Below are positions 1 to 64,000 of a stretch of 64,000 nucleotides of DNA, in pieces. This stretch comes from Vicinamibacterales bacterium. GTDB taxonomy: Bacteria; Acidobacteriota; Vicinamibacteria; Vicinamibacterales; UBA8438. Each line of letters begins with the position of its first letter. Within the stretch, counting starts at the first letter, position 1. The stretch spans positions 2,690,701 to 2,754,700 of the forward strand of contig CBDEVO010000003.1 of NCBI GenBank assembly GCA_965243615.1, read 5' to 3'. The position numbers were made by a program, and so were the translations under genes. The notes beneath the pieces are model-generated. The model was not told the origin of the DNA. It did not search any database and saw only the letters and a list, made by a program, of their open reading frames with translations.

Positions 1-53
1 GTGCGCGAGCCCGCGGCGACAACGTCGGCCGAGGCCGTCGGCTCCCGGGGCTC

Positions 54-947
54 GTGCTCGCGGCCGCCGTCGCCGCCCCCGCCGCTCTCGCGCAAGCCCC
101 GACCGAGTTCGTTCCCGTCACCGACGCGATGCTGCAGGCGCCGGCGCCCGACGACTGGCTGATGTGGCGGCGCACCCTCGACGGCTGGGGCTACAGCCCC
201 CTCGACCAGATCGACCGCGACAACGTGGGTGATCTGCGGATGGTGTGGTCGCGTGCGCTCAGCGCCGGCGGCCGGCAGCAGGGCACGCCGCTCGTCTACG
301 ACGGCGTCCTCTACATGCCCAACCCGAGTGACGTCATCCAGGCCATCGACGCCGCCACCGGGGACCTCCTCTGGGAGTACCGCCGCGACCTCCCCGACGA
401 CGCGTGCGAGCGCATCATGCCCGGCGTCTGCACGACGAACCGGAACCTCGCCATCTACGAGAATCTCATCATCGACACCAGCGTCGACGAGTACATCTTT
501 GCCCTCGACGCGCGGACGGGGGAGCTGGTCTGGGAGACGCAGGTCCTCGACTACACGACCCATCCCGCGAACCAGAGCACGGGGCCCATCGTCGCGAACG
601 GCAAGGTCGTCTCGGGCCGGAGCTGCATGCCGGCGGCGGGGCCCGAGGCCTGCGTCATCACCGCCCACGACGCGTGGACGGGCGAGGAGCTGTGGCGGCG
701 CCGCACCACCCCCGCCCCCGGCGAGCCGGGCGACGAAACCTGGGGCGGCGTGCCCGACCAGGACCGCCGGCACGTCGGCACGTGGATGGCCCCGAGCTTC
801 GACCCCGCGCTGAACCTGCTCTACATCGGCACCTCGGTGACCTCGCCCGCGCCGAAGTTCATGGTGGGCGGCGCCGACCTGACCCACCTCTACCACAACT
901 CGACGCTGGCCCTGGATGCCGACACCGGCGAGATCGCCTGGTACTAG
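54..947 (+). pseudogene. PQQ-dependent (quinoprotein) dehydrogenase, N-terminal ~300-aa fragment; frame ends at TAG 945-947 created by the island junction
   Basis: Frame is open to the window edge (RRLPGLVLAAAVAAPAALAQA signal-like). Propeller repeats are visible: DGVLYMPN..AIDAATGDLLWEY, ALDARTGELVWET, ALDADTGEIAWY. The same protein continues at 54198-55049. Confidence 0.85.
934..946. repeat. 13-bp direct repeat TCGCCTGGTACTA, left copy (putative attL core)
   Basis: Identical 13-mer at 54193-54205. Both copies lie in the same codon phase of the split dehydrogenase gene (..IAWY|). Confidence 0.75.
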
Positions 948-1248
948 GTGAAGATCGAGAATACCGCAACAAAGACGGGCTCTTGTGGAGCTTCGCGATC
1001 ACCCTATACCACGTTTCGGACCACGCGATGATTCCAGTCCAGAGCGGTCCATGAAAATCCGCGGCGGCCGCGGCGGTTGCGGCGGTGCGGCGGTAACCGT
1101 TCGGCGAAGCCGGTATGGGCCGTAACGATCCGCGCGGGTGCCGTCGCGGGCCGCAACGCCTCCACTGCTCTATCATGCACCCACCGCCGACCGCGCGGCT
1201 GCCGTTTGCGTCATACTGTTGCACCGGATCATTTTCAGCGGAGGGACC

Positions 1249-2802
1249 ATGGCGGCGACGACGATCAACGTGGGGTGGCGGGGTCGGGCGCGCTCGTTCG
1301 TATGGCTTCTGACGGCTACCGTGCTGCTGGCGGCAATCGGGGCGTGCGGGGATGCGGGCGTTCAGGACGAGGCGCGGCCGGCAGACGGCGTCCCGGCGCC
1401 CCCGGACGTGGGTCCGACCACCGCCGCGGAGTCGCCCGACGGGTCCCCGTCGGACGAGGCGCCGAGCTCGGTCCGCGTGATGCTGAACGGCGAGGAGCTG
1501 CCGCCCGAGCTCGCGGCCGCCTTCCTGCAGGCGATGGGGGACCGGGGCTCGCTGCCGGCCGAGGTGGCGGAGGGACTGCCCGGACGACGCAGTCCGAATG
1601 TCGAGGCCGCGCCGTCGCCGGCCGACGTCGGCCCGGACTGGTCGGTGGTGAAGGAGTACCTCGACCAGCAACGGGCGTGGAGGGAGAGCAACCGACAGGG
1701 TGCGCCCCCCTCCGGGGACGTCTCGAGCGAGGAACGCGTCCGGGCCATGACGGAGCGCCTAGCCGACCGGCCCGACGTGGGCCGCGCCGCGGCGGCGGCG
1801 AAGGCCATCCTGGAGCAGGACGGCGCGCACGAGAAGACGGTCGAAGCGGCGGAGTTCCTCGCCTTGCGCGTCCAGTCCGGCGGAGCTGTCGCCCAGAACA
1901 TGGTCGCGGGGGCGACGGGGCTGCTCAGGCACGCGCCCGACTACGAGGGCTGGCCGCGGGTGCTGAGCGCGATGGAGAGCCGCTCGTTCCTGGGACCGGA
2001 AATCGGCGCGTTCTTCGAGGAGTTGGCGACCGGGGCCGAGGACCCCGTGCTGCGCGCCACCGGCCGGTATTACGTGGCGGCCGGGCTCACGCAGGCCGCC
2101 AACGGAGGATCCCGGTTCGGTCTGCGCTCCGGCTGGACGTCCCTCTCCGCGTCGTTGGCGGAGAGCGAGGCCAAGCGGCAGAGCGCCCTCGAGGCGGCGG
2201 CGGGCTTGAGCGCGGGGGTGGAGGAGAAGCGGTTCCTGGGGACGTTCCCGGACAGTCGCTCCTCGGAGATGACCCTGGCGGAGGCCGAGGCGGACCTGAT
2301 TCGCAGCATCCGGCACGGGACCGTCGGCGGCACCCTGCCCGAAGTGACCGGCACGCGGGTCGACGGGGTGGAGGAGTCCCTGTCGGACTATCGGGGACGG
2401 GTCGTGCTGCTCGACTTCTGGGCGACCTGGTGCGTGCCGTGCATCGACGTGCTGCCGGACCTCAGGAAGCTGGTGGCGGAACTGCCGGCGGACCGGTTCG
2501 CCCTCGTGGCGATCAGCGTGGACGAGGAGCTCGAGACCGTGACCCGGTTCATGGAGGACGAACCGATGCCGTGGACGAACTGGCACGCGGGCCTGGGGAG
2601 CGACATCGCCCGGCTCCTGCGCGTCCAGGCGTATCCCACCTACGTGCTCGTCGACGAGACCGGCAGGATCCTGGCCAAGCCCATGGGGCGGTTCGAGGAG
2701 ATCGCTATTCCTCCCGGCGTGCCGGCGGACAGCTTCCCGGGTCGGCCTCCCAGCCTTCCCGCCCTGATCAGCGAGGCGCTGGCCGGACTCCCGCCGGCGT
2801 GA
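1249..2802 (+). CDS. Lipoprotein with C-terminal TlpA/ResA-like thioredoxin-fold thiol:disulfide oxidoreductase domain
   Basis: GGAGGGA Shine-Dalgarno before ATG 1249. Lipobox LLAAIGAC. C-terminal motif GRVVLLDFWATWCVPC (CxxC) ..AYPTYVLVDETGRI. Confidence 0.8.
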   Translation: MAATTINVGWRGRARSFVWLLTATVLLAAIGACGDAGVQDEARPADGVPAPPDVGPTTAAESPDGSPSDEAPSSVRVMLNGEELPPELAAAFLQAMGDRGSLPAEVAEGLPGRRSPNVEAAPSPADVGPDWSVVKEYLDQQRAWRESNRQGAPPSGDVSSEERVRAMTERLADRPDVGRAAAAAKAILEQDGAHEKTVEAAEFLALRVQSGGAVAQNMVAGATGLLRHAPDYEGWPRVLSAMESRSFLGPEIGAFFEELATGAEDPVLRATGRYYVAAGLTQAANGGSRFGLRSGWTSLSASLAESEAKRQSALEAAAGLSAGVEEKRFLGTFPDSRSSEMTLAEAEADLIRSIRHGTVGGTLPEVTGTRVDGVEESLSDYRGRVVLLDFWATWCVPCIDVLPDLRKLVAELPADRFALVAISVDEELETVTRFMEDEPMPWTNWHAGLGSDIARLLRVQAYPTYVLVDETGRILAKPMGRFEEIAIPPGVPADSFPGRPPSLPALISEALAGLPPA

Positions 2803-2807
2803 TTCGG

Positions 2808-2834
2808 TGGATATGGGGCCCGGCCCCATGTCCA
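2808..2834 (+). terminator. Inverted repeat (13-nt arms, 1 mismatch) just after the TlpA-like stop codon
   Basis: TGGATATGGGGCC c GGCCCCATGTCCA. There is no T-run, so terminator function is uncertain. Confidence 0.35.
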
Positions 2835-2959
2835 TACCCGGTAGAGTCGACGACTGGCGCGGTGGCGGTAGGCGGAAGGGGGTAGCTGTTCCCGGCGGCT
2901 TTCGCCAAGTGCCGGTGCCTCACTCCCCGCCGTGGCTCCGTTTCCAGTCGCCGCTCATC

Positions 2960-2992
2960 GAACCGGACGTGCGGATCTCCCGCATCCGGCTC
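2960..2992 (-). ncRNA. Group II intron domain V
   Basis: Minus strand reads GAGCCGGAUGCGGGAGAUCCGCACGUCCGGUUC. This is a 33-nt hairpin matching the DV consensus (GAGC..AUG..GNRA-type loop..GUUC), just downstream of the IEP stop. Confidence 0.85.
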
Positions 2993-3002
2993 TCGGACGA
3001 GA

Positions 3003-4343
3003 TCATGCCTTCGCCCACGGATGGCGCGCCGTTCGCGTGGCAAGGCGCGTGAGCCCGTACTCCGTCCAGAGTCGCTCGTACGGGAAGCGCACAGATTTCC
3101 CGTCTCGCACCTTGTGCTTGCGGCAGAGCCACTGGCGCAGCCGCCGCGTAGCGTGCTGGTCAACGGCGCGATACGCGGGACTGACCTGCCCGAGGGTGAA
3201 GTAGTTCGCCCAGCCGGTCAGCAACCGGTTCAGGCGCGCCACCACCTCGCTTGGCGGCAGGAGCGCGTCACGCCGTGTCGTCAGCTCGCTCACGCGACGG
3301 CAGATGCTCTGGACGCTCTCCCGGCTGGGGCGCGTGCCGATGTAGGCGGCACCCGTAAACGGCCGGTAGTTGCGCCCAATCCGGTAGCCGAGGAACGTCA
3401 TCGATTCCTCCGGCACCCGGCAGCATCGGGTCTTCTCGGCGTTCATCGGCAGCTTCAGACGCCGCATCAGCCCTTCGACCGCCGTCAGCATCTCTGCCGC
3501 CGGCGCTCGGCCGAGCACCGCGAAGTCGTCCGCGTAGTTGACGATTTCCGCCCCGAAGCGCCGGGCGTACCCCAGCACCTTCCAGCCCCGGATGAAGCGG
3601 CGCATGTAGACGTTGCTGAACAGCGGCGAAATCGGTGACCCTTGCGGGGTACCCTTCCGCTCGCGACGCGCACGGTTCGTCCGGTGGCGTCCGCCCCGAC
3701 CATCGTCCTCCTCGACCGCCATCTCCAGCCACGCCTTGACCCACCCCAACAGCCGACCGTCGCTCACGCGACGGGCGACCGATTTCAGCAGGTCCGCGTG
3801 CGGGATTTCGCCGAAGTAGTTCGTCAGGTCGGCGTCCACCACCTCCCGATGCCCGGTGTTCAGCAGCCGGTGTACGCGTCTGACCGCGTCATTCGCGCCC
3901 CGGCCCGGCCGGTAGGCGTATTGCTCCGGTTCGAGGTCCGCTTCGAAGATCGGCGACAGCACCAGCATCGCCGCCGTCTGCGCTACCCGGTCCCGGAGAC
4001 ACGGAATGCCTAACGGCCGGAACTTCCCGCGCTGCTTCTTCGGGATGAGCACCTGCCGGACCGCCTGCGGCCGGTAGGTCCCCTCCTTCAGGTCCCGCGC
4101 CAGAGATCCCAGCCACCCGTCCACCCCCTGCGATTCGACGTCCGCGACCGTCTCGCCGTCCACCCCGGCCGCGCCGCCGTTGCGGCGGACGGTCTGCCAG
4201 GCGACCGCGAGCACGTCGTCGCGCCACACCTTGTCGCTCAGAGAGTAGAACCGGAAGCCCGGAGCCTCCTTCGCTTTCGCATGTAGCGCCCTCTGGAGTC
4301 GCTGAACCCGTTCTGAGGCTGCTAGGCTTGCGCCAGTCCCCAC
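3003..4343 (-). CDS. Group II intron reverse transcriptase/maturase (IEP), no HNH endonuclease domain
   Basis: RT motifs: RPLGIPCLRDRVAQ, TPQGSPISPLFSNVYM, YADDFAV. Maturase X region: LNRLLTGWANYF. The C-terminus is short. Confidence 0.95.
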   Translation of the reverse strand: MGTGASLAASERVQRLQRALHAKAKEAPGFRFYSLSDKVWRDDVLAVAWQTVRRNGGAAGVDGETVADVESQGVDGWLGSLARDLKEGTYRPQAVRQVLIPKKQRGKFRPLGIPCLRDRVAQTAAMLVLSPIFEADLEPEQYAYRPGRGANDAVRRVHRLLNTGHREVVDADLTNYFGEIPHADLLKSVARRVSDGRLLGWVKAWLEMAVEEDDGRGGRHRTNRARRERKGTPQGSPISPLFSNVYMRRFIRGWKVLGYARRFGAEIVNYADDFAVLGRAPAAEMLTAVEGLMRRLKLPMNAEKTRCCRVPEESMTFLGYRIGRNYRPFTGAAYIGTRPSRESVQSICRRVSELTTRRDALLPPSEVVARLNRLLTGWANYFTLGQVSPAYRAVDQHATRRLRQWLCRKHKVRDGKSVRFPYERLWTEYGLTRLATRTARHPWAKA

Positions 4344-4838
4344 GTCCCTTCCTCCGTCATGCGCTGCTCTCGAACCGAGGCCCCTTCCCTCCGCCGGCGT
4401 TACCCGGCTTCCCCGGTACTACGGGCCCCTCCGCCACCCTGCTCGGCCCGACCCGACCCTCACGGGCTGTCGGTTGGCGCGTGCCACGCCACCGGCAGGG
4501 CTTCCCGTGTTGCGTCCATCCCCCTCTTCCACGCGTGCCGTCGCCACTACCCCGGCGGAACCGGCCGGTGCTCGCGTCGCTCGCTTCCCGGCCGCTGGCA
4601 GCCTTCCCCAAGTCGTGGGCGGGTCGGCTTCCGCATCACCGGTTTCGGGGCCTGCTCGGCGTTCACTCACGTTACGGCCCGCGTGGTCGCTGAGCCGCCA
4701 AGGCGGCCCTTGTCGTCGGAGTGCTTCAGTCGATGTCGTTACCTCCATCGCCCGCTCCGACTGCTACCGGCTGGAGCGACAGTTGCCGGGCGGGATTCGC
4801 ACCCGCTGAGGAACGGCGCCTTTCACGGCGCACCGCGA

Positions 4839-4888
4839 CCGAACGGTTACCCGCGGCGCAGCGGCGCAGCGGCGCCGTAAGCGTTCGG
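4839..4888 (-). terminator. Stem-loop (12-nt arms, 11/12 paired) ending 5 nt before the intron 5' end
   Basis: CCGAACGGTTAC (4839-4850) pairs with GTAAGCGTTCGG (4877-4888). The 26-nt loop holds three GCGGCGC[A/C] octamers. In minus sense the order is stem-loop, UCGCG, then GUGCG intron. Confidence 0.5.
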
Positions 4889-5227
4889 CGGAGCCGGTAT
4901 ACCGCAGCCGGGCCATCGTCGCCGGAACAGCGACAGGACCCGGTTCTTCTGGTCGACCCCGTGCTGATCGAGACCTTCATGGAGGCCGCGCCGCCTGGGC
5001 CGTGCGATGCAGACCGAGCTGCCGGACGAGATGTTCGGCTCCACGCTGGGAACCGCGTGACCCGGGCGGTGCTATCGAGGGCATTCCGGGGCCGCAAGAG
5101 CGAGAATCGGGAGAGGCGGCGGCAGCGACGCCGCTCCGGCCCGACCGGGTTGCCGATGGGGTGCGTGCAGGGGCTGGCTCGCCCGCGAGGGGACGTCGTC
5201 GTGTGCACGCCGCCCTCATGACCTTAG

Positions 5228-5890
5228 TTAGAATCGGACCCCGACACCAACCTCTGCCCGCAGGATCCAGAGCCGCGCGCCAGCGCGGAAGAATAGCCGC
5301 TCTCGGATGTCCACGTCCAGCACCGCCCCCGCCTGCACCCCGAATCCGTTGGGAATGGTGTTGAGGGGTTGAAGTTCGTCAGCACAGCGCATGCGCTCCT
5401 CCGGCGTCAGCTCCTGCCTGAACACTACGTAATCGGGTGGCCAGTCCCTCGGCGCGGGGATCCTTACGACCGGCCCGTCGGAGGCGCGGCAGAACGCCCG
5501 CCAACTACGTGAATAGATGGTGCCGAAGAGAATGCTCACGCTGTAGCGTGGCTGCTCCAGCGCTCGCCACGACACCAGCACGCTCGTCTCGTGTCGAGGC
5601 TCGATCTCGAGGTCTGCGCGCTGGACGCTGGCCCTTCGTCCGTCGATGTCCTCGAGAGGGTAATTTCCATGCCCCTCCTGCTCGCGGAGGCTCCGCAGGT
5701 AGTCGACCTGGATCCGCCAGCGCCCCGAGCCGAATGTCGCCCAAGCCAGCGGCGGGCAGCATTCGCGGGGGACATCCAGGTACTGGGCGTAACCCGGGAT
5801 CGCGCTGAGGCCGACCTCAACTTGCTGTGCCGAGGCGGCCGCAGACGTGAGGACCAGAGCGAGAGCGAGAAAAACTGGCCGGCAAGACAT
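5228..5890 (-). CDS. Hypothetical secreted protein, outer-membrane beta-barrel-like
   Basis: Signal peptide MSCRPVFLALALVLTSAAASAQQ. C-terminus ..AEVGVGVRF ends in an aromatic residue. GC3-rich frame. Confidence 0.6.
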   Translation of the reverse strand: MSCRPVFLALALVLTSAAASAQQVEVGLSAIPGYAQYLDVPRECCPPLAWATFGSGRWRIQVDYLRSLREQEGHGNYPLEDIDGRRASVQRADLEIEPRHETSVLVSWRALEQPRYSVSILFGTIYSRSWRAFCRASDGPVVRIPAPRDWPPDYVVFRQELTPEERMRCADELQPLNTIPNGFGVQAGAVLDVDIRERLFFRAGARLWILRAEVGVGVRF

Positions 5891-6199
5891 AGCGTCGCAC
5901 CTCATCTACGGGGCAGTGCGCGAATGCAGCCGAGACTGGCTCATGCTCGCATCTTCAGCGGGCGAACGATGTGTCCCATCCGCACGTCCGCACCGTGTCT
6001 CGCAACCAGAGCCGTCGGTCGACGCTCTCCGGGCTATGCGTCCGGGGGGAGACCCGTGCGAGCCGCCACAGCCTGTCGAGGAGGCGCGCATCTGCCGATA
6101 GACGGAAGTGTCTCCGTGCTGCGGCCGCCGGTGACACTCCGCGAGCGATCGTCGCACCATGGAAGGCCCAGCGGCCGCGTGACCCGGAGAAAAGCAGTC

Positions 6200-6700
6200 A
6201 TGTGGAAGCGGGAAGAGCCAATTCCAACGGTGTCCCCCAGGGTGGTCGGTACCGTCGGCTCCGCGCCTGCCGACGACACGGGCAGCGCGAACCCGAAAGT
6301 GATCATTGGCAAGTCGATTGTCGTCAAGGGCGAGCTTAGCGGGAGCGAGGACCTGACCGTCGAGGGGCAGGTGGAGGGCAAGATCGCGCTCAAGCAGCAT
6401 GTCCTGACCGTCGGAGTCCATGGACGCATCCGGGCGCAAGTGTTCGCGAAATCGGTCGTCGTCCTCGGAGAGGTCATCGGCAACATCGAGGCGACGGAGA
6501 AGGTCACGATTCGCAACGAGGGGACGGTCGAAGGCGACATCAAGGCCCCGCGCGTCGCCATCGCCGAGGGTGCGAAGTTCCGCGGCGGCATCGACATGCA
6601 GCAGGGGCAGGGGCAAGCGGGGAACCGGAAGCGGAGCGAGCCGAAGCCGGGGTCCGAGCCCCGCCGTTCGGTGCCAACCGTGGAGGCGAAGAGCGCATAG
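6200..6700 (+). CDS. Bactofilin (polymer-forming cytoskeletal protein, DUF583 family)
   Basis: IIGKSIVVKGELSGSEDLTVEGQVEGKI..VGVHGRIRAQVFAKSVVVLGEVIGNIEATEKVTIRNEGTVEGDIKAPRVAIAEGAKFRG beta-helix repeats, followed by a basic Pro-rich tail. The upstream part of ORF 5591-6700 is not coding-like. Confidence 0.85.
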   Translation: MWKREEPIPTVSPRVVGTVGSAPADDTGSANPKVIIGKSIVVKGELSGSEDLTVEGQVEGKIALKQHVLTVGVHGRIRAQVFAKSVVVLGEVIGNIEATEKVTIRNEGTVEGDIKAPRVAIAEGAKFRGGIDMQQGQGQAGNRKRSEPKPGSEPRRSVPTVEAKSA

Positions 6701-6724
6701 GAAGTCGGCACCGTAGAACGGCGC

Positions 6725-7438
6725 TCACGTTCCGCAGATCGTCATCCGTCGTCTCGGAGCCGCTGGGATTCCCCGACGCCCCCCTCTCTGGCTCCGAGGT
6801 CGCCGGCTCGATTGTTCCTCACCGCACAGATCTCGCGATGAGCCGTGGGGGCCTTGGTACGCAGTACCTTGTTCCAGCCTTCGCCGACGGTTCGGCCGCA
6901 CCCTCCTGAGAAACTGCGCAATTGGCGCACCGTCGTCGTTCGGCCTCACCAGTCTGGCCTTTGCCGGAGTCGACCGTCTCGACCGCCTCTGCGGTCGGTT
7001 CGGCGGTGGCGGCCGCCCCGCACCCAGGTTCGCCAGCTTCGCCGCGGCCAGCGGCCGCCGGCGGGCACCCACGGTCGGCAGTCTGCCCCACGGAACCGGC
7101 ATACCCGCCCGTTCGTACGCGAGCGCGCGGTTCCGACCGTCGAGTATCAGGTCATCGCAGATGGAAACCGGCACTCGGCAGCCGTTCGTCCTGATGTCGG
7201 TCGCCAGCGCCTCAAGCTCGGCATCTTTCATCAGGGGTAAAGCACTCGGCGGCCGGATGGGCTCGCAGCCGGCGGCCTCGACCACCCGTCGAACGGCTGG
7301 GCCGCAGCCACGAGCGGGGCTGACACCATCAACACACAGAGCATCCAGCGCATCAACCTCCACAGGTTGCACAGACGGTCCACAGCCCCTGGACAGGTGA
7401 TCCCGCCGCGCCGCGGCGATGACGTCACGGGTGCGCAC
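6725..7438 (-). CDS. ParB/Srx-like nuclease-domain protein, 3' half possibly degenerate
   Basis: LPLMKDAELEALATDIRTNGCRVPVSICDDLILDGRNRALAYERAGMPVPW, then ..AAAKLANLGAGRP. The downstream sequence loses family resemblance in all frames. Confidence 0.5.
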   Translation of the reverse strand: MRTRDVIAAARRDHLSRGCGPSVQPVEVDALDALCVDGVSPARGCGPAVRRVVEAAGCEPIRPPSALPLMKDAELEALATDIRTNGCRVPVSICDDLILDGRNRALAYERAGMPVPWGRLPTVGARRRPLAAAKLANLGAGRPPPPNRPQRRSRRSTPAKARLVRPNDDGAPIAQFLRRVRPNRRRRLEQGTAYQGPHGSSRDLCGEEQSSRRPRSQRGGRRGIPAAPRRRMTICGT

Positions 7439-7763
7439 CGAGCATGTGGACCAATGGCCGTGAACGCCGATCGCGGCTTGGCGCCGAGCGCTCGCCTGCC
7501 GTATCGAGCGTTCCCGTCATGGCCGTCGCGGTCTCAGGCATCTCGAATGCGAAGCGGCGGCTGATGTGGATGCCGAACAGATGCAGGTCGACGTAGGCCC
7601 GGTGGCCGACCCAGGTCCGCGTGCGGAGGAAGAGACCGCTACGGACGGCGATGCAGCGCACGCAGAGGCAGCGCCGCGGATCGATCCCGGCGACGCGGCA
7701 CAGCCCGCGGAGCAGGTGGCCGCAACGGCCGCGCAGGACGCGTTGAGGGGCGTAGGCGTGCAT
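7425..7763 (-). CDS. Hypothetical Cys-rich protein (CxH..C..CxCxxC)
   Basis: MHAYAPQRVLRGRCGHLLRGLCRVAGIDPRRCLCVRC... GC3 is strong over the first ~65 codons. It lies directly downstream of the VWA/TPR gene. Confidence 0.4.
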   Translation of the reverse strand: MHAYAPQRVLRGRCGHLLRGLCRVAGIDPRRCLCVRCIAVRSGLFLRTRTWVGHRAYVDLHLFGIHISRRFAFEMPETATAMTGTLDTAGERSAPSRDRRSRPLVHMLGAHP

Positions 7764-7805
7764 GATGACCTCCTCGTCTATGGAGTAGCGACCCCGACTG
7801 GCCAT

Positions 7806-9110
7806 TCACCTGTGCACCCGGACATGGGGCAGCGAACCCAGGAACGTGGCCGCCTGCGCGCCTTCCGGGGAGCTCGCATCCGCCTCGACCGCCCGTTCGA
7901 ACCAGCGCCTCGCCCCCTCGATGTCGCCCAGGTTGAGCGAGACCAGCCCCAGCTTGAACAGCGGCTTGATCCAACGTCGATCCCGGTCGTGGGCCTTTCG
8001 GAACCACTCGGCCGCCTTCGCGCCGTCTCCGGCCGCGAAGGCCGCCTCGCCTTGGTTGAACAGCTCCTCGCGACTGCTCCCGACCTCGACGGGCGCGACA
8101 CCCGGCGCGACGGCCGGCGCGGCAGCCCGCGGCCGGCCGCTCGAGGAGATGCTCAGGCCCACCCCCGCGCGGCGCACCGCGCAGGAGATTCCGGCCTTCG
8201 GGTCGGCGTCCTGCGGCGCCTCGTAGGCGACGGCGTACTGGTACCGGGTCTGCTCGTACTGCGTCGTGATCTCGGCCGCCATCTCCTGGAGCTTGTCGCC
8301 GATGGACTGGCTGGGGCTGGCCACCGTGTCGTACCAGCCGCCGGTGATCCGGGTCACGTCCCTCGCGATGCCGGTCTGGTATCCACGGCCGGACCCGGCC
8401 CGCTGGGTGTAGAGGCCCAACGCGTGGATGACCGCCCCCCGCTCGACCGCCCGCTCGATGAAGGCGTCGTACCGGCCGTCGGTGAGCGACCGTTGGGCCG
8501 GTCCGTCGGTAGTGACCACCGCGAGCACCGGCCAGCGCATGTCGTCGTCCCATCGATCCAGCGTCTCTTCCAGGCCCGCGAAGAACCCCGCGGCGCGATC
8601 CTCTTCCACGAAGAACCGCGCCAGCTGATCGAACACCTCGTCGTGGTCGTCGGTGAAGTCCACCACCATGCGCGGCCGGCCCGACAGCAGCACCAGCCCG
8701 ATCTCGCTGTTCTCCGGCAGAGCTCGCACGAACCTCGGCAGGTAGACGCGGAAGTACCGGAAGAACGGCAGCGCGCCGTCCGCGTCGTCGACGATCAGCG
8801 CTACCCGCAACGGCTGGTCGACGAGCTCGACGCGTGCGATGTCGACGGGTTCACCGTCGTGCTCGATGGTGAAGTCGCCGGACACGAGGTCGGTCACCGG
8901 CGCGCCGGCGCGGTCGGTAACCTTGATGAACCGCTCGAGGTCCTTCGCCTGGGCAATCCCGCCGGCCAGGAAGACCGTCAGGAAGACGCTCAGGGCGATG
9001 GTGGACAGCAGAGCGAACCGTCCCTGGCTCATGGGCACGACGAAGAGGAGGGCGGAGAGCAACCGTACTGCCCATCCCCCTCCGCAGCGGCTGGTGCTGC
9101 CTGTCCTCAT
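7806..9110 (-). CDS. Membrane-anchored VWA-like domain protein with C-terminal TPR repeats
   Basis: N-terminal TM/signal region (alternative start ATG 9032, MSQGRFALLSTIALSVFLTVFLAGGIAQA). VWA-like core LRVALIVDDADG with no clear DxSxS MIDAS motif. C-terminal TPR: AEWFRKAHDRD..KLGLVSLNLGDIEGARRWFERAVEAD. Confidence 0.6.
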   Translation of the reverse strand: MRTGSTSRCGGGWAVRLLSALLFVVPMSQGRFALLSTIALSVFLTVFLAGGIAQAKDLERFIKVTDRAGAPVTDLVSGDFTIEHDGEPVDIARVELVDQPLRVALIVDDADGALPFFRYFRVYLPRFVRALPENSEIGLVLLSGRPRMVVDFTDDHDEVFDQLARFFVEEDRAAGFFAGLEETLDRWDDDMRWPVLAVVTTDGPAQRSLTDGRYDAFIERAVERGAVIHALGLYTQRAGSGRGYQTGIARDVTRITGGWYDTVASPSQSIGDKLQEMAAEITTQYEQTRYQYAVAYEAPQDADPKAGISCAVRRAGVGLSISSSGRPRAAAPAVAPGVAPVEVGSSREELFNQGEAAFAAGDGAKAAEWFRKAHDRDRRWIKPLFKLGLVSLNLGDIEGARRWFERAVEADASSPEGAQAATFLGSLPHVRVHR

Positions 9111-9203
9111 CTCGCTCCCCCTTCCCCGGCAAGTTCCGGAACCCCGCTCCGGCGGGGCGTTGTCGGGCGTTCTCTCTATAAGAGAGTTTGGGGAGGGGTG
9201 CGA

Positions 9204-9821
9204 TTACAGGTTTTTCTTGTCGGACCGGCCGGCCTCGGCGCCCGCGAGTCGGTGCAGGAGCCGCGGGCGGAGTAGCTTGTGGGCTCGATGCAGCCGGACC
9301 GCGACGTTCTGGGTGGAAATGTGCAAGCGGCGGGCGACCTCCCGCGGCGGGCGGTGCTCGATGTCCCGGAGCCGCACCACCTCGCGGAACGTGGGCGGCA
9401 ACTCGTCGATCACTTCCAGCAGCAGGCGGGTCAGCTCGTGGGCGTACACCGAGGCCTCGGGCGACTCCCACACGGTCCGAGCCGACGGCGTTTGCTCCGC
9501 GAGCGAATCCGCCTCGCCGTTTGCCGCGGATAGCGGCGACTCGCGCCGCTGCGCGGCCACGCCGTGCACCGCTTCATGGCGCACAATCGCCCCGACCCAC
9601 CCGCAGGCGGGAGACCCGCCGCGGTATTGGTGGAGCTTCTCCAGCACGATGATCCAGCTCTGTTGCAGGGCGTCGTGCGCGATGTCGTCGTCGCCCGCGA
9701 CGCGCCGGGCGAGCGGCAGGAACCGGCACGTACAACAGCGGACCCATTGTTCGAGATCGCGCTCCAACAGGGGACACCGGACTGCATCCTCAAGCTTGGG
9801 ATTGTGAGGGCGCCTGACCAT
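9204..9821 (-). CDS. ECF-type RNA polymerase sigma-70 family factor
   Basis: Region 2: DDDIAHDALQQSWIIVLEKL. Region 4: LPPTFREVVRLRDIEHRPPREVARRLHISTQNVAVRLHRAHKLLR. Start taken at ATG 9821 (MVRRPHN). Confidence 0.85.
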   Translation of the reverse strand: MVRRPHNPKLEDAVRCPLLERDLEQWVRCCTCRFLPLARRVAGDDDIAHDALQQSWIIVLEKLHQYRGGSPACGWVGAIVRHEAVHGVAAQRRESPLSAANGEADSLAEQTPSARTVWESPEASVYAHELTRLLLEVIDELPPTFREVVRLRDIEHRPPREVARRLHISTQNVAVRLHRAHKLLRPRLLHRLAGAEAGRSDKKNL

Positions 9822-10091
9822 GATCACGTTTCGCAGATCGTCAGCCGTCGTCGGAGCCGCCGGGGTCCCCACGCGCCCATTTCTGGCTCGGAGGTCGCCG
9901 GCTCGGTTGGTCCCACCGAAGAATACCACGCCGTCATGGACAACCACGGCCCCGAACGTACGTATTCTCAGCGCTCCTCGATGGGCGCCCCCGAAGCTGG
10001 TTCCCCCCAAGCGCTGCGGTTCAAGCGGCCTTGCCGCGCCGATGCCGAGCGCGAGTTCAGGGTTCCCGTCCTGGGCCCTAGTCATGGCGGT

Positions 10092-12758
10092 TCAGTCGGC
10101 GCGCAAGGTCCTGGCCAGCGGTGCCCGGAGGACGCGGCCGGCCGGCACGAGACACGCCCCGGCGGCGAGCCCGAGCATCACGAGGGCGGCGCCGCCGAGC
10201 ACCACGGGGTCGAGGGGGGCGACCCCGAACAGCAGCGCGTCGATGAACCGGGCGGCGCCGAGGGCCAGGACGAGGCCCGCGGCCAGACCCGCGGCGACCG
10301 GCCGCAGCCCCTGGGCGCACACGTGGCGGACGATGCCGCCCCGCGTGGCGCCGAGAGCCAGCCGGATGGCGAACTCGCGACGGCGGCGGACGACTCGCTG
10401 CGACACCGTGCCGAAGACGCCGAGGCAGACGAGCACGAGCCCGCCGACGGCGAAGCCGGCCGTCACCTGCAGCAGGAAACGCCGGACGGCGACGTTTGCC
10501 GCGAGGACATCGTCGAGCACCCGCACGTTGCTGGCGGGAAGCAGCGGGTCGAGGCCCCGCACGGACTCGCGCACCGCGGCGAGGGCCGTGGCGGTATCGG
10601 TTGCGCCGCGCGCGACCACAGTGACGGACTGCGGCGCGAGCTCCCAATACGGGAGGTAGGCGACGAGACCGGGGTCGACGTCGAGCCCGAGGATCCTTGC
10701 GTCGGCGACGACCCCGACTACTTGCTGCAAGGGGCGGTCCGGGATGGTTCCCCGCCGGAAGCGCCGGCCGATCGGATCCTCGCCGGGCCACAGGCGCGAC
10801 GCCGTCTGCGCGGTGACGACGGCGACCGGTCGACCGCGATCTTCGGCGGTGAAGAGACGGCCGCGGGCGAGCATCATCCCGAGGGCATCGAAGTAGCCCG
10901 GGCTGACCAGGCGGTAGTTGCCGGTGAAGCCGGCCAGCGCGGCCGGGTCCGTCGCCGTCTCGCCCGCCGGCACGAGGCTCTCGACGAACGCCTCGCCTTC
11001 CAGGGGCAGACGTTGCGTGATGCCCGCCGACGCGACGACGGGCGCACCTGCCAGCCGCGCGAGGAGGTCGTCGTAGAGGCGGGTGCGGCCCTCCGGGTCA
11101 TAGCGGGACGCGGGCGGATTCAGGTCGACGGCGACGACCGCGGTCGCGTCGAACCCTCGGTCGACCCCCACCACCCGCAGGAAGCTGGCCAGCAGCAGTC
11201 CTCCCGCCACCAGCAGCACCACGGTCAGCGTGACCTGGGCGCCGACGAGCAGATCGCCGAGCCTCTGCCCCGAACCGTCGCTCCCGGTCCGCGCGTCGGC
11301 CTTGAGGACTGCGGCCGGAGCGGTGCGGCTGGCTCGCCACGCTGGCGGCAGGCCGCAGCCGACCGCGCTGACCACGGCCGCGCCGCCGGCCAGCGCCAGC
11401 GCCAGCTCGTCGATACCGACTTCGCCGAGGCGCGGCACCTCGAGCGGCGCCACCGCGACCGCGAGACGCAGGCACGCGTGCGCAACCCCCACGCCGACGA
11501 CGCCGCCGAGCCCGGCGAGGAGGGCGCTCTCGGCCAGGACGTGCCGTACCAGGTCCGCGGCGCCGCCCCCGAGAGCACTCTGGACCGCGAGCTCGCGCTG
11601 CCGGCGCAGCCCGCGCGCCGACAGCAGGCTCGCCACGTTGACGCAAGCCACCAGCAACACCGTCCCGACCGCGGCCAGCAGCCACCCCAACGGGGCGCGC
11701 ACGTCGCCGGTGATCTGCAGGTCGAGGGGCGTGACGATGGGCGTGATGGTGAACGAGACCTCGCCGAAGGCCTCGCGGGTCAGCGCCGTCAGCTCCGGGC
11801 GCGCCTGCTCGGCCGAGATTCCCGGCGCCAGGCGAACGACCGTCGGGTAGTCGAACTCGCCGAACCGGCGCGCCTGCTCAGGCGTGTAGCGGAGCGGCCG
11901 GAAGATCTCCGGGGGGCCGCCGCCCCCCGTCGGGAAAGTCACGAGCCGATCCAGGTCGGGAAGCCAGAGCGACTCGGGAAGCACCCCGATCACCTCGACC
12001 CGCTCGTCGTCCAGCGTGAGCACCTGCCCGACGATGCGGGCGTCGCCGCCGAACGCCCCCTGCCAGAGGTCGTGCGTGAGAATCGCGACGTCGGGCCCGC
12101 CGACCACGGCGTCGGCGGCCTGGAACCCCCGGCCGACGGCGGGCGCCAGGCCGAGCAGGTCGAAGAAATCCGCTGTCACCTGCGCGCTCCGCAGATCCCG
12201 GGGCTCGCCCGCATCGGTCAGGGTCGACCGGGACGGACGGGCCGCCGCGACCCCGGTGCAGACGTCCCGGCACGCGGCCCAGGCCTCGATCGCCCGCAGG
12301 CTGGCGGGGAACGCGGGGAACCGATCCTCCATCTCCCGGACGTGGATCTGCACGGTGACGAGCTGCCCCGGATCACGGAACGGCAGTGGCGACAGCAGCA
12401 CGCCGTGGACGAGGGAGAAGACCGCGGTGGACGCCCCGATGCCCAGCCCGAGCACCACGACCACGACGGCGGTGAACCCCGGGCTGCGGTGCAGCGCCCG
12501 CGCCACGTGGCGCAGGTCTCGGCCGAGGCCGTCGAGCCAGCGCCACCCCCAGACGGCCCGCGTGTCCTCGCGGATGAGGGCAGGGTTCCCGAGCCGGCGG
12601 CGGGCGGCGCGGTCCGCGGCCTCGGGGGCGACGCCGGCGTCGATCAACCGCTCGCGCTCGAGCTCCAGGTGCAGGCGCATCTCCTGTTCGAGGTCGTCAC
12701 CGGCCCGGCGGCGGCCGAGGTAGGGAACGATGCGGAAGAGCCAGTCCGGCCACGACAT
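10092..12758 (-). CDS. ADOP-family duplicated FtsX/MacB-like ABC permease (copy 1)
   Basis: Prefix MSWPDWLFRIVPYLGRRRAGDDLEQEMRLHLELE..., then RDLRHVARALHRSPGFTAVVVVVLGLGIGASTAVFS. Two FtsX-type 4-TM modules. 888 aa. Confidence 0.9.
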   Translation of the reverse strand: MSWPDWLFRIVPYLGRRRAGDDLEQEMRLHLELERERLIDAGVAPEAADRAARRRLGNPALIREDTRAVWGWRWLDGLGRDLRHVARALHRSPGFTAVVVVVLGLGIGASTAVFSLVHGVLLSPLPFRDPGQLVTVQIHVREMEDRFPAFPASLRAIEAWAACRDVCTGVAAARPSRSTLTDAGEPRDLRSAQVTADFFDLLGLAPAVGRGFQAADAVVGGPDVAILTHDLWQGAFGGDARIVGQVLTLDDERVEVIGVLPESLWLPDLDRLVTFPTGGGGPPEIFRPLRYTPEQARRFGEFDYPTVVRLAPGISAEQARPELTALTREAFGEVSFTITPIVTPLDLQITGDVRAPLGWLLAAVGTVLLVACVNVASLLSARGLRRQRELAVQSALGGGAADLVRHVLAESALLAGLGGVVGVGVAHACLRLAVAVAPLEVPRLGEVGIDELALALAGGAAVVSAVGCGLPPAWRASRTAPAAVLKADARTGSDGSGQRLGDLLVGAQVTLTVVLLVAGGLLLASFLRVVGVDRGFDATAVVAVDLNPPASRYDPEGRTRLYDDLLARLAGAPVVASAGITQRLPLEGEAFVESLVPAGETATDPAALAGFTGNYRLVSPGYFDALGMMLARGRLFTAEDRGRPVAVVTAQTASRLWPGEDPIGRRFRRGTIPDRPLQQVVGVVADARILGLDVDPGLVAYLPYWELAPQSVTVVARGATDTATALAAVRESVRGLDPLLPASNVRVLDDVLAANVAVRRFLLQVTAGFAVGGLVLVCLGVFGTVSQRVVRRRREFAIRLALGATRGGIVRHVCAQGLRPVAAGLAAGLVLALGAARFIDALLFGVAPLDPVVLGGAALVMLGLAAGACLVPAGRVLRAPLARTLRAD

Positions 12759-13093
12759 GGGTCACCTCCAGCAGACTTGCCATTCCGTGAACGTCACTCA
12801 GGTAGAGTGTCAACCCTAGAGACGTAACGACGTGTCCAGCGGTTCCGTGGAGACTCGGGCCTCCGTTTCCGGCCCGTCCTCCGGCGCGGCGGTCACGTTG
12901 CGGCAGGTCTTCCTGCAAGGATAATGGCCCGGTCGCCTGACGTCCGGTACCCGTATATTCGACCCTGATTGAGCAACGGTCGCCCTCCCCGATGCAGGCT
13001 GTCGGACGTATGCGTGTATGTACCGAAATGGATCAAGACCACGAGGTTCCAGTAAAGTGCATGTTCGTCTTGGGAGGCGGTATACTTTCCGAT

Positions 13094-14116
13094 ATGACCA
13101 CCATCGACTTCGCGGAGGCGGTCCGGCGGCGGCTCGCGGAGAGAGGACAATCCCGGTACCGGGCCGCCGTCAACAGCGGCCTGCCGCAAGACGCGATCCG
13201 GTCGGTCCTGAACGGGCACGTCCCCCGCCTGAACCGCGCCGAGCAGATCTGCCGAGCCCTCGGCATGGAGCTCTACATCGGTCCGTCGCGGGATGTTCAG
13301 GTCGAGGCCGATGGCGGAGAACCGTCCCGCCCGCTGACTCGCTTCGACCCGAGCGTCCAACTGCCGGTGCGGGTGTTGTCGCAGCCGTCGCCGGGGGTCC
13401 ACCTGACGGAGAGCGAAGAGGCCGATCGGACGAGGCCGGCGCCGGTGGATCTGGACGACCCCCAGGCGTTCTACGTGAGCTGCCACGGCGACTCGATGGT
13501 CCCGGCCGGCATCCGGTCGGCGGACTTCTGCCTCGTCTCTCCGTGCGCGAAGCTCGAACCCGGTCAGCGGATCTGGCTGCGGGACCGGCAGGGGCGCGAA
13601 GGACTGCGGTGGCTGATCAGGCTGACGGCGGCCACCTACGAGGTGGCCCCCTGGGAAACGCCCAAGCCGAACGGCCACCAGGATCTGGTCCCCGAGCGGT
13701 GGGAGCGCAAGAACGTCGACGACCGCGGCGTCGTCCTGGCGGTGTACCGCGGTTGGCTCGTTCCGTCGGACCCGGTGTACCGGCTTCCCGACTGGCGCCC
13801 CGGCCCGCTCACCGGTTTGTGGCGGGCGCTGCTCGACGAGGAGCCGGACCTCCAGGCCGCGGTGGCCGAGCATCTCGAAGAAACGACCTCCTCCTTCAAC
13901 CGGCGGATCACGGGCTGGCTCAAGCACGGTTCGGTCCGGCGCTCCGACATGCAGGATCTCCTGCAGCAGGTCGAGGACGTGAAGCAGTTGGCGCAGTTGC
14001 TGTCCCGGCAATCGGCGGCGTCCCGCAACGAGTCCGGAGCGCGTGGCGAAGAAGCTGACCGGCCCGCCGACGGGCGCGGGGGCGAGGGAGCAGTGACGGA
14101 TCCCGCCCTCGCGTGA
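13094..14116 (+). CDS. CI/LexA-like repressor: XRE HTH + S24 peptidase domain + ~110-aa C-terminal extension
   Basis: HTH: AEAVRRRLAERGQSRYRAAVNSGLPQDAIRSVLNG. S24 core: FYVSCHGDSMVPAGI..GQRIWLRDRQG..RGVVLAVY. Extra helical, acidic tail after residue ~235. Confidence 0.8.
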   Translation: MTTIDFAEAVRRRLAERGQSRYRAAVNSGLPQDAIRSVLNGHVPRLNRAEQICRALGMELYIGPSRDVQVEADGGEPSRPLTRFDPSVQLPVRVLSQPSPGVHLTESEEADRTRPAPVDLDDPQAFYVSCHGDSMVPAGIRSADFCLVSPCAKLEPGQRIWLRDRQGREGLRWLIRLTAATYEVAPWETPKPNGHQDLVPERWERKNVDDRGVVLAVYRGWLVPSDPVYRLPDWRPGPLTGLWRALLDEEPDLQAAVAEHLEETTSSFNRRITGWLKHGSVRRSDMQDLLQQVEDVKQLAQLLSRQSAASRNESGARGEEADRPADGRGGEGAVTDPALA

Positions 14117-14262
14117 CGGCGCCCGCCGGCCGATCTTCGTCCTCGACGACCTGCCCTTTCGCTCACTTCCCACCACCGGCTCGACACTGACCCACCTCAC
14201 GAACGGACGCCTGCCGGGCGGCAGTCGGCGGCCGCCCGGCGCCACGGGCGCACGAGTCGCCA

Positions 14263-14793
14263 TCATTCATCGGGCGGCTCCTGCGCATTGACGCGGTCGA
14301 GCATCGCGCCGATCACGGAGGTCGCCTTCGCCTTGCCGAGCTTCTCCAGCGCGGGCTCGTCGGGGTCGACGCCGAACTCCCGCGCGAACTGCGGATGCTC
14401 CTCGACCAGCTTGGCCAACAGCTTCTTCTGCCGGGCGGTGATCGGAGCCGGCCGCGCGGCTGCCGTCTCGGCCTTGTCTGCGTCGTTGGGGTCGGCGGAC
14501 GGCTCGGCATCGAGACCGAAGAGGGCGCGGTCGTCGGGCCGCTTCAGGGCCCGGATCTGCTCGTCCAGCCAGCCGAGGCTGATGTCGGTCCGCGACGTCT
14601 GCGCCGCCCGGACGATGGCCCCGACGATGATCTTGCGCCGGGTCTCCCGCCTGCGCTCGGTCTTCGCCTCGTCCGTCTGGAGCCGGCGCAGTCGATCCGC
14701 GAGGAGCCTGTCGGCGTCCCTCGTTTTGGCCGCCAACTCCTGCCGCCGCTCCTTGAGCTTCACGATCCGGGTAGCACGTCTTGACGTCTGCAT
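14263..14793 (-). CDS. Relaxosome accessory protein (MobC-position; DTRRKI-type motif as in small TraD/MobC proteins)
   Basis: ..KTERRRETRRKIIVGAIV.. motif. Transcribed divergently from the relaxase across the oriT region. Confidence 0.65.
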   Translation of the reverse strand: MQTSRRATRIVKLKERRQELAAKTRDADRLLADRLRRLQTDEAKTERRRETRRKIIVGAIVRAAQTSRTDISLGWLDEQIRALKRPDDRALFGLDAEPSADPNDADKAETAAARPAPITARQKKLLAKLVEEHPQFAREFGVDPDEPALEKLGKAKATSVIGAMLDRVNAQEPPDE

Positions 14794-14906
14794 GACTCAG
14801 GTATGTATCATGAATCCAGGCGATAGAAAAATGGAGCAAATCAACAAAACCAGACAAGAATCCCCCGGACTCCACGGCACAAACTGAAGGAAACCCCGAA
14901 ACCCGA

Positions 14907-14940
14907 AGGGCGCACTTACCGGTTTCGCTGCGCGAAACCG
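14907..14940 (-). promoter_or_regulatory. oriT core, RSF1010/R1162 (MOBQ) type: 9-bp inverted repeat plus nic region
   Basis: Minus strand reads CGGTTTCGC gca GCGAAACCG GTAAGTGCGCCCT. AAACCGGTAAGTGCGCCCT matches the RSF1010 oriT core as I recall it. It lies between divergent mobC-like and mobA-like genes. Confidence 0.75.
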
Positions 14941-14979
14941 ACGTGCGACGAGAGCCTTCGGCCCGAAGAGCACGACGCC

Positions 14980-17900
14980 ATGTATTGCCACGTCAACGTG
15001 AGCACGGGCAGCCGCGGCACGGGCCAGTCGGCGGCGGCGAAGTACGACTACATCAGCCGCGAGGGCAAGTACGAGGCGGCCTGTCAGGACGAGGTGGTGC
15101 ACCTCGAGTCGGGCTGCATGCCGTCGTTCGCGTCGTCGGACGCGCGGCTGTACTGGGCGGCGGCCGACGTGCACGAGCGGAGCAACGGGCGGCTGTTCCG
15201 CTCGCTGACGGCGGCGCTGCCCAACTCGCTGGACTCTGCCGATCGGCTCGAACTGGCGCGGAGCTTCGCGGCGCACGTGACGGGGGGCGAGCTGCCGTAC
15301 ACGCTGGCGGTGCACGCCGGCGACTCGAAGAAGGCGGGGGTGGCGGACAACCCGCACCTGCACCTGGTGTTCTCGGAGCGGGTGAACGACGGGGTGGAGC
15401 GCGGGGCGGAGCAGTGGTTCCGGCGGGCGGCGCCGAAGAAGGGCGATCCGGCGTCGGGGGGCGCGAGGAAGACGGAGCGGACGAAGCCGCGGGCGTGGCT
15501 GGAGGAGACGCGACAGGCGTGGGCGGGGGAGATGAACCTGGCGTTCGAGCGGGCCGGCGTGGACGACCGGGTGACGTCGGAGAGCCACGCCACGCAACTG
15601 GCGCGGGCGCGCGCGGCCGGCGACGCGGCGGAGGAGGTGCGTCTTCTGCTGAACCCGCCGTCGTTGCACATCGGCCCGCCGGCGAAGCACAGCTGGGAGG
15701 ACCGGCCGGGGAGGGCGCAGGAGCTGAAGCCGGATCGGTATGCGGCGGCCGAGGCGGCGGCGGCTTCCGCCGAGGAGGTCCGTTCGGCGCACGCGCCGGA
15801 CGTGGCGGAAGTGGCCGAGGCGAGGTCGCGGGTCGCGGTGCTCGACGCGCGTATCGCGGCGCTGGAGGCGGAGGCGGCGACCGGCGAACGGCGGGCCGGG
15901 CTGGCCGCCCGCGAGGAGTCGGTGCGGGCGACGTCGGCGGGCGGGCAGTGGCTGGACGAGGCGCACCGGTCGGTTCTCGCCCGCGCCGGCGGCCGCCTGA
16001 CGCCGGGCGAGAGGGAACGCGCCGTGGAGACGGTGGAAGGCCGTCTCCGCGCGGACCTCGCCGCCCGCGAGGAGTCGCTCATGGCGACGTCGACCGGTTC
16101 GACGTTGCTGAGGGAGGAGTACGGGGAGGCCGTCGCTTTGGCGGCGGCGGCGCAGAGCTTCGCGAAGCGGGAATCCGTTCTGGAACGGGTCGCGCAACGG
16201 GTCGGCGAGGAGCTGTCGGCTCGCGAGGAAGCGCTCCGGTCGATCCCGCTGGGCCGGCAGCATCTGTCGGCGGCGGAACAAGCTCGGGCCGTCGGGCCAG
16301 CGGGGCCGCCACTGGCCGAGCGCGAGTCGGTGGTCCGAGCGGCGGAGCAGCGGGTGGGGGAAGAGCTCGACCGACGCGAGGAACGGGTCCTCGCGGCCAC
16401 GGGCGACGACCGGCTGCTGGCCGGGGCGGCCGAAGAGCTGACGGAGCGCGGAGCGGTCTCGGGCGACGGCGGCTTCGCGGAGCGGGCGCTGATCATCGAC
16501 CGGGCGGAGGACCTGCTCGAGGCGGAGCGCGCCGAGTTCGGGCTCAAGGAAGCGGATCTGCGGAAGGACGCGGCCGGCGAGGAGTTTCTCCGCGACGCCC
16601 GGGGCGATGTCCTCGGCGCCGCCGACCGGGAGCCGGATACGCTCGCCGACGACCGGGCCGTCATCGACCGGGCGGCCGCGGCGAAGGCCCGCGTCGAGGC
16701 GCTCGGCATCGGGGGCATGGACCTGTACCACGCCCACCTGGCGGACATCGATCCGAAGTGGGGCGTGGACGGGAACGCCGCGACGACGCGCGCGAACCAG
16801 GATGCGGCGCTGAGCGCGGCGGAGTCGGACGTCGCGCGCCTCGGGCGCCTTCGCGCCGTGCTGTCGGACGAGGCCGCCGCCGCCCGCTACCGCGAGGTCC
16901 TCGGCGACAGTCCGGGGCGGTTCGACACGGCGGTCCTCGACAAGGCCCTCGCGGCGGGCGAGCGGGAGCGGGAGGAACGCGCGGCGACGGCGTGGGCCGG
17001 GCTGGCCGCCCGCGAGGAGTCGGTGCGGGCGACCTCGGCGGGCGGGCAGTGGCTGGACGAGGCGCACCAGTCGGTCCTTGCCGACGCCAGCGGCCGTCTG
17101 GCGCTGGGCGAGAGGGAACGCGCCGTGGAGACGGTGGAAGGCCGTCTCCGCGTGGACCTCGCCGCCCGCGAGGCGTCGCTCATGGCGACGTCGACCGGCT
17201 CGACGTTGCTGAGGGAGGAGTACGGGGAGGGCGTCGCCGCGGCGGCGGCGCAGAGCTTCGCGGAGCGGGAATCCGTTCTGGACCGGGTCGCGCAACGGGT
17301 CGACGAGGAGCTGGGGGCTCGCGAGGAAGCGCTCCGGTCGATCCCGCCGGGCCGGCGGCATCTGTCGGCGGCGGAGCAGGCTCGGGCCGGCGGTGCTGCG
17401 GCGGCGCCGCCGACCCCGGCCGAGCGCGAGTCGATGGTCCGCGCGGCGGAGCAGCGGGTGAGGGAGGATCTCGACCGGCGCGAGGAACGGGTCCTCGCGG
17501 CCACGGGCGACGACCGGCTGCTGGCCGAGGCGGCCGAAGAGCTGGCGGAGCGCGGCGCGGTCTTCGGCGACGGCGGCATCGAGGAGCAGGCGCTGATCAT
17601 CGACCGGGCGGAGGACCTGCTCGAGGGGGAGCGCGCCGGGCTCGAGCTCGAGGAAGGCAAGCTGTTGAAGGCCGCCGCCGGCGAGGAGCTTCTCCGCAAC
17701 GCCCGGCGCGACGTCCTCGGCGACGACGACCGGGATGCGGAGACGCTCGTCGACGGCTGGGCCGTCATCGACCAGGCGTCCGCGGCGAAGGCCCGCGTCG
17801 AGGCGCTCGGCACCGGGGGCCTGGACCTGTACCACGCCCACCTGGCGGACATCGATCCGAAGTGGGGCGTGGACGGGAACGCCACGACGACGCGCGGGAA

Positions 17901-19659
17901 CCAGGATGCGGCGCTGAGCGCGGCGGAGTCCGACGGCTCGCGCCTCGGGCGTCTTCGCGCCGTGCGGTCGGACGAGGCCGCCGCCGCCCGCTACCGCGAG
18001 GTTCTCGGCGACAGTCCGGACCGGTTCGACACGGCGGACCTCGACAGGGCTCTCGCGGCGGGCGAGCGGGAGCGGGAGGAACGCGCGGCGGCGGCGCGCC
18101 GTGCGGCGGACCTCGAGACGGCCACGGAGAAGGCCCGGGCCGCGGCGGCGCGGTCGAAGGTCGACTTGCGCCCCGCCGCTGTCCGTGCGGTCTACGAAAC
18201 CGGCGAGACGCACGCGGCCGGTCTCGCGGCCGTGGAGCGCACGACCGAGGCCCTCGACGCTGCGGCCGACCAGGGTCTCCCGACCGGCACGGTCATGGAC
18301 GCCTGGACCGCGAACCGTTCGGCACCCGGCGGGATAGCGGCGGCCCTTGCCGCCGCCACCGCCGCCGCCCGCCTCGAGGAGGAGCGCGCCGAGGCGCGGC
18401 GCAAGCAGGCGGCCATCGAGAAGCGCAACTCTCGCGTGAAGCAGCTGTTGGCCGACCCCGCGTCGGCCGACGCACTCATTGAGGCCCTCGAAGCGGAGGA
18501 CCCGTCGTGGCGGTCAGGGACCCGCCCGGCCTGCATCGACCGGGCGCTCGACGTCGCCGAGCGGGACGCCGGCCGCCGGGAGGTCGCCACTCGGCGACAC
18601 CGGGAACACGAGGTGGTCCTGGAGGCGGAACAGCGCTTCCCCGACGCCACCAGCACGGCGTGCCAATTCGCGGGTGGCCGTTTCGACGGGACCACGGAGG
18701 TCGGCCGTGCGGGCCGGCGCGTCTCGCAGGATCTCTCGGACCGCGCCCTCGTGAGAGCGCACGCGGCCGAGAAGGCCGAGGCGCCGGCGCCTCGCAACTT
18801 CGTTCAGCGGCTCTACGACTGGCTGCGGGATCGGCTCGAGCGGCTGTTCGGCCGTTCGCCCGGCCCGCCCGCGGAGGCCGCCACCCTCGGGCCGGAGGCC
18901 TCCGCGGAGCGCTCGGCCGAAGCGGGCCGGCCTCGACCCGCCGCCTTCGAGGAGCGGTACTGCCGGGAGTGGCCCGAGCACGCGGCCGACATCGACTGTC
19001 CGGACTTCGAGAAGCTGGCCGCGGGCGCGTCAGGCGCCAACCGGCTCTTCGAGCGGGAGGAGCCCCGCTCGTCAAGATGGATCACGGTCGAACCGGGCGA
19101 GTTGCCGGCCGCTCTCGCCAAGCCCGCGCCGGCTTGGAGCGACAAGGCCGTCGAGGAGGTGACCCGGCGGGCTACAGTCTGGGACCCGGACCGGACCGAG
19201 GGCCGGCGGGTCGCCGAGGCGCACCTGGGCGGCTACGAGAGCCGGTTGCCGGCGGAGTACTCGCACTCGGCGGAATGGCAGGCGATCCTGAAGCGTGCGG
19301 AGGAGGCCGTCCGGAAGGCCCAGAACAGCTGGCGGTACAAGTGGGCCGACCGCCGAAAGGACGACCGGAAGAAGCGGGAGCTCGAGGCGACCGCTATCAA
19401 CCGCGCCTGCGGCCGCGATGCGCGCCGCCTGCACGGGAAGATGATGGCGGGGCGTGAGGCCGCGCGGCCCGGCTGGGAGGTCACGGTCAGGATCCGGGCC
19501 GTTCAGGAGCTCATCCGGGACGAAGAGGCGACCCGTTTCAGACAAGAGCGGGAGCAGGCGCGGGAACGGGAACAGGCGCAAGAGCGGGAGCGCCCCGCCG
19601 ACAGGCCGCCGCCCGAGCAGAAGCGGCCGAGAGGCCGGGGACATGTTCTAGATCGATGA
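14980..19659 (+). CDS. mobA: MobA/MobL-family (MOBQ) relaxase, 1559 aa, with repeat-rich Ala/Glu/Arg C-terminal region
   Basis: N-terminal relaxase motifs: AAAKYDYISREGKY (catalytic Tyr region) and LAVHAGDSKKAGVADNPHLHLVFSER (HxDx..NPHxH). No primase or helicase motifs recognised downstream. Confidence 0.9.
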   Translation: MYCHVNVSTGSRGTGQSAAAKYDYISREGKYEAACQDEVVHLESGCMPSFASSDARLYWAAADVHERSNGRLFRSLTAALPNSLDSADRLELARSFAAHVTGGELPYTLAVHAGDSKKAGVADNPHLHLVFSERVNDGVERGAEQWFRRAAPKKGDPASGGARKTERTKPRAWLEETRQAWAGEMNLAFERAGVDDRVTSESHATQLARARAAGDAAEEVRLLLNPPSLHIGPPAKHSWEDRPGRAQELKPDRYAAAEAAAASAEEVRSAHAPDVAEVAEARSRVAVLDARIAALEAEAATGERRAGLAAREESVRATSAGGQWLDEAHRSVLARAGGRLTPGERERAVETVEGRLRADLAAREESLMATSTGSTLLREEYGEAVALAAAAQSFAKRESVLERVAQRVGEELSAREEALRSIPLGRQHLSAAEQARAVGPAGPPLAERESVVRAAEQRVGEELDRREERVLAATGDDRLLAGAAEELTERGAVSGDGGFAERALIIDRAEDLLEAERAEFGLKEADLRKDAAGEEFLRDARGDVLGAADREPDTLADDRAVIDRAAAAKARVEALGIGGMDLYHAHLADIDPKWGVDGNAATTRANQDAALSAAESDVARLGRLRAVLSDEAAAARYREVLGDSPGRFDTAVLDKALAAGEREREERAATAWAGLAAREESVRATSAGGQWLDEAHQSVLADASGRLALGERERAVETVEGRLRVDLAAREASLMATSTGSTLLREEYGEGVAAAAAQSFAERESVLDRVAQRVDEELGAREEALRSIPPGRRHLSAAEQARAGGAAAAPPTPAERESMVRAAEQRVREDLDRREERVLAATGDDRLLAEAAEELAERGAVFGDGGIEEQALIIDRAEDLLEGERAGLELEEGKLLKAAAGEELLRNARRDVLGDDDRDAETLVDGWAVIDQASAAKARVEALGTGGLDLYHAHLADIDPKWGVDGNATTTRGNQDAALSAAESDGSRLGRLRAVRSDEAAAARYREVLGDSPDRFDTADLDRALAAGEREREERAAAARRAADLETATEKARAAAARSKVDLRPAAVRAVYETGETHAAGLAAVERTTEALDAAADQGLPTGTVMDAWTANRSAPGGIAAALAAATAAARLEEERAEARRKQAAIEKRNSRVKQLLADPASADALIEALEAEDPSWRSGTRPACIDRALDVAERDAGRREVATRRHREHEVVLEAEQRFPDATSTACQFAGGRFDGTTEVGRAGRRVSQDLSDRALVRAHAAEKAEAPAPRNFVQRLYDWLRDRLERLFGRSPGPPAEAATLGPEASAERSAEAGRPRPAAFEERYCREWPEHAADIDCPDFEKLAAGASGANRLFEREEPRSSRWITVEPGELPAALAKPAPAWSDKAVEEVTRRATVWDPDRTEGRRVAEAHLGGYESRLPAEYSHSAEWQAILKRAEEAVRKAQNSWRYKWADRRKDDRKKRELEATAINRACGRDARRLHGKMMAGREAARPGWEVTVRIRAVQELIRDEEATRFRQEREQAREREQAQERERPADRPPPEQKRPRGRGHVLDR
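15898..18093 (+). repeat. In-frame tandem duplication, 2 x ~1.1 kb (367 codons) inside the relaxase gene
   Basis: Unit 1 starts at 15898 and unit 2 at 16999 (period 1101 nt). Both begin GLAAREESVRATSAGGQWLDEAH and end ..AAGEREREERAA. The copies are diverged, with a few indels. Confidence 0.9.
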
Positions 19660-19841
19660 GCCCGCTTCGCGGAAGCAGCGCTCGCTAGGGCCCGGCAGGA
19701 GACGCCGTGCGCCACCAGCGCGAGGAGAGCGAGGACTGCCCGGTCGAGCTGAGGCCGTCGGAAGACCTTCAGTGACGAGTAAATCCTAACAGCCTGCCGG
19801 CAGGAGGGCCTTGGCGCGGTCGATATAGAGTCGAGCGGGGG

Positions 19842-19879
19842 TGACGACACGCTCTTCGTGCTCGACGGCGTGCCGTACC
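19842..19879 (+). repeat. 38-bp direct repeat, copy A
   Basis: TGACGACACGCTCTTCGTGCTCGACGGCGTGCCGTACC; 36/38 identical to 22188-22225. Confidence 0.8.
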
Positions 19880-20079
19880 TTCGCGCCGCTGGCCGCCGAC
19901 GGTCAGCGTCAACCTCGCCGTCGTAGCCGCCCCCGAGGCCGCGTGCGCCAGCGTCGCCTTGTCCTCCGCCGTGTCGTCGTCCTCGCTCGCCGTCACCCGT
20001 CCGGGCGTGCTCCCATTGCCCCTTACCAGCCCGGGCTTTTCGTCGGGTTTCTGGCCGGGCCACGTGATAGGCTGAAGGC

Positions 20080-20361
20080 ATGGAGGCTCTCACGCCGTGG
20101 TTGACGCCCGTCCTTCTGGTCGGGCTCTTCGTGTGGCTGCGGCGCGAACTGAACGGTCGCCTTGACAGATCAGAGAAGCGGCTCACCGACCGCATGGAGA
20201 AGATCGAGAAGCAGGTCGGCGAGCTGGCCAAGGACATGAACCAGCGGTTCGACCAGGTCAACCGCGAGCTGGCCGATCTGCGCGAGCGGATGGCGAAGCT
20301 CGAGGGCTCGCTCGAAGGGTTCCTCGCCGGCCGCCGCGACCGCGACGTCGCCCGACGATGA
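20080..20361 (+). CDS. Small membrane-anchored coiled-coil protein
   Basis: N-terminal TM WLTPVLLVGLFVWL, then heptad-like RLTDRMEKIEKQVGELAKDMNQRFDQVNRELADLRERMAKLEG. High GC3. Confidence 0.55.
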   Translation: MEALTPWLTPVLLVGLFVWLRRELNGRLDRSEKRLTDRMEKIEKQVGELAKDMNQRFDQVNRELADLRERMAKLEGSLEGFLAGRRDRDVARR

Positions 20362-20372
20362 GGATACAAACC

Positions 20373-21296
20373 ATGGAGAGCAACCCGACTCAGAGGACCG
20401 TGTTCATCACGGGTACGAACTCGGGCTTCGGCAAGGCCACCGTCGAACTGTTTGCGGCGAACGGTTGGAGGGTCGCCGCGACGGTGCGGAACAAGGATCG
20501 GCACGCGGACCTGTTCACGGAACTCGCGGGCGTCAAGCTGTACGAACTGGATGTGGACGACTTCACCCGGGTAGAGCAGGTCGCAGGCGAGGTCGTCAAC
20601 GACTTTGGTCGCGTCGACGTGGTGGTCAACAACGCCGGCTACTGCCTGATGGGGCCGACAGAGACCAGCACCATGGAACAGATCCGGAAGCAGTTCCAGA
20701 CCAACACTTTAGGCGTATTCGCCGTGACCAAGGCGTTCCTGCCCCACATGCGCGAGGCGGGCGGCGGGACCATCATCAACATCGCATCCGCGAGCGCTGT
20801 GTTCAACTACCCCTTCATCGCCGCCTACGGCGCAAGCAAGTGGGCGGTCCGCGGTCTGACCGAGAGCCTGGCCGTCGAGCTCGCCCCGTTCAACATCCGC
20901 GTCAAGGGGATCTACCCGGGATTCCACGCGACCGGGATCTTCACCAAGCTCGATCAGGGGACCGCGGATGAAGGCCCCGAGTACCGACTCTACAAGCCTT
21001 ACTACGCCAATTTCCTCTCGGCACAGAAGGCCCTGCCCAGTGCGGGAAGCCCGGACAGAATCGCCCGGACGATTTATCGCGCGGCGACGAACCCGGCCGG
21101 AAGGCCGCACATCGTGTCCGGGGCGGACGCTAAGCTGCTGGCGTTCATCAAGCGCGTGCTGCCACAGCGGGCGTTCCTGCGCTTCCAGACGCGCTCGATT
21201 CTGTCGCCTATCTCGAAAACGCAGGCGGCATTCATGAGGTTCACCTTCGGCAAGAACCAGCAACCGTTGCGCATGGACCTGCCCGAAGACTTGTGA
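20373..21296 (+). CDS. Short-chain dehydrogenase/reductase (SDR) family oxidoreductase
   Basis: TGTNSGFGKA (TGxxxGxG), NNAG, and S..YGASKWAV (YxxxK). Confidence 0.9.
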   Translation: MESNPTQRTVFITGTNSGFGKATVELFAANGWRVAATVRNKDRHADLFTELAGVKLYELDVDDFTRVEQVAGEVVNDFGRVDVVVNNAGYCLMGPTETSTMEQIRKQFQTNTLGVFAVTKAFLPHMREAGGGTIINIASASAVFNYPFIAAYGASKWAVRGLTESLAVELAPFNIRVKGIYPGFHATGIFTKLDQGTADEGPEYRLYKPYYANFLSAQKALPSAGSPDRIARTIYRAATNPAGRPHIVSGADAKLLAFIKRVLPQRAFLRFQTRSILSPISKTQAAFMRFTFGKNQQPLRMDLPEDL

Positions 21297-21575
21297 TTAA
21301 CCGCGCCCGGGGCTCCGGGGACGGGGTGGGTCGCGCGGGCGAGCGGCTGCACGCCCGTCCCCGGGTCGTCTGCGGAAGGGGGCGAGATCCTACGTCAAGC
21401 GGGGGTGCTACATCAGCGAGCAGTACGGTTGGCTATTCGAGCCTGCGCGCCTCGAGTACGACGGCGGGCGGCTCGTCATCCTCAAGACCACCGCCGACGG
21501 TACGGCCGAGAGCTGGACGGAGGTAGGGGGACCCGGCGCTGATCGCTCCGGACGATCATCGACAGAGGAGGCGAC

Positions 21576-22190
21576 ATGAGCGAAGCAGTCACCGTGACTC
21601 TGGGACGCGACCCGGCCCAGCGACGGCGGGCGACCTACCAGGATGTGCTCGATGCCCCCGCCCATCGGGTCGCCGAGGTCGTTGACGGCGTGCTCCACAC
21701 GAATCCGCGGCCGGCCATGCCGCATTCTTTGGCGAGTTCCCGACTGGGCGGCGAACTCACGGGACCATTCGATCGGGGTCGCGGCGGCCCCGGCGGATGG
21801 TGGATCATCTTCGAGCCCGAGCTGCACTTGGGCGAGGATATCCTCGTGCCCGACCTCGCCGGTTGGCGGCGGGAGCGGATGCCTGTCTTTCCCGATGCGC
21901 CGTACGCCACGCTGGGCCCCGACTGGGTGTGCGAAGTGCTCTCGCCGTCGACCCGCAAGCTGGACCTCCACGGCAAGCGCGACGTCTATGGGCGTGAACA
22001 GGTGGGTCATCTCTGGCTCGTCGACCCCGCCGACCGCACCCTGGAGGCCTTCGAACTGCGCGAGGGCGAATGGGTGCTGATCGCCACCGCGCAGGATGAC
22101 GCCCCCGTCAGCATCCGCCCCTTCGACGCCGTCACCTTCAGCCTCGGCGATCTCTGGCCGCCGAATGTCGCCCCGGCCGAGGGGGGCTGA
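21576..22190 (+). CDS. Uma2-family (DUF820) putative endonuclease
   Basis: GAGGAGG Shine-Dalgarno. VPDLAGWRRERMP, PDWVCEVLSPSTRKLDLHGKRDVYGREQVGHLWLVDP. Confidence 0.85.
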   Translation: MSEAVTVTLGRDPAQRRRATYQDVLDAPAHRVAEVVDGVLHTNPRPAMPHSLASSRLGGELTGPFDRGRGGPGGWWIIFEPELHLGEDILVPDLAGWRRERMPVFPDAPYATLGPDWVCEVLSPSTRKLDLHGKRDVYGREQVGHLWLVDPADRTLEAFELREGEWVLIATAQDDAPVSIRPFDAVTFSLGDLWPPNVAPAEGG

Positions 22191-22225
22191 CGACACGATC
22201 TTCGTGCTCGACGGCGTGCTGTACC
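22188..22225 (+). repeat. 38-bp direct repeat, copy B (overlaps the Uma2 stop codon)
   Basis: TGACGACACGATCTTCGTGCTCGACGGCGTGCTGTACC. Confidence 0.8.
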
Positions 22226-22241
22226 ATAGAAACGAGGACGG

Positions 22242-22769
22242 TCAGTTCGGAAAACCCCGCGTCAGAAGTCCATCGAGCGCCAGCTTGAACCACGCAGTGT
22301 ATCCCGTCGGACGCTCCGCGAACTCCCTTTGAATCGTGGGCACGGTCGCCCACTTCCATTCCTCCACTTCTTGGTCGTCCGGTGCCGGAACACCACAGAA
22401 CCGCCCAATCAGCACGTGATCGAACTCATGCTCCACGAGTCCGCCGTCCGTTGCTGCCCGGTACACGAAGCCGAACACGACCCGCAGCGGGCAGTTGAAC
22501 CCCATTTCCTCCTTCAACCGGCGCTCAGCAGCCCCAATCAGGGACTCTCCCGCCCTCGGATGGCCGCAACAGGTGTTGGACCAGAGACCGCCCGAGTGGT
22601 ACTTGCCGGCCGCGCGCTTCTGCAACAGCAGGCGGTCGGTTTCGTCGAAGACGAAGATCGAGAACGCCCGGTGCAGGATTCCGTTCCGGTGAGCCGCCAT
22701 CTTCTCCACGACTCCCGTTTGCCGGTCGTCGCCGTCGACGGCAATCAGGAGCGTATCGGAATCCTGCAT
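22242..22769 (-). CDS. idi: Isopentenyl-diphosphate delta-isomerase, type 1 (Nudix)
   Basis: HRAFSIFVFDETDRLLLQKRAAGKYHSGGLWSNTCCGHP..AAERRLKEEMG..LVEHEFDHV. The catalytic Cys and Glu contexts are present. Confidence 0.9.
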   Translation of the reverse strand: MQDSDTLLIAVDGDDRQTGVVEKMAAHRNGILHRAFSIFVFDETDRLLLQKRAAGKYHSGGLWSNTCCGHPRAGESLIGAAERRLKEEMGFNCPLRVVFGFVYRAATDGGLVEHEFDHVLIGRFCGVPAPDDQEVEEWKWATVPTIQREFAERPTGYTAWFKLALDGLLTRGFPN

Positions 22770-22848
22770 GGGTGTTCACCTCTTAACCGCGGCATCGACG
22801 GAATCGTCGACTGGATGTTTGCCGCCGGGAAGTCGTCGGCCCGCCGGG

Positions 22849-24117
22849 TCACCATTCTCGCGAATCTTCCTCGAACACCGAGGTCGGCAGGCTGTAGGAA
22901 TGCTCGTACTCGCCGAGATTCGAGACTTCGAGCATGCTCCTGAACCGCGACCTCGACCGATACGCGGCCAGCGGCGGCGCGAGCCTCCGCAGCATCCTGT
23001 CGCCGAAATTGCGCAGCCGCAGCAGCGGAAGCTCCTTCTTCAGTCTTCCGGCGGGGAACCTCAGCTCGTCGGCCAGCCCGTCCCCGATCATTTCCCGCGA
23101 CACCTGGTACATGTACTTCGCCATGGCGCGCCGCGCCTTGGGTTCGGTGAACCCCAGAACGATCGGCGCGCTGTTGACGATGCTGTTCGCCATGATGATC
23201 GCGTCCTCGTCGGGCCGCGGCTCGCACAGCGCTCCAATCTCGAACCACCTGACCGACGAGGCGTAGTCCCGGAACAGGATCTCGTCGGGTATCCCCATGA
23301 GGCGGCCGGTGTACCGCCAGACGTGCACGTACCCCTCGCGTTCCCGGTCGCTGAAATCTCCGCCGAGGTTCGATACATGCTGCAGCAGCCTCCCCGAGAA
23401 GGCGGCGGCGCCGAGCAGCATGTGCGCCGCGCTGAGGGGGACCCCGTATACCGACCGGTCCCATTCGTCGGAAGTCGAGACCAGCCGCCTCGCCTGCGCG
23501 TGCACGAGCCGGATCCTGAGGCTCAGCTTCCACCCGTCGCCGCCCGGCTCGATGCCTCCGGGCAGGTACTGTTCCAGGAGCTGCAGCAGGTTCTGCTTGA
23601 GCCGCCGCACGCCGTTCGTCATGATGCGGCTGCGAATGCGGAACGACTTGCTGATGAGCGTGGAGAAGCCCTCGATGATGGCGCCGCCCACCAGGGCGCC
23701 CATCACCATCTCGGAGTTGCGAAGGAAGGCCCGGGTCGCGTCGCGGGCGAGATCGCGGTCGAACCAGTCGGGCACGACGCCCGAGTCAGCAATCAGGTCA
23801 CGCAGCGACTTGGGCGTGTCGGCCGGCAGATCGCTGAAGCTGTCGAGCGTCCTCGCGATGATTCCGTGCACGTCCGCCGGCGACGCGTTCGCCGCCAGCT
23901 CGGCGACCACCGCGTCGGCCACCGGGTCCCCCAGGGTCGTGTGGCGGATGTACCTCTCGGCCAGCACGGGGTCGACCTTGCGGGCGGTTTCGTAACCGGC
24001 GACGTAGGCGGTCGGGATGTTCATCATGCCGGAGAAACGCTCGGTGAGGGGGGGTGCGCAACGAGGAGCGGAACCGCCTGCGTCGGGTGAACGCGGCGGC
24101 GCGGTCATCGCCGTCAC
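22849..24117 (-). CDS. MpaB/Lcp-family oxygenase (DUF2236)
   Basis: ..WKLSLRIRLVHAQARRLV..GVPLSAAHMLLGAAAF..YVHVWRYTGRLMGIPDE. A GTG start at 24117 overlaps the upstream P450 stop (GTGA). Alternative ATG starts at 24108 and 24027. Confidence 0.7.
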   Translation of the reverse strand: MTAMTAPPRSPDAGGSAPRCAPPLTERFSGMMNIPTAYVAGYETARKVDPVLAERYIRHTTLGDPVADAVVAELAANASPADVHGIIARTLDSFSDLPADTPKSLRDLIADSGVVPDWFDRDLARDATRAFLRNSEMVMGALVGGAIIEGFSTLISKSFRIRSRIMTNGVRRLKQNLLQLLEQYLPGGIEPGGDGWKLSLRIRLVHAQARRLVSTSDEWDRSVYGVPLSAAHMLLGAAAFSGRLLQHVSNLGGDFSDREREGYVHVWRYTGRLMGIPDEILFRDYASSVRWFEIGALCEPRPDEDAIIMANSIVNSAPIVLGFTEPKARRAMAKYMYQVSREMIGDGLADELRFPAGRLKKELPLLRLRNFGDRMLRRLAPPLAAYRSRSRFRSMLEVSNLGEYEHSYSLPTSVFEEDSREW

Positions 24118-25514
24118 CTCGCGCGCTCCCGGATGGTCACTCGAAAGCCGAGGACGCCTACCCCGATGTTCTCGCGTTTCGGCGGGCGGCTCGACGCCGG
24201 CTCGATCCGCAGGCGCTGGGTCATGGTCGCCAGCGCCAGGACGAACAGCATCGCCGCCAGATCCGCGCCGGCGCAGGTGTGCGGGCCGCTCCCGAAAGGG
24301 ATGTACGCCTGTTCGTGTCGGACCGGTCCGTCACGCCGCGAGTCCTCCAGCCAGCGTTCCGGCCTGAACTCGCCGGCCCGCGTCCAACCGTCGGCGCGGT
24401 GGTGGAGCACACGCATGCCGACGTACACCAGCGTTCCCTTCGGAACCGGATAGCCGCCCAGCACGCAGTCTTCCTCCGCCCGCCTGGCCCGCATGACATA
24501 GGGCGGCGGCTCCAGACGCAACGTCTCCTTGAACACCGCCTGCACGTACTCGAGCCTCTGCAAGTCGCCCGGCTCCACCGGCCGGTCCCCCAGCACGTCC
24601 GAGACCTCTCTCTCCACCCGATCCCGGATGGCCGGATCGCGTGCGACGTGGTGCAGCGCGAAGCACAACGCGGCCGTCGGCGCATCCGTGAACGCGCACA
24701 GGAAGGCGATGATCTCGTCGCGCAGCGCCCGGGGGCTCGGGTACGACCACCCGCACAGACCCCGGCGCGCGGCCCGGACGAGGTGTGAAACCAGATCGCG
24801 GCCCTCGTGGGCGGGGTCGCCGGCGCGTTCGATGGCGCCGTATATCGCCGCGTCCAGCGCCGCGGTATCGGGCGCCCGCCCCATCTTCTTGATGGACTGG
24901 CCGAACGGCAGGAGATCCAGAAGCATCGCGGCTTTCAACAGCCTGCAGATCCGCAACCCCTGATCGCGGTCCGCGTCGCGGCCGAGGACGGCCTCCGCCA
25001 GGGCGTCCCACACGTAGCGCTCCACCTCCGGCCGCAGATCCAGCGCCCGCCCCGGCGCCAGCCTCTCTCGGAGCCTCAGGGCGTGCCGGCCGATGACCTC
25101 CGCGTAGCCGGGAAGGCGGTCCTTCGTGAACGCCGTGGCCATGAGCTCGGCGCGCCGGCGGTGCTCCTCGCCGTCGTGCACGGGCAGGCAGCCGTGCTCC
25201 ATCAGCGGGTTCGGCTCCCGGCCGCCGGGCGCCCAGGGCGGAAAGGACTCCGCCCGCGTGACGAGGACCTCCCGGACGAGGTCGGCGTTGAAGACCGCGC
25301 AACACCTCAGGGAAGGAAGACTGAAGAACACGATGTCTCCATGGTCCCGGTAGAGCCGCTCCATGAACTCCGGAAAGCCGGTGAGCCGCTCGACGTAGTT
25401 GCGCAGCCGCCGGCCCCGCGGTCCCGGGGGACGGGCCGGCTTGTCGTCGGCGGAACGCTGCCCGGCCATGTCCTCCGAGCTGGGAGCCGGCTCTTCTTTG
25501 GCGGAACGCTGCAT
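24114..25514 (-). CDS. Cytochrome P450 (paralog A)
   Basis: Heme loop FGSGPHTCAGADLA, ExxR region ETLRLEPP, N-terminal PPGPRGRR. Confidence 0.9.
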   Translation of the reverse strand: MQRSAKEEPAPSSEDMAGQRSADDKPARPPGPRGRRLRNYVERLTGFPEFMERLYRDHGDIVFFSLPSLRCCAVFNADLVREVLVTRAESFPPWAPGGREPNPLMEHGCLPVHDGEEHRRRAELMATAFTKDRLPGYAEVIGRHALRLRERLAPGRALDLRPEVERYVWDALAEAVLGRDADRDQGLRICRLLKAAMLLDLLPFGQSIKKMGRAPDTAALDAAIYGAIERAGDPAHEGRDLVSHLVRAARRGLCGWSYPSPRALRDEIIAFLCAFTDAPTAALCFALHHVARDPAIRDRVEREVSDVLGDRPVEPGDLQRLEYVQAVFKETLRLEPPPYVMRARRAEEDCVLGGYPVPKGTLVYVGMRVLHHRADGWTRAGEFRPERWLEDSRRDGPVRHEQAYIPFGSGPHTCAGADLAAMLFVLALATMTQRLRIEPASSRPPKRENIGVGVLGFRVTIRERAR

Positions 25515-25533
25515 CGCGATGTCCTTCTTCGAA

Positions 25534-26907
25534 TCAGCTGCCGGGCTCCCGTCGCTCGACGCGCGCCCGTATCGGCCCCTTCACCCCCAGCCCGAGCAGC
25601 TCGGCCCGGAACGGCGTGGGTGATTCGAGGGTCAGACGCATGCCCTGCGCGCAGCCCGCGAGGGTCAGCACGACGAGCACGGTGGCGAACTCCCAGCCGA
25701 GGCAGCTGTGGGGCCCGATGAAGAACGGCGTGCAGGCATGGTCGGGACGGGAACCCCCCGAGCCGTCCATCCAGCGCTCCGGGCGGAACTCCGCCGGCCG
25801 CTCCCAGACCGCGGGGTCCCGGTGCGATTCGCCGAGGCACGGTTGCGCAATCGTGCCCCTGGGAATCCGGTAGCCGCCGACGACGCAGTCCTCCGACGCC
25901 TGCCGCCAGTGCGACGTGCCGGCGTAGGAAGGTGGTCTCAGCCGGAAGCTCTCGCTGGCGACGGCCCGTGCGTACGGAAGGCGGTCGAAGTCGGCCCCGG
26001 CGACCGGGCGGTCACCGAGCACGTCGTCGACCTCCCGCTCCAGCCGCTCGCGAACTTGGGGATTCCGATCGAGCAGCTCGAGGCTCCACACCAGCCCCAT
26101 CATCGGCGAGTCGATGGAGCCGAGCACGATCATGTAGATCTCGTCCCGCAGCTCCCGGTCGCCGGCGGCGAACGGGCAACCGTCCTGCGCGTCGGCGGTG
26201 CGGACGACGTGGGAGACCATGTCCTCGCCGCCGTGCGAAGGGTCGCGGGCCTTCCGCATGGCGGCGTACACGGCGTCGTCCATGCGCTCGATGGCGCGCC
26301 GGGCGCGCCGGTTCGCGGGCAGGGGCAGGCGCTTCAGCGCGCCGGACGCCGGGAGGTAGCTCAGCGCCCAGTCGCGCTTTATCGCCGCGCCGGCATCCCA
26401 CGCCACTTCCGGCGGAACCCGCGGCTCGCGGCCGAGGAGGGCGTCGAGCAGAGCGCCGCACGCGAGGCGGCCGGTCTCGGCCTTGTAGTCGATGGTCTGC
26501 CCCGCCCCCCAGCGCTCCTTCATCTCGTGGATGTTGTCGGCGATGAGGTCGGCGTAGCGGCGCATGCGGCGCTCGACGAACGCGCCCCCGAACACCTCGC
26601 GCACGCGTTGGTGGTGCTCGCCGTGGTCGCGCGGCATGCAGGGCGTCGCGATGACCCCGAAGCCCGCGGGATCGTTGAACGCCGGGAACATGTCGGCCTT
26701 CTCGACGAGGACCTCGCGGATCAGGTCCGCGTCGAACAGGGCGCAGAAGTCCAGGCCCGGAATCCGGTAGTGGACGATCCTTCCGTATTCCTCGTGAAGC
26801 CGCCTCATCATGCCGCGAAAATCGCGCGAGCGCTCGATCAGGTTGCGTATCCGCCGTCCCTTCGGACCGGGAGGCAGTCGCCGATTGCCGTTGTCGGAGC
26901 CCTGCAT
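25534..26907 (-). CDS. Cytochrome P450 (paralog B)
   Basis: Heme loop FFIGPHSCLGWEFA, ESFRLRPP, N-terminal PPGPKGRR. Start at MQGSDNG. The ORF-track entry 25534-29115 is an artefactual 5' extension. Confidence 0.9.
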   Translation of the reverse strand: MQGSDNGNRRLPPGPKGRRIRNLIERSRDFRGMMRRLHEEYGRIVHYRIPGLDFCALFDADLIREVLVEKADMFPAFNDPAGFGVIATPCMPRDHGEHHQRVREVFGGAFVERRMRRYADLIADNIHEMKERWGAGQTIDYKAETGRLACGALLDALLGREPRVPPEVAWDAGAAIKRDWALSYLPASGALKRLPLPANRRARRAIERMDDAVYAAMRKARDPSHGGEDMVSHVVRTADAQDGCPFAAGDRELRDEIYMIVLGSIDSPMMGLVWSLELLDRNPQVRERLEREVDDVLGDRPVAGADFDRLPYARAVASESFRLRPPSYAGTSHWRQASEDCVVGGYRIPRGTIAQPCLGESHRDPAVWERPAEFRPERWMDGSGGSRPDHACTPFFIGPHSCLGWEFATVLVVLTLAGCAQGMRLTLESPTPFRAELLGLGVKGPIRARVERREPGS

Positions 26908-26993
26908 CGATCGCCGTTCCTTTCCTGTTTCCCTTCCCGCACTCCGCGCCCGCCGCCCGCGTCGCAACGCGCCGCGCCCGTCCGCGCGCCGTG

Positions 26994-29900
26994 TCAGCCG
27001 ACCGGCGCCGGCCGTGCCGTTGCAGCCGGCCCGCTCATGGCCGTTCGGGGCATCGTGACGCCGAAGTACACGGTGGCCAGGGCCGGCACGACCAGCATCA
27101 GGATCGCCGTCGCGAACAGCAGCCCGAAGCCGAGCGAGACGCCGAGCGGGCTGAGGAACTGCGCCTGAATGCTCCGCTCGAAGATCAACGGTGCGAAGCC
27201 CAGGAACGTCGTCAACGACGTCAGCATGATGGGGCGGAAGCGCCGCTTCGCGCCGTCGATGACCGCGGTCCTCACGGGCGCCCCGAGCCTGAGCCGCTCG
27301 CAGATGAAGTCGATCATCACGAGAGAGTCGTTGACGACGACGCCGGTGAGTCCGATGACGCCCCACATGGACGTGGCGCTCAGACCGATGCCCATGATGA
27401 GGTGGCCGAGGACGGCCCCCACGATGCCGAACGGTATGGCCGCCATCACGAGCAGCGGCATGGTGTATGAACCGAACGGAATGGCGAGCAGCGCATAGAT
27501 CGCCAGCAGGGCGAGAAGCAGACCGCGGGTCAGCCCCTCGAACGACTCGGCCTGCTGCTGTTGCTGGCCGCCCACCGCATACGTCAGACCCGGATAGGCG
27601 CTCTCGAGCTCGGGCAGCGCCGTGGCCGTCAGCACCGCGGTCGCTTCGCCGCCGGTGATGACGCCGTCGTCGACGTCCGCCGTGACGGTGACGATGCGGC
27701 GGCCGGCCTTGCGCCGGATCGACGACGGCGATTCCCCCAGGCTCACGGTGGCGACCCGGCTCAGGGGCACGTCGGCGCCGCCGGGCGTGCGGATGAGGTA
27801 GTCCTCGACGTCGGCTATCGTGTCGCGGTCCTCGGGCGGCAGCCGCACGTAGACGCGGACATCCTCCCGCCCGCGTTGCACGCGCAGGGCCTCTTCGCCG
27901 AAGAACGCCGCGCGCACCTGGCGGGCCAGCGCGTCGAGCGTCAGTCCGAGGGTCCGCGCCGCGGGCCGCAGCTCGATCTGCAGCTCCTGCACGCCCGACG
28001 CGTGGTCGGAGCGCACGTCGAAGACCCCCTCGATCCCGCGCAGGCTGTCGACGACCGACTCGGCGATCGGACCGAGGCGGTCCGGCTCCGGGTGCGCCAG
28101 CTCGACCTGCACCGGGACGCCGAGGTCGAGCAGGTCGGCGCCGAAGGTCAGGCTGCGCGCGTCGGGAGCTGGGCCCGCCTGCCGCCGCCAGGCCTGCGCG
28201 AACGTCTCCGCGGCGATGTCCCGGACCTCGGCGGCAGGCAGCCTGAACTCCACGGCGGCGACGTTGGCCCGGGGATTCAGGTCGGGCGTCTGCTCGATGG
28301 AGCCTCCCAGGGTTCGCGCCCTCGCGCCGACCGTCAGGTTCACACCGGTCAGCAGATCGGGCGCGCCGTCGGGGCGACCGCGCGACAGGTCGTCGATGGC
28401 CCGTCGCCCGGCCGCTTCCAGCTCGCGCGCCAGCTCGGCCGTTCGGTGCGCGGGAGTGCCTTCCGGCATCACCAGGCTGGCCGTGACGATGTCCGATTCG
28501 ACGTCCTCGATGAAGATGACGGGGACCGTTCCCGATCCGACCAAGCCGATGCACAGGATGACGGCGGCCACGCCGCCCGCGACCACGACGGCCGGCTCGC
28601 CGGTGGCCAGCCGCAACCCCCGGTCGAGCGGCCCTTCGATGAACCACCGCAACCCGCCGTCCACGCGGCCCTGGATCCGCGAGAAGAAGCGCTCGACCGG
28701 GTTGGCCGGCGGCAGCGCCGGGTCCGGCAAGTGGGACAGGTGGTGCGGCAGCACCAAGAGGGATTCGACCAGCGAGACCAGCAGCACCCCGATCAGGATG
28801 ATCGAGAGCGGGCGCATCATGGCGCCGATGGGGCCGGGGACGAGCAGGAGCGGCGCGAAGGCGCCGACGGTGGTGAGGACCGCGAAGACCACCGGGCGCC
28901 CGACCCGTTGAGCGCCCCGAATCGCCGCCGCGAGGGGTGGCGTCCCCCTTCGCCGCTCGGCATGCACGTTCTCGGCGACGACGATGGCGTCGTCGACCAC
29001 GATGCCGACCGCGAGAATGAAGGCGAAGAGGGAGATGGTGTTGATGGAGACGTCGAACGCCAGCGCCACCGCGAGGGCGCCGACGAAGGAGATGCCGATG
29101 CCCGCCGCGACCCACGCCGCCAGGCGGATCTGGAGAAACATGGCCAGCGCCGCGAGGACGAGCAGCAGGCCCAGCGCGCCGTTCTCCCGCAGCAGGTCCA
29201 GGCGGCTCTCGTACACTTCCGCGTCGTTGTTCCAGATCTCGACGGCCACGCCGGCGGGCAGCGACGGGACGACCTGCCGCGCCAGATGGTCTTCGACGGC
29301 GGCCACGACCTCCATGACCTGCTCGCCGGAGGACCGGTACACCTCGACGAACGCCGCCGGCCGTCCGTTGTAGCGGACGATCAGGTCGGTGTCGGCGAAG
29401 CCGTCGCGCACCGTCGCCACGTCGCCGAGGCGGACGGCGGTCCCGTCGGCCCTGCTCAGGACGACGATCTCCTCGAAGTCGTGCTGGTGGTAGCGCCGGC
29501 CGGTGGTGCGGACGCGCACCTGCGCGTCGCGCGTCTCCAGGCGGCCGGCCGACAGGTCGAGCGAGCCCGCGCGGACCGCGTCGGAGATGTCGGCATGCGT
29601 CAGCCCCAGCGCGCGCAGCCGGTGCAGCGGTACCTCGACGGAGACTTCATAGGCGCGCACCCCGCTCGTCTCCACCTGGGAGACCCCCGGAAGCGCGGCG
29701 AGGCCGTCCTCGATGCGGTACGCCAGCTCCTTGAGCGCGCGTTCCCCGACGTCGCCGTACACCACCAGGCGAAGGACGCTCTGGCGGTTGGTCATCTCGC
29801 GAATCCGCGGGCGTTCGGCCCGGGCCGGCAGCGTCCGAATCCGGCCGACGGCGGCCTCGACCTCGTCGAGGGCGCGGCCCGCACCGGCGCCGGCCGCGAG

Positions 29901-30215
29901 CTCGACGACCACGGAGGCCAGCCCCTCGGCGGCGACGGACGTCACCTCGCCGACGCCCTCCAGCGTCCCGACCTGCTCCTCGATCCGGACGACTATCGAC
30001 TCCTCCACCTCGTTCGGGGTCGCTCCGGGGTACGGCACGGCAATCTCGATGGCGTCGAGAGACACCGTGGGAAACGGCTCCTGCACCAGGCCGGGCAGCG
30101 ACAGCAGCCCCGCCGCCACGATGAAGAACATCAGGAGGTTGGCGGCCACCCCGTTCCGGGCCATCCAGGCGACGGGCCCGCGCGATTCCTGCGCGAAGCG
30201 GTCGTCCGGGCTCAA
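26994..30215 (-). CDS. RND efflux transporter permease (AcrB/HAE-type)
   Basis: 1073 aa. N-terminus: WMARNGVAANLLMFFIVAAGLLSLPGLVQEPFP..IEIAVPYPGATPNEVEESI. 12-TM/two-loop architecture evident. Confidence 0.95.
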   Translation of the reverse strand: MSPDDRFAQESRGPVAWMARNGVAANLLMFFIVAAGLLSLPGLVQEPFPTVSLDAIEIAVPYPGATPNEVEESIVVRIEEQVGTLEGVGEVTSVAAEGLASVVVELAAGAGAGRALDEVEAAVGRIRTLPARAERPRIREMTNRQSVLRLVVYGDVGERALKELAYRIEDGLAALPGVSQVETSGVRAYEVSVEVPLHRLRALGLTHADISDAVRAGSLDLSAGRLETRDAQVRVRTTGRRYHQHDFEEIVVLSRADGTAVRLGDVATVRDGFADTDLIVRYNGRPAAFVEVYRSSGEQVMEVVAAVEDHLARQVVPSLPAGVAVEIWNNDAEVYESRLDLLRENGALGLLLVLAALAMFLQIRLAAWVAAGIGISFVGALAVALAFDVSINTISLFAFILAVGIVVDDAIVVAENVHAERRRGTPPLAAAIRGAQRVGRPVVFAVLTTVGAFAPLLLVPGPIGAMMRPLSIILIGVLLVSLVESLLVLPHHLSHLPDPALPPANPVERFFSRIQGRVDGGLRWFIEGPLDRGLRLATGEPAVVVAGGVAAVILCIGLVGSGTVPVIFIEDVESDIVTASLVMPEGTPAHRTAELARELEAAGRRAIDDLSRGRPDGAPDLLTGVNLTVGARARTLGGSIEQTPDLNPRANVAAVEFRLPAAEVRDIAAETFAQAWRRQAGPAPDARSLTFGADLLDLGVPVQVELAHPEPDRLGPIAESVVDSLRGIEGVFDVRSDHASGVQELQIELRPAARTLGLTLDALARQVRAAFFGEEALRVQRGREDVRVYVRLPPEDRDTIADVEDYLIRTPGGADVPLSRVATVSLGESPSSIRRKAGRRIVTVTADVDDGVITGGEATAVLTATALPELESAYPGLTYAVGGQQQQQAESFEGLTRGLLLALLAIYALLAIPFGSYTMPLLVMAAIPFGIVGAVLGHLIMGIGLSATSMWGVIGLTGVVVNDSLVMIDFICERLRLGAPVRTAVIDGAKRRFRPIMLTSLTTFLGFAPLIFERSIQAQFLSPLGVSLGFGLLFATAILMLVVPALATVYFGVTMPRTAMSGPAATARPAPVG

Positions 30216-31453
30216 CGGTCCGCTCCCGGTCCGGTGCGCACCGCCATGCCCTCGGTGGCCACCTGAAGCCCGCCCACGACGACGGCGTCGCCTTCCCGGA
30301 GGGGGCCGGTCACGAACAGGGCGTCGTCCGCGCGCTGCAGCACGCGCACGGGGACAATCGCCACCCGGCCTCCGCGCACCACCCAGACCTCGTCACCGGG
30401 CCTGAGGGCCGGGCGCCGAACCCGGAAGTAAGTGTCCGGGGCAATCCCCTGAATCTCGACCTCAACGAACATGCCCAGCAGCAGCGGCGGGCCTCCGGAC
30501 GGCACCGGCCCGCCGCCGCCGCTACCAGTCCCGCTGTCGCGCGCGTCCGCCGGGACACCGGCGGTGAACGGCCGCGGCACGCGGACGATCACGTCCAGCG
30601 TCCGCGTCTGTTCGTCGAGGGCCGTCTCCACGCGGTCCGCGTACCCCGGCCAGGCGTAGCGGCCGACACCGTGCTCGGCGACCACGCGAACCGGGATCCG
30701 CCGGTCTGCCTCACCGGCCCGCAGGCTCCACAGGTCTGGCACGAGGGCGGCGTCCGCGTCGGACAGCGGAACCACGACCTCGACCGCGTCGGAGGCGTAC
30801 AGCCGTCCGACGCTCTCGCCGGCGGCCACGACCTGACCGGCGTCGAGGGACTCGATCCGCACCACGCCGTCGAACGGCGCGCGGACCTCGGTCCGGGACA
30901 GCGCCAGCTCGGCGTCCGCCAACTCGGCGTCGTGCCGGCGCAGAACCGCCTGCGCCGCCTCCAGCTGCGGCTGCCAGAGAGCCAGCGGGCCTGCATCCGC
31001 CGCCGGGGCGCCGTCCGCGCGGCGGCGCCGGAAGGCCTCGTACTGCGCACGCGCGATGCGCGCCTCTTCCTGGATGCGAAGAATCTCCACCTGCTGAACC
31101 GCGATGTCGGACCGCACCTGTTCGACACGGTTGCGGTAGCCGGCATCGTCGATGCGGAAGATGGCCTGTCCCTTGCCGATCCGCCCGCCGCTCTGAAAGG
31201 CCGGCTCCACCCAGGTGACCCGGCCCCCGACCTCGGCCGCGATATCGATCTCGGCGTGGGCCCGGACCGTGCCGGCGGCCAGAACGGGAATGGCGCCGTC
31301 GCCGGCAACCACCGGCTCGGTGACCGCGAACGGCGCCCGCGGGGGCGGCTCCCGGCGCTCGGGCGCCGGGCGCGTGGAGATCAGGTAGCCGGCCGCGGCC
31401 AGCGATCCGGCCAGCAGGGTCACGACCATGACGAATCGCGGCAGTCGGCCCAT
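30212..31453 (-). CDS. RND efflux periplasmic adaptor (MFP/HlyD family)
   Basis: N-terminal TM, alpha-hairpin (IAVQQVEILRIQEEARIARAQYEAF..), beta-barrel C-terminus. 4-nt overlap with the RND gene. Confidence 0.9.
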   Translation of the reverse strand: MGRLPRFVMVVTLLAGSLAAAGYLISTRPAPERREPPPRAPFAVTEPVVAGDGAIPVLAAGTVRAHAEIDIAAEVGGRVTWVEPAFQSGGRIGKGQAIFRIDDAGYRNRVEQVRSDIAVQQVEILRIQEEARIARAQYEAFRRRRADGAPAADAGPLALWQPQLEAAQAVLRRHDAELADAELALSRTEVRAPFDGVVRIESLDAGQVVAAGESVGRLYASDAVEVVVPLSDADAALVPDLWSLRAGEADRRIPVRVVAEHGVGRYAWPGYADRVETALDEQTRTLDVIVRVPRPFTAGVPADARDSGTGSGGGGPVPSGGPPLLLGMFVEVEIQGIAPDTYFRVRRPALRPGDEVWVVRGGRVAIVPVRVLQRADDALFVTGPLREGDAVVVGGLQVATEGMAVRTGPGADR

Positions 31454-32992
31454 CTATCCGCTTCGCCCCTCGGTCGGGGTGGAGGCCGGCACGATGCGCG
31501 GCCCCGCCCTCAAGTCCGACGCGACCCAGCCCCCGCCCAGGGCGCGGTGGACCGCAAGCCTGGCCAGCGCCACGTCCCGCTCGCCGCCGGCGAGCGCCGA
31601 CTCCGCGTCGAGGAGAGTGCGCAGTGCGTCCAGGAAATCCGCGTAGCCTCCAACGCCCGATCCGTACCGCTCCGCCCGGAGATCGACTTCGGCCTGCGCC
31701 TCCTCCCGCCGGGATTCGAGCAGGGCGCGGCGCCGGTCCTCGTATCGCATCCCCGCCAGCGCGGTTTCGACCTCGTTGACCGCCGTCACCACGGTGCGTC
31801 CGTAGGCGGCGGCCGCCTCGTTGAAGCGGGCCTCCGCAAGCGTGACGTTGCTCCGAAGCCGGCCGCCGTCGAAGACCGGCAACAGCAGATTCGCGGCCAG
31901 GTTGCTGAACCACTGATGGACGTTGAAGAGTCCGGCGACCTGCGAGTTCTGCAGCCCGAGGGTCCCGGCGAGGGTGAGCGAGGGGCGAAGCTCGGCGCGG
32001 CGGACCTCAATGTCGTAGCCGGCCGCTTCCAGTCGGTGTCCGGCGGCCCTCACGTCCGGGCGCTGGTGCAGGAGATCGGCCGGAATCCCCGCCGGAACGG
32101 CGGTCGCAACCGGCGACGGGGACGGGGAGTCCCCGAGTAGCTCCTCCAGGTCGCGCCGGTAGCCGCCCAGCATCACCACCAGGCGTCCCTCGGCGCCGGA
32201 CAACCGATGCTCCAGTTGCGGAAGCCGCGCCTGCGTGTCGAGCAGATCCTGGCGGACCCTGTAGGTGTCCAGGGAATCCGACAGCCCGCGACGGTAGCGC
32301 GTCTCCGCCACCGCCTCCCGCTCCTGGAGCACATCGACCGTCTCGCGGAGGAGCACGACTTGTCGGCGGTAGCCGACGATCTCGAAGTACGAGGCGATGG
32401 TCTCGGCGACGATGCCGATGCGGGCCGCCCGAAAATCCGATTCCGAGGCCAGATACGCGGCTCCGTCGGCGAGCCGGCTGCTGTCGGCGCGCCCCCAGAA
32501 ATCCAGCTCGTAGGCGAAGTCGGCGCCCAGCGAAAAGGTGGTGAGCCCCAGTCGATCGGGCAACGTGAAATCGTCCGTCGCGACGCCGAGCCCTTCGCCG
32601 AGTCCCAGCTCCTGGAGTTGCGCCCCGATGCCGGCGTTGGTCGGCGAGCTGAAGTCGTCGACGGACGCGCGAGCCCGTATCGTGGGGAGAAACGCGGCGC
32701 GCGCGATGCGGGCCGCTTCCCGCGCCTGCTGCACGCGCGCAACCGCCACCGCCATGTCGTGGTTGGAGGTGAGCACCGACTCGACGATCGTGTCGAGCAT
32801 CGGGTCGGCGAAGGCCCGCCACCATTCGACCGAATCGTACGCTCCCGTCTCCTCGCTGTTGCTGAACTCGGCGGGCAGTTCGTCGGCAATGGCCGTCGGC
32901 GACGACACGATCGGCTCGGGAAGCCGGGTCCCGGGCGCGAGCGAACACGCAGAGAGGACGCAACCCGCAAACAGCAGCGGGGCAGTCGACAT
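31454..32992 (-). CDS. Efflux outer-membrane factor lipoprotein (NodT/TolC family)
   Basis: Start at ATG 32992 gives MSTAPLLFAGCVLSAC (lipobox). Duplicated OEP repeats. Abuts the MFP start. Confidence 0.9.
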   Translation of the reverse strand: MSTAPLLFAGCVLSACSLAPGTRLPEPIVSSPTAIADELPAEFSNSEETGAYDSVEWWRAFADPMLDTIVESVLTSNHDMAVAVARVQQAREAARIARAAFLPTIRARASVDDFSSPTNAGIGAQLQELGLGEGLGVATDDFTLPDRLGLTTFSLGADFAYELDFWGRADSSRLADGAAYLASESDFRAARIGIVAETIASYFEIVGYRRQVVLLRETVDVLQEREAVAETRYRRGLSDSLDTYRVRQDLLDTQARLPQLEHRLSGAEGRLVVMLGGYRRDLEELLGDSPSPSPVATAVPAGIPADLLHQRPDVRAAGHRLEAAGYDIEVRRAELRPSLTLAGTLGLQNSQVAGLFNVHQWFSNLAANLLLPVFDGGRLRSNVTLAEARFNEAAAAYGRTVVTAVNEVETALAGMRYEDRRRALLESRREEAQAEVDLRAERYGSGVGGYADFLDALRTLLDAESALAGGERDVALARLAVHRALGGGWVASDLRAGPRIVPASTPTEGRSG

Positions 32993-33099
32993 CACGGCCA
33001 ATGGACTCGACGACCCCGGCGCGCCAGCAGCCGCATTCGCGTTTGCACCCCGTTGGCGAAGCACCGCCAATGAATACCACAATCCAGACGGTCGGCAAA

Positions 33100-33530
33100 T
33101 GGATCAAGGCAACAGTGGGCTTCGATCTGACGGAGTCGGCCCTCCGGACACGGGTCGAGCACGCGCAGGCCGACCGGACGAAGGGCCGGGACGGGCCTGA
33201 CTGTCGCCCCGGCCGACTCGGCTGCGCCGTGCGGTGGGAGGTGCCCGACAGGAAGGTCTGCGCCCTGCTGACGCAACGCATGGCCGGAGCGCTGTCAGCA
33301 CCGATGCGCGAAGGTCTTGATGCGCTGGTCGCCGTCGACGACGACCAGCCGCACTCGCCCCTGAACCGGGTCAAGGCGAACTCGTCGGTCCGCGGCATGA
33401 AGCGGCTGCTGGTGAGGCTGGAGCTGAGCGAGGCGACCTATGTCCTGGGAGTCGACGTGGGCTGGGGCAAACAGCAACTACCAGCGGATCCGTCGTCCTC
33501 TCGGGCAACGCCCGCCGGATGCTGACCCAG
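33100..33530 (+). pseudogene. Tn3-family transposase, N-terminal (DUF4158-like) fragment, frameshifted
   Basis: ..GRLGCAVRWEVPDRKV.. and LNRVKANSSVRGMKRLLVRLELSEATYVLGVDVGW. The expected NYQR continuation appears in another frame (ANSNYQRIRRPLG). Confidence 0.6.
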
Positions 33531-33708
33531 GGCGGGCCGGACAGGGCCCGCGAGCGACGCGGGCCGCACTGTATCCGATCCGTCCGCCGCGGCCCGCGTG
33601 CGGGTCTGTCGGCCCGCCGCTTCGGGGCGTGCCGCTCCGTCCGCCCCTGCTTCAACGCCGTGCCAGGTCGAGAGGTTGGCTTGCACGCACAGTCGTCCCA
33701 TCCGCCCC

Positions 33709-33950
33709 CGGAGCGGGGTTGAAGGGCGACCCCGCTCCGAACGCCGGCAGCCGCCGGCGGGGCGGACGCCGCCCCCGGCCGGACCTGGAACCGCGGTCCG
33801 GCCTCAATCCTGCGGCCGTGAAGGGCGACGGCCGCGGGATGGGCGGCGAACCCCTGCCCTTGCGACGGCGCACCCGGCCGGCCTGAAGACCGGGCCGGCC
33901 AGACGGGTGCGCCTCTCGCAGATTCCGGCGTCAAGGACGGCGCCGCGGAG
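33709..33950. repeat. Cluster of GC-rich hairpins with related T[G/C]AAG-type loops
   Basis: 33709-33739: 10-bp stem, loop TTGAAGGGCGA. 33809-33838: 10-bp stem, loop TGAAGGGCGA. 33876-33900: 8-bp stem, loop TGAAGACCG. A weaker one lies at 33926-33945 (loop TCAAGGACGG). Confidence 0.5.
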
Positions 33951-34272
33951 CGTCGCCGCCGCTGAACGCCCGGGGCAACGAATCTCCGCTTTCCACCTTG
34001 ACGGCGCCGGCAAAAAACGCGGCTTCGCCGCAGGCCGGCACTTCCCCGCCACCACCACCGCCGTGCCCGACGAGAGAACCGCTCTCTCAGGCCGGCCGGC
34101 CTGAACGCCGGCGCCGAAAACCATCGGCTGGTCGATTAGCCGCCCCGGGCAGCGGTCCCCTGCGGGGCTCCCTGACTCCGGAATCGCGGGCAGGGGTCCT
34201 CCGGCGCGACGTGTGCGCCCGAGCGCGGGTCGGCATGAGGCCGGACGCGACTCGCCGCAGGAGGAGTGAACG

Positions 34273-35001
34273 ATGACCAGCACCCGCGTCCGCAACATGG
34301 GGAGGGACCGGTTCCGCGACGGCGACGGGTCCGCCGGACGGCCGAGCCGAGGGGCGAATCCGCTCCGGGACGACCGGCCGATACGAGTCGACTCCGAGAT
34401 CGTCGTGCGCTCGATCGACAGCGGCGGCTCGACCATCCGCGCTCTGCGGGTGACGACGAGCTTGCGCCTGCAGGGCTCGGCGCTGGCCGCGGCGCTGGCG
34501 AGCCCGGCCGTGAGCTCGGCCCTCGCCGACGTGTCGTATCGCACCGGCGCCGGCCACACGACGGGGGTGTCCGTCGTCTACCAGCAGGTCGAGCCCCTGA
34601 CGACGGTCGTCCGCGAGTCGGCCGTGAGCGCCGGGCAGGAGTTCGAGGTCGCGTGGCGAGGCGCCGACGGCCTTCTCGACCAGATGCCGGACCCCGAGCC
34701 CATCGACGGCAGTCCGACGCGCGCCGTCGTCGACTGGCACGAGGTGGGGAAGCACGCATCCGACTTCTACGACGACGAGCGCTCGATGCCGGCCCTCGCC
34801 GACCGGGAGGTGCTGCGCCGGCGCGGCCGCGTGACGGTCAGGCGCGGGTTCCTGCGCCCGCCGATGTCGGCCGAGGCCGTCGCGCGCATGGTCGAGCTTC
34901 GCGCCCAGGGCCTCGGCTTCAAGCGCATCGCGCGGGCGGTCGGCTGCGCGCCCATCACGGTGTCCCGTTACCTGCGCAGCTTCGAGGAGGAGGGTCGATG
35001 A
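34273..35001 (+). CDS. Hypothetical protein with C-terminal resolvase/Hin-type HTH
   Basis: AGGAGG Shine-Dalgarno. High GC3. C-terminus: MSAEAVARMVELRAQGLGFKRIARAVGCAPITVSRYLRSF. Confidence 0.65.
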   Translation: MTSTRVRNMGRDRFRDGDGSAGRPSRGANPLRDDRPIRVDSEIVVRSIDSGGSTIRALRVTTSLRLQGSALAAALASPAVSSALADVSYRTGAGHTTGVSVVYQQVEPLTTVVRESAVSAGQEFEVAWRGADGLLDQMPDPEPIDGSPTRAVVDWHEVGKHASDFYDDERSMPALADREVLRRRGRVTVRRGFLRPPMSAEAVARMVELRAQGLGFKRIARAVGCAPITVSRYLRSFEEEGR

Positions 35002-35484
35002 CGGTTTCCGCGACGTGGCGCTTCACGTCCGGCGATCGGGTCGGCCGAGCCGTGTAGGATCCCCCCGTACAGTGACACGCCCCGGCACCCATGCCGGGGC
35101 GTGGATTCCCAGGTCGGCCCGTCCGAACGCTTGTGCAGGCAGGACGACGAGCTGACCTTCCAAGCGGGCGCGATAATGCCCGAACGGTCGAAACTTACCC
35201 GCTCGTCGAATCCGCGTCAACGGATACCGATCAGCGCCCGGGACGGCGCGGCCCGAGGCCGCGCGTGTTCATGAAGCTCTACAGGAGCGTTTCGTGCTGG
35301 GGCGGTTAGTGACGGTCTCTTGCTTTGCCTTCCGGAGCTGATACGCCAACTGACGGCGCGTCTCGATCGACACCCCGACGAGCGAACATACGCACCTCGT
35401 CGAGCAGTGTGCTCAGTTCCGCAATTTCGGCCCACCCCAAGAGAGTTTGACATCCTGCGGGCAGGCCAGTAATCTCCATGACCA

Positions 35485-35772
35485 ATGAGTGACATCGCAC
35501 AGGCAATTGCTGACCGCCAAAGTGAAATAGACCGCCTCCAGGCCGAGATCAAGGCGTTGACCGACGTCGAGCAGATGCTTGGAGCGTCCGCACCGACGGC
35601 ACGCTCTTCGCCGCGGCGCTCCTCGCGGAAGAAGTCCGCCGTCGCCGAGAGCGAACCCGAGGCCAAGCCAAAACGGAAGCGCCGGTCCATGACGGCCAAG
35701 GAGAAGAAGGCGGTATCGGAGCGCATGACCGCCTACTGGGCGGAGCGGAGGAAGAAGGCCACCAAGAAGTAG
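35485..35772 (+). CDS. Small coiled-coil protein with basic C-terminal tail (possible nucleoid-associated/DNA-binding)
   Basis: MSDIAQAIADRQSEIDRLQAEIKALTDVE.., then KPKRKRRSMTAKEKKAVSERMTAYWAERRKKATKK. Locally lower GC. Confidence 0.55.
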   Translation: MSDIAQAIADRQSEIDRLQAEIKALTDVEQMLGASAPTARSSPRRSSRKKSAVAESEPEAKPKRKRRSMTAKEKKAVSERMTAYWAERRKKATKK

Positions 35773-36627
35773 TGAGCTTGCGCCGAGGGTGGCGGGGCAG
35801 CCCGGTCGCCGGACGCGCGGCAACTGCCCCGACGATTTCGCGGGCTTTGCCGCCTGCCCCTGGGAATCTGACGCCGATCGACCGATACATCCGGCATGCG
35901 AAAACCGACCCGACAGGCCAGGCTGATGGACGCGCTGCTCGCGGTTGAAGAAGCCCGCCCGACTGCGCTTCCTCCCCCCAAGCTCGGCATTGTGCCCGGC
36001 GGCACCGTGGACGCCGTGCGGCGCCTGCTCGCAGAGCCTACCCCGGAGTTGAACCGCTTCACGCGGTCGGGTCCGGGTCCGTCCGCATCGGCTGCCCGGC
36101 CCACCCGAGCCATCCAGGATCGACCCGCTCTACGCCGTCCGGGTAGGTGACAACGGCCAAGCCCCCACGTATCGCCGTCGCCGTCCCGGTGCGGCCGGAC
36201 AAGTCCCGCACCCTCACACGCCGCCATCGCCAGCCTCGCGAATCAACCGCCGCAGAACTTCACCGTCCACCACCCCCCCTCTCCCTTGTGGTCGACTCCC
36301 TCGGCCGCGGCCGCCTCGGGGCGCACCCGCGGCTCCGGGGTCACCGCCGGTTGTAGCGCGGACCGTGCGCACCGGCGTAGCCGCTTCTCGTGCACCCCTC
36401 GAGAACCGGTCGGCTTGGCACTGCGGCATCGCGGCCGATACCTGCGGGGCCGCGGGACCCAAGGATGCGCGAGCCCTGGTGAACCTGACGCCCATCGCGG
36501 GTCTCGAACGGCACCTGCATCGCTGCCAGGGCGACGCGCGCCTCGCGTTGCGTACGGTGCGCGAGGCGGTGCTCGAACGCAACCGCGAAGGACGGACGGC
36601 ATGACCTCGGCGACGACGGGGCGGATC

Positions 36628-37518
36628 TCAGAAACCGTCGGTCAACTCCGACACATTCATGCCCGCCGCCTTCTTCAGGCGCTCGATCAGCTTCCGGTGA
36701 ATCCGGGCGGGGTCGCCACCGTTGGTCACCACCGCGAGCTCCGAGATGCACGTGGCGTGCATACCGCAGAGGACGAAGTCGTTCATGCCCCGGGCGCCGA
36801 GGAAGTGCGCGCTGGCGAGCAGCGAGGCGGCGTCGATGACGACCCCGTAGGCGCTCCTGCCGATCCGCTCCTTCACCTCGTCGGCGAGTATGGCCCAGTT
36901 GTTCTCGGTGAACCGCTTCATCGCCTCGTCGTTCGCGGTGCGGTGGCACCGGAACTCCTCGTCCGAGGTGATGCCCCATGCGTTCTCGGTCCAGTTCCCG
37001 GCGGCGTCCTTGAAGCCGATGTCCCGCAGGGCGGCCCGGGTCATCTGGTAGTAGCCGATGGCCGTGCTGTTCGACGGGCTGAGGCCGCAGCCCGTCGATT
37101 CGTGCCGCCTCGCCAAGTCCAGGTAGTCCCGCACGCCGGCGTTGTTCGCCGCGGCGACAGCGGTGGCGCTCACGAGGCCGGCCAGCGCGGCGGCTGCGCC
37201 GTGCGCATTGGCATCGGCACCCCGCGCGCGAGGGCCTCGACCGTGGCCAGGCTTCCGGCGCGGGTCGCGGTCATCAGCACCTCGTCTCGCCTCCCCGCCG
37301 TCTCGAGGTCGTCGTGGTACGTCGCCCAGTGGAGGGCGATCATGCCGTCGACCCTGCGCCGCGTTGACGTCGGCGCCCCCCGCGTGCAGCAGGGTGCGGA
37401 CCAGCGCGGCGTTCCCCTCCTGGGCCGCGGCGGCGAACGGGGCCTCGCCGGCCGCCCACGCGGCTCCGGCCAGTCCCAGCGCCAGCACCGACGGTCGGGC
37501 GATTCGTCCTGGTTGCAT
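36628..37518 (-). CDS. Secreted ankyrin-repeat protein with uncharacterised C-terminal domain (E-S..G-Y-Y-Q motif, possibly lysozyme/transglycosylase-like); ankyrin region out of frame
   Basis: Signal MQPGRIARPSVLALGLAGAAWA. ANK: AAQEGNAALVRTLLHAGGADVNAAQG. The next repeat DGMIALHWATYHDDLETA is readable only in the +1 frame (about 37352-37225). C-terminal domain: RRHESTGCGLSPSNSTAIGYYQMT. Confidence 0.55.
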   Translation of the reverse strand: MQPGRIARPSVLALGLAGAAWAAGEAPFAAAAQEGNAALVRTLLHAGGADVNAAQGRRHDRPPLGDVPRRPRDGGEARRGADDRDPRRKPGHGRGPRARGADANAHGAAAALAGLVSATAVAAANNAGVRDYLDLARRHESTGCGLSPSNSTAIGYYQMTRAALRDIGFKDAAGNWTENAWGITSDEEFRCHRTANDEAMKRFTENNWAILADEVKERIGRSAYGVVIDAASLLASAHFLGARGMNDFVLCGMHATCISELAVVTNGGDPARIHRKLIERLKKAAGMNVSELTDGF

Positions 37519-38296
37519 CCGGATTCTCTCCTGGCCCGGCGACCTCCGCCTCGGCGCCGATCGCCGCCGGCCCCCGATTGATATCGACCGTTGCGTTACA
37601 CCGCGACAGGGGCGAAGAGCGTGTCGAAGGTGCCGGTGCTGTCGCCGAACTGGGTCGAGCTCCACCCCCATCCGGTCGAGCAGGGTGAAGCGCAGGTTGG
37701 CCAGCGGCTTGTCGGTCTTCGTAGCCGATGTGGCGGCCGCGGCCAGCTCAGCAGGCCGTCCACCACGACGAGCGCTCGATGCCGGCCCTCGCCGACCGGA
37801 GGTCCTGCGCCGGCGCGGCCGCCTGACGGCCGGGGAGCGGTCGGGCCCTCTTCGCGATGGAGGACTCCCTCTATGGCTGCTACCTGCGCGTGGGCGATCC
37901 CGGGCCGTGGGCGGGCGGGTCCTTGGGCGGGCGTCGCCCGCCTCGAGATGCCGTCAGGCATCGGCCGCGCCGGCGCGGTCGATGCGGCCGACCAGGCCGC
38001 GGGCTGGCTGCCGGGCTTCGCGTCGGCGCTGCACCGGGACGCGCGGGCCCCGGTGAACCTGACGCCGATCGCGGGTCTCGAACAGCACCTGCATCGCCGC
38101 CAAGGCGCCGCGCGCCTCGCGTTGCGCGCGGCGCCCAGGGGTTCACCATTGCGTCGACCTGCTCGGGTGCGGGGGCGTCTCGCGGTTCTGCTCGGCCGCG
38201 ACCGCCGCGGTCATGGCCTCGCGGTCCTCAACGGCGGCCGGGGACGCAGGCGCCGTCGCATCCCCGGCCGCCCCCGTCGGGCGGCCCGCCGCCGGA

Positions 38297-39376
38297 TCAG
38301 GCGCTGTCGGCCGCGAGCGCACCGCGCAGGGCGTCCAGCTTCGCCGCGTTGAACCGTTGCGCGATCTCCGTGTCGGCGGCCAGACCGTCGAACCCGTGGA
38401 AGGCGCCGGGAACCACCAGGAGCTGCGTCGGCACGCCCGCCTCGATCAGCCGCCGCGCGTACTCGATGTCCTCAAGGACGAACAGGTCGATCCCGCCCAC
38501 GCCGATGAACGCGGGCGGCAGGCCCTCCACGCTGGCGACGCGGGCCGGCACACCGGCGCTCGGCACCGACGCGCCGCCCGCCTCCTGGCCGAGGAAGGCG
38601 CTCCAGCCGAACCGGTTCGCGGTGGCGTTCCACGTGATGCGGCCCATCTGCGGCGGCACCTCGCGCGTGCTCCCGGTCCGATCGTCCAGCATCGGATAGA
38701 CGAGGAGCTGGAACGCCAGCGGCACCTCGCCCCGGTCGCGGGCCGCGATGGCCAGGAGGGCGGCATGCCCGCCGCCGGCGCTCTCGCCCATCACGGCCAG
38801 ACGGTCGGGATCCACGCCCACCTCGTCCGCGTGCTGGTAGAGCCACAGCAGACTGGCATAGTTGTCCTCGACGGACCCCGCGTAGGTCGTCTCCGGCGCC
38901 AGCCGGTACTCGACGGTGACGACGCCGCAATCGAGCGCCGCGGCAACCTCCTGGAGAGGACGCACGCTCGCAGAGGCCGACCCGGCGACGTAGCCGCCGC
39001 CGTGCGCGTGGAGGATGCCGGGCCGGCTCGCGCCGGGCTTCGCGTTGATGATGTAAACCTCGACGTCCGGCTCACCGGCCGAACCTGGGACGGTCCGCCT
39101 CTCGACCGGCGGAGCCTCCAGGGGCGGCGGCGTCAAGGCATCCGCCGCTCCCCGCATCGTCGGCAGCGTGTCCGCCGTAATCGCGGACAGCGCCTGGCCC
39201 AACGGCTGCGCCTGGCGCGCGGCGGCGCGCAGCTCGGGGTGGACGAACGAAAGCGGGTCCGCGTCGGACGAGGCCTGCGGCAACGCCGCCAGCGCGGAGC
39301 GGGCGCTGGAAAGAGCCAGGAGTCCCGGCATTGTCATCCCCGCGAGCATGAGCTCACGGCGTGTCAGTTCGGTCAT
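38297..39376 (-). CDS. Alpha/beta hydrolase (esterase/lipase, HSL-type) with Tat-like signal
   Basis: AAGGAG Shine-Dalgarno. MTELTRRELMLAGMTMPGLLAL. HAHGGGY oxyanion motif, GESAGG nucleophile elbow, C-terminal ..PGAFHGF. Confidence 0.9.
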   Translation of the reverse strand: MTELTRRELMLAGMTMPGLLALSSARSALAALPQASSDADPLSFVHPELRAAARQAQPLGQALSAITADTLPTMRGAADALTPPPLEAPPVERRTVPGSAGEPDVEVYIINAKPGASRPGILHAHGGGYVAGSASASVRPLQEVAAALDCGVVTVEYRLAPETTYAGSVEDNYASLLWLYQHADEVGVDPDRLAVMGESAGGGHAALLAIAARDRGEVPLAFQLLVYPMLDDRTGSTREVPPQMGRITWNATANRFGWSAFLGQEAGGASVPSAGVPARVASVEGLPPAFIGVGGIDLFVLEDIEYARRLIEAGVPTQLLVVPGAFHGFDGLAADTEIAQRFNAAKLDALRGALAADSA

Positions 39377-39569
39377 TGCGTTCTCCTTAGTCCCTGTCGG
39401 GCGTCGGCGGCTTGCGCGGCCGCCCGCCTGTTGATCCACGACGAACCCGGCCGTAACGATAGATTGTAGGCTATGCTGACCGTGTTCTTGTTCGGGGGAT
39501 GTCCCGCTGGCGGTTGGATTTCGCGGGTGACGGACTCCGTACCTGACGAGTTAAACTGTTCGACGTCGC

Positions 39570-39960
39570 GGTGTTGTTCACCTGCGGGACGCGTTCCGCG
39601 TCGGCGACGTCTGGCTGGCGTGGTCGCGCCGCTACGGCGACATCCGAAAGGCGCTGCTGTCGGCTCCCGGCTTCGCTGATGCCAACCGCAGCCTGCCGGT
39701 CCCGGCCAGTCTGCACGACTGGCTCGCCGAGCGCCGGTCCGCCCTCGACGAGGGCTTGCGCCGGCTGGCCGTTGCGGCGTGGGCCGGTGCGTTCGCCGGC
39801 GGGGGAGCATCGAAGACAGCGTGCTTCGCGTCGAGAGGACGGAAGCCGCCGTGCCGGACGCGGCCGCTGACACCCGGCCGCCGACCTCTACCGGCGGCTG
39901 CCCGAGGCGCGGATCACGGACATCCTCCTCGAGGTGGACGACGCCGATCGAACGTCGAGG
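39570..39960 (+). pseudogene. Tn3-family transposase, internal fragment with at least 2 frameshifts
   Basis: Across three frames: LRDAFRVGDVWLAWSRRYGDIRKALL..LHDWLAERRSALDEGLRRLA / IEDSVLRVERTEAAVPDAA / LYRRLPEARITDILLEVDDA. Confidence 0.7.
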
Positions 39961-40460
39961 CGGCGCGGCGACTGCACCGGCTGCTGCGCGAACGGCTCGC
40001 GCCTCTCCGCTGACCTCGGCCCGAACTCGATCCGGGACGGGTACTCGTACGCGCCGCCGAGGGTGAAGTCAGCGGCTGCCGGTATCAGGGCCGCGAGAAG
40101 GCCCATCCGAATGCTCCCTTCCGGATCCTCCTCTCCGGGGAACTGGGGGTAGACGCCGTAGCCGAGGAAGAACGCGGCCACCAGATCCAACCACATCCAC
40201 TTGCTCAGGCTGTTCCCCAGCTGCCTGTACTCCGAGTTGCCCTGTTGATCGACGACGCGAACCTGGGGACTCGCGGCGCGGCGAGTCATGACGAACTCGG
40301 TCGGCGTGGTGCCGGCCGGCTCGCTGGCGACGAAGACCTCGGCGCCCGGCGGCTCCGACAGCACCTGGATGCGTTGCGAGGTGCCATTGATCATGGTCGC
40401 GCAGCCCGCCATCGACAGCATGGCGCTGGCGACCCCGATGAAATGCAGGCTCTTCAACAC
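39888..40460 (-). CDS. Lipoprotein (PEGA-like N-terminal region); 3' end runs into the Tn3 remnant
   Basis: GTG start. MLKSLHFIGVASAMLSMAGC lipobox. ..IQVLSEPPGAEVFVASEPAGTTP. The Arg/Ser-rich tail looks non-native. Confidence 0.6.
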   Translation of the reverse strand: MLKSLHFIGVASAMLSMAGCATMINGTSQRIQVLSEPPGAEVFVASEPAGTTPTEFVMTRRAASPQVRVVDQQGNSEYRQLGNSLSKWMWLDLVAAFFLGYGVYPQFPGEEDPEGSIRMGLLAALIPAAADFTLGGAYEYPSRIEFGPRSAERREPFAQQPVQSPRRLDVRSASSTSRRMSVIRASGSRR

Positions 40461-40516
40461 GGGTCTGCTCCTCTACCGGATGCGCATGGCGAGCCCGTTC
40501 CGCTGGAAGCCGGGCT

Positions 40517-42615
40517 CGATAGCCCAAGTTTACCAAGTTGACCGGCCATTTTGACGATTTTGGCCCTATTTCGGGGTTGTCGTGTCTGTAAGTTGTTGAT
40601 TATAAAGGACCGGGGCCTGAGAAAACGCGATGTAGTGCCATAATTTTATATAACGGGTTGACTTCGGCAGGGGCGCCCGATATCGTGGCCATCGTGTTCA
40701 TTCGCCGCACTCAGACACGGCGCACACACGACGGAAAGCCCTACTTCGCCCATCGCCTCGTCCACAGCGAGCGCGTCGGAAACAATGTCCGGCAGCGCAC
40801 CCTGCTCAATCTCGGGCGCCATTTCGACATCCCCCAGGCCCAATGGCCGCAGTTGTGCGCCCGCATCGAAGACCTCTTGTCCGGTCAGGCGCTCCTCGTC
40901 GCCGAGGGCCCGCGCGCCGTCGAACACGAAGCCCAGCGCATCGCCGCGCACTTGGTTGCCCGCGGCGCGCCGGTGAGCGGCGCGGCGGCCGGACCGGTCG
41001 ACGTACAGCGCGTCGATGTCGATTCCCTGCGTCTGGTCCGCCCGCGCAGTGTCGGGGTCGAGCAGGTCGGCCTGTGGGCCCTTGAGCAATTGGGGCTGCC
41101 GGCCCTGCTCGCCGACCTCGGCGTCAACGGCGCCCTGCGCGCAGCCGCGGCCGGCGTCATCGTCGGCCGTCTCGCCCAGCCCGCCTCGGAGCGGGCGACC
41201 CACCGCTGGCTGGCTGAGCGCAGCGGCCTCGGGGAGTTGCTCGGCGTCGACTTCGAGACCGTCGGCGCGATGCAGCTCTACCGCGCCTCGGACGCGCTGG
41301 TGAAGCACCGCGAGGCGATCGAGGCGCATCTGTTCGACCGCGCGATGGGGCTGTTCGACATCCAGCCGACGGTGACCCTCTACGACCTGACCAACACCTA
41401 CTTCGAAGGCGAGGCGGGCGAGCAGCCGCAGGCGCAGCGCGGGCACTCGAAGGAGAAGCGCAGCGACTGCCCGCTGCTGACCCTGGGCCTCATGCTCGAC
41501 GCCAGCGGCTTCGTGCGCCGCTCCAAGGTCTTCGCCGGCAACGTCCGGGAACAGCGCACGCTGGCCGGCATGCTCGGGGCGCTCGGGGCGCCACCCGGCG
41601 CCCTCGTGGTCATGGACCGCGGCGTCGCCACCGAAGCCTGCATCCAGTGGTTGCGCGACCACGACTACCGCTACCTGGTCGTCAGCCGCGAACGTCACCG
41701 TCAATTCGACGCCGCGGCCGCCGTCTCGCTCCGGACCCGGTCCAACCAGACCGTGCACCTGCAGAAGGTGGTCTCGACCGACCCCGACGAGGTCCGCCTG
41801 TACTGCTACTCCGAAGAACGGGCCGAGAAGGAGCGGGGCATCGTCGAGCGTTTCGCCGCCCGCTTCGAGGCGGCCCTGACCCAGCTCCACGAAGGGCTGG
41901 CGCGGCCCCGCGCCCACAAGCGGCTCAACCAGGTGTGGCAGCGCATCGGGCGGCTGAAGACGAAGCACGCCCGCGTCGCCTCGCACTACCAGATCGAGGT
42001 CACCGCCGACGAGACCGGCGAGAAGGCGGTCGCCGTCACCTGGACCCGCCGTCCCCGGGACGGCTCAATGGTCACTCACCCGGGGGTTTACTGCCTGCGC
42101 AGCAGCGAGACCGAGTGGGACGAAGACGCCCTGTGGCGCACCTACACCACCCTCACCGACGTGGAGGCCGTGTTCCGCTCGCTCAAATCCGAGCTCGGCC
42201 TGCGCCCCATCTACCACCACAAGCCGCGCCGGGCCGACGGCCACCTGTTCATCACCGTCATCGCCTACCAACTCGTGCAGGTCATCCGCACCCGCCTGCG
42301 CGCACACGGCAACGCCGCCAGTTGGACGACGTTGCGCCGCATCCTGGACGGCCAGCACCGCGTCACCGCCACGTTCCGGCGTCCTGACGGGCGCACGCTG
42401 CACGTGCGCACGGCCACGCAAGCCGAACCCGGGCAGCGGGAACTCTACGACGCGCTCGGCGTCGACCCCCACCCCGGGGGCGTCCGCAAGACCGTCGTCT
42501 GACCGCCCCCCTCACCGGTTTGGTGCACGTTTGTAGTGCCACTCGGCGATTCTTGTCGCCGTAAGCCCTTTACTTGCAACAGGTTGGTTTTAGGGTTGGT
42601 AAACTCGGGATAGCG
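40517..42615 (+). mobile_element. IS1634-family (IS4-related) insertion sequence, ~2.1 kb
   Basis: Imperfect terminal inverted repeats: CGATAGCCCAAGTTTACCAAG (40517-40537) versus the reverse complement of 42595-42615, CGCTATCCCGAGTTTACCAAC (17/21). AT-rich promoter region and a single DDE transposase ORF. Confidence 0.75.
40658..42502 (+). CDS. IS1634-family DDE transposase
   Basis: TLYDLTNTYFEGEAGEQPQAQRGHSKEKRSDCPLLTLGLMLD..VVMDRGVATEACIQWLRDHDYRYLV..YTTLTDVEAVFRSLKSELGLRPIYH. Confidence 0.9.
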   Translation: MTSAGAPDIVAIVFIRRTQTRRTHDGKPYFAHRLVHSERVGNNVRQRTLLNLGRHFDIPQAQWPQLCARIEDLLSGQALLVAEGPRAVEHEAQRIAAHLVARGAPVSGAAAGPVDVQRVDVDSLRLVRPRSVGVEQVGLWALEQLGLPALLADLGVNGALRAAAAGVIVGRLAQPASERATHRWLAERSGLGELLGVDFETVGAMQLYRASDALVKHREAIEAHLFDRAMGLFDIQPTVTLYDLTNTYFEGEAGEQPQAQRGHSKEKRSDCPLLTLGLMLDASGFVRRSKVFAGNVREQRTLAGMLGALGAPPGALVVMDRGVATEACIQWLRDHDYRYLVVSRERHRQFDAAAAVSLRTRSNQTVHLQKVVSTDPDEVRLYCYSEERAEKERGIVERFAARFEAALTQLHEGLARPRAHKRLNQVWQRIGRLKTKHARVASHYQIEVTADETGEKAVAVTWTRRPRDGSMVTHPGVYCLRSSETEWDEDALWRTYTTLTDVEAVFRSLKSELGLRPIYHHKPRRADGHLFITVIAYQLVQVIRTRLRAHGNAASWTTLRRILDGQHRVTATFRRPDGRTLHVRTATQAEPGQRELYDALGVDPHPGGVRKTVV

Positions 42616-43008
42616 GTGAAGGAGAACACGTTCGACACGCGACCGTCGACGTCCGCCCGAAATGCGATCGGCGTGTCCGGGGTCAGCCCTCGGATGACGA
42701 ACACGCCGTTCCATCCGGTGGCCTGGAATCGCCATCCAGGGGCTCTGAGGGCCCCAGCGGTCGGGAACCAGGCCGCGCTACCGCGCCGCCGCGCGGTCGC
42801 CGGTCAGCACCGGGGCGAGGGAAGTCGCCGCTCGTCGCTGCCGCCGTGCCTCCTCCAGATCCCGCCACCCCAGACCCACAATCCCAACCAGGGGGGCGCC
42901 GGCGACGAACCCGGCGAGGACCGCCGTTCGGCGCCCCACACGAGCGTGATGGAGACGAACAGCGATTGAGAACGTGGCGACATTTTCCTGTCGGCCCGGC
43001 GGGCTCCG

Positions 43009-43581
43009 TCACCACGAGACCGACAGGGCGGCCCCGGCATGCTCCCTCGACACCAGCGGCCTGAGCACTGCACGCCGCTTCCCTGTCGAGGCCCGGTAGA
43101 GATCCGTCATCCCCATGTGGCGACCGTCAATGCTGGCTCCGATCAAGCCCCCTGCTGTGCCGACCGCGCCCGTGAGCAGCCCAAACCCGGCAAGTCCGGC
43201 TCCGCCCCCACTCGGCAGTTCTCCCTCGTGGTGCGCTATCAGCACGAACATCACCAACAGCGGCGCCGCACCCACCGCGAACCCTATGGCGAAGCCGTCC
43301 CGTGTGGGATCCTCCCAGTGCTGGCGGATGCGCAGGACGCGGGACTCGTCGAGCTCGACCCGGCGCCCGCTGACGACCACGCTCAGTGAGGACCCCGAGA
43401 CGTCGAGGGCCCGGCCCATGACCACCTCCTCCTCGGGGCCGTGCGTGACCACGACGTCTTTCCCGAGTTCGATCAGCTCCGCGAGTTCGCGGAACGAGTC
43501 GGCGGGCTGCGCTCCCGCCGAGCCCGCCAACAATGCAAGCAGAATCCACGCGCCCGATCTCACCGCACTCATGGGGTGCAC
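43009..43581 (-). CDS. Hypothetical secreted/membrane protein with glycine-zipper region
   Basis: Signal MSAVRSGAWILLALLAGSAGAQP. GFAIGFAVGAAPLLV..GAGLAGFGLLTGAVGTAGGLIGASIDG. Confidence 0.55.
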   Translation of the reverse strand: MHPMSAVRSGAWILLALLAGSAGAQPADSFRELAELIELGKDVVVTHGPEEEVVMGRALDVSGSSLSVVVSGRRVELDESRVLRIRQHWEDPTRDGFAIGFAVGAAPLLVMFVLIAHHEGELPSGGGAGLAGFGLLTGAVGTAGGLIGASIDGRHMGMTDLYRASTGKRRAVLRPLVSREHAGAALSVSW

Positions 43582-44169
43582 CTCCTACCCCGGAGTGCGC
43601 GAACGACGAGCGAGACGGCTCAAGATCGGGTCGCTCAGTCCCCGAACCCGATGATGACGCGGGCGGACCGCGTGAACCCGCTCACATACGTGCGGTTCAC
43701 GATGAAGAGCAGGTCGGCCGCCACGCGGACCACGACCGTGCCTGTCCTCAGCCGTGATCGCCGGCCGGCCGCCGGTAGCCGGCGAGGACGCGCCGTCCCC
43801 CCCAAGCCCATCACGGTTGTATGGCCGACGCTCGACGAGGTAAGGCGGCGACGGCGCTGTCCTCGAGCGACCGGGTCGTCGAGCCAGGCGTCGACGCGGT
43901 TCGCGGCGGGTTGTGATGGCGGGCCCGAGCTCGCGGTCCGGCGTGATCAAGACGATGAGACCAGGCTGGCTAGTAGCCTAGACGGCCCCTCTCCCCGACG
44001 AAGCACCGTCATGCGTGCGCTGTCACGGGCAACCGTGACAATCACCGAATACCAGCGTGACTCGTCGTCGAAGCGCCCTCGATCGTTCGTCGTCTCGGCG
44101 GCCCGCTCTCGGGCTGACGCCGGTGGCGCCCGCCGACGCCGCCAGCGGCGTCAACCCGCTCGGGGCATT

Positions 44170-44381
44170 GACGAACGTCGGGGTGTTGACAACAGGTCAT
44201 TCCATAACAGCGCTAGCCCGGCGGCTACAGCCGTGTGCGGGACTACGTCCGGGCGGTTCGTCCCCGCGAGGCGCCCGAACCGGTGGTGCCGTTCGAGACG
44301 CCGGGGGGGCGTCAGGGCCAGGTTGACTTCGCGACGTTCACCCTGCCGTGCGGCCGCCGGCCCGCCCTGGTGGCCGGTTAG
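44170..44381 (+). pseudogene. IS21-family transposase (IstA) N-terminal fragment, frameshifted and truncated
   Basis: RVRDYVRAVRPREAPEPVVPFETPGGRQGQVDFATFTLPCGRRPALVAG*. An HTH-like SITALARRL is upstream in another frame. Confidence 0.65.
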
Positions 44382-44597
44382 GGTTAGGCCGGAAGCAAGC
44401 TTCCGGCCGCAACAAGGCGGCGGCCCGTTAGCTGAGTGGAAGGTCTTGCGAACGAGGAAACGCTCATATAGGGCACAGGCGGGGGGCGGTGTCGGAGATG
44501 CAATCGACCCCTCATGTGAACCTGGACCCCTTGCCCGTCGCCCCCGTCCACCCGGCCGCCTGTCGAAGACAGGCGGCCGGGACGGATGAATTTCGCG

Positions 44598-45130
44598 CTA
44601 TGCACTCGACCGAAAGCCGTGAACGTCCGCATCCGTACCCGTCGCTCTCCGTAGCGCCTTGATCAAGGTGTCGCCGTTGAGCAGCCGCCCGCCCACGCCA
44701 GGGAAGATCAACGAATCGGCCGCGCCGTCAGAATGCGCTCTCATGCCCTCGAGAACGGCCACAGCCGCATCCGACAACGGCACCCGATGTTCCCGCCCCG
44801 GCCTTCATCCGTGATGCCGGTACGCGCCACTCCCGTGCCTCGAGGTCGACCTCGCCCCACATCGCCCCGCGCGCCTCGCCGGACCGTACGGCCGTCAGCA
44901 GCAGCGACTCGAACGCCAGCTTGACCGCCGGCGCCGTCGACTGCACGACTCTGAAGCCGTGCACCACGCCCGGCAAGCAGCAGATCGGCGATGTCGATCG
45001 GTTGCGTGCGGAACGGCTTCGCGGCCTCGACCGTTGCGTGAGCGCCCCGGAGATCGAAACCGGCGGCCTTGCCGGCGTTCGTAATCGCGTTGACCACCGA
45101 GACGCAGACCTGCCGGCGGACCGAACGCAG
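44598..45130 (-). pseudogene. Tyrosine integrase remnant (second, P4-type catalytic domain), frameshifted and 3'-truncated
   Basis: LAFESLLLTAVRSGEARGAMWGEVDLEAREWRVPASRMKAG / (frame change) VPLSDAAVAVLEGMR..DADVHGFRSSA*. The terminal Tyr region is missing. Paralogous to the integrase at 52865-54007. Confidence 0.75.
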
Positions 45131-45156
45131 GCCGCGCGGCTCGCGGCGGAAGCCGG

Positions 45157-45969
45157 CTATCGTCCCGGTTCGCCAGCCGCCGGGTCAAGCCGGGCGCAGG
45201 CCTCATCCATGTGCCGTTGCGTGCGCGACACCGAACGACTGTCGGGATACAGATCGGCTGGAAGCGGCATGTCGCAACGCAGAAAGGCGAGCAACTCTTC
45301 GGATCGCTGCAGGAGGGTCTCGACGCCGTCGAGGAGGTAAGGCGGTTCGTCGAGACACCGGACGGCGAACCGCGGATCGATGCGCAGGGTGCCGGCCACG
45401 CGCGGCCCGGCGGAATCGTCGACATCGTCGACCAGGACGACGTTGTCGTCGTGCAGAGAGACGGGGTGCTCCTGCACGTAGACGGTTGCACTCTCCGGTT
45501 CGAACCGGAGCTCCAAGCGCACTCTCCCCTGGTGAATACTGACCGACGAGCCGAGGCGACCGCCAGCCGGCACGCCGCCCGCCGCCGGACGTGACGCGTC
45601 CCGGCCGGGCCGTGGGTAGAAGGCGCCGCTGTCGAAGGACACCGATGAGCCACCGCCGGGGCCCGGCTCGAGAAACCACCCCGGGGTCCCGCGCCAGAGA
45701 ACGAGCACCTCCAGCATCGCGGAAGACTCCCGGTTCTCCCCGCCCGCAGGGGCCACCTGCGGAGGCGACGCTACCGGTGAGCGCAACGGCTCCAGGCCGG
45801 CCGAGCAGTTGACCGGCTCGTGCTGTTGAGCGAACCAGCTGGCCCCGACCGACGGCGAGAGCTGACGCCATGCGGTGTCCGCGAACGCCGCCGGTCGGTT
45901 GGGCGGTGACGAACAGCCCGGAGCTGCCAGGAGGAACGCGGCAATGAAGACGGCCTCGGCGACCCGCAT
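45157..45969 (-). CDS. Hypothetical lipoprotein
   Basis: Start at ATG 45969 gives MRVAEAVFIAAFLLAAPGCSSPP. GC3-rich. No recognisable domain. Confidence 0.55.
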   Translation of the reverse strand: MRVAEAVFIAAFLLAAPGCSSPPNRPAAFADTAWRQLSPSVGASWFAQQHEPVNCSAGLEPLRSPVASPPQVAPAGGENRESSAMLEVLVLWRGTPGWFLEPGPGGGSSVSFDSGAFYPRPGRDASRPAAGGVPAGGRLGSSVSIHQGRVRLELRFEPESATVYVQEHPVSLHDDNVVLVDDVDDSAGPRVAGTLRIDPRFAVRCLDEPPYLLDGVETLLQRSEELLAFLRCDMPLPADLYPDSRSVSRTQRHMDEACARLDPAAGEPGR

Positions 45970-46671
45970 CCAAGACCTCACCGCCTCGAACAGGCAGGGC
46001 ATCCCCCCAACGAGTCGGCGGCGAGCTTCTGGCGCGCCGACGGTCTGCTCTCTCGTCATGAGTGGTCTTCGCTCCGCTGTGTCTTGCCGCGCCACCACCA
46101 GGCGACTCGGTGCCGCCGGCAACAGAATCCAAGGAACCATCGCAGGCGTCTCCGGACCGTACCGCACCGCCGCTGGCTCACAGCCCAGCTCAAGCTATCG
46201 CGCCCAAAAATCTGGCGACATGACCGTACCACATCGTAGCGGCGCGGACCGAACCGGTCCCTCGGAGTCCGTCCGTGCCAGCCCCGCGGATGAAGGCGAA
46301 GCGCGAGCACCGGGTTCCACTCTGCCCGTGTCGACGCGCCCAACGTCGACGCCGCCGCGAGGCTCGCACTGTTCTTGTCACATCGACAGCCGGCCGTCCC
46401 CGCCTCCGGCCGGGACCTCCTTCGAGCCCGTCGTGATCACGCCGCCGCCCTGCGACCCGAGCGTGCCTCACCACGACCTCGACGACGAGGCCCAGATGCT
46501 GCCGGACTAGTACTTAGTAGACCAAGCCCGCCTCGGCGGGCGGGATCGTACACCGCAGGACACTTCCGCCAGCCGCGCCCGTACCAGCCGCGCCAGCCCA
46601 AGATATCGGGAGCCCGGATCGGGGTACAATGTGCGCAAAGCGCGACCGGTTCACGCATCGCCAAGGAGGGA

Positions 46672-47004
46672 ATGTTGGCAAGAGTCAAGAAGCTCACCGT
46701 GGCCATGACGAAGACGCAGCTGTTTTCGGATATCGCGGAGAACACGGCGTTGACGAGGCGGCAGGTCGCGGATGTCTTCGAGGCGCTGGAATCGGTCATC
46801 GAGCGCCATGTCCGGAAAGGGGCCGTCGGCGTTTGCACGATACCCGGCCTGATGAAGATCAGGGTCGTGAAGAAGCCCGCGCAAAGGGCCCGGAAGAACG
46901 TGCCGAATCCGTTCCGGCCAGGTGAGACGATGGACGTGAAGGCCAAGCCGGCAAGCAACTCCGTGAAGGTCCAGCCGCTCAAGAAGCTGAAAGATATGGC
47001 GTAG
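46672..47004 (+). CDS. HU/IHF-family DNA-binding protein
   Basis: AAGGAGG Shine-Dalgarno. MTKTQLFSDIAENTALTRRQVADVFEALESVIERHVRKG..IPGLMKIRVVKKPAQRARKNVPNPFRPGETMDVKAKP. Confidence 0.85.
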   Translation: MLARVKKLTVAMTKTQLFSDIAENTALTRRQVADVFEALESVIERHVRKGAVGVCTIPGLMKIRVVKKPAQRARKNVPNPFRPGETMDVKAKPASNSVKVQPLKKLKDMA

Positions 47005-47370
47005 GTGTCGGCGGTACGGCTCGGCGTCCCGCTGGCGCTGCGTACTCCGGTTCGACGCGCGCGTGACCGAGGTCAAGGCGCCTACGGCCTGACCGTCGAC
47101 CGCCGGGTGCGGGACGCCCCGGCCCGCACCTTGGCGGGGTGCGAAGACACCGAGATCGACATCATCGCGCCGGGCGCCGCCGCCGAGATCGCGTCGCCGT
47201 CGTCGCCCGCGGCCATCGGTACCGACGCGCTCGCGCTGCACGACGACAACGGGAACGGCCGCACCAGCTGCGCCGAAGCGCGCCGCCACGGCATCGCGCC
47301 GGTGCCCCGAAACCACCCCGCGTACCGGTACATGCGGAACTGAGACGGCGACGGTGTTGTCTGCGAATGA
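47005..47370 (+). pseudogene. Excalibur calcium-binding-domain protein interrupted by an in-frame TGA (47341-47343)
   Basis: ..SCAEARRHGIAPVPRNHPAYRYMRN * DGDGVVCE*. The stop falls where the Excalibur consensus (..Y...DRDGDGxACE) has Arg, consistent with CGA to TGA. Confidence 0.5.
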
Positions 47371-47487
47371 AGCCCGCCGGTCCCGGAACGGGAACCGAAC
47401 CCCGCGGCCGAAGCGGCCGAATCCCGGAGAGGACGCCATGACCGACAGGACGACGAAAGCGCTGCTGGCCGCCATCGCCGTGGGACT

Positions 47488-48072
47488 ATGGGCGAACATC
47501 GCGGGAGACTGGCTGAAGCCGGAACCGGTTCACGCCCAGGACACGAGGACGCTCCGACCATCGGGCAATCGCTGCGGTCCGCGCACGTGCAAACGAGCGA
47601 CGGGCCGGCGGCCACGATGGCCGCGGTCAACGCCGCCATCGTCCGCCGGGGGATACAGGGGCGCTTCGTCACGCTCTTCCACGGCGTGCTCTTCCCCGAT
47701 GGCAGGGTCACGTACTGCAATGCCGGTCACAACCCTCCCATCCTCGCGAGCAGCTCCGGCGTCCGCCGGCTCGAGACCGGCGGCATGGTGCTCGGCTTCT
47801 TCGAGGACGCGCCGTACGCGGAGGGTTCCGTGACGCTCCTGCCGGACGACTACCTGGTGCTGTTCAGCGACGGGATCTCGGAGGCGATGAACGACGAGGA
47901 AGAAGAGTTCGGCGACGACGGGCTCGTCGGCTGCCTCGCCGGGGTCGCGGACGCCGAGGCCGACTCCCGCCTGCGCCACATCTTCGCCAGCGTGAAGCGG
48001 TTCACCGCCTCCGCCCCGCAGCACGATGACGTGACGGCCATGGTCGTGGCGTATCGCTCGTCCGCGGCATGA
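47488..48072 (+). pseudogene. PP2C/SpoIIE-family phosphatase, C-terminal fragment only
   Basis: ..RFVTLFHGVLFPDGRVTYCNAGHNPPIL..GGMVLGFFEDAPYAEGSVTLLPDDYLVLFSDGISEA..APQHDDVTAMVVAY. The N-terminal metal-binding part is absent, and a different short ORF frame lies upstream. Confidence 0.65.
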
Positions 48073-48423
48073 CGACGTGCGGCTCCCTCCGCCTCGGCGG
48101 CGATCGCCATCCCATGACCGTGGCGTACCGCTCGCTCGCGGCACCACGACCGATGCCGCCACATGACCCGAACCTCGGTGACAGGCGTCGCCGGACGTCC
48201 GTTGGGTGACGGCGACCCCGACCCAGCGCAGCCCGAGGCCACGCGCGCATCTGCGTGCTTTCGACCCGTTGCTCTAGTCCGCTCCACGCGGCGGCACTTT
48301 TGCTTACCGAGAGGAGCAGTGCCACAATACACGGTGACCGAGGGGACGATGCAGAAGGCAACCACCGGAATGACCGGACCGTCGAATCTGTTGCACGGGC
48401 CGGCTGACTGACGGAGGAAGATC

Positions 48424-51096
48424 ATGCCCTTCGAGCAATGGCTCTACGCGTGGCGGGTCCGGCTGCGAATCCTGCTCGACCGCGACGCCGTCGACCGCGA
48501 GCTGGACGACGAGTTGCACCACCACGTCGCGCTCGAGACCGAGTCGCGGCGTGCGCAGGGAATCCTCCCGGCCGAGGCGCGCCGGCAGGCGCTCGCGACC
48601 CTGGGGGGGCTCGAGTCAACCCGCAACCACGTTCGCGAGGCGAGGTTCGGGGCCGCGCTCGAGCACGTGCTGCAGGACGTCCGCTACGTCCTGCGGGTCC
48701 TGCGCAGGAATCCGGGCTTCACCGCCACGACCGTCCTGACCCTGACCCTCGCGATCAGCGCGACCACCGCCACCTTCTCGGTGGTCGACGCGGTGCTGCT
48801 GCAGCAGCCGCCCTTCCCCGACGCGGACCGTCTCGTCACGCTGTGGGAGACGGACCCCGAGAACGGCAACCGGCCGACCGAGCCGGCCCCCGCGAACTTC
48901 CTGGACTGGCGCGACCAAGCGACCAACTTCGAGCACATCGCAGCCCTCGAACCGTGGTCGGTCGACCTCACGGGCACCGACACCCCCGAGGAGCTCTACG
49001 GGTGGCGGGCCACGGAGGGCTTCTTCGAGACGCTGGGCGCCGGCGCCGCCCTCGGCCGGACGTTTCTGCCCGACGAGCATCGCCCAGGCAGCGGCGTCGT
49101 CGTCCTGACGAACGCGCTGTGGCAGCGGCGCTTCGCCGGCGACCCCGGCATCGTCGGCCGCCCGCTGGTGCTGAACGGCGAGCCGCACGCGGTGGTGGGG
49201 GTGCTCGCCCCGAGCTTCGAGCTCCGCCTGGAGGGCCGTCGAAGCGACCGCGATTTCTTCCTGCCCAAGGCCATCGCTGAGCATGAGACATCCAGGCGTA
49301 GCGGGGGCTGGTGGCAGGTGATCGGGCGGACCCGCCCGGACGTGTCGCTCGCGGAGGCGCAAGCCGAGATGGACGCGGTCGCGGGGCGGCTCTCCGCCGA
49401 CCATCCGCGCACCAACACCGGCGTCGGGGCGCGCGTCATCCGTCTGCAGACGCGTCAGGTCGAGGCGGTGCGGCCGGTGCTGCTTCTGCTGTGGGGCGCG
49501 GTCGTCTTCGTCCTGCTCATCGCCTGCGTCAACGTCGCGAACCTCATGCTGGCGCGCTATGCCCGGCGCCAGCAGGAGTTCGCGGTCCGCGCCGCGGTGG
49601 GGGGCGGCCCCGCGCGCCTGCTCCGCCAGCTCCTGACCGAGAGCGTCGTCATCGCGGCCCTCGGCGGCATCGGCGGGCTCGTGGCGACGGCCTACGCCCT
49701 CGACCTGCTGGTGGCGCTCATGCCTGCCGACGTGCCCCGCCTCGCCCGGATCGCGGTGAACGGACGCGTCCTGGGGTTCACCGCCGGCCTCGTCGTCCTC
49801 ACCGCCCTCGCCTTCGGCTGCGCGCCCGCGGTCCGGATACTCCGGCAGGACGCGAACGGCCCCCTCACCCGGGGGCAGCGCGCGGGCGACACCCCCGCTC
49901 AGCAGCGGCTGCGACGCATGCTGGTGGCGGCCGAGGTCGCCCTCGCCCTGGTGCTGCTGGTCGGGGCGGGCCTGCTCCTGCAGAGCTTCGTGCGGCTGGT
50001 CAACGTCGACCTCGGCTTCACCCCGCGGAACACCGCGGTGCTGCAGGTGTTCCACTACGGCGACGGCGGCGCCGAGGCCACCCCCAACTTCTTCCGCGAG
50101 ACCGTCGCCGGCATTCGCGCCCTCCCCGGCGTCGCCGCCGCCGGCGCCGTCTCGGCGTTCCCCCTCGCGCTCGCCGACATGAGCGCCGAGAGCCCCCTGA
50201 CGCTGCTCGACCGGCCGCCGCCCCCGCCCGGCGAGGAGCCGTCGACGACCGTCTCGATGGTGACTCCGGGCTACTTCGACGCGATGCGGGTTCCGCTCCG
50301 GGCCGGGCGGTGGTTCGACGAGCGCGACGACGCCGAAGCGCCGGCCGTCGCCATCGTCAACGAGACGCTGGCGCGACAGCACTGGCCTGACGGGAACCCC
50401 ATCACGCGGCGGGTGACCGTGCAGCTCCAGGGGGGGCAGGCGTTCGAGGGGGACTTCGAGGTGGAGATCGTCGGCGTCGTCGGGGCGGTGCGCCCGCGAG
50501 GCTTCGACAGCCCCCCGCGCCCGGAGGTGTTCATTCCCCACGCGCAGGCGCCGAACGGCGCGATGACCTACGCCGTGCGGATCAACGGCGATCCCGCGGC
50601 CGGCATCCCGGCCATCCAGAGCGTGGTGTGGGACGCCGCGCCGCACCTCGCCTTCTACAGCGTCGCGACGGTCGAGCAGCTCCTGTCGGACACCCTCGCG
50701 GTGCGGCGGTTCACGACCGTGCTCCTTGCGCTGTTCGGTGCGGCGGCCCTCGCCCTCGCCGGCCTCGGCATCTACGGGGTCATCGCGGTGGCCACGGCCC
50801 AGCGGACCCGCGAGATCGGCCTGCGCCTCGCCATGGGGGCAGTGCCGCGCAATGTCGTGTGGATGGTCGTCCGCGGCGCCGTCGGTCTCGCCGGGGCCGG
50901 GGTCGCGGTCGGCCTGCTCGCATCGCTGCTGTTCTCGCAGATCCTCACCGGCCTGCTCTTCGACGTCGCCCCGTTCGACGCCCCGACGCTGGCCGCGGTG
51001 TCCCTGGTGCTGCTCGCCGTGGCCGCGGCCGCCGCCTGGTCCCCGGCGAGGCGCGCGAGCCGGGTGGACCCGCTCGTCGCGTTGCGCACGGAGTAG
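48424..51096 (+). CDS. ADOP-family duplicated FtsX/MacB-like ABC permease (copy 2)
   Basis: MPFEQWLYAWRVRLRILLDRDAVDRELDDELHHHVALE.., DVRYVLRVLRRNPGFTATTVLTLTLAISATTATFS. 890 aa. Confidence 0.9.
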   Translation: MPFEQWLYAWRVRLRILLDRDAVDRELDDELHHHVALETESRRAQGILPAEARRQALATLGGLESTRNHVREARFGAALEHVLQDVRYVLRVLRRNPGFTATTVLTLTLAISATTATFSVVDAVLLQQPPFPDADRLVTLWETDPENGNRPTEPAPANFLDWRDQATNFEHIAALEPWSVDLTGTDTPEELYGWRATEGFFETLGAGAALGRTFLPDEHRPGSGVVVLTNALWQRRFAGDPGIVGRPLVLNGEPHAVVGVLAPSFELRLEGRRSDRDFFLPKAIAEHETSRRSGGWWQVIGRTRPDVSLAEAQAEMDAVAGRLSADHPRTNTGVGARVIRLQTRQVEAVRPVLLLLWGAVVFVLLIACVNVANLMLARYARRQQEFAVRAAVGGGPARLLRQLLTESVVIAALGGIGGLVATAYALDLLVALMPADVPRLARIAVNGRVLGFTAGLVVLTALAFGCAPAVRILRQDANGPLTRGQRAGDTPAQQRLRRMLVAAEVALALVLLVGAGLLLQSFVRLVNVDLGFTPRNTAVLQVFHYGDGGAEATPNFFRETVAGIRALPGVAAAGAVSAFPLALADMSAESPLTLLDRPPPPPGEEPSTTVSMVTPGYFDAMRVPLRAGRWFDERDDAEAPAVAIVNETLARQHWPDGNPITRRVTVQLQGGQAFEGDFEVEIVGVVGAVRPRGFDSPPRPEVFIPHAQAPNGAMTYAVRINGDPAAGIPAIQSVVWDAAPHLAFYSVATVEQLLSDTLAVRRFTTVLLALFGAAALALAGLGIYGVIAVATAQRTREIGLRLAMGAVPRNVVWMVVRGAVGLAGAGVAVGLLASLLFSQILTGLLFDVAPFDAPTLAAVSLVLLAVAAAAAWSPARRASRVDPLVALRTE

Positions 51097-51460
51097 GAGT
51101 CACCGCTGGCGGCCGCGTGCTGGTGCCCTAGCGCCGCGTCAGCGGCCCTCCCTCCCGCCTCGCCCCGTCGAGCGCCGCGGAGCGGGCAAGCCGTTCGAGC
51201 ACGACGCCACGCATCCCCAGGGGCCCGGACGTCCCGCCGAGCCAGCCCGGAAGTCCGCCCCGGACGCGCAAGTGGCCGCCCGACGATTCCGGCGGGCGCA
51301 GGGGTGGAGCCCGTCGGCGGCGGGTTCGGCGTCGCGCAGCGGCGCGAGCATCCAACTATATCGTCGCCGTTCCCGGGAGTGCGCGAGTTGGCTCGTTGCC
51401 AGCCCATGAGCCGATCGAAAGTTTTTTTTACTTTTTTTCGGGAGTAGAACGCCGGCTCAG

Positions 51461-51488
51461 CACGTCAGAACACGTCAGAAAACGTCAC
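51461..51488 (+). promoter_or_regulatory. Tandem CACGTCAGAA x2 plus AACGTCAC upstream of the AlpA-like gene (candidate protein-binding repeats)
   Basis: cacgtcagaa cacgtcagaa aacgtcac, flanked by the T-rich tract at 51422-51438 and the AT-rich stretch at 51540-51580. Confidence 0.45.
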
Positions 51489-51665
51489 GCGTGTTCGTGC
51501 CCCCGTCCCAGACCGTGCTACTGGTTCCCAGGGTGTCATGTAATAATAAACTATTGCTAAACAACAACTTACGTCGTTCTTGTGCTAGGCTCGACCGTCA
51601 TGGTCCACGGCGAACCAACCACGTCGGTTCCGCCCGTCGGCGGGCCGCAACCACAGGAGGAAGAC

Positions 51666-51866
51666 ATGACGACGAGACTGCTCACGCTCCGCGACGTGAC
51701 GGCGATGACCGCACTGTCGCGCTCGGCCATCTACGCGCTGATGGCCGAGTCCCGGTTCCCGAAGCCGATCCGGGTCGGCGCCCGCGCGGTCCGCTGGGTC
51801 GAGCAGGAAGTGGCCGACTTCATCGCCAGCCGGCCCCGCGCCGGCTCCGAGCACCCGGCCGCGTAG
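51666..51866 (+). CDS. AlpA-family transcriptional regulator / excisionase-like protein
   Basis: GGAGGA Shine-Dalgarno. MTTRLLTLRDVTAMTALSRSAIYALMAESRFPKPIRVGARAVRWVEQEVADFI. Confidence 0.85.
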   Translation: MTTRLLTLRDVTAMTALSRSAIYALMAESRFPKPIRVGARAVRWVEQEVADFIASRPRAGSEHPAA

Positions 51867-52058
51867 CCGAGACGACCTGCCCGACCGTCTGCAAAGGTCA
51901 GGCGGTCGGGCTTGGGCTGGGTGACACGGTCTTCCATCGTCCAGACCCAATGGCGCAAAGGCCGCCGACCTGATCGACCTCGATATCGAAACCGTTCCCA
52001 CCGCCGCCTTGCAGCTCGGCGAGAGACGCACACCGTGACGGGCTTCGGGGCGGACGGT

Positions 52059-52841
52059 ATGCTACCATCCGCGGCCGTGGCGCAGATCACGATACGGCAA
52101 GGGACTCCCTCGGAGGATGCCAACGTCCTCCGGGTCGAATCCTGGCAGACGACGTCTTTGGCCGCCGCGCTCGTTCTGGTCATCGTCGTTGCCGTCATGG
52201 TCCTGCGGAGGTGGGTCCGCGGCGGCCCGGAGCAATCTGCCAGCGCGCCTCGCCCTGCTGGCGGGGTGCTCCGGCTGATCGACAGTCCCGTCCGGGTGAT
52301 GAGCTGGTGGGGGGCTGGCCCCCAGCGCATCGACTGGGCGATCCTCCCGGTGCTCGTCCACGCCGTCGCTTCGGCTCGGGTCTCTCTGGGCTTGGCGCTG
52401 CCTCCTGATGCGCCGATGGCCGCCGCGCTCTTCAGCCCCTTGATCCTCGCCGGTGCGTCTGCCGCTGCCGTGGCGGCCTTCGGTGCGCACGCCGTCGTCG
52501 TCGTGGTGCTCGATCTCCTCGCGGCTCCCTCGGGCCGGGCTCGGCGGTTGGTCGAGCTGTCAGCACTCGCGTACTGGTCGCAGGTTGCGTGGTCTGTCCC
52601 GGCCGCGTTGCTGGTGACGGGTGCCGGCGCGGTCGGCGACGATCTACGCGTGGTTCTCGACGCCACGCGGCAGCTGTGGGGCGTGTGGCTGATCGGCCTC
52701 CACGCCGCAGTCCTCTACGTCGTCACCGGCTTGTCGGTCGCCGGCGCCGTGGCGGCGGCGCTGATCATGCTCGCGGTCTTCTACGGGCTCCCGCCCCTCG
52801 TCGGCATGATCGGGTCTCAGCTCCTGACGCCCGTGCCCTGA
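52059..52841 (+). CDS. Hypothetical multi-pass membrane protein (Yip1-like topology)
   Basis: About five hydrophobic segments (LAAALVLVIVVAVMVL, ILPVLVHAVA.., AAVAAFGAHAVVVVVL, WLIGLHAAVLYVV, AVAAALIMLAVFYGL). Start uncertain. Confidence 0.55.
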   Translation: MLPSAAVAQITIRQGTPSEDANVLRVESWQTTSLAAALVLVIVVAVMVLRRWVRGGPEQSASAPRPAGGVLRLIDSPVRVMSWWGAGPQRIDWAILPVLVHAVASARVSLGLALPPDAPMAAALFSPLILAGASAAAVAAFGAHAVVVVVLDLLAAPSGRARRLVELSALAYWSQVAWSVPAALLVTGAGAVGDDLRVVLDATRQLWGVWLIGLHAAVLYVVTGLSVAGAVAAALIMLAVFYGLPPLVGMIGSQLLTPVP

Positions 52842-52864
52842 CGCCGCGGGCCGGCTGTGGCGCC

Positions 52865-54007
52865 TTACTCCTTCTCGACGACGTACTCGGCCCAAGCGTC
52901 CATCAGCATGCGACGCTTCGCGAGGAGGTCGCCGCGACGGTACGCCCGCTCGACCGCGGAGCCCACCGCATGGGCCAGCGCCGTTTCGACGACGGCGAAG
53001 TCGTGGGCCGTCTCCTCCGATGCCCAATCGCGGAACGAGGAGCGGAAGCCGTGGATCGTGCCGGCGATGCCCTGCACCGTCCGGGTCAGCCCCATCTGCG
53101 ACAGGGCGCGGCCGGTGCGCTCGGAGGCGAACACGAACCCCCGCTTGTGCAACCCGCTTCGCTCGTCGAGGATCGCCAAAGCCGGGTCGCTCAGCGGCAC
53201 GACGTGCGCCCGCTTGCTCTTCATGCGTTCGGCGGGTAGCGTCCAGGTCCTGCCGCCCAAGTCGATCTCGTCCCACAGCGCCCCCCGAGCCTCAGCCGAC
53301 CGGGTGGCGGTCAGGACCAGAAAGGCGGCGCAGGCACGAGCGGAATCCGCGGCGTGACTGCCGAGAATGTTGCGGTACGCACTCGGAACATCGCGGTAAG
53401 GGACCGCTTCGTGGTGCCGCCTGACGCGCTCCTGGACCGGGAGAGCCGCCTTGATGCCGCCGTTGGCGGCGACGTTCTCGGAGACGTGGCCATGGGCGAG
53501 GCACCAGTCGAAGATGGCGCGTACTCGCTGGAGCGCCTTCCGGCTCTCGGCCGGCTTTGAGGTCCAGACGGGCTTGAGCACGCCGATGATATCCTGGCGG
53601 CTGATGGCGTTCACGCGATGCTGGCCGAGCACCCTGAGGACGTTGCAGCCCCGAAGCGGCTGCATGAACGCTCGGGCGCTGCTCTCGGACCACCGCCCGC
53701 GATTGGCCGCCAACGTCGCCTCGGCGGCGTCGCGGAACAGCGGCTTGACGTTGTGGGGAGCGGTGAAGGGATCACGGCCGTCGAGCCGGGCCGCCCGGCG
53801 GTTGGCCGACGCGATGGCCCGCGCCTCGGCGAGCGTCCGCAGGGGCCATCCCCCGAGGCCGCGGTCGACGCGCTTGCCGTTGACGGTGAGCCGCTGCACG
53901 AACGCCCGCGAGCCGGACGGCTGCACGACGACGAACAGGGTCTTGCAGTCCGAGTCCCCGTGGCGGCCTGCCTGCAACGTCCCGATCCGCCTCTGGGTCA
54001 GCTTCAT
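52865..54007 (-). CDS. int: Tyrosine site-specific integrase (P4-type, DUF4102 N-terminal domain)
   Basis: MKLTQRRIGTLQAG..TLFVVVQPSGSRAFVQRLTVNGKRVDRGLG. Catalytic residues: TATRSAEARGALW (R), HGFRSSFRDW (HxxR), ERAYRRGD (Y). Confidence 0.95.
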   Translation of the reverse strand: MKLTQRRIGTLQAGRHGDSDCKTLFVVVQPSGSRAFVQRLTVNGKRVDRGLGGWPLRTLAEARAIASANRRAARLDGRDPFTAPHNVKPLFRDAAEATLAANRGRWSESSARAFMQPLRGCNVLRVLGQHRVNAISRQDIIGVLKPVWTSKPAESRKALQRVRAIFDWCLAHGHVSENVAANGGIKAALPVQERVRRHHEAVPYRDVPSAYRNILGSHAADSARACAAFLVLTATRSAEARGALWDEIDLGGRTWTLPAERMKSKRAHVVPLSDPALAILDERSGLHKRGFVFASERTGRALSQMGLTRTVQGIAGTIHGFRSSFRDWASEETAHDFAVVETALAHAVGSAVERAYRRGDLLAKRRMLMDAWAEYVVEKE

Positions 54008-54192
54008 CGCACCCTCCCACGCCCAGTGTCATCCACGAACTATACCACGTTTTGATCACGGTTTCAGCGCGATTCCTGTGGACGCGCACGGATTGATCGG
54101 GACGCGGATATCGCCACAAGTAACAGAAAATGCTTGCTTTAGGTGGATAACATGGGAGTATCTCGGACCTCCAGCGACACTACACGTGTAGT

Positions 54193-54205
54193 TCGCCTGG
54201 TACTA
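54193..54205. repeat. 13-bp direct repeat TCGCCTGGTACTA, right copy (putative attR core)
   Basis: Identical to 934-946, ~190 bp from the integrase start. Confidence 0.75.
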
Positions 54206-55049
54206 CCAGCACCTGAACGACCACTGGGACCTCGACCATCCCTTCGAGCGGCTCCTCGTCGACACCGTGGTCCGCCCCGATCCGGCCGCGGTGAGCTGGA
54301 TAAACCCGAGCCTGCAGCCCGGGCGCGAGCGCCGGGTCATGACCGGCATCCCCGGCAAGACCGGCATCGTCTACACCCTCGACCGGGCGACCGGCGAGTT
54401 CCTGTGGGCCACCCCCACCGTGGCCCAGAACGTGGTGAGCCGCATCGACGGCGCGACCGGCGCGGTGACCGAGAACCCCGAGGCGGTCTTCCGCGGCTTC
54501 GGCCAGGAGGTCTTCACCTGCCCCACCGCGATGGGGGGCAAGGACTGGGAGGCGGGCGCCTACAGCCCGCGGACCAACCACATGTACATGCCGCTGCGCA
54601 ACGCCTGCGCGCGCATGGCCCCGCTCGACGACGGGGGCCGGTCGCTCTACAGCCTCAGCATGCGCAACGAGCTGGCCCCCGGGACGGACCAGCTCGGCGC
54701 GGTCTGGGCCATCTCTGCCGAAACCGGTGCCGTGGCGTGGACCCACGAGCAGCGGTCCGCCACCATGTCGCTGGCCGCGACGGCCGGCGGCCTCGTCTTC
54801 GTGGGCGACGTCAACGGCCGGTTCAAGGCCCTCGACGACGAGACCGGCGAGGTGCTGTGGGAGATCAACCTCGGGTCGCCGGTGAGCGGCTTCCCCGTGA
54901 CCTACGCGGTCGACGGCCGCCAGTACGTGGTCGCCGGCACCGGCACCGGCGGCAACGCCTCGCGCTGGAGCGCGATGACCCCGGAGCTGCGGCCCAGCAG
55001 CGGCAACAACATCTTCGTGTTCGGTCTGCCCGAGGAGGTCGCGCGGTAG
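54198..55049 (+). pseudogene. PQQ-dependent dehydrogenase, C-terminal fragment (resumes WYYQHLNDHWDLDHPF...)
   Basis: Frame opens after TAG 54189. ..GKTGIVYTLDRATGEFLW.., CPTAMGGKDWEAGAYSP, GRFKALDDETGEVLWEINLGSPVSGFPVTYAVDGRQYV. Confidence 0.85.
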
Positions 55050-55871
55050 CGCTACGCCGGGAGCCAGTTGCTCAGGCGGGAGCGACGCCGCCCGCGACGG
55101 CTCGGAGCCGGGTCGGCTCGGCACCGCTACCGCCGACGTCTTCAGTTCAGGGGGCGGGTGGCCCCGCCTGGGCCTGCTCCGGCAGCCACGCGACCACGTG
55201 TCTTGGAGTGTTGCCCCAACCCGGTCCCGGGTCCGACCCTGGCAGCGTCCTCGACTCCGCCCCCCCCTCGGGGTCGAGGGCGCGCAGCTCGCCAAGTGAG
55301 GGTCGCGACATCGGGCGCTTCATGGTGGCCCCGGGGGACCGCCCTCGACCTCCGCGAGTCCGCCGGCCGCGACGGGCCCAGGTTGAGCCTTCGACTACTT
55401 GATATCGGTCAATGACATTGGCCGACCGCCTGCCGCAGTCTCACCTGCTTGCGGGCTATCGCGTCCGTAGCGGAGTCCGCCGGCCCGAGCCGGCGCCCTG
55501 TTGCTCGAGCAAGGCGAACCGGTGCAGCCGGATGCAGGCTACTACCAGTTCGACCTCGAACGGAGGAAACCGCGACAGCCTTCCTGAACGAGTGGCGGTG
55601 GCTGTCGGCCAGCATGGTTCATTCTACATGGACGCGCCGAGGCGGTTCGACGTCGCCGAGGAGGCGGTTGGAGACCTTGCAGACGGCTTGCACGTCATCG
55701 GATTCCGGCGAAGCGGAGGTTCACTATCGCCCCTGATCCAGGCCGACCGTGCTCGGAGGGACGCCTGTCGCCGCCGCGCGTCCCTTGCAACGGTTGACGA
55801 ACCCGTTCGTTGGTTGGGCTCGACCGTTTTCGTCAGTCTGTCGGCAGTCAGGGAGAGGAAGGGGACACGCG

Positions 55872-56813
55872 ATGAGCGACGACCAACGGGAGGAGAGGGA
55901 GCGGGAAGACAGGCGCGAGCGTCGCAGGTTCATGCTGGGGGTCTTGTTCGCCGTCATCTTCGCGTTTGCATTGCTGGTGGCGGTGCCTCTGGCGGGCGTA
56001 TACACGCTGAACCTGTGGGCCGGCGCGACGGGCGGCATCGACTTCTGGGGACCGTTGCTAGCCATAGCCATCAGCGTCACGTCGATGAGCGTGAGCGGCA
56101 TTTTCGTGTTCATGTCCTTTCGCATCGACCGGGGGGTGAAGAGCGAAGCGAGGGAGACAGTGAGAACGCTACTGCAGGAGAGCATGAAGACCGCGTTCGA
56201 GGAAGCGGGCAGAGAAGCGAAGGATCGCTTCATCAAGGCGAGGAAGTGGTCGGACGCTGAATTCGAGAAGGTGAGGAAAGAGATTTCCGGCATGGCGGGG
56301 GAGATCGAGAAAAAACACGAATCGATGAATGAGCGCTTCGAACAGCTCGACGGGACGCTGGAGGACATCAAGAGTGACGTGGTCACCAAGAAGGTCGAGC
56401 TCGCCAAGAAGATCGACGCGGCAGGCGCGGAGATAGAGAACCGATTCAAGGCGGAAGCGCCGAACGTGACGGAGGCCTTTGCCGGCGTGTACGAATTGAT
56501 CAGGGCCTTGAGACAGCAGATACTGGAGCTGGATCTGCGAGGCGAGTCGGGTGATGGGAAGGTGACGTTGGACTGGACCGCCGGTCCGGATCCGCGATTC
56601 GCTCAGTTGCGATGGCAGTATCAGATGAGAGAGGAGGGTGGCGAATACGGGGGGTGGTTGGACCTGTCGCCGGAGGCGGTGAGCACGAGAGAGTTCGTGG
56701 TGGGCGGCTTGACGAACGATCGTCCGTACTTCTTTCGCGTGCGGGTGATGAGTGACGACTCGCCACCGAGCAAAGAGGTGAGGGTGACCCCTACGGCGCC
56801 GTCCACTCCATGA
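55872..56813 (+). CDS. Membrane protein: charged N-terminus, 2 TM, long coiled coil, C-terminal FN3 domain
   Basis: MSDDQREEREREDRRERRR, TMs LGVLFAVIFAFALLVAVPLAGVY and LLAIAISVTSMSVSGIFVFMSF, a K/E-rich lower-GC coiled coil, and FN3 GDGKVTLDWT..YFFRVRVMS. Confidence 0.7.
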   Translation: MSDDQREEREREDRRERRRFMLGVLFAVIFAFALLVAVPLAGVYTLNLWAGATGGIDFWGPLLAIAISVTSMSVSGIFVFMSFRIDRGVKSEARETVRTLLQESMKTAFEEAGREAKDRFIKARKWSDAEFEKVRKEISGMAGEIEKKHESMNERFEQLDGTLEDIKSDVVTKKVELAKKIDAAGAEIENRFKAEAPNVTEAFAGVYELIRALRQQILELDLRGESGDGKVTLDWTAGPDPRFAQLRWQYQMREEGGEYGGWLDLSPEAVSTREFVVGGLTNDRPYFFRVRVMSDDSPPSKEVRVTPTAPSTP

Positions 56814-57877
56814 CGGCCGGGCCGGGTACGCCGTGGAGATTGCCGTCTGGAGTCGTGCATCGGGATGTACGGCTCCGGGTGGAGGATGGGATGGATCGTG
56901 AACGTGTCGCGGCGTGGCGCGTCGCCTTGGTGCTGGCGGTCATGCTGGCGTTGACCTGCGGCGCCTCCGTGTGGGTGATCGAGAGAATCCTCGATTTGCC
57001 GTCGGGAGCGCGCTTGACCGCGCATCCGGGCGACGGGCAGGTGACTCTGCGCTGGGTGGTTTCCGGCGATCGCGACCCGAAAGCGGAGCAGTGGACATGG
57101 AAGTACCAGCAGAGGGATTCCGACGGACCATACGGGGGCTGGTTGCCGGCCGGTGAGGCCGCGGACCGAAGGCATGTCGTCGGGGACCTGGAGAACGGCC
57201 GGGACTACCTCTTCCGGGTACGGGCGGTGAACGAGAAGGGGGAAGGGGCCCGGAGCAACGAGGCTCGCGCGACGCCTGCGGCCTCGGTGGGCCGCCTGCT
57301 CAACGTCATGAACGCCACGTTGCGGATCGGCGTCGGCATGGGAGGACGCTGGGAGACGACGCCCGATGGCGCTTACGTGGTCAGAGTGTTTCACCGCGAG
57401 AACGGCGTACTCGCCGGCCCCCGCGAGGGCGCGGGGATACTGGTCGGCGAAGAACGCCGGGGTCGTCTGGAGACCCTGGCCGTCGCGTTGGCGGCGTGTG
57501 CGCGGGGTGGCGCGGGGCTGGAGGTGACGGTTCGCGGTTTTGCCAGCAGCGCTCCGTTCAGGGACGAGAACGGCGACCCGTTGACCGATTCCGACGCGTT
57601 GAACCTCAAGGTCGCCAATCGGCGGGCGGCCGAAATTGCGAGGATCCTCGCGTCCGCCGCTCCGAGCCTGACGATTACGACCGGCGAGTGGATGTCGTTC
57701 GGCGACATGGCGGGCGCAAGGCTGCGCGATCGCGAGACGGCCGGACAGCGGATTGCTGACCGGGAGTTCCTGAACCGCAGCGTGGAGGTCGTCGTGCCCG
57801 ACCTGGGCGGGTGCACGGTCCCACCGGAGGGCGGGGAAGGAGTGGAGGCGGGTCAGGCGGTGAACGCAGGACGATGA
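56810..57877 (+). CDS. Membrane-anchored FN3 domain protein with C-terminal OmpA/MotB-like peptidoglycan-binding domain
   Basis: ATGA overlap with the upstream gene. TM VALVLAVMLALTCGASVWVI. FN3 GDGQVTLRWV..YLFRVRAVNEKGEG. OmpA-like: VTVRGFASSAP..NLKVANRRAAEIARIL..NRSVEVVV. Confidence 0.7.
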   Translation: MTAGPGTPWRLPSGVVHRDVRLRVEDGMDRERVAAWRVALVLAVMLALTCGASVWVIERILDLPSGARLTAHPGDGQVTLRWVVSGDRDPKAEQWTWKYQQRDSDGPYGGWLPAGEAADRRHVVGDLENGRDYLFRVRAVNEKGEGARSNEARATPAASVGRLLNVMNATLRIGVGMGGRWETTPDGAYVVRVFHRENGVLAGPREGAGILVGEERRGRLETLAVALAACARGGAGLEVTVRGFASSAPFRDENGDPLTDSDALNLKVANRRAAEIARILASAAPSLTITTGEWMSFGDMAGARLRDRETAGQRIADREFLNRSVEVVVPDLGGCTVPPEGGEGVEAGQAVNAGR

Positions 57878-58154
57878 TTCGCGTTGCCGTCACCGGGTCG
57901 GCACGAGGCCAGGCCGGGGCCGGGGCTTCAGGGGCCGCTCGAAAGGACGTGTGGCCGGGCGCACAGCCGATTTCCGGCCAATGCGCATCCCCGTTGACAG
58001 CCGTCGATGCCGGACCTGCAGGCATGGCCGGTCTCCCGGCGATGTGGCACGCGACGACGTTGGTTGATCCGGAATGCTGTTCTGCGGGGATCCAGGGCCC
58101 TTCAGCAGCTCCCGTGCGTGCATCCGCGAGCAGCGCCTGGAAGGCCGGCAGGCG

Positions 58155-60317
58155 CTACGGCTCGTCCGCCGCCGGCTCGCCCGGAAGCTCCCCGAGGCGC
58201 ACGGCCCAGAGGCCGGAGTTCATGTCCGAGAAGAAGATCGTCCCCTTGTGCGGCTGCGCGCCGAAGACCTGCGGCGCGTTCGGCACGAAGCCCTCGGGGT
58301 CGAGGGGCAGGAAGCGGGCGATCTCGCGGCCCTGACGGTAGAGGTTGCCCAGCAGCTCGCCCGAGACGTCGACCACCCGCAGGCCCCCGTTGTAGAACCC
58401 CACGTACATCACGTCGTCCTCGACCCAGATGTTGTGGCTCCCGGCCTCGGGCACCTCGTAGCGGCCGACGAGGCGCGGCGGCGATTCGAAGTTCTCGTCC
58501 CACTCCAGGATGTGGATCCAGCCGCGCCAGCGATGGGGCTCGTTCTCGTAGCCGGGGGTGCCGGTGCCGACGGCCGCCTGCGGGCTGTAGTTCGGACCGG
58601 TCCGCGCCGCCTCGTCCCCCGCGAAGATGTAGAACTTGCCGGTCGAGACGCTCCGGTAGGGATAGACGGCGTGGTTCCAGCCGGTCGGGAACGGGAACTG
58701 CCCGATGAGCCTCGGGTCCCGCGGGCTGCCGCCCCGGTCCGCGCCGCCCACGTCGATCACCGCCACGCCGTCCGCCCAGTTCGCGGAGTAGGCGATGCCG
58801 TCGACCACCACGACGTCGTGGATCGAGCGCGCCGGATTGTCGAGGGCGAAGCTCCCGACCCGCCGGGGAGACGAGCGATCCGCGATGTCGATGACGTCGA
58901 AGCGCCGGGCGGCGGAGAGGGCGTACACGTAGCCGTCGTGAATGTAGGTGTTGTGGACGCCTCCGGTGAGCTGGTCGTCGTACTCGGCGACCTTCCGCAC
59001 CCCGACGTTCGGATCGGACACATCGAGGATGACCAGCCCGTTGCGGCGGTTGGAGGCGCCCTCGCGCGAGAGCACCGCCGTCCTGCCGTCCTCCGAGACC
59101 TTGACGTCGTTCACCGAGCGCGCGTCCACCCGCACGACGTCGACGACATCGATGCTCGCCGGGTCCGTCACGTCCCAGACGTAGGCGTGGCCGCCCGCGT
59201 TGAGGGTGCCGGTCAACGCGTAGTCGCGCCCGTCGGGGGCTTCCCACACCCAGAGGTCGGTGGTGGCGCGGTCCTGCACCCGGCCGTGCCCGACCAGCTC
59301 GATGGGGCGCCGGACCGCGCGCTCGACGACCCGGATGACGGTCGAGGCCGATACCGGGCCGCTGCGGGCGACGACGGTATAGACCCCGGGGAGATCGGCC
59401 ACGAACCGGCCGTCCTCGGTGACCAGCCCCGAGGAAGGGCCGCCGCTGCTCAGGTCGTCGGTGACGGCGGAGACGCTGAAGCCGACCGGGACGTCGTCGA
59501 GCGACCGTCCCTCGGCGTCGGCCACCCTGGCCGTCAGTTGCGTCACGTCTCCGGTCCGAACCGCGCTCCGGTCCGGGGTCAGATCGATGCTCGCGGCCGG
59601 GTTCGGCTCCACGTCGAGGAGCAGCTCGGCGACGGCGCTGCCGGCGGTGGCGGTTACCGTGACCCTGCCCGGCGCGCCGAGCGCCAGCACGCCTCGAGCG
59701 CCGGCGCCCTCGGTGGCCGCAGGCTGCCCGATCGGCAGGGCCACCGACCCGTCCGAGGAACGCCAGTCGACCACGACGTCCTCCACGACCGCCCCCGTCT
59801 CGTCGCGCGCTTCGGCCCGGACGGCCACTTCCGTGCCGCCGTAGAACGGTCCCGGGGCGTCGAGGGCGAGCGACGCCGCCGGCCGCGGCAGGATGGTGAG
59901 CGGTATGCGCCGCTCGAGACGGCCCTCCGCGTCCGAATCCGGCCCCGGCGGGTCGGGCGTGGCGCCCACCACGCGCACCATCACGGCGTACCGGCCCGGA
60001 CGGAGGGTCGAGACTCGGCCGTCGGGCGCCACCGTGAAGATGTTGAAGCCCCAGGTCCGTTCCTCGAGGTTCCAGTACTGCCCGTACAGCGGCAGATAGA
60101 GGACCTCGGCCTCCATCTCGTTCCCGTCGGCGTCCAGCACCGTGGCGGTGATCTGCGCGCCCTCGCCGGCGGTCAGCGTGATCTCTTCGGGCGAGACGGA
60201 GAGGGTCGCCGGCGTCGGCCCACCCTGTTCGGTCCCGGCTTGCGCGAACGCGCCCACCGGGACGAGCAGGACCGCGGCCAGCGCCGTCGAGTGTCGGAGA
60301 GTTGCGTAGAGAGACAT
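58155..60317 (-). CDS. Secreted protein with Big_2-like Ig domains and LVIVD-repeat beta-propeller
   Basis: Signal MSLYATLRHSTALAAVLLVPVGAFAQA. Ig-like: LSVSPEEITLTAGEGAQITATVLDADGN. LVIVD-type repeats: NGLVILDVSDP, RFDVIDIADRSSP, GVAVIDVGG, GLRVVDVSG. Confidence 0.8.
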   Translation of the reverse strand: MSLYATLRHSTALAAVLLVPVGAFAQAGTEQGGPTPATLSVSPEEITLTAGEGAQITATVLDADGNEMEAEVLYLPLYGQYWNLEERTWGFNIFTVAPDGRVSTLRPGRYAVMVRVVGATPDPPGPDSDAEGRLERRIPLTILPRPAASLALDAPGPFYGGTEVAVRAEARDETGAVVEDVVVDWRSSDGSVALPIGQPAATEGAGARGVLALGAPGRVTVTATAGSAVAELLLDVEPNPAASIDLTPDRSAVRTGDVTQLTARVADAEGRSLDDVPVGFSVSAVTDDLSSGGPSSGLVTEDGRFVADLPGVYTVVARSGPVSASTVIRVVERAVRRPIELVGHGRVQDRATTDLWVWEAPDGRDYALTGTLNAGGHAYVWDVTDPASIDVVDVVRVDARSVNDVKVSEDGRTAVLSREGASNRRNGLVILDVSDPNVGVRKVAEYDDQLTGGVHNTYIHDGYVYALSAARRFDVIDIADRSSPRRVGSFALDNPARSIHDVVVVDGIAYSANWADGVAVIDVGGADRGGSPRDPRLIGQFPFPTGWNHAVYPYRSVSTGKFYIFAGDEAARTGPNYSPQAAVGTGTPGYENEPHRWRGWIHILEWDENFESPPRLVGRYEVPEAGSHNIWVEDDVMYVGFYNGGLRVVDVSGELLGNLYRQGREIARFLPLDPEGFVPNAPQVFGAQPHKGTIFFSDMNSGLWAVRLGELPGEPAADEP

Positions 60318-60514
60318 CGGGGTGTTCCTCGGTCCTCGCGTGCGGCGCGTCTTGTTCGTCAAGGCCCGCGACCGCGCCCGCGCGGCCTTGGCGAGGTCTT
60401 CCTGGAGGTTGGCGGCCTGGACCGTGATGGCCGACACGCCGCCCGGCCCACGGCTCGTACTATAACGCCCGATTCCCCCCGCTTTCGGAGTTGGTGGGCA
60501 GGGTCGGTGTCGCG

Positions 60515-61426
60515 TTATCGCCGCTTCATCTGCTTCCGCTCCAGCAGGAAGGCGACCACCGTGTCGTGGAAGTGCCGCCCTTCGCCGCCGAGCCGCAGAA
60601 CGTCCAGTCCGCGGTCGCGCGCCTGGTGCTCCACCGCGTCCTGCCACTCGCCGATGCGGCGGGCGAGTTGCCGCACGTCGTCGGCGGCGAGCACCCGGGT
60701 GCGGCCCGTCTCCGCGTCGGCGGCCTCGATCCAGCCCGCGGACAGCGGCGGCAGCTCGAACGCGAAGGCGCTGTCGATGAGCACGACGAAGACGTCGTGG
60801 GCGCTGTTCAGGTCGGCGAGCTCGGTGAGGAAGGCGTCCGGGTCCTCGAACAGGAAATCGGAGATCACCGGGACCAGCGACCGCCGGCGCAGCAGCTCCG
60901 CGAACGTCCGGTGCGAGGCGGGCTCGGCGCCGTAACGACCGCGAAGGTGGTCCTGGTAGACGTCCACGCAGTGGATGGCGTGGTTCCGCCCCACCTGCGG
61001 GCGCAGCGCGATGCGCCGCGCGTCCCGGTCGAAGGTGACGAGGCCGGCCCGGTCCTGGAAGAAGGCGGCGGCGAGGGCGAACGTCGCCACGGTGCGGGCG
61101 ATGACCCTCGCGATCGACTCGCCCCCCGCCCCGCAGCGGGTCGAGTCGGACACGTCGGCCGCGACGATCACCGAGGCGCTGCTCTCCTGGTCGAACTCGC
61201 GGGTCATCAGCGGGCTGAAGTTGGTGAGGGTCGACTGCGCCCAGTCGATGGCCGAGGGCCGGTCGCCGGGCTCCCAGTCGCGCAGGCCCGCGAGGTCGTG
61301 GCCGGGGCCGTGGACGAGGCTGGGGTGTATGCCCCCCATCAGCTCCTGCATGCGCCGCCGGATGACGAGCTCGACGTCCCGGATCTCCTCCCAGGACACG
61401 AGCGAGTCGTCGGCGTCGAGGCTCAT
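60515..61426 (-). CDS. DUF58 domain protein (MoxR-associated)
   Basis: GLRDWEPGDRPSAIDWAQSTLTNFSPLMTREFDQE... Lies immediately downstream of the MoxR ATPase gene. Confidence 0.8.
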   Translation of the reverse strand: MSLDADDSLVSWEEIRDVELVIRRRMQELMGGIHPSLVHGPGHDLAGLRDWEPGDRPSAIDWAQSTLTNFSPLMTREFDQESSASVIVAADVSDSTRCGAGGESIARVIARTVATFALAAAFFQDRAGLVTFDRDARRIALRPQVGRNHAIHCVDVYQDHLRGRYGAEPASHRTFAELLRRRSLVPVISDFLFEDPDAFLTELADLNSAHDVFVVLIDSAFAFELPPLSAGWIEAADAETGRTRVLAADDVRQLARRIGEWQDAVEHQARDRGLDVLRLGGEGRHFHDTVVAFLLERKQMKRR

Positions 61427-61514
61427 GGAGCCGGCACCCGGTCGACGGTGGCGACCTCCAGGTCCCGGCTCGCCCCGTGGGGCGTCGGCCGGCACGGGTC
61501 CTCGGCGTGGGCGC

Positions 61515-62555
61515 TCATGGGATCGGCACCCGGTCGACGATGTCCCCGATGACGTCGTCGACCCGTACGCCGCGGCCGGCCGCGTGGGGGGCGAGCCAGA
61601 TGCGGTGGCCCAGCACGTAGGGGGCGAGCGCCTGCACGTCCTCGGGATAGACCTCGGCCCGTCGGCCCGACAGGAGCGCCCAGACCTTGACGAGCCGGCC
61701 CCAGCAGATGGTGGCGCGGGGCGAGCCCCCGAGGTCGACGAACTGCTCCACCAGGGGCGACGGCGAGTGCTGCCGCCACTCCGTCTCGGGGCTGTAGGGC
61801 CGGGTCGCCGCCACCAGCCGGCGGATGTACCGGCCGAGCGCGTCGTGCAGGAACACCTGCTCGCCGATGCGTGCCCGCAGCTCGATCACTCGCGCCTTCG
61901 GCATCAGGCCGTCGAGGTGCACCTTCTTGAAGTCGAAGGCCACCAGCTTCTGCTCCTCCTCGGGGGGCAGGTAGCCGATGTTGACCATGATCGCGAACCG
62001 GTCGGTGGCCGCCTCCGACAGGGGGAAGGTGCCCTGGCCGAGCTCGATCGGGTTCATGGTGGCGATGGCGAAGCTGAAGGCGGGGAGCTTGTAGGTCTCC
62101 TTGCCGACGGTGACCGAGCGGTCCTGCAGGCCCTCGAGGAACGCGCTCTGCGACTTGAGGGGGATGCGGTTGATCTCGTCGAGCAGGATCACCTCGGCTG
62201 AGGCGAGAGGGCCGAACTCGGTCATGAACTCGCCGGTCGCGGGATTGATCATCTGGAACCCGACGACCTCGGTCGGCTGGAGGTCGGCCCGGCCCTGCAG
62301 GCGCGCGAACCGGGCCCCGCTGATGGCGGCGAGGATGACCCCGAAGAAGGTCTTGCCGACGCCGGGCACCCCGCGCAGCAGCAGGTTGCCGGCGTTGACC
62401 TGCCGCTGCTCCTCCTGGTCGTAGGTGGTGGGGATCTCGGCCAGGAGCACCATGTTGGCGAGGGCCTTCTCGCGCTCGTAGCCGACGAGGGCCTTGCCCC
62501 CCTCGGCGATGATGGCGTCGTGGAAGTCGACGGCGTCCTGCAGGTCGGCGTGCAT
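61515..62555 (-). CDS. MoxR-family AAA+ ATPase
   Basis: Walker A GVPGVGKT. Walker B VILLDEINR. ..FAIATMNPIELGQGTFPLSEAATDRF. Confidence 0.9.
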   Translation of the reverse strand: MHADLQDAVDFHDAIIAEGGKALVGYEREKALANMVLLAEIPTTYDQEEQRQVNAGNLLLRGVPGVGKTFFGVILAAISGARFARLQGRADLQPTEVVGFQMINPATGEFMTEFGPLASAEVILLDEINRIPLKSQSAFLEGLQDRSVTVGKETYKLPAFSFAIATMNPIELGQGTFPLSEAATDRFAIMVNIGYLPPEEEQKLVAFDFKKVHLDGLMPKARVIELRARIGEQVFLHDALGRYIRRLVAATRPYSPETEWRQHSPSPLVEQFVDLGGSPRATICWGRLVKVWALLSGRRAEVYPEDVQALAPYVLGHRIWLAPHAAGRGVRVDDVIGDIVDRVPIP

Positions 62556-62573
62556 GGGTCTGCGCCGGCGCGG

Positions 62574-63092
62574 CTACGAGGCCCCGTCCGCCTCCAGCAG
62601 GGGCCTCAGCCCGCCCCAGACGTCCGGGTCGAGGGCGAGCAGGGTCGCCAGGTAGAGGTCGACGTCGGGCGCGTCGAAGCGCGCGCGCAGGCCGTCCACC
62701 GCCGGCGTGAGCCGGTCGGCCGCGAACGGCTCCGGCTCGTGGCCCGGCGCGATCAGGCCGTCGTCGTTCGGGACCTCCAGCGCGTCGAGGAAGGCGCCCA
62801 GCAGGGCCCGCCGGTGCGCGAGGTGCAGCGTCGTCAGCAGGGTCGAGGCCAGCGAGTTGTCGGGACGGACGCGCCGCACGAAGTAGTCGACCCGCTTGTC
62901 GACCGGCAGCTTCCGGACCCCCGCGGGCCGGAAGCGCAGGGCGTCGGCGAGGGCCTGGTCGGCCTCGCGGCGGAGATCCGGGTCGTCGGCGTACATCGCG
63001 TGGACGGCGAGCCGGCGGACCGGATCGTCCAGGGCCGACCACAGGCGGGCCGGCGTCAGCTTGTCCAACGGGAGGTTCTGCAGAGGGGACAC
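62574..63092 (-). CDS. Hypothetical protein upstream of MoxR (GTG start assumed)
   Basis: GC3-rich frame with helical content (LWSALDDPVRRLAVHAMYADDPDLRREADQALADAL). No motif recognised. Confidence 0.4.
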   Translation of the reverse strand: MSPLQNLPLDKLTPARLWSALDDPVRRLAVHAMYADDPDLRREADQALADALRFRPAGVRKLPVDKRVDYFVRRVRPDNSLASTLLTTLHLAHRRALLGAFLDALEVPNDDGLIAPGHEPEPFAADRLTPAVDGLRARFDAPDVDLYLATLLALDPDVWGGLRPLLEADGAS

Positions 63093-63226
63093 GATTGATG
63101 GGGAAGCGGGGAACGGGCCGGTGCGGTGTCGAAGTTCAGGTTCCAGCGCGGACCGGACCGCCCCGGGGCGTCGCCGACCGCGCATCCGATCCTACAGGAG
63201 TCGGCGCCGCGATGCCGCGCAGACTG

Positions 63227-63772
63227 CTAGGGGTCGGTCCGGCGCTCGGCGATGAACTCGCGGGCCATGCGGCGGGCGCTGTCGCGGATGGAGCGCACCG
63301 CCGCGTCGTTGGTGATGGTGGCCCGGGACACGCCGTCGATGTCCTCGCCGACGGCCATCGGGGCGAGCACGCTCTTGCCCCGGAACTGCTCGATGAACTC
63401 GGGGAGGTCGATCGAGAAGTAGCCGAACGGCTCGTCGTGGTACACCATGCTGACGTCGAGCAGCACGCCGCTCGGGGCCATGCCCACCAGCATCCAGATC
63501 TCGCCCTTGTAGCCGCGGACGTCCCGCGCGAAGTCGACGGTGAAGAACCCGAGGCCCACCAGGATCTCCTCGCCGTCCGGTCCCGTCCGATAGCCGCGGT
63601 AGTGCGGCGTGCCGCGGTCCACGAACCGGAACGTCTCGGCCCCGGGCAGCGCCTCGCGAAGGTACAGCTCGTAGCGCGGGATGTCGTCGGTGGCCCGCCA
63701 CCGCTGCCCGAGGGCAGCGGTGGGCAGGCCGACGATCACGAGCATGGCGGCCAGCCATGCGGCCGGTTTCAC
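63227..63772 (-). CDS. FMN-binding domain protein (membrane-anchored)
   Basis: GTG start. VKPAAWLAAMLVIVGLP anchor. ..GEDIDGVSRATITNDAAVRSIRDSA (FMN_bind-type S/T-G-A-T motif context). Confidence 0.65.
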   Translation of the reverse strand: MKPAAWLAAMLVIVGLPTAALGQRWRATDDIPRYELYLREALPGAETFRFVDRGTPHYRGYRTGPDGEEILVGLGFFTVDFARDVRGYKGEIWMLVGMAPSGVLLDVSMVYHDEPFGYFSIDLPEFIEQFRGKSVLAPMAVGEDIDGVSRATITNDAAVRSIRDSARRMAREFIAERRTDP

Positions 63773-63792
63773 GTCGTTGCCTCCTGGCGCCG

Positions 63793-64000
63793 TCAGTCCG
63801 CGAGCGGGTGCGGCCGCAACTGGAAGTGCACCATCTTGCTCGGGGTGCCCTTGCCGCCCTCGATGTGCCAGTTGAAGTTCCCGCCGTAGTTGGCCCAGAG
63901 GCCGCGGCCCTTCCAGCCCGCGTCCGGGTCGTCGATGCGCCCGTCGAGGCCCCGCGAGAAGAAGCCCAGGGGGTAGGGGATGCGCAGCACCACCCACTCG
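63793..64000 (-). CDS. C-terminal end of an unidentified protein (gene continues beyond the window)
   Basis: Frame is open to the window edge: ..LRIPYPLGFFSRGLDGRIDDPDAGWKGRGLWANYGGNFNWHIEGGKGTPSKMVHFQLRPHPLAD*. Confidence 0.5.
   Translation of the reverse strand, partial: EWVVLRIPYPLGFFSRGLDGRIDDPDAGWKGRGLWANYGGNFNWHIEGGKGTPSKMVHFQLRPHPLAD

Follow-up and report, generated by a model that had tools for sequence, protein, structure and literature searches.

Site-specific recombination by a tyrosine recombinase has very probably placed a 53.26-kb integrative mobilizable element (IME) within the coding sequence for a periplasmic PQQ-dependent alcohol dehydrogenase in a soil member of the Vicinamibacterales (Acidobacteriota). 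The window, i.e., the whole stretch of 64,000 nucleotides analyzed here, contains both junctions of this element, which is well supported and of a fairly ordinary kind, with a previously unlisted target. What is new here, as the compared sequences indicate, is an integrase clade located recurrently at one codon position in different PQQ-dehydrogenase paralogs. The features on which this reading is based are collected in Table 1.

Table 1. Positions of the split gene, the element and its components in the window.
Feature	Position	Strand	Evidence
5' half of PQQ-dependent alcohol dehydrogenase gene	3..946	+	translation; joined protein colinear with Pfam PF01011 and PDB 4CVB
attL core copy TCGCCTGGTACTA	934..946	+	exact repeat; at breakpoint relative to empty sites L001/L002
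Inserted DNA (integrative mobilizable element)	947..54205		missing from empty-site loci; in silico deletion restores the ORF
Left subterminal 13-bp motif CTATACCACGTTT	1004..1016	+	58 bp inside attL
Nested group II intron, ends approximate	2841..4833	-	Rfam RF02003 4667-4808, RF00029 2841-2994
MobA/MobL (MobQ-like) relaxase, 1559 aa	14980..19659	+	PF03389, E=1.7e-13
Cargo block	20358..33082		Pfam
HTH_23 DNA-binding protein	34273..35001	+	Pfam
Nested IS1634-family insertion sequence	40517..42615	+	NCBIfam transpos_IS1634, DDE_Tnp_1
AlpA-family small HTH protein	51582..51866	+	PF05930, E=1.1e-17, 64 bits vs cut-off 21
Tyrosine integrase, 380 aa, P4/CP4-57-like architecture	52865..54007	-	Arm-DNA-bind_3 + Phage_int_M + Phage_integrase
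Sigma-70-like int promoter (predicted), CTGAAA-17-TATAGT, TG-extended	54039..54067	-	promoter scan
attR core copy TCGCCTGGTACTA	54193..54205	+	exact repeat
3' half of PQQ-dehydrogenase gene (WYYQHLNDHWDLD.. to stop)	54198..55049	+	translation

The initial annotation had described an insert of about 53 kb within a PQQ-dehydrogenase coding sequence, bounded by 13-bp direct repeats and leaving the two gene fragments in the same codon phase, and each of these statements was borne out. The 13-mer TCGCCTGGTACTA occurs exactly twice in the whole window with one mismatch allowed, against 0.02 matches expected from shuffled sequences, and none of 100 shuffles contained two or more copies. The left frame (3-947) ends in DTGEIAWY followed by a stop codon at 945-947, this TAG being formed by the TA of the core and the first base of the element. 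The right frame restarts with TGG TAC TAC (WYY) just after an in-frame TAG at 54189-54191. The 5' half codes for the N-terminal 314-315 residues, and the earliest in-frame start codon of the 3' half is a GTG at 54267. The core lies over the (I)-A/V-W-Y-Y codons, with the WDLD motif following some ten residues later.

As had been proposed, removal of the insert in silico (53,259 bp, one core copy counted in) yields an uninterrupted quinoprotein. Positions 3-946 joined to 54206-55049 read in frame and stop-free over 595 residues (..GEIAWYYQHLNDHWDLD..), and the colinearity check suggested by the initial annotation gave alignments running through the junction. The joined protein matches the Pfam PQQ family PF01011 (E=1e-60) as a single stretch from residue 52 to 383, across the junction (residue 315), and this stretch is unbroken in the joined protein only. 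Similarly, it aligns with the PQQ alcohol dehydrogenase structure 4CVB (residues 28-592 to 5-571, E=5e-128), and this alignment continues across the junction uninterrupted; 4CVB, 9M2C, 7WMD and 4MH1 are each matched as one end-to-end stretch (E=1e-119 to 1e-128), and orthologs of ~601 residues are also colinear. The joined product is thus predicted to be a PQQ-dependent (quinoprotein) alcohol dehydrogenase with an eight-bladed propeller, as these family matches indicate.

Integration is predicted to inactivate the targeted copy because a TAG is created at attL, attR provides neither a start codon nor an N-terminal replacement, and a substitute gene is absent from the island. Self-BLAST found no PQQ homolog inside the island, so the target gene is left unrestored and the element disrupts a protein domain with stop codons at both junctions. 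Of the codon changes specific to this lineage in the two halves, 16 are synonymous and 2 nonsynonymous, which is comparable with, or better than, what intact orthologs show; the 5' half shares 92-94% nucleotide identity with these orthologs, and the 3' half 99.6% amino acid identity with the intact gene in locus L012. Both halves appear free of decay, in a pattern resembling purifying selection.

Empty sites, which the initial annotation had suggested looking for, were found in relatives. The insert is missing from the orthologous loci L001, L002 and L006-L012. In L001, window positions 8-946 map to 6033-6974 and 54190-55018 to 6959-7787, two adjacent and overlapping intervals holding a single core copy TCGTCTGGTACTA; the nearest empty sites have 93-96% DNA identity. 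Intact orthologs of ~601 residues in Vicinamibacterales MAGs share 93-97% identity over 97-100% of the joined protein, and their empty sites hold one core copy each. Every close empty site carries TCGTC, whereas both core copies of the window carry TCGCC; identity over the full 13 bp is therefore a property of this particular host/element pair, and the core common to every related junction is CTGGTACTAC. The set of 82 intact homolog loci combines 80 loci of GTDB species-representative genomes with the empty-site contigs L001 and L002; TGGTAYTAYCARCA is kept in all of them and CTGGTACTAC is carried by 48. Empty sites thus appear to be the norm among intact homolog loci. Since related genomes contain two or three PQQ-dehydrogenase paralogs each, with at least 72% identity, loss of the targeted copy is probably tolerated.

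Five relatives of the integrase were found on other contigs (among them ERZ25069580 ctg105507_14x_l), with identities of 96% (L171), 95% (L003), 88% (L004), 63% (L170) and 60% (L086). In each case, a PQQ-dehydrogenase 3' fragment starting at the same WYYQ codons lies ~190-290 bp away from the integrase gene, the related elements being examined at the attR side only and attL being seen in the window only. Five of the six target genes, including that of the window, could be compared and share only 68-75% mutual identity, and the L171 target has its own intact orthologs (93.5%); these are therefore separate integrations into different genes. The clade is specific for the conserved WYYQ-coding motif, and its insertions are independent. 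At least two independent integrations by a tight clade at the same domain position are thus represented, counted here as six WYYQ junctions and without phylogenetic support values. The element shares with L003 and L004 a backbone of int, HTH_23 and the relaxase end, and the cargo differs. The HTH_23 region is 82-90% identical to both at the nucleotide level, with HTH_23 genes called in each. The relaxase gene is also present in L004, its 3' end being common to both elements; there, the sequence equivalent to window 19587-19671 adjoins that of 33642-34323, the cargo block between relaxase and HTH_23 being missing. Several of the related integrase genes appear frameshifted, which may reflect sequencing error in the 6-15x long-read assemblies from which they derive.

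These junctions also bear on whether the insertion could be an accident, i.e., an off-target event by a normally tRNA-targeting integrase, or an assembly chimera. Distant integrase relatives (34-44% identity) do lie directly beside tRNA genes, mostly tRNA-Ser, in 9 of 80 metagenome loci. However, the same codon-level junction is found on six separate contigs with integrases 60-100% identical, no tRNA is present at either junction in the window or in L003-L005, and both junctions converge precisely on a single position in the empty site, unlike in a chimera. Such an origin is extremely improbable, and the recurring codon-level junctions in distinct target genes effectively refute it.

The integration module is located just inside the right repeat, where a P4-type integrase and an AlpA-like gene had been annotated; both assignments are supported by Pfam. 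The integrase scores above the gathering threshold for PF13356 (N-terminal Arm-DNA-bind_3, DUF4102; 36.9 bits), PF22022 (central Phage_int_M; 50.3 bits) and PF00589 (C-terminal catalytic domain; 47.2 bits), with weak matches to the PDB entries 3JTZ (CP4-like integrase N-domain) and 2KHV (integrase central domain). With a full-length ORF and a complete catalytic set (R236, K263, H319, R322, H346 and Y356, invariant in a 22-sequence family alignment), the enzyme is predicted to be intact. The AlpA-family protein, a small protein of this module with a PF05930 HTH domain (Pfam name "Prophage CP4-57 regulatory protein AlpA"), is a candidate excision/recombination directionality factor or regulator. 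In the relatives L005, L086, L168 and L169, alpA directly follows int, an arrangement from which the window departs. The 13-bp motif CTATACCACGTTT has two copies in the window even at two mismatches (0.07 expected), the right one at 54040-54052, and is invariant in L003 and L004; the two copies are candidate arm-type integrase-binding sites. The right copy is overlapped by the -10 box of the predicted int promoter, which abuts attR (one found in the promoter scan against 0.1 expected), and the left copy at 1004-1016 did not score as a promoter. A TGGTAnnnT motif at the matching place upstream of int in L005, L086, L087, L168, L169 and L170 suggests that the promoter is conserved across the integrase family.

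Textbook P4/CP4-57-type islands integrate at the 3' end of tRNA or tmRNA genes and regenerate them. The present clade has the same integrase domains (PF13356 + PF00589) and an AlpA-family gene in its module, but its target is located mid-CDS, rather than at a tRNA or tmRNA 3' end regenerated by attP, and is left unregenerated. The dusA-specific islands likewise have a dedicated tyrosine-integrase clade with its attB in a conserved protein-coding gene; their insertion point lies close to the start of the gene, whose 5' end they replace with one of their own, and dusA remains functional. In contrast, the gene studied here is cut midway, with stop codons at both junctions.

Regarding transfer, the element combines its own site-specific recombinase and att-derived repeats at a specific site with a relaxase, and no complete type IV secretion system (T4SS) was found, which agrees with its earlier designation as mobilizable. 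The relaxase exceeds the gathering score of PF03389 MobA_MobL (51.3 bits vs cut-off 26.7) and scores below the cut-off of the NCBIfam MobQ equivalog (52.9 bits vs 200). Among ~55 ORFs scanned across 947-54205, a scan that left out some short ORFs, no Pfam family of a T4SS (VirB4, pore) or of a coupling protein was detected, and no oriT was identified in the element. The cargo codes for an SDR, Uma2, NUDIX, an MpaB/Lcp-like oxygenase, two cytochrome P450s and a three-gene RND efflux system (26994-33082). Streptococcal IMEs similarly carry their own integration/excision module and a relaxase with no mating pore and are presumed to hijack a conjugative element, as proposed here (Guedon et al., 2017; PMC5704250, PMC5357655); the present element differs in host phylum, in relaxase and integrase lineages, in its much larger cargo and in that its mobilization is predicted.

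Several features could accompany a loss of mobility: the nested group II intron (GTGCG 5' end at 4833; reverse transcriptase/maturase at 3003-4343 with RVT_1 and GIIM), the IS1634-family element (transposase at 40658-42502, transpos_IS1634 290 bits, above cut-off, and DDE_Tnp_1; candidate 20-nt terminal inverted repeats, inverted repeat I3) and an internal 1.1-kb tandem duplication of the relaxase (15882-16992/16982-18096 by self-BLAST). Together with the size of the island, its heavy cargo and the position of AlpA outside the int-alpA arrangement of relatives, they would suit a fixed genomic island, i.e., the relic of a past integration whose cargo is now vertically inherited. This nevertheless seems unlikely. 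The integrase ORF is full-length with complete catalytic residues and an intact predicted promoter, the 13-bp cores are identical, and the disrupted gene shows no decay, which points to recent insertion or continued selection. In addition, integration modules with 88-96% integrase identity occupy different target genes, and the family has therefore moved recently.

Integration at an attB in the middle of a gene is a known minority behavior. The protein-coding attB reported by the initial annotation was confirmed as mid-CDS, but calling it unusual goes too far: of 3308 non-t(m)RNA integrative elements in the TIGER survey, 410 interrupt a protein domain, and 24 tight integrase clades do so repeatedly (Mageeney et al., 2020; PMC7192596). 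The present element resembles these in that one clade repeatedly disrupts one Pfam-domain position and leaves it unrestored. It differs from the candidates of that survey in that its target belongs to a multi-copy paralog family, not a single regulatory or developmental gene, and in its host phylum, Acidobacteriota; in the text and supplementary files examined of PMC7192596, PQQ-dehydrogenase is not mentioned as a target. Classical regulated-gene-integrity elements, such as skin/sigK, SPbeta/spsM, the Listeria phage in comK and the heterocyst elements in nifD, fdxN and hupL (PMC7192596), also combine mid-gene insertion with short direct repeats and an ORF rebuilt by precise excision. In these systems, regulated excision has been demonstrated and is tied to a physiological programme, and several depend on serine recombinases or XisA-type enzymes, whereas for the element described here, with its P4-like integrase architecture, such excision would be hypothetical.

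Such parallels raise the question of a reversible or developmental switch, in which controlled excision would restore the PQQ-dehydrogenase when needed, to the benefit of the host. The unrestored domain disruption and the multiple independent same-position integrations by one clade correspond to the operational definition of Mageeney et al. (2020), and the perfectly in-frame halves with their 16 to 2 codon changes, the intact integrase and the perfect core repeats would also fit. This reading is nonetheless rather improbable. The target is one of a family with two or three copies per related genome, which fits a tolerated insertion site equally well, and the clade enters different paralogs, a behavior resembling the use of a conserved-sequence landing pad, not the control of one gene. 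A recent insertion would account for the lack of decay just as well, and a sister integrase subclade stands beside an unrelated truncated gene, which suggests that conserved coding motifs are habitually used as targets. Calling the element a switch would be correct only formally, inasmuch as its precise excision would rebuild the ORF.

For the mobile element favored here, the following cycle can be proposed. The integrase would recognize a core centered on CTGGTACTAC and bind arm-type sites, perhaps among them the subterminal AAACGTGGTATAG repeats; attB sequences carrying TCGYCTGGTACTAC would be its expected substrate for recombination with attP. Excision would be promoted by AlpA or by the conserved HTH_23 protein, after which the relaxase would nick the excised circle. 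Transfer would then occur through the T4SS of a co-resident conjugative element and, in the new host, any PQQ-dehydrogenase paralog keeping the core could be entered.

The 13-bp repeat TCGCCTGGTACTA, which the initial annotation had placed at both ends of the island, is present in exactly two copies in the window, at 934-946 (attL) and 54193-54205 (attR), with no further copy at one mismatch and a chance expectation, estimated from shuffles, of 0.02 matches. As had been claimed, the left frame of the PQQ-dependent alcohol dehydrogenase gene ends with ..GEIAWY followed by TAG (945-947), and the right frame resumes with WYY from 54198, immediately 3' of an in-frame TAG (54189-54191). Deletion of the insert restores the gene: joining 3-946 to 54206-55049 yields a stop-free ORF of 595 aa, and the proposed colinearity check on the joined protein gave a single Pfam PQQ match (PF01011, E=1e-60) which covers residues 52-383 and crosses the junction at residue 315. 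Its alignment to the solved structure of PQQ alcohol dehydrogenase 4CVB runs in one stretch (28-592, E=5e-128), and similar alignments were obtained for 9M2C, 7WMD and 4MH1. Intact proteins of ~601 aa, with 93-97% identity and 97-100% query coverage, are found in a large protein database, and a scan of species-representative genomes showed that the hosts of the intact orthologs are Vicinamibacterales MAGs (Acidobacteriota). Single species-representative genomes contain two or three paralogs sharing 72-76% identity.

The search for an empty site, suggested by the initial annotation, was successful. On a 6.49-Mb Vicinamibacterales chromosome (L001), window 8-946 maps to 6033-6974 and window 54190-55018 to 6959-7787; the two segments are adjacent, their overlap is the core and the site reads ..GAGATCGTCTGGTACTACCAGCAC.., with the core present only once. 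Five other relatives (L002, L006, L009, L010 and L012) are empty in the same way, with DNA identities of 92-97%. All close empty sites contain TCGTC, whereas both window copies of the core contain TCGCC. Among 82 intact homolog loci (80 from GTDB species representatives plus L001 and L002), CGCCTGGTACTACC is carried by seven, while TGGTAYTAYCARCA is kept at the insertion position in all 82, as are the WYY-Q codons, and the exact 10-mer CTGGTACTAC is found in 48. The DNA directly 3' of the dehydrogenase gene varies among relatives (window 55050-58150; L001 7807-12240; L002 7807-8790) and contains two fn3-domain proteins in the window, an IS110 element in L001 and a PhdYeFM toxin-antitoxin pair in L002, before synteny resumes with Big_1/LVIVD, DUF58 and MoxR genes.

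When the split gene was aligned by codons to 11 intact orthologs, the window lineage showed 16 synonymous and two nonsynonymous changes of its own, without frameshift or stop codon, and the substitution state of the split gene is no worse than that of intact genes. This lack of decay implies either an insertion that is young compared with the terminal branch or continuing selection on the gene. Both explanations would fit the undecayed halves equally well. About ten residues downstream of the insertion point is a W-D-L-D motif (..NDHWDLDHPF.., window 54225-54236), aligned with WDSE in 4CVB. A D-x-D in this place is characteristic of lanthanide-dependent PQQ dehydrogenases.

The P4-type integrase and the AlpA-like gene reported near the right repeat were both recovered, the former with its three domains (see table) and with a catalytic set (R236, K263, H319, R322, H346 and Y356) invariant in a 22-member family alignment. 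Since the island combines this integrase with a relaxase, and neither VirB4, coupling protein nor other T4SS families were found among the ~55 island ORFs scanned, the label "integrative mobilizable element" is appropriate; we infer an oriT and an excisionase role. A tRNA target was rejected, the junctions being devoid of tRNAs, as was a composite or tandem element, since there is no further core-like site (at most one mismatch) and no second integrase in the scanned ORFs. Likewise, the island does not stand out by a GC-content anomaly, its ~70% GC being equal to that of the flanks, and gene replacement was discarded, no PQQ-dehydrogenase homolog having been found inside the island.

Features of the island and of related loci (window positions unless a contig is named)
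Feature	Position	Strand	Details
Insert	947-54205		53,259 bp
Thioredoxin-like lipoprotein gene	1138-2802		left-most island gene
Group II intron, apparently complete	2841-4833	-	Rfam D1-D4 (4667-4808) and domain V/VI (2841-2994); RT/maturase ORF 3003-4343; GTGCG 5' end at 4833
MobA/MobL relaxase	14980-19659		1559 aa
Tandem duplication in relaxase gene	15882-18096		1.1 kb, in frame; two copies 91% identical
Cytochrome P450 genes	24114-25514; 25534-~27000		
IS1634-family insertion sequence	40517-42615		transposase 40658-42502 (NCBIfam, 290 bits); candidate 20-nt terminal inverted repeats
AlpA-family gene	51582-51866		
Tyrosine integrase	52865-54007	-	380 aa; Arm-DNA-bind_3 + Phage_int_M + Phage_integrase
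Predicted int promoter	54067-54039		TG-extended sigma-70-like, CTGAAA-17-TATAGT
Direct-repeat pairs	36463-36552/38037-38126; 34766-34837/37759-37829; 19832-19879/22178-22225		48-90 bp, 91-93% identity
Truncated ORF beside sister integrases	L005 4269-4835; L168 1864-2418		
Related integrases called truncated or split	L003 1474-2274; L004 5001-5729; L168 2583-3741		1-2-nt indels

Besides the core, a second 13-bp direct repeat, CTATACCACGTTT, is located at 1004-1016 (58 bp inside attL) and 54040-54052 (140 bp inside attR), with no other copy in the window at up to two mismatches, for 0.07 expected. In L003 and L004, two contigs with related integrases, the right copy is unchanged; it also overlaps the -10 of the int promoter. 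This pair may represent arm-type integrase-binding sites, and int autoregulation would then be possible through one of them. An outward-facing promoter was rejected for the left copy, whose -10 reads TATAGG and was unscored by the promoter scan, making it only a possible protein-binding site.

The closest integrases in public data were examined in their contigs, and in five of these a PQQ-dehydrogenase 3' fragment lies beside the integrase: L171 (96% integrase identity), L003 (95%), L004 (88%), L170 (63%) and L086 (60%). In all five, integrase and fragment are transcribed divergently, the first codons of the fragment are the same (..VWYYQHLND(H/S/D)WDLDHPFER..), and CTGGTACTAC is common to all six junctions, including that of the window. 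The attR-proximal DNA of the window is ~90-95% identical to that of L003 and L004. Of the six target fragments (window included), the five that could be compared share only 68-75% protein identity with each other; the window fragment is 99.6% identical to the intact gene in L012, and that of L171 is 93.5% identical to another intact paralog, in L084. As the targets are this divergent and match different intact paralogs, the integrations are separate events that hit different genes of the family. Judging from these sequences, the integrase clade appears to be specific for DNA encoding the conserved WYYQ segment. Several related integrases carry small indels (see table), which may be sequencing errors in 6-15x long-read assemblies rather than real pseudogenes.

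The cargo of L003 and L004 differs from that of the window island. An HTH_23 gene is common to all three, and the relaxase 3' end to the window island and L004. The attL side is known from the window only. The left-most island gene was used as a probe for a second one, which was not found in L172: there, a 90% homolog is in an ordinary chromosomal context without PQQ fragment, and the thioredoxin-like lipoprotein gene is thus cargo. A 99% homolog of this gene (P0241) is present on a 73-kb contig.

Sister integrases from L005 (66% identity) and L168 (72%) have a different neighbour, a truncated ORF with the end ..IYLDPPYGIKFNSN that follows ResIII/RE_endonuc genes. It has no Pfam or NCBIfam match, and a PDB search returned the EcoP15I Mod subunit over the ..IY(L/I)DPPY.. 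motif, with a non-significant score (E=0.78). The ORF may be a type III modification methylase gene (mod) interrupted just behind the DPPY motif; if so, the same integrase clade would have a second coding-motif target. JGI metagenome contigs contained only integrase relatives at 44% identity or less, used as an outgroup only; among these distant relatives (34-44%), a tRNA gene adjoined the integrase in 9 of 80 loci and a PQQ gene in none of the 80.

Mid-gene integration that does not restore the target is a recognised minority behaviour. In the TIGER survey, 410 of 3308 non-t(m)RNA elements disrupt a domain, and 24 tight integrase clades do so repeatedly, which the authors regard as candidate regulated gene integrity (Mageeney et al., 2020; PMC7192596). 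By the same operational criterion, the present integrase clade belongs among such candidates. A PQQ-dehydrogenase target is absent from that article and from the supplementary files searched. Neither a published attB in a PQQ gene nor an element of this sort from Vicinamibacterales turned up in literature searches. The kind of element is thus already known, and what is added is PQQ-dehydrogenase as a gene repeatedly interrupted by a dedicated integrase clade.

A "genetic switch", in which regulated excision would restore the enzyme, is only a formal possibility. We consider it improbable that the element family is a reversible on/off switch of individual PQQ-dehydrogenase paralogs in Vicinamibacterales (possibly of the lanthanide type, given the WDLD motif), its integrases being perhaps specialised on catalytic-site-motif DNA, which would be the PQQ WYYQ motif for this clade and the DPPY methyltransferase-like motif for the sister subclade. 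A conserved motif used as a widely available, low-cost landing site explains the data at least as well, and the targets are indeed several paralogs of a multi-copy family. If the switch existed, it would extend regulated gene integrity to a family of metabolic enzymes from a major phylum of soil bacteria, and regulated excision would be a rare example of such control over a metabolic enzyme. For now, the element is a solid case, with clear boundaries, of something already known. For Acidobacteriota, which dominate soils but are genetically intractable, it provides an integrase/attP/attB set with precise positions, and its attB, a short sequence conserved across the whole enzyme family, could be a natural landing pad for genetic tools in these bacteria. 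Targeting a motif shared by paralogs is also one route to several alternative integration sites per genome.

The cargo encodes the thioredoxin-like lipoprotein, a bactofilin, a VWA/TPR protein, an ECF sigma factor, two MacB/FtsX-type permeases, SDR, Uma2, a NUDIX protein, an MpaB-like oxygenase, two P450s, an RND efflux triad, an esterase, HU and a PP2C/SpoIIE phosphatase. Within it, block 20358-33082, comprising the SDR, NUDIX (IPP-isomerase-like), MpaB/Lcp-type oxygenase and P450 genes and an adjoining RND efflux pump, looks like a small oxidative/terpenoid-type tailoring cluster. L004 lacks the 14-kb stretch 19672-33641 between relaxase and HTH_23, which indicates that this block is a module acquired between these two genes. 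One direct-repeat pair (19832-19879/22178-22225) brackets the SDR/Uma2 genes. The duplicated relaxase segment accounts for the unusual length of the protein and its repeated coiled/acidic segment. The group II intron is located just downstream of the thioredoxin-like gene, and the IS1634-family element is nested in the island. The island bactofilin gene (6044-6675) shares 95% DNA identity with a bactofilin gene of L004 (869-1501) that is not part of the element there but lies beyond the PQQ fragment, towards the chromosome; host DNA next to an element may once have been captured, or elements may have exchanged DNA. Finally, a 235-bp segment (43977-44211) is 92% identical to L001 10306-10548, which lies ~170 bp 3' of an IS110-family transposase gene, and could represent an IS end or a MITE-like remnant; in the same poorly coding stretch, ARAGORN called an odd "tRNA-???" at 44894-44984.

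Follow-up and report, generated by a model that had tools for sequence, protein, structure and literature searches.

A predicted RSF1010-like (MOBQ) origin of transfer in a chromosomal integrative mobilizable island of an acidobacterium

RSF1010/IncQ is the best-studied broad-host-range mobilization system. Integrative mobilizable elements (IMEs) with MOBQ-class relaxases form a class that was reportedly surveyed by Guglielmini et al. in 2011; such elements combine an integrase, att repeats and their own oriT and relaxase with a lack of mating-pore genes, and have a modular backbone that takes cargo at several points and presumably hijacks the type IV secretion systems (T4SS) of conjugative elements. 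A literature search returned no description of the element family reported here and no example of a MOBQ IME from Vicinamibacterales or Acidobacteriota. RSF1010/R1162 itself (IncQ1, MOBQ1) is a small replicon that relies on a foreign T4SS, with its mobilization genes arranged divergently as mobC <- oriT -> mobA and its MobA relaxase fused to a primase. MobA(1-186) cleaves GTGCG/CCCT in vitro and, in the published cleavage data, reads only the base of the hairpin stem (PMC4814116). Among the residues listed as catalytic in R1162 MobA are E74 and E76 (PMC6856555). A family-wide MOBQ nic consensus, NWACCNNTAAGTGCGCCCTYNN, has been published (PMC3832669), and the position of nic 8 nt beyond the repeat, as defined in RSF1010, serves as a further mark of a MOBQ oriT.

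We analyzed a stretch of 64,000 nucleotides (hereafter the window) from the chromosome of an uncultured, soil-type acidobacterium of the Vicinamibacterales (Acidobacteriota). Two divergent ORFs, one on the minus strand (14263-14793) and the other on the plus strand (14980-19659), leave a 186-bp gap at 14794-14979 that holds what appears to be a genuine, textbook-type conjugative transfer origin, served by a nicking enzyme and a helper protein of its own. The mobilization module comprises the following features:

14899-14946, minus strand: conserved oriT block, GCACGT-CGGTTTCGC-gca-GCGAAACCG-GTAAGTGCG/CCCT-tCGGGTTT, the phylogenetic footprint of the putative transfer origin
14920-14940, minus strand: oriT inverted repeat with 9-bp arms and a 3-nt loop, the presumed relaxase-binding hairpin
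14907-14919, minus strand: nic region, GTAAGTGCG/CCCT, identical to that of RSF1010 and fitting the MOBQ consensus
14263-14793, minus strand: mobC-like accessory gene (176 aa), divergent from mobA
14980-19659, plus strand: mobA-like gene (1559 aa) with an N-terminal MOBQ relaxase domain, tandem repeats and a lineage-specific C-terminus
13094-14116, plus strand: putative regulator, the first backbone gene, HTH-like at its N-terminus and containing a domain that resembles S24 (LexA/CI)
34273-35001, plus strand: HTH protein (242 aa) with a Pfam HTH_23 domain, as in its homologues at loci L006 and L016
44604-44925, minus strand: tyrosine integrase remnant of the ancestral compact element, adjoining the terminal segment of the module (44474-44598)

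Read on the minus strand, positions 14940-14907 spell CGGTTTCGC-gca-GCGAAACCG-GTAAGTGCGCCCT, with the left arm CGGTTTCGC at 14940-14932, the loop GCA at 14931-14929, the right arm GCGAAACCG at 14928-14920, GTAAGTGCG at 14919-14911 and CCCT at 14910-14907. The inverted repeat thus lies immediately 5' of the predicted nic on the strand to be nicked; the DNA fold gives -22.6 kcal/mol (z = -2.96), and the hairpin is bracketed by an outer repeat, CGCAC (14947-14943) ... GTGCG (14915-14911), that is extra with respect to RSF1010. As the RSF1010-type reference we used the IncQ1/MOBQ plasmid TY474p3 (NC_016859), found by blastn, whose oriT reads CCAGTTTCTCGAAGAGAAACCGGTAAGTGCGCCCTCCCC. The 19-mer AAACCGGTAAGTGCGCCCT is the same in both (19/19 nt), and the wider alignment agrees at 29/32 nt, with one compensatory change in the arm; because the 19-mer runs unchanged from the inner arm to CCCT, the spacing from repeat to nic is also that of RSF1010. 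A blastn search with the 186 bp against 72,556 plasmids retrieved 191 records, 162 of them typed as mobilizable, and in the three that were inspected, all IncQ1/MOBQ, the match sits exactly on the 32-41 nt oriT stretch. Within the window the 19-mer occurs once even with 3 mismatches allowed (0.01 expected) and is placed precisely between the mobA and mobC homologues in the RSF1010 orientation, which excludes a chance origin of the match. A promoter scan, uninformative for this host phylum, found no sigma-70-like promoters in the intergenic region.

Homology places the predicted minus-strand nick between 14911 and 14910; Tyr24 of the relaxase would then be linked to the 5' end created at 14910, as in RSF1010 MobA. 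The original prediction had quoted the RSF1010 core, described the minus-strand repeat and core within a divergent 186-bp intergenic region, counted 19 identical nucleotides and placed nic between 14910 and 14911. The letters of 14940-14907, the ORF borders and the TY474p3 oriT bear this out, and the nic position follows by homology from the in vitro cut published for GTGCG/CCCT (PMC4814116). It had also proposed a differing, relaxase-specific repeat arm. The arm does differ from RSF1010-type oriTs, by one compensatory base pair (T.A to G.C) along with a loop change, but relaxase specificity is not demonstrated, since MobA reads only the stem base and this base is conserved between the window and RSF1010.

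What the shared letters say about ancestry depends on how widely they occur. The window's AAACCGGTAAGTGCGCCCTTCG is compatible with the family-wide consensus at 22/22 positions, and the nic core is common to the window and other MOBQ oriTs with a TAAGTGCGCCCT core, as represented by the published consensus and the Paracoccus plasmid pHAE1 (PMC3832669, PMC10333310), so that by itself the core is diagnostic of the MOBQ class but not of RSF1010. The 19-mer, being mostly MOBQ-wide consensus, likewise marks the family rather than RSF1010 itself, and its identity shows MOBQ membership. Upstream (5') of the core the other MOBQ oriTs diverge in sequence, as judged from the consensus and pHAE1 (AAAtaCATAAGTGCGCCCTCCC), whereas in the window the arm is still of the RSF1010 type, GAAACCGG, and the relaxase is closest to MobA. 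The specific closeness to RSF1010 hence rests on three other features: a relaxase with 50% identity, a homologue of MobC, and a nearly identical hairpin, which stands directly 5' of the nic region in both.

The relaxase domain occupies aa ~1-200 of the mobA-like product (14980-15580). It is 50% identical to RSF1010 MobA (E 5e-63), matches the RSF1010 MobA structure 2NS6 in the PDB (E 1.5e-57) and scores 51.3 bits against a cut-off of 26.7 with the Pfam MobA_MobL model (PF03389); the NCBIfam MobQ equivalog gives 52.9 bits, below that model's cut-off of 200. The catalytic tyrosine and the three histidines are kept: Y24 aligns with the catalytic Y25 of MobA (motif I) and is nearly invariant in 25 homologues, while H112, H126 and H128 (HAG...NPHLH) are invariant in the alignment, the motif III triad of MobA being H112, H120 and H122. 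In motif II, by contrast, E74 and E76 of RSF1010 MobA are replaced by S75 and T77 (LFRSLTAALP in the window versus LFKEVEFALP). All close Vicinamibacterales homologues lack both glutamates, and distant homologues vary at position 74. The missing acids lower the case for strict MOBQ1 membership and leave the family-level fold match unaffected. Where RSF1010 MobA is fused to a primase, the relaxase of the window is fused to a 1300-aa lineage-specific C-terminus, with two tandem ~370-aa repeats following the relaxase domain (DNA 15882-17016 and 16982-18117). This C-terminal region has no Pfam or NCBIfam match and only 22 lineage-restricted homologues were found; its AlphaFold2 model is poor (pLDDT 60, pTM 0.31).

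The 176-aa protein encoded on the other side of the oriT aligns with RSF1010 MobC over 97 aa at 33% identity (E 2e-11), shares with it the motifs ETRRK(V/I)(L/I)VGA and DRALFGL, and carries a ~80-aa C-terminal extension relative to it; it has no Pfam or NCBIfam match, and an exact look-up returned no record. Its gene has the position and orientation of RSF1010 mobC, and the orientation of the oriT is the same as well. Upstream, homology between module copies begins at ~12985, ahead of the putative regulator, which has a weak, below-threshold match to Pfam Peptidase_S24 (E 5.6e-4) and no match among solved structures; all module copies conserve it at 83-95%, the serine of its GxSM motif being invariant. 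A minus-strand ORF at 12893-14266 (457 aa) was rejected as a high-GC antisense artefact (Arg/Pro-rich; GC3 analysis), the real gene being on the plus strand. Downstream, the gene for the HTH protein directly follows mobA in compact copies, and in the window it has been displaced by ~14 kb of inserted cargo; the segment 33641-35159 is 88% identical to 12829-14293 of L006 and 12834-14300 of L009. The homology of these two loci to 44474-44598 marks the module end, next to which the integrase of locus L017 aligns by tblastn to 44604-44925 (its aa 266-372, 84-91% identity, in two frames). A backbone of S24-like regulator, mobC, oriT, giant mobA, HTH protein and integrase is specific to this family among MOBQ IMEs, as is a target site inside a PQQ-dehydrogenase gene.

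The module is embedded in a larger island, for which we recognize the following features:

947-54192, no strand: whole integrative mobilizable island, ~53.26 kb, delimited by direct repeats, gene reconstitution and an empty site
934-946, plus strand: attL, the 13-bp repeat TCGCCTGGTACTA, at the 3' end of a truncated PQQ-dehydrogenase ORF (54-947)
54193-54205, plus strand: attR, the second copy of TCGCCTGGTACTA, from which the PQQ-dehydrogenase frame resumes, to 55049
52865-54007, minus strand: intact tyrosine integrase adjoining attR (Pfam Arm-DNA-bind_3, Phage_int_M and Phage_integrase)
51582-51866, plus strand: AlpA-family small DNA-binding protein (Pfam Phage_AlpA, 64 bits), candidate excisionase or regulator

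The two repeats match at 13/13 positions. Joining the flanks restores an uninterrupted PQQ-dehydrogenase ORF of 578 aa, with a Pfam PQQ match of 206.6 bits spanning the junction; full-length orthologues exist at 97-98% identity, and the relative L082 has the empty site, with the core present once and 93% nucleotide identity. A tRNA gene as integration target was rejected: ARAGORN reported only one odd 'tRNA-???' at 44894-44984, overlapping the integrase remnant, and the target is the PQQ-dehydrogenase gene. The proposal that the L011 copy occupies the same target gene found no support either, PQQ homology being absent from every locus compared. In addition to the mob module the island carries RND efflux, P450, MacB transporter, ECF sigma, bactofilin and other genes, a group II intron, an IS and the int/alpA pair. 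Its flanking repeats, the empty site, the integrase with its AlpA-like companion and the lack of a T4SS argue that it is an IME, possessing its own oriT and relaxase, with no mating-pair-formation or coupling-protein families recognized by Pfam among its ~45 scanned ORFs; mobilisation in trans is predicted. Two further claims of the original prediction are thereby upheld, namely a gene layout mirroring that of RSF1010, here with homologues of both genes in the same orientation, and a location in a chromosomal island, here bounded by the 13-bp repeats, the interrupted PQQ gene and the empty site.

Putting these observations together, we consider it about 80% probable that 14899-14946 is the oriT of an RSF1010-like MOBQ mobilization module in a 53-kb chromosomal IME. 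For excision, nicking and transfer we infer the following course. The tyrosine integrase and the AlpA-like protein would recombine the 13-bp repeats and release the island as a circle. With help from the MobC homologue, the HUH relaxase domain at the N-terminus would bind the minus-strand hairpin at the base of its 9-bp stem and cut GTGCG/CCCT between 14911 and 14910, with Tyr24 covalently joining the 5' end, as suggested by homology to RSF1010 MobA. Because the island has no T4SS of its own, the nucleoprotein would need a foreign one, and would probably pass to the coupling protein and T4SS of a co-resident conjugative element. The strand would be transferred 5'->3', so that the mobC side would lead and mobA would enter last; the relaxase would then recircularise the strand at the regenerated oriT, after which the element would integrate into the PQQ-dehydrogenase gene of the recipient.

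The strongest alternative is that the oriT and relaxase are truly MOBQ by descent but that transfer has been lost, in this copy or throughout the lineage, with recent duplication and slow decay accounting for the persistence of the sequences. Consistent with this, insertions of ~14 kb and ~9 kb split the module, just ~320 bp are left of its cognate integrase, and the motif II glutamates are absent; the orthologous copy in the sister genome has its relaxase gene called in two pieces (184 + 1373 aa), and in the L011 copy the nic spacer is mutated and no ORF is called for mobC. Nor are dN/dS values low (0.3-0.76 overall): mobC gives 0.34-0.64, the relaxase domain 0.3-0.5 and the C-terminus 0.5-0.76, and purifying selection on the relaxase is only moderate. 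At least six module copies have an intact relaxase ORF, of 1486-1604 aa; in DNA of 75% GC, long ORFs easily survive. Against decay, however, stands the oriT itself. The ~48-nt block is invariant in 10/11 module copies from several genomes, including copies on separate small replicons and the ~5 copies of the sister genome, even though these copies differ by 10-30% elsewhere and the intergenic DNA around the block diverges until it is unalignable. Variation within the block is confined to two positions, the first base of the loop (G/A) and the one that follows CCCT (T/G); in every one of 64 metagenomic variants the variable arm pair keeps its complementarity, while the loop is free. Further, the window retains intact copies of mobC, the regulator gene and the 4.7-kb mobA, and the outer integrase, the AlpA-like gene and the 13/13 repeats are intact as well. 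Since the motif II Ser/Thr are common to the whole clade, T4SS-linked copies included, they are a lineage trait and not a lesion. We thus regard a defunct module as unlikely and favor a mobilizable one.

A self-transmissible integrative conjugative element with an overlooked T4SS is far less probable. Its appeal lies in related Vicinamibacterales genomes (loci L005 and L014), where relaxase domains 81-86% identical to that of the window adjoin T4CP, VirB8, VirB11 and TrbL genes. However, both island junctions (934-946 and 54193-54205) lie inside the window, Pfam scans of the ~45 ORFs between them found no VirB4, T4CP or other T4SS family, and every ORF of more than 500 aa has a non-T4SS assignment. 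For the IME that we prefer, the T4SS/T4CP loci of these relatives are instead candidate helpers. The L005 locus has an oriT-like GTTTCGC-gcat-GCGAAAC-C-GTACGTGCGCCCG, and helper T4SS oriTs would be expected to be of this kind, namely GTTTCGC...GCGAAAC with GTGCGCCC variants; the 16.7 kb covered at L014 yielded no oriT-like site.

Equally improbable is an IncQ-like plasmid that became integrated in the chromosome. The oriT, MobA domain, MobC and layout are indeed those of IncQ1 plasmids, but the components of an IncQ1 replicon (repA/repB'/repC, a MobA-primase fusion and MobB) are not in evidence: tblastn with the RSF1010 proteins against the window gave nothing significant for the RepB' primase or MobB, and Pfam scans of the island ORFs found no Rep families (RepA helicase, RepC). 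Moreover, the element shows the GC content (70%) and codon usage of the acidobacterial host and is equipped with an integrase and att repeats of its own, setting it apart from the small RSF1010 replicon. HUH enzymes include Rep proteins and transposases, and a non-conjugative use of the hairpin and core by such a protein, for instance in rolling-circle replication or relaxase-driven transposition, would explain five copies per genome and a module that is multicopy in one chromosome, but it is the least credible account of all, given that copy boundaries do not lie at nic-like sequences, of which there is one per copy, that the tyrosine integrases associated with copies (intact in L017, a remnant in the window) suffice to explain their spread, and that the protein is orthologous to a proven conjugative relaxase.

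It is possible, if on balance doubtful, that the Vicinamibacterales proteins constitute a new subclass of MOBQ, distinguished by a re-wired enzyme and by a passenger domain that is likewise new. If so, the relaxase would work without two motif II carboxylates thought to be part of the catalytic center of MobA, and the primase and MobB functions of IncQ would have been swapped for the 1300-aa C-terminus with its 370-aa repeats of variable copy number. This C-terminus would enter the recipient with the DNA and could have a new role there, such as another form of priming, anti-defence or establishment; the outer repeat CGCAC...GTGCG, which is conserved, could act as a gate to nic; and the ~5 copies per genome would mark an unusually successful IME lineage.

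Finally, the oriT system belongs to the well-known MOBQ family and leaves the established picture of conjugation unchanged. Acidobacteriota are an abundant, mostly uncultured phylum whose gene-transfer mechanisms are little known, and the predicted module would extend the RSF1010/IncQ (MOBQ1) mobilization system to their chromosomal islands. A nic region and stem base unchanged across phyla, alongside a relaxase at 50% identity, amount to a natural experiment on oriT constraint, and suggest that RSF1010 MobA and the relaxase of the window may cross-recognise each other's sites. The 48-nt block together with the relaxase could become a native mobilization cassette for the genetics of Vicinamibacteria. 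At the level of genomes, this apparent multicopy IME family, with its variable cargo of RND efflux, P450 and defence-like genes, would mark the hot spots of gene flux in these bacteria.

The 186-bp gap at 14794-14979 separates two divergent ORFs whose GC3 profile is that of genuine genes, and its minus strand reads, from 14940 to 14907, CGGTTTCGC gca GCGAAACCG GTAAGTGCG CCCT. Judged by sequence, this is a bona fide MOBQ, RSF1010-like oriT, accompanied by MobC and its cognate relaxase. The origin serves an integrative mobilizable element (IME) of 53 kb in the chromosome of an acidobacterium, a Vicinamibacterales bacterium, and belongs to an IME family that is multicopy in this order.

Features of the oriT module and the surrounding island
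54-947 and 54193-55049, plus strand: fragments of a PQQ-dependent (alcohol/glucose-type) dehydrogenase, split by the 53-kb island at ..IAWYYQH.. codons
3003-4343: reverse transcriptase/maturase ORF within a group II intron
12985-19660: regulator, mobC, oriT and mobA (backbone part 1)
14263-14793, minus strand: mobC-like ORF, 176 aa
14980-19659, plus strand: mobA-like ORF, 1559 aa
19700-33640: cargo block of about 14 kb, starting directly after the mobA stop codon
33641-35159: HTH gene of the module (backbone part 2)
40658-42502, plus strand: DDE_Tnp_1 transposase (IS), between the module's HTH gene and the module end
44474-44598: module end (backbone part 3)
44604-44925, minus strand: frameshifted integrase remnant of about 320 bp, corresponding to aa 266-372 of the integrase at L017, a related locus in another genome (84-91% identity)
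51582-51866: AlpA-family gene, adjoining the attR region
52865-54007: intact tyrosine integrase, adjoining attR

The RSF1010 oriT core given in the original prediction is correct: the RSF1010-type plasmid TY474p3, our reference in the alignment, carries CCAGTTTCTCGAAGAGAAACCGGTAAGTGCGCCCTCCCC and shares 19 identical nt, AAACCGGTAAGTGCGCCCT, with the window. Across 32 nt the two differ at three positions, namely a loop base and a compensatory pair in the arms, where GTTTCTC/GAGAAAC has become GTTTCGC/GCGAAAC with pairing kept. Within the window the 19-mer occurs only once at up to 3 mismatches (0.01 expected). Searched by blastn in a set of 72,556 plasmids, the 186 bp matched 191 records (162 typed mobilizable), always in a single stretch of 32-41 nt, which in the three records inspected, all IncQ1/MOBQ, lies between mobA/mobB and mobC. 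The nic region also agrees at all positions with the family-wide MOBQ consensus NWACCNNTAAGTGCGCCCTYNN (quoted in PMC3832669), and a similar one is given for plasmids of Gram-positive bacteria (PMC10333310). Most of the 19-mer therefore marks the class; what ties the site to RSF1010 in particular is the relaxase, MobC, the sequence of the arms and the gene layout.

The 1559-aa protein shares 50% identity with RSF1010 MobA across its residues 4-233 (E 5e-63). This domain also matches the solved structure of the minimal relaxase of R1162 (2NS6, E 1.5e-57), Pfam MobA_MobL (51 bits) and NCBIfam MobQ. Tyr24, aligned to the catalytic Tyr25 of MobA, and His112, His126 and His128, aligned to the metal-binding triad, are invariant or nearly so across 25 homologues. 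In contrast, E74 and E76 of motif II, listed as catalytic for R1162 MobA (PMC6856555), are replaced by Ser75 and Thr77, both in the window and throughout its close relatives, T4SS-linked ones included. A further departure from RSF1010 is a 1300-aa extension. Part of the gene is a head-to-tail 1.1-kb duplication (15882-17016 and 16982-18117, plus strand; 90.7% identity) encoding two Ala/Glu/Arg-rich tandem repeats of ~370 aa, and repeat content differs among gene copies, which range from 1604 to 844 aa: most are intact at 1486-1604 aa, and those at two related loci, L010 and L013, have 844-847 aa. Homologues of the last ~520 aa comprise 22 proteins, all lineage-restricted and none with a Pfam domain; conservation at Trp, Pro and Tyr positions hints at a folded domain, for which an AlphaFold2 model was unusable (pLDDT 60, pTM 0.31).

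The 176-aa protein, which has no match in the Pfam and NCBIfam profile libraries, aligns with RSF1010 MobC over 97 aa at 33% identity (E 2e-11) and shares with it ETRRK(V/I)(L/I)VGA and DRALFGL. As in RSF1010, the strand on which the hairpin precedes nic points toward mobC, with mobA oriented away from it; with both neighbors homologous and the orientation the same, the predicted RSF1010-like layout of mobC and mobA around oriT holds. RSF1010 differs in having RepB' primase, MobB and replicon genes, which the element lacks (neither RepB' primase nor MobB was found in the window by tblastn).

In vitro, RSF1010 MobA(1-186) cuts CAGTTTCTCGAAGAGAAACCGGTAAGTGCG/CCCTCCC, and cuts a shortened-hairpin substrate, CCGGTTGAAAACCGGTAAGTGCG/CCCTCCCC, equally well, implying that it reads only the stem base (PMC4814116). 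From this base (CGG...CCG) through to CCCT the window is unchanged, and homology to RSF1010 places the predicted nic between 14911 and 14910 on the minus strand. An outer inverted repeat on that strand, CGCAC (14947-14943) ... GTGCG (14915-14911), brackets the hairpin, its GTGCG arm ending exactly at the predicted nick; invariant in the Vicinamibacterales copies but absent from RSF1010, it could keep nic within a longer stem. Folded as a single DNA strand, the region forms the hairpin, at -22.6 kcal/mol (z = -2.96).

The oriT occupies the same position upstream of mobA in 11 module copies, and in 10 of these a block of ~48 nt, GCACGTCGGTTTCGC[G/A]CAGCGAAACCGGTAAGTGCGCCCT[T/G]CGGGTTT, is invariant, the loop base being the sole variable position within the hairpin; the remaining intergenic DNA diverges and is unalignable in the most distant copies. 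The exception, the related locus L011, has AC in place of GTAA within the spacer and no called mobC ORF, and looks decayed. Among 64 sites recovered by scanning public metagenomes for GTTTCNCNNNGNGAAACCGGTAAGTGCGCCCT, the two free arm positions are complementary in every case (T/A in 63; G/C in one, from a 70%-GC contig), with six different loops.

Across this locus the window shares 97-98% identity with a MAG contig of 7.03 Mb. Scanning genomes with the relaxase domain found 14 loci in Vicinamibacterales/Vicinamibacteria MAGs, five in the 7.03-Mb chromosome and two on small records (37 kb and 57 kb). Copies within one genome share an 8.7-kb backbone ordered as HTH/S24-like regulator, mobC, oriT, mobA, 225-aa HTH protein and terminal hairpin, followed in L017 by a tyrosine integrase; at another related locus, L008, an IS110-family transposase interrupts just after mobA. 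In the regulator (13094-14116, plus strand) the Ser of GxSM is invariant, and an invariant Arg apparently replaces the LexA-type catalytic Lys, making self-cleavage doubtful.

Candidate helpers occur at L005 and L014, in other Vicinamibacterales genomes, where the relaxase-family gene adjoins T4CP, VirB8, VirB11 and TrbL genes. These T4SS-linked relaxase domains are 81-86% identical to that of the window (L005, 81%).

Features of L005
1-3142 and 13541-16365: T4SS genes
3413-3435, minus strand: oriT variant GTTTCGC-gcat-GCGAAAC-C-GTACGTGCGCCCG, with the relaxase gene ~4.6 kb away

Within one MAG, the 37-kb record and the chromosomal T4SS-linked copy share 96% identity in the relaxase 5' region, which fits IMEs that use the pore of conjugative elements related to them; the L005-type element is a candidate helper or ancestor type for the IMEs.

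The island's borders are precise. A 13-bp direct repeat, TCGCCTGGTACTA, lies at 934-946 and 54193-54205; the PQQ-dehydrogenase ORF stops at 947, at a codon created by the junction, and its frame resumes at 54193. The joined 578-aa protein is stop-free, with a Pfam PQQ match (206.6 bits) spanning the junction, and uninterrupted orthologues exist elsewhere (97-98% identity). The related locus L082 preserves the empty site, its DNA matching 8-946 and 54190-55034 as one contiguous stretch and containing the TCGCCTGGTACTA core once. With the integrase beside attR, this bears out the predicted chromosomal island. Pfam scans of about 45 ORFs within it (947-54192) yielded neither a T4SS component nor a coupling protein, and together these observations define a composite IME of 53.26 kb. 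Its Pfam matches include transporters (MacB, RND/HlyD/OEP), P450 and SDR enzymes, an ECF sigma factor, a bactofilin and a DDE transposase, and it contains a group II intron (2841-4808, minus strand; Rfam group-II-D1D4-4, 89 bits; Intron_gpII domain V, 41 bits).

Just inside both ends lies a second 13-bp direct repeat, CTATACCACGTTT (1004-1016 and 54040-54052, plus strand), which may represent integrase arm-type sites. The left-end region (967-1060) resembles L011 2178-2272 at 82% identity, which places a related element end in another genome. Short dispersed repeats of 84-93% identity also occur within the island (36463-36560/38037-38134, 34766-34837/37759-37829 and 6725-6824/9824-9918). Beyond the island, GC falls locally to 0.61 with a strong GC skew of +0.245 at 56001-57000, across ORFs 55749-56813 (no Pfam match) and 56810-57877 (fn3 domain). 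An ARAGORN 'tRNA-???' call at 44894-44984 (minus strand) is probably spurious and overlaps the integrase remnant.

The main rival reading is that this module copy is a decaying remnant. The backbone is indeed broken up: the 19700-33640 cargo, absent from other copies, encodes a coiled-coil protein, an SDR, a Uma2-family nuclease, a NUDIX protein, an MpaB/Lcp-like oxygenase, a cytochrome P450 and an RND efflux system (AcrB-HlyD-OEP), and a second interruption of ~9 kb, including the IS, separates the HTH gene from the module end. dN/dS values of 0.30-0.52 for the relaxase domain, 0.34-0.64 for mobC and 0.5-0.76 for the relaxase C-terminus indicate constraint that is present, if not strong. Transfer activity of the window copy is plausible. 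This kind of system is well known, and the present example adds some variant features; what it offers is conservation of a transfer site across phyla, an unusual relaxase architecture and an insight into gene flow in Acidobacteriota.

Follow-up and report, generated by a model that had tools for sequence, protein, structure and literature searches.

An in-frame duplicated, copy-variable array of helical hairpins in RSF1010-type relaxases of acidobacterial chromosomal islands

The 64,000-nucleotide window analysed here, taken from contig CBDEVO010000003.1 (positions 2,690,701 to 2,754,700) of the Vicinamibacterales assembly GCA_965243615.1, encodes a relaxase of 1559 residues in which a 1.1-kb segment is present as two diverged, in-frame tandem copies. 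Each copy is made up of helical hairpins, and the reading that we favour, at a probability of roughly 60%, is that a single old duplication of this hairpin array was later homogenised and that the array is a scaffold or spacer in the conserved core of an oriT-nicking relaxase. Coordinates of the features discussed are given in Table 1.

Table 1. Features of the relaxase gene and its surroundings, in window coordinates.
Feature	Coordinates	Strand	Basis or remark
Repressor-like gene, HTH and weak S24 peptidase match, conserved backbone	12992..14116	+	Pfam, PHROG
Divergent 176-aa ORF across oriT	14263..14793	-	No family match
MOBQ-type oriT nick region AAACCGGTAAGTGCGCCCTTCG	14904..14925	-	Overlaps 3' arm of 9-bp inverted repeat 14920-14928 / 14932-14940
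Relaxase ORF, 1559 aa	14980..19659	+	GC by codon position 0.79/0.55/0.91; Pfam MobA_MobL
MobA (RSF1010/R1162)-type HUH relaxase domain, aa 3-193	14986..15558	+	phmmer against PDB
Ala-rich helix of ~55 residues, aa ~252-306, leading into the array	15733..15897	+	Helix H22-76 of two-unit AF2 model
Repeat unit 1, aa 307-673, 7 hairpins of ~52 aa	15898..16998	+	Net charge -21
Three clearest 52-aa sub-repeats of unit 1, aa 344-395, 396-447, 447-489	16009..16446	+	Self-comparison, sub-repeat HMM
C-module of unit 1, aa ~571-673, LYHAHLADIDPKWG...RYREVLGDSP.RFDTA.LD.ALAAGERE	16690..16998	+	Most widely kept part of the unit
Unit 1/unit 2 joint, EREREERAATAWA / GLAAREES	16970..16998	+	Left-flank AATGERRAG recurs, with a net deletion of 6 nt
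Repeat unit 2, aa 674-1040, 7 hairpins of ~52 aa	16999..18099	+	Net charge -28
Three corresponding sub-repeats of unit 2, aa 711-762, 762-813, 815-857	17110..17550	+	Sub-repeat HMM
C-module of unit 2, aa ~938-1040	17791..18099	+	
C-terminal 519 aa, Arg-rich tail at end, variable across family	18100..19656	+	No recognisable domain
Cargo of ~13.8 kb: SDR, Uma2, MpaB-like, P450, RND efflux	19660..33510		Pfam
Tyrosine integrase with arm-binding domain	52865..54007	-	Pfam Arm-DNA-bind_3, Phage_int_M, Phage_integrase

The GC content by codon position identifies the relaxase ORF as the coding frame; a 1138-residue antisense ORF and a 1179-residue ORF in an alternative frame were rejected as genes and are regarded as by-products of the GC-rich sequence. 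A preliminary description had reported two diverged copies within this frame, and protein alignment indeed pairs residues ~307-673 with ~674-1040. All motifs quoted at the time are found in both units, and the limits given deviate by a few codons at most; where a tandem repeat is taken to start is arbitrary in any case. Self-comparison of the gene yields direct repeats at spacings of 1098-1104 nt with 88-93% identity. The two units are similar without being identical at the nucleotide level (91.5% over 1106 columns by blastn, E = 0), and a codon alignment of 365 codons gives 83% amino acid and 91.7% nucleotide identity, with 92 aligned differing sites and three in-frame indels, all of whole codons. 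Junction analysis places the duplicated DNA at about 15893-16993, copied to 16994-18097. Since the junction repeats the left-flank motif AAxGERRA, the true recombination joint could be as many as ~10 codons upstream of this position.

Tandem repeats of ~1 kb are prone to mis-assembly from short reads, and a single unit might in principle have been expanded to two in this way. The copies have diverged, however, and two full units occur in 39 homologous proteins from independent assemblies. At a syntenic locus in another MAG (L010), units 1 and 2 are respectively 97.5% and 95.6% identical to those of the window, and the source contig measures 6.6 Mb. An assembly artefact is effectively refuted, its probability being negligible, and the earlier view that the duplication is old holds. 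We conclude from these sequence comparisons that the tandem in-frame duplication is a true genomic feature.

The 367-residue module of the preliminary description is real as a unit, but its basic element is smaller, a hairpin of one long and one short helix spanning ~52 residues and seen both in the sequence and in AF2 models; seven such hairpins make up a unit and about 14 the array of one protein. The one-unit AF2 model, built from only 19 sequences, is all-alpha (pLDDT 89.8, pTM 0.71), with long helices starting at unit positions 36, 88, 139, 193, 249, 298 and 344. This bears out the proposal of a helical unit of Ala/Glu/Arg-rich composition (21% A and ~12.5% each of E and R). At an offset of 51 the self-comparison score of the clearest sub-repeats reaches 70, as compared to 34.6 +/- 4.5 in shuffled sequences (z 7.9, 0 of 500 shuffles reaching 70), and the 52-residue sub-period gave a z of 4.5 against shuffles. 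An Ala-rich helix predicted with moderate confidence (pLDDT 60-82) leads into the array; its C-terminal half forms the first half of hairpin 1, and the sub-repeat HMM match begins at residue 302. Among units of 50-86% identity, the glycines of the turns and the leucines of the core do not vary. The array is acidic, with a net charge of about -49 over 734 residues, while the flanking regions carry -1 and +4; direct DNA binding by the array was rejected in view of this strongly negative charge. A model of both units together (residues 231-1180), for which the alignment contained close homologues only, reached pLDDT 66.5 and a pTM of 0.26; it does not demonstrate a rigid rod and is too weak for analysis of geometry or for fold searches.

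The array could not be assigned to a described family. Pfam returned only sub-threshold matches of the units to DUF6507 and HTH_74, a profile search of the PDB with the unit gave no match, and neither did PHROGs. Foldseek comparison of the confident unit model with PDB and BFVD produced generic helical matches that were non-significant (E >= 0.2, TM <= 0.23). The top matches, rods such as spectrin, PRC1 and EzrA, share the principle of repeated antiparallel helices, but they too are non-significant (E >= 0.2, TM <= 0.19), and spectrin-like repeats are three-helix bundles of ~106 residues, in contrast to the period of ~52 residues with one long and one short helix found here. More generally, no significant profile or fold match links the array to known helical repeat families (spectrin, TPR/HEAT-like, coiled-coil DUFs).

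The array occurs in only 134 clusters among 1.84 billion proteins, and all full-length carriers that could be typed were relaxases, belonging to two Pfam relaxase families (PF03389 and PF03432). Neither the whole gene (megablast) nor one unit (tblastn) had a match among 72,556 plasmids, and the literature held nothing specific on repeat-bearing MOBQ relaxases or on acidobacterial relaxases. The RSF1010-type relaxase with the array is found in chromosomal islands of soil Acidobacteriota, and up to five related element copies are found in one genome. Copy number varies across homologues from 0 to 2 arrays, with alleles of 0, 1, 1 plus a partial and 2 units; two arrays with two C-modules were counted in 45 of the 120 scored proteins. 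The duplication had been called unusual; it is no oddity of the window gene, since full-length members of the family most often have two units. Single-copy versions do exist among homologous relaxases as one-unit alleles. There are also forms with the C-module alone (unit-HMM positions ~265-368; the 868- and 870-residue relatives P0082 and P0083, and L006-L008) and a 0-array form, and distant relatives carry up to 3-4 copies of the C-module. Partial losses remove ~53 or ~155 residues, corresponding to about one or three sub-repeats. Several relaxase copies among the relatives are truncated or frameshifted. Alleles with fewer hairpins have intact reading frames, and array length is therefore not critical.

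In a tree of the units the topology is ((A_u1,A_u2),(B_u1,B_u2)), with single-unit alleles nested within two-unit clades and a few units at the 'wrong' position. Units of one clade are thus sisters of each other and not of the unit at the same position in the other clade, as might result from duplications that occurred independently at least twice, once in clade A and once in clade B, and the hairpin periodicity would direct separate events to equivalent positions. We regard such an origin as possible, with the odds clearly against it. The joint between units 1 and 2 lies at the same position in both homologue clades, and every junction variant can be read as one joint reproducing the left-flank AAxGERRA(G/R)L; the shared junction therefore speaks for a single old duplication with subsequent gene conversion. 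Mosaic tracts and exchange out of register can, moreover, be seen directly, hence homogenisation is ongoing. Unit 1 of locus L001 is 95.5% identical to unit 2 of L003 in the same genome, as compared to 91-92% to other first units, and runs tests gave z values of -2.6 to -3.35. Among BLAST-defined units only one site is diagnostic for unit 1 versus unit 2, in itself a pointer to mosaicism. To judge from these patterns, units are exchanged out of register between paralogues. A single event of unequal recombination between homologous hairpin positions, predating the split of the known two-unit lineages, is the most likely origin of the duplication. Thereafter the units would have been partly homogenised and reshuffled by gene conversion and unequal crossover, both between units and between co-resident element copies, and such recombination, which we infer to be the mechanism of copy-number change, would have given rise to the alleles with 0, 1, 1 plus a partial and 2 units.

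The preliminary description considered the duplication tolerated, which understates the case, as the array is being reshuffled by recombination and, in relatives with an exchanged C-terminus, retains ~80% identity. In the P0052-59 group, C-terminal regions share 28-42% identity, units 78-81%, and the value for the relaxase domain is 0.86; an array that stays ~80% identical despite a swapped C-terminus must therefore be constrained. Substitution ratios alone might suggest a functionless, neutrally drifting linker whose expansions and contractions are without consequence: omega is ~1.09 between units 1 and 2 and 0.75-1.25 between orthologous units, many length variants including the 0-array form exist, and the composition is skewed to Ala, Glu and Arg. 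We nevertheless consider a neutral linker unlikely. AF2 predicts a defined fold for the unit at high confidence from few sequences; its turn glycines and core leucines are invariant; its conservation (0.78-0.81) exceeds that of the C-terminal region and approaches that of the relaxase domain; and the module was recruited by two different relaxase families. The elevated omega is, in addition, a property of the whole relaxase and not of the array alone. For the syntenic pair formed by the window and L010 it amounts to 0.56-0.64, as compared to 0.17-0.34 for most neighbouring genes; a sigma70 neighbour reaches 0.61 in the same genome pair. A strong inflation of the NG86 estimates by the GC3 of 91% was considered and rejected, given the low values of most neighbours. 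The high ratios are compatible with weak constraint.

The part of the protein that precedes the array is that of a nicking enzyme. Pfam MobA_MobL (PF03389) matches residues 47-207 with 51.3 bits against a cut-off of 26.7, and in phmmer searches of the PDB residues 3-193 match 2NS6, 'Mobilization protein A' (E 3e-57), the relaxase domain of RSF1010/R1162 MobA and the nearest relative of solved structure; the N-terminus also matches the NES relaxase 4HT4 (E 3.5e-5). The motif AKYDYISREGKY, whose tyrosine is taken, as in MobA, to be the catalytic one, aligns opposite AKADYIQREGKY of 2NS6; in the His-rich metal motif (NPHxH), DNPHLHLVFSER stands opposite ENPHCHLMISER and NPHLHLV opposite NPHCHLM. 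With 52.9 bits the protein falls below the cut-off of 200 of the NCBIfam MobQ equivalog NF041496, and judged by these matches it has a MOBQ-type domain but is no equivalog of the curated MobQ model.

A candidate nick site is found 55 nt upstream of the gene, where the sequence agrees with the MOBQ oriT consensus NWACCNNTAAGTGCGCCCTYNN (PMC3832669) at all specified positions. This sequence is matched by 167 plasmids, 156 of them predicted to be mobilizable. In the best match, an IncQ1/MOBQ plasmid, the site lies between mobB and a divergent mobilization gene, and the window likewise has a divergent small gene across oriT. The latter occupies what is presumably the position of MobC in IncQ plasmids; an ORF of 175 or 177 residues is present at the same position in L015 and L016, and comparison with L010 gives a pN/pS of 0.21.

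The likeness to MobA of the IncQ plasmids RSF1010 and R1162 thus extends over the HUH domain with both motifs and over a perfect oriT consensus with an inverted repeat just upstream. MobA of these plasmids carries a fused C-terminal RepB-type primase, and a gene of the IncQ1 plasmid match is annotated as 'DNA-primase RepB domain', whereas the place of the primase is taken in the window relaxase by 2 x 367 residues of hairpins and 519 residues without recognisable domain. Sequence searches of Pfam, NCBIfam and PDB found no primase or helicase domain in the relaxase, as had been proposed from the outset, and it does not qualify as an IncQ-type MobA-primase fusion; for the C-terminal 519 residues these searches and PHROGs gave no match at all. 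Also unlike the IncQ systems, the host is an acidobacterium and the gene is chromosomal, in an integrase-bearing island.

Homology of the island backbone starts at ~12980-12996 in seven loci, close to the repressor-like gene (PHROG transcriptional repressor E 4.6e-8; the Pfam S24 match, E 6e-4, falls short of the curated cut-off). Most related loci lack the cargo between relaxase and HTH_23 gene; in L001, L003, L004, L005, L011, L012 and L016 the equivalent of window positions ~33511-35159 comes immediately after the relaxase. The tyrosine integrase probably belongs to the same island as the relaxase; its segment is homologous to one found downstream of the single-unit relaxase in L016. Of the features that would mark an integrative mobilizable element (IME) bounded by att sites and without a T4SS of its own, relaxase, oriT and tyrosine integrase are present. 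From the left edge of the backbone to the end of the integrase no att-like direct repeats of at least 11 nt were found, and the left edge of this island copy is rearranged relative to the other loci. Neither the 38 called genes scanned in the window nor the stretches up to 10 kb from the relatives examined showed a gene for a T4SS or a coupling protein. One related copy is found on a 37-kb record of its own, together with genes for ParA, toxin-antitoxin and primase/helicase functions.

Taken together, the relaxase would nick the adjacent MOBQ oriT and presumably be exported in trans by a T4SS encoded elsewhere, its array standing between the RSF1010 MobA-type nicking domain and the variable C-terminal region. 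The array itself is most likely a length-tolerant scaffold, that is, a folded, acidic and non-catalytic scaffold or spacer in the conserved core which would tolerate length changes by whole hairpins. We infer this role from the features described above; most probably the array would distance the nicking domain from the C-terminal region or offer repeated surfaces for protein binding or self-association in the relaxosome.

Long C-terminal parts with non-catalytic or duplicated modules have precedents in other relaxases, without close likeness to the present one. TraI of F and R1 (MOBF) has a long C-terminal part with two RecD-like helicase domains and two translocation signals, TSA and TSB, and resembles the window protein as a relaxase with a large duplicated module in this region. 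Its modules are alpha/beta helicase folds of very old divergence, however, while those of the window are all-alpha hairpins, 83% identical, copy-variable and free of any helicase signature. The NES relaxase of staphylococcal pLW1043 shares the MobA/MobL-type N-terminal domain, and there too a non-catalytic, largely helical C-terminal domain follows the relaxase domain, but the C-terminal parts show no detected sequence or fold similarity to the array and, to our knowledge, NES is not built of tandem repeats. In its large in-frame repeat, whole-unit variation, mosaic tracts and out-of-register exchange the array recalls copy-variable tandem-repeat proteins whose evolution proceeds by unequal crossover and gene conversion, among them bacterial surface proteins with large identical repeats. 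Such proteins are mostly secreted or exposed on the surface, under immune or phage pressure, whereas the window protein is a mobile element's enzyme for DNA processing.

Relaxases accompany the transferred DNA into the recipient cell, and the acidic array might act there, or at the coupling protein, as an effector or adaptor: as an anti-restriction surface mimicking DNA, as a rod pairing two relaxases for termination, or as a barrier to cross-reaction of co-resident elements. Its charge, the several related copies in one genome, the faster evolution of the relaxase than of most neighbouring genes and the fact that the top, albeit non-significant, fold matches are dimeric rods such as PRC1 would all be in keeping with such a role. 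We think it quite improbable all the same, as no likeness to known anti-restriction or DNA-mimic proteins was found in Pfam, PDB or PHROGs and as the exchange of units between paralogues speaks against element discrimination. A bolder and rather unlikely proposal would make the array an undescribed, lineage-restricted relaxase domain of selected and tunable length (0, 7 or 14 hairpins), which might be an acidic rod for pairing relaxases or for docking to the coupling protein, or a DNA mimic that enters the recipient ahead of the transferred strand, with a copy number continually reset by recombination among sibling elements in one acidobacterial genome.

Relaxases act as gatekeepers in conjugation; much is understood of their catalytic domains, but little of most of their long non-catalytic regions. 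The combination of an RSF1010-type relaxase and its oriT is familiar mainly from small broad-host-range plasmids of proteobacteria; here this system is found in islands of Acidobacteriota, with a new, relaxase-restricted repeat domain in the primase's stead. The locus is also a clear case of concerted evolution and out-of-register exchange among sibling mobile elements in one genome. Should the array be mere tolerated filler, it would be a well-documented curiosity. The natural allele series with 0, 1, 1 plus a partial and 2 units amounts to a ready-made deletion set for the function of this region, with which spacing, self-association, recognition of the coupling protein and action in the recipient may be addressed.

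The 1.1-kb repeat within the relaxase gene is firmly supported as a genuine and old duplication, in frame, of a block of seven hairpins. The 1559-aa relaxase ORF was taken as the coding frame because its GC content at the three codon positions is 0.79/0.55/0.91. Two ORFs overlapping it, one antisense (1138 aa) and one in an alternative frame (1179 aa), were rejected as genes; they are by-products of the GC-rich repeat that could misdirect automatic gene callers. Direct repeats with a spacing of 1098-1104 nt and 88-93% identity pair positions 15893-16599 with 16994-17703. The two units (u1, aa 307-673; u2, aa 674-1040) align by blastn over 1106 columns with 91.5% identity (E = 0), and the 365 aligned codons are 83% identical in amino acids and 91.7% in nucleotides, all indels being whole codons. 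These comparisons bear out the in-frame tandem duplication that the preliminary description had placed at 15898-18093, and each motif quoted there was found in both copies. Its view that the duplication is no assembly artefact also holds: the units are not identical in nucleotide sequence but differ at 92 aligned sites; a unit HMM detected two full units in 39 of the 120 homologues listed (from 124 relatives retrieved among 5.8 billion protein clusters), in many independent assemblies; and in a second Vicinamibacterales MAG the syntenic locus, L010, which shares 97-98% identity with window positions 5197-25902, carries units 97.5% (u1) and 95.6% (u2) identical to those of the window. The source contig (6.6 Mb) holds three further paralogues.

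Periodicity is also present within the 367-aa unit. In a self-comparison, the top off-diagonal matches fell at offsets 51, 52, 103 and 104; the best 25-residue window scored 70 against 34.6 +/- 4.5 for composition-preserving shuffles (z 7.9, reached by 0/500), and the mean similarity at offset 51/52 gave z = 4.5 (0/1000). Autocorrelation of aa 286-1060 peaked at 51-52, 103, 315, 367 and 418-419. An AlphaFold2 model of u1, built from an alignment of 19 unit sequences 50-86% identical to it, is entirely helical (mean pLDDT 89.8, pTM 0.71), as the preliminary description had anticipated. One unit is predicted to consist of seven hairpins of ~52 aa, because seven long helices (20-30 residues, beginning at unit positions 36, 88, 139, 193, 249, 298 and 344) are each followed by a short helix in the model. 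Roughly the first four hairpins resemble one another in sequence ('ERExV..RV..RL...L..REE.L.ATS.G..LL'); the C-module, as the final ~100 aa are termed here, is better conserved (LYHAHLADIDPKWG...RYREVLGDSP.RFDTA.LD.ALAAGERE); and the residues unchanged between units are glycines at turns and leucines or valines in the core. Both units are strongly acidic (net charge -21 and -28), flanked by a relaxase domain (-1) and a C-terminal region, aa 1041-1559 (+4), that are both neutral. A model of aa 231-1180, for which only close homologues were used as input, was weak (pLDDT 66.5, pTM 0.26); helix extends past the units on both sides in it, and its inter-unit geometry is unreliable.

Searches for relatives of the unit firmly support its assignment to a new helical repeat domain that is specific to relaxases and restricted in lineage. 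The unit profile matched no PDB entry by sequence, Pfam returned sub-threshold matches only, and Foldseek of the unit model against PDB and BFVD gave a best E of 0.2 with TM <= 0.23, the matches being generic helical proteins (PRC1, spectrin, EzrA, 14-3-3, tape-measure proteins). Across 1.84 billion representative proteins, a complete HMMER scan detected the module in just 134 clusters, 119 of which reached E <= 1e-10. In many of these clusters the match fell into 2-8 separate stretches, and the module was not found in PLSDB plasmids. All full-length module proteins with a recognisable N-terminus are relaxases. The N-terminus is PF03389 in P0001, P0082, P0085, P0130, P0141, P0169, P0170 and P0208, and PF03432 (VirD2/MobA-like 'Relaxase') in P0065, P0069, P0076, P0081 and P0121; the module has therefore been shuffled between two relaxase families. 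Two further module relaxases, P0066 (locus L018, no Pfam match recorded) and P0078 (L017, weak PF03432 match), each lie directly behind a NikA-like/MobC gene.

It is likewise firmly supported that the helical repeat domain resides in a genuine MOBQ mobilisation module. Residues 3-193 match 2NS6, the relaxase domain of RSF1010/R1162 MobA (E 3e-57 in a PDB sequence search), with the Tyr and NPHxH motifs aligned; the staphylococcal NES relaxase matched more weakly. Pfam MobA_MobL scored above gathering, and the NCBIfam MobQ equivalog score was below cut-off (52.9 bits vs 200). Beyond residue ~210, searches of Pfam, NCBIfam, PHROGs and PDB sequences found no primase, helicase or other domain; since all four were empty, the earlier remark that the usual MobA partner is missing is correct at the sequence level. 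The MOBQ oriT consensus is NWACCNNTAAGTGCGCCCTYNN (PMC3832669), with which the nick region upstream of the gene agrees at all specified positions. A 51-nt oriT segment matched 167 plasmids, of which 156 are predicted to be mobilizable, and its top match lies between mobB and a divergent mobilization gene of an IncQ1/MOBQ plasmid. An IncQ-type, proteobacterial oriT inside an Acidobacteriota chromosome is noteworthy by itself.

Features of the window around the relaxase locus
Feature	Position	Strand	Remark
Group II intron reverse transcriptase/maturase ORF	3003-4343	-	RVT_1 + GIIM
Conserved backbone	~12986-19659		repressor-like gene, divergent 176-aa ORF, oriT, relaxase
Spurious ORF, 1138 aa	14797-18213	-	other frame over relaxase
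MOBQ-type oriT nick region, AAACCGGTAAGTGCGCCCTTCG	14925->14904	-	55-76 nt upstream of relaxase start
9-bp inverted repeat at oriT	14920-14928 / 14932-14940		3' arm overlapped by nick region
Spurious ORF, 1179 aa	14943-18482	+	other frame over relaxase
Relaxase ORF, 1559 aa	14980-19659	+	coding frame
Cargo block, ~13.8 kb	19660-33510		between relaxase and HTH_23 gene
DDE_Tnp_1 transposase, 614 aa	40658-42502	+	within putative island
91-nt 'tRNA-???', two-base anticodon	44894-44984	-	odd ARAGORN call
Tyrosine integrase	52865-54007		island candidate gene

The window carries an additional cargo block, since in seven other loci the equivalent of ~33511-35159, with the HTH_23 gene, directly follows the backbone. 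The cargo encodes an SDR, a Uma2 endonuclease-like protein, an MpaB/rubber-oxygenase-like protein, a P450 and a three-gene RND efflux system, and is nearly identical between the window and L010 (pS about 0-0.004; backbone genes, 0.03-0.11). The locus fits an integrative mobilizable element; no T4SS or coupling-protein genes were seen in the window or in the vicinity of the relatives examined, and a search for the ends of the putative island found none. The odd tRNA call adjoins a segment (44604-44931) 90% identical to L012 sequence downstream of its relaxase module; this stretch could be an attachment-site remnant. A ~170-220-bp segment at 46330-46548 recurs with 82-86% identity in L003, L007, L008, L011, L013 and L014 and may be a small repeat or element end. 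A related copy (L005/L015) is found on OY760736.1 (37,016 bp, labelled 'chromosome: 3'), which also has genes for an integrase, ParA, toxin-antitoxin, Toprim and AAA_25 proteins, and may be an extrachromosomal form. One 7.0-Mb Vicinamibacterales MAG (CBDBMZ010000003.1) holds five copies of the relaxase module (L001, L002, L003, L010, L012).

Recombination actively altering the copy number and composition of the array is firmly supported. Among 120 homologues, some of them gene fragments, 45 carry two arrays (hairpin blocks) and two C-modules, 21 one of each, 18 one array and two C-modules, 4 a C-module without array, and a few each the combinations 1,3, 1,4 or 2,3. The single-copy versions sought in homologous relaxases were found: P0039 (L016) and P0049, 1188 aa each (1559 - 367 = 1192 expected), and the L012 unit are clean single-unit alleles. 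About 53 aa, roughly one sub-repeat, are missing from u2 in P0021, P0022 and P0024, and about 155 aa, roughly three sub-repeats, are absent from P0031, P0040, P0041, P0043, P0045 and P0050; L006-L008 and P0082/P0083 (868/870 aa) retain a single C-module between relaxase domain and C-terminal region. Elsewhere, L013 and L014 keep only the first ~64 relaxase codons, and the match of L009 (427-aa ORF) is confined to the first ~950 nt (14970-15930); these truncated or remodelled copies suggest ongoing decay of some elements. In L010, one G is lost from a five-G run at codon 182 (~10546, window 15525), splitting the ORF into 184 aa and the 1373-aa P0020, which could be a true frameshift or a long-read homopolymer error.

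A neighbour-joining tree of the units has the topology ((A_u1,A_u2),(B_u1,B_u2)), A and B being two clades of two-unit homologues; single-unit alleles fall within these clades, and P0012_u2, P0019_u1 and P0026_u1 are placed at the 'wrong' position. The u1/u2 junction occupies the same position in both clades, and its variants EREREERAATAWAGLAAREES, EREREELEAAGERRARLAAREES and EREREERAAGERLAAREES all repeat the left-flank 'AAxGERRA(G/R)L', which favours one ancestral duplication, probably followed by homogenisation; independent duplications, steered by the hairpin periodicity, are a less favoured possibility. A net loss of 6 nt would turn 'AATGERRAG' into the window junction 'AATAWAG'. Exchange between units is directly visible: within one genome, u1 of L001 is 95.5% identical to u2 of L003 and 91-92% to other first units, and in several units the u1/u2 states at the 92 differing sites form clusters (runs-test z -2.6 to -3.35).

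Substitution ratios (Nei-Gojobori omega or pN/pS) were 1.09 between u1 and u2, 0.75-1.25 between orthologous units and 0.39-0.66 for the relaxase domain of orthologues; between the window and L010, all four relaxase regions gave 0.56-0.64. Gross inflation by GC3 bias was rejected because most neighbouring genes score lower (MacB, repressor-like, 176-aa ORF and VWA/TPR, 0.17-0.34; sigma70, 0.61), and the entire relaxase is fast-evolving. Members of the P0052-59 group share 86% identity with the window in the relaxase domain, 78-81% in the units and only 28-42% in the C-terminal region, which places the array within the conserved relaxase core, with the C-terminus as the swappable part. The array being neutral filler is weakened by the fold confidence of the unit model, by long-range array conservation and by recruitment into two relaxase families. 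We infer instead that it would serve as a scaffold or spacer, folded and acidic, working together with the relaxase domain and accommodating length changes in whole hairpins; a more specific role, as adaptor, dimerisation element or DNA mimic, might also be envisaged. The natural allelic series of this relaxase makes the function of the array directly testable.
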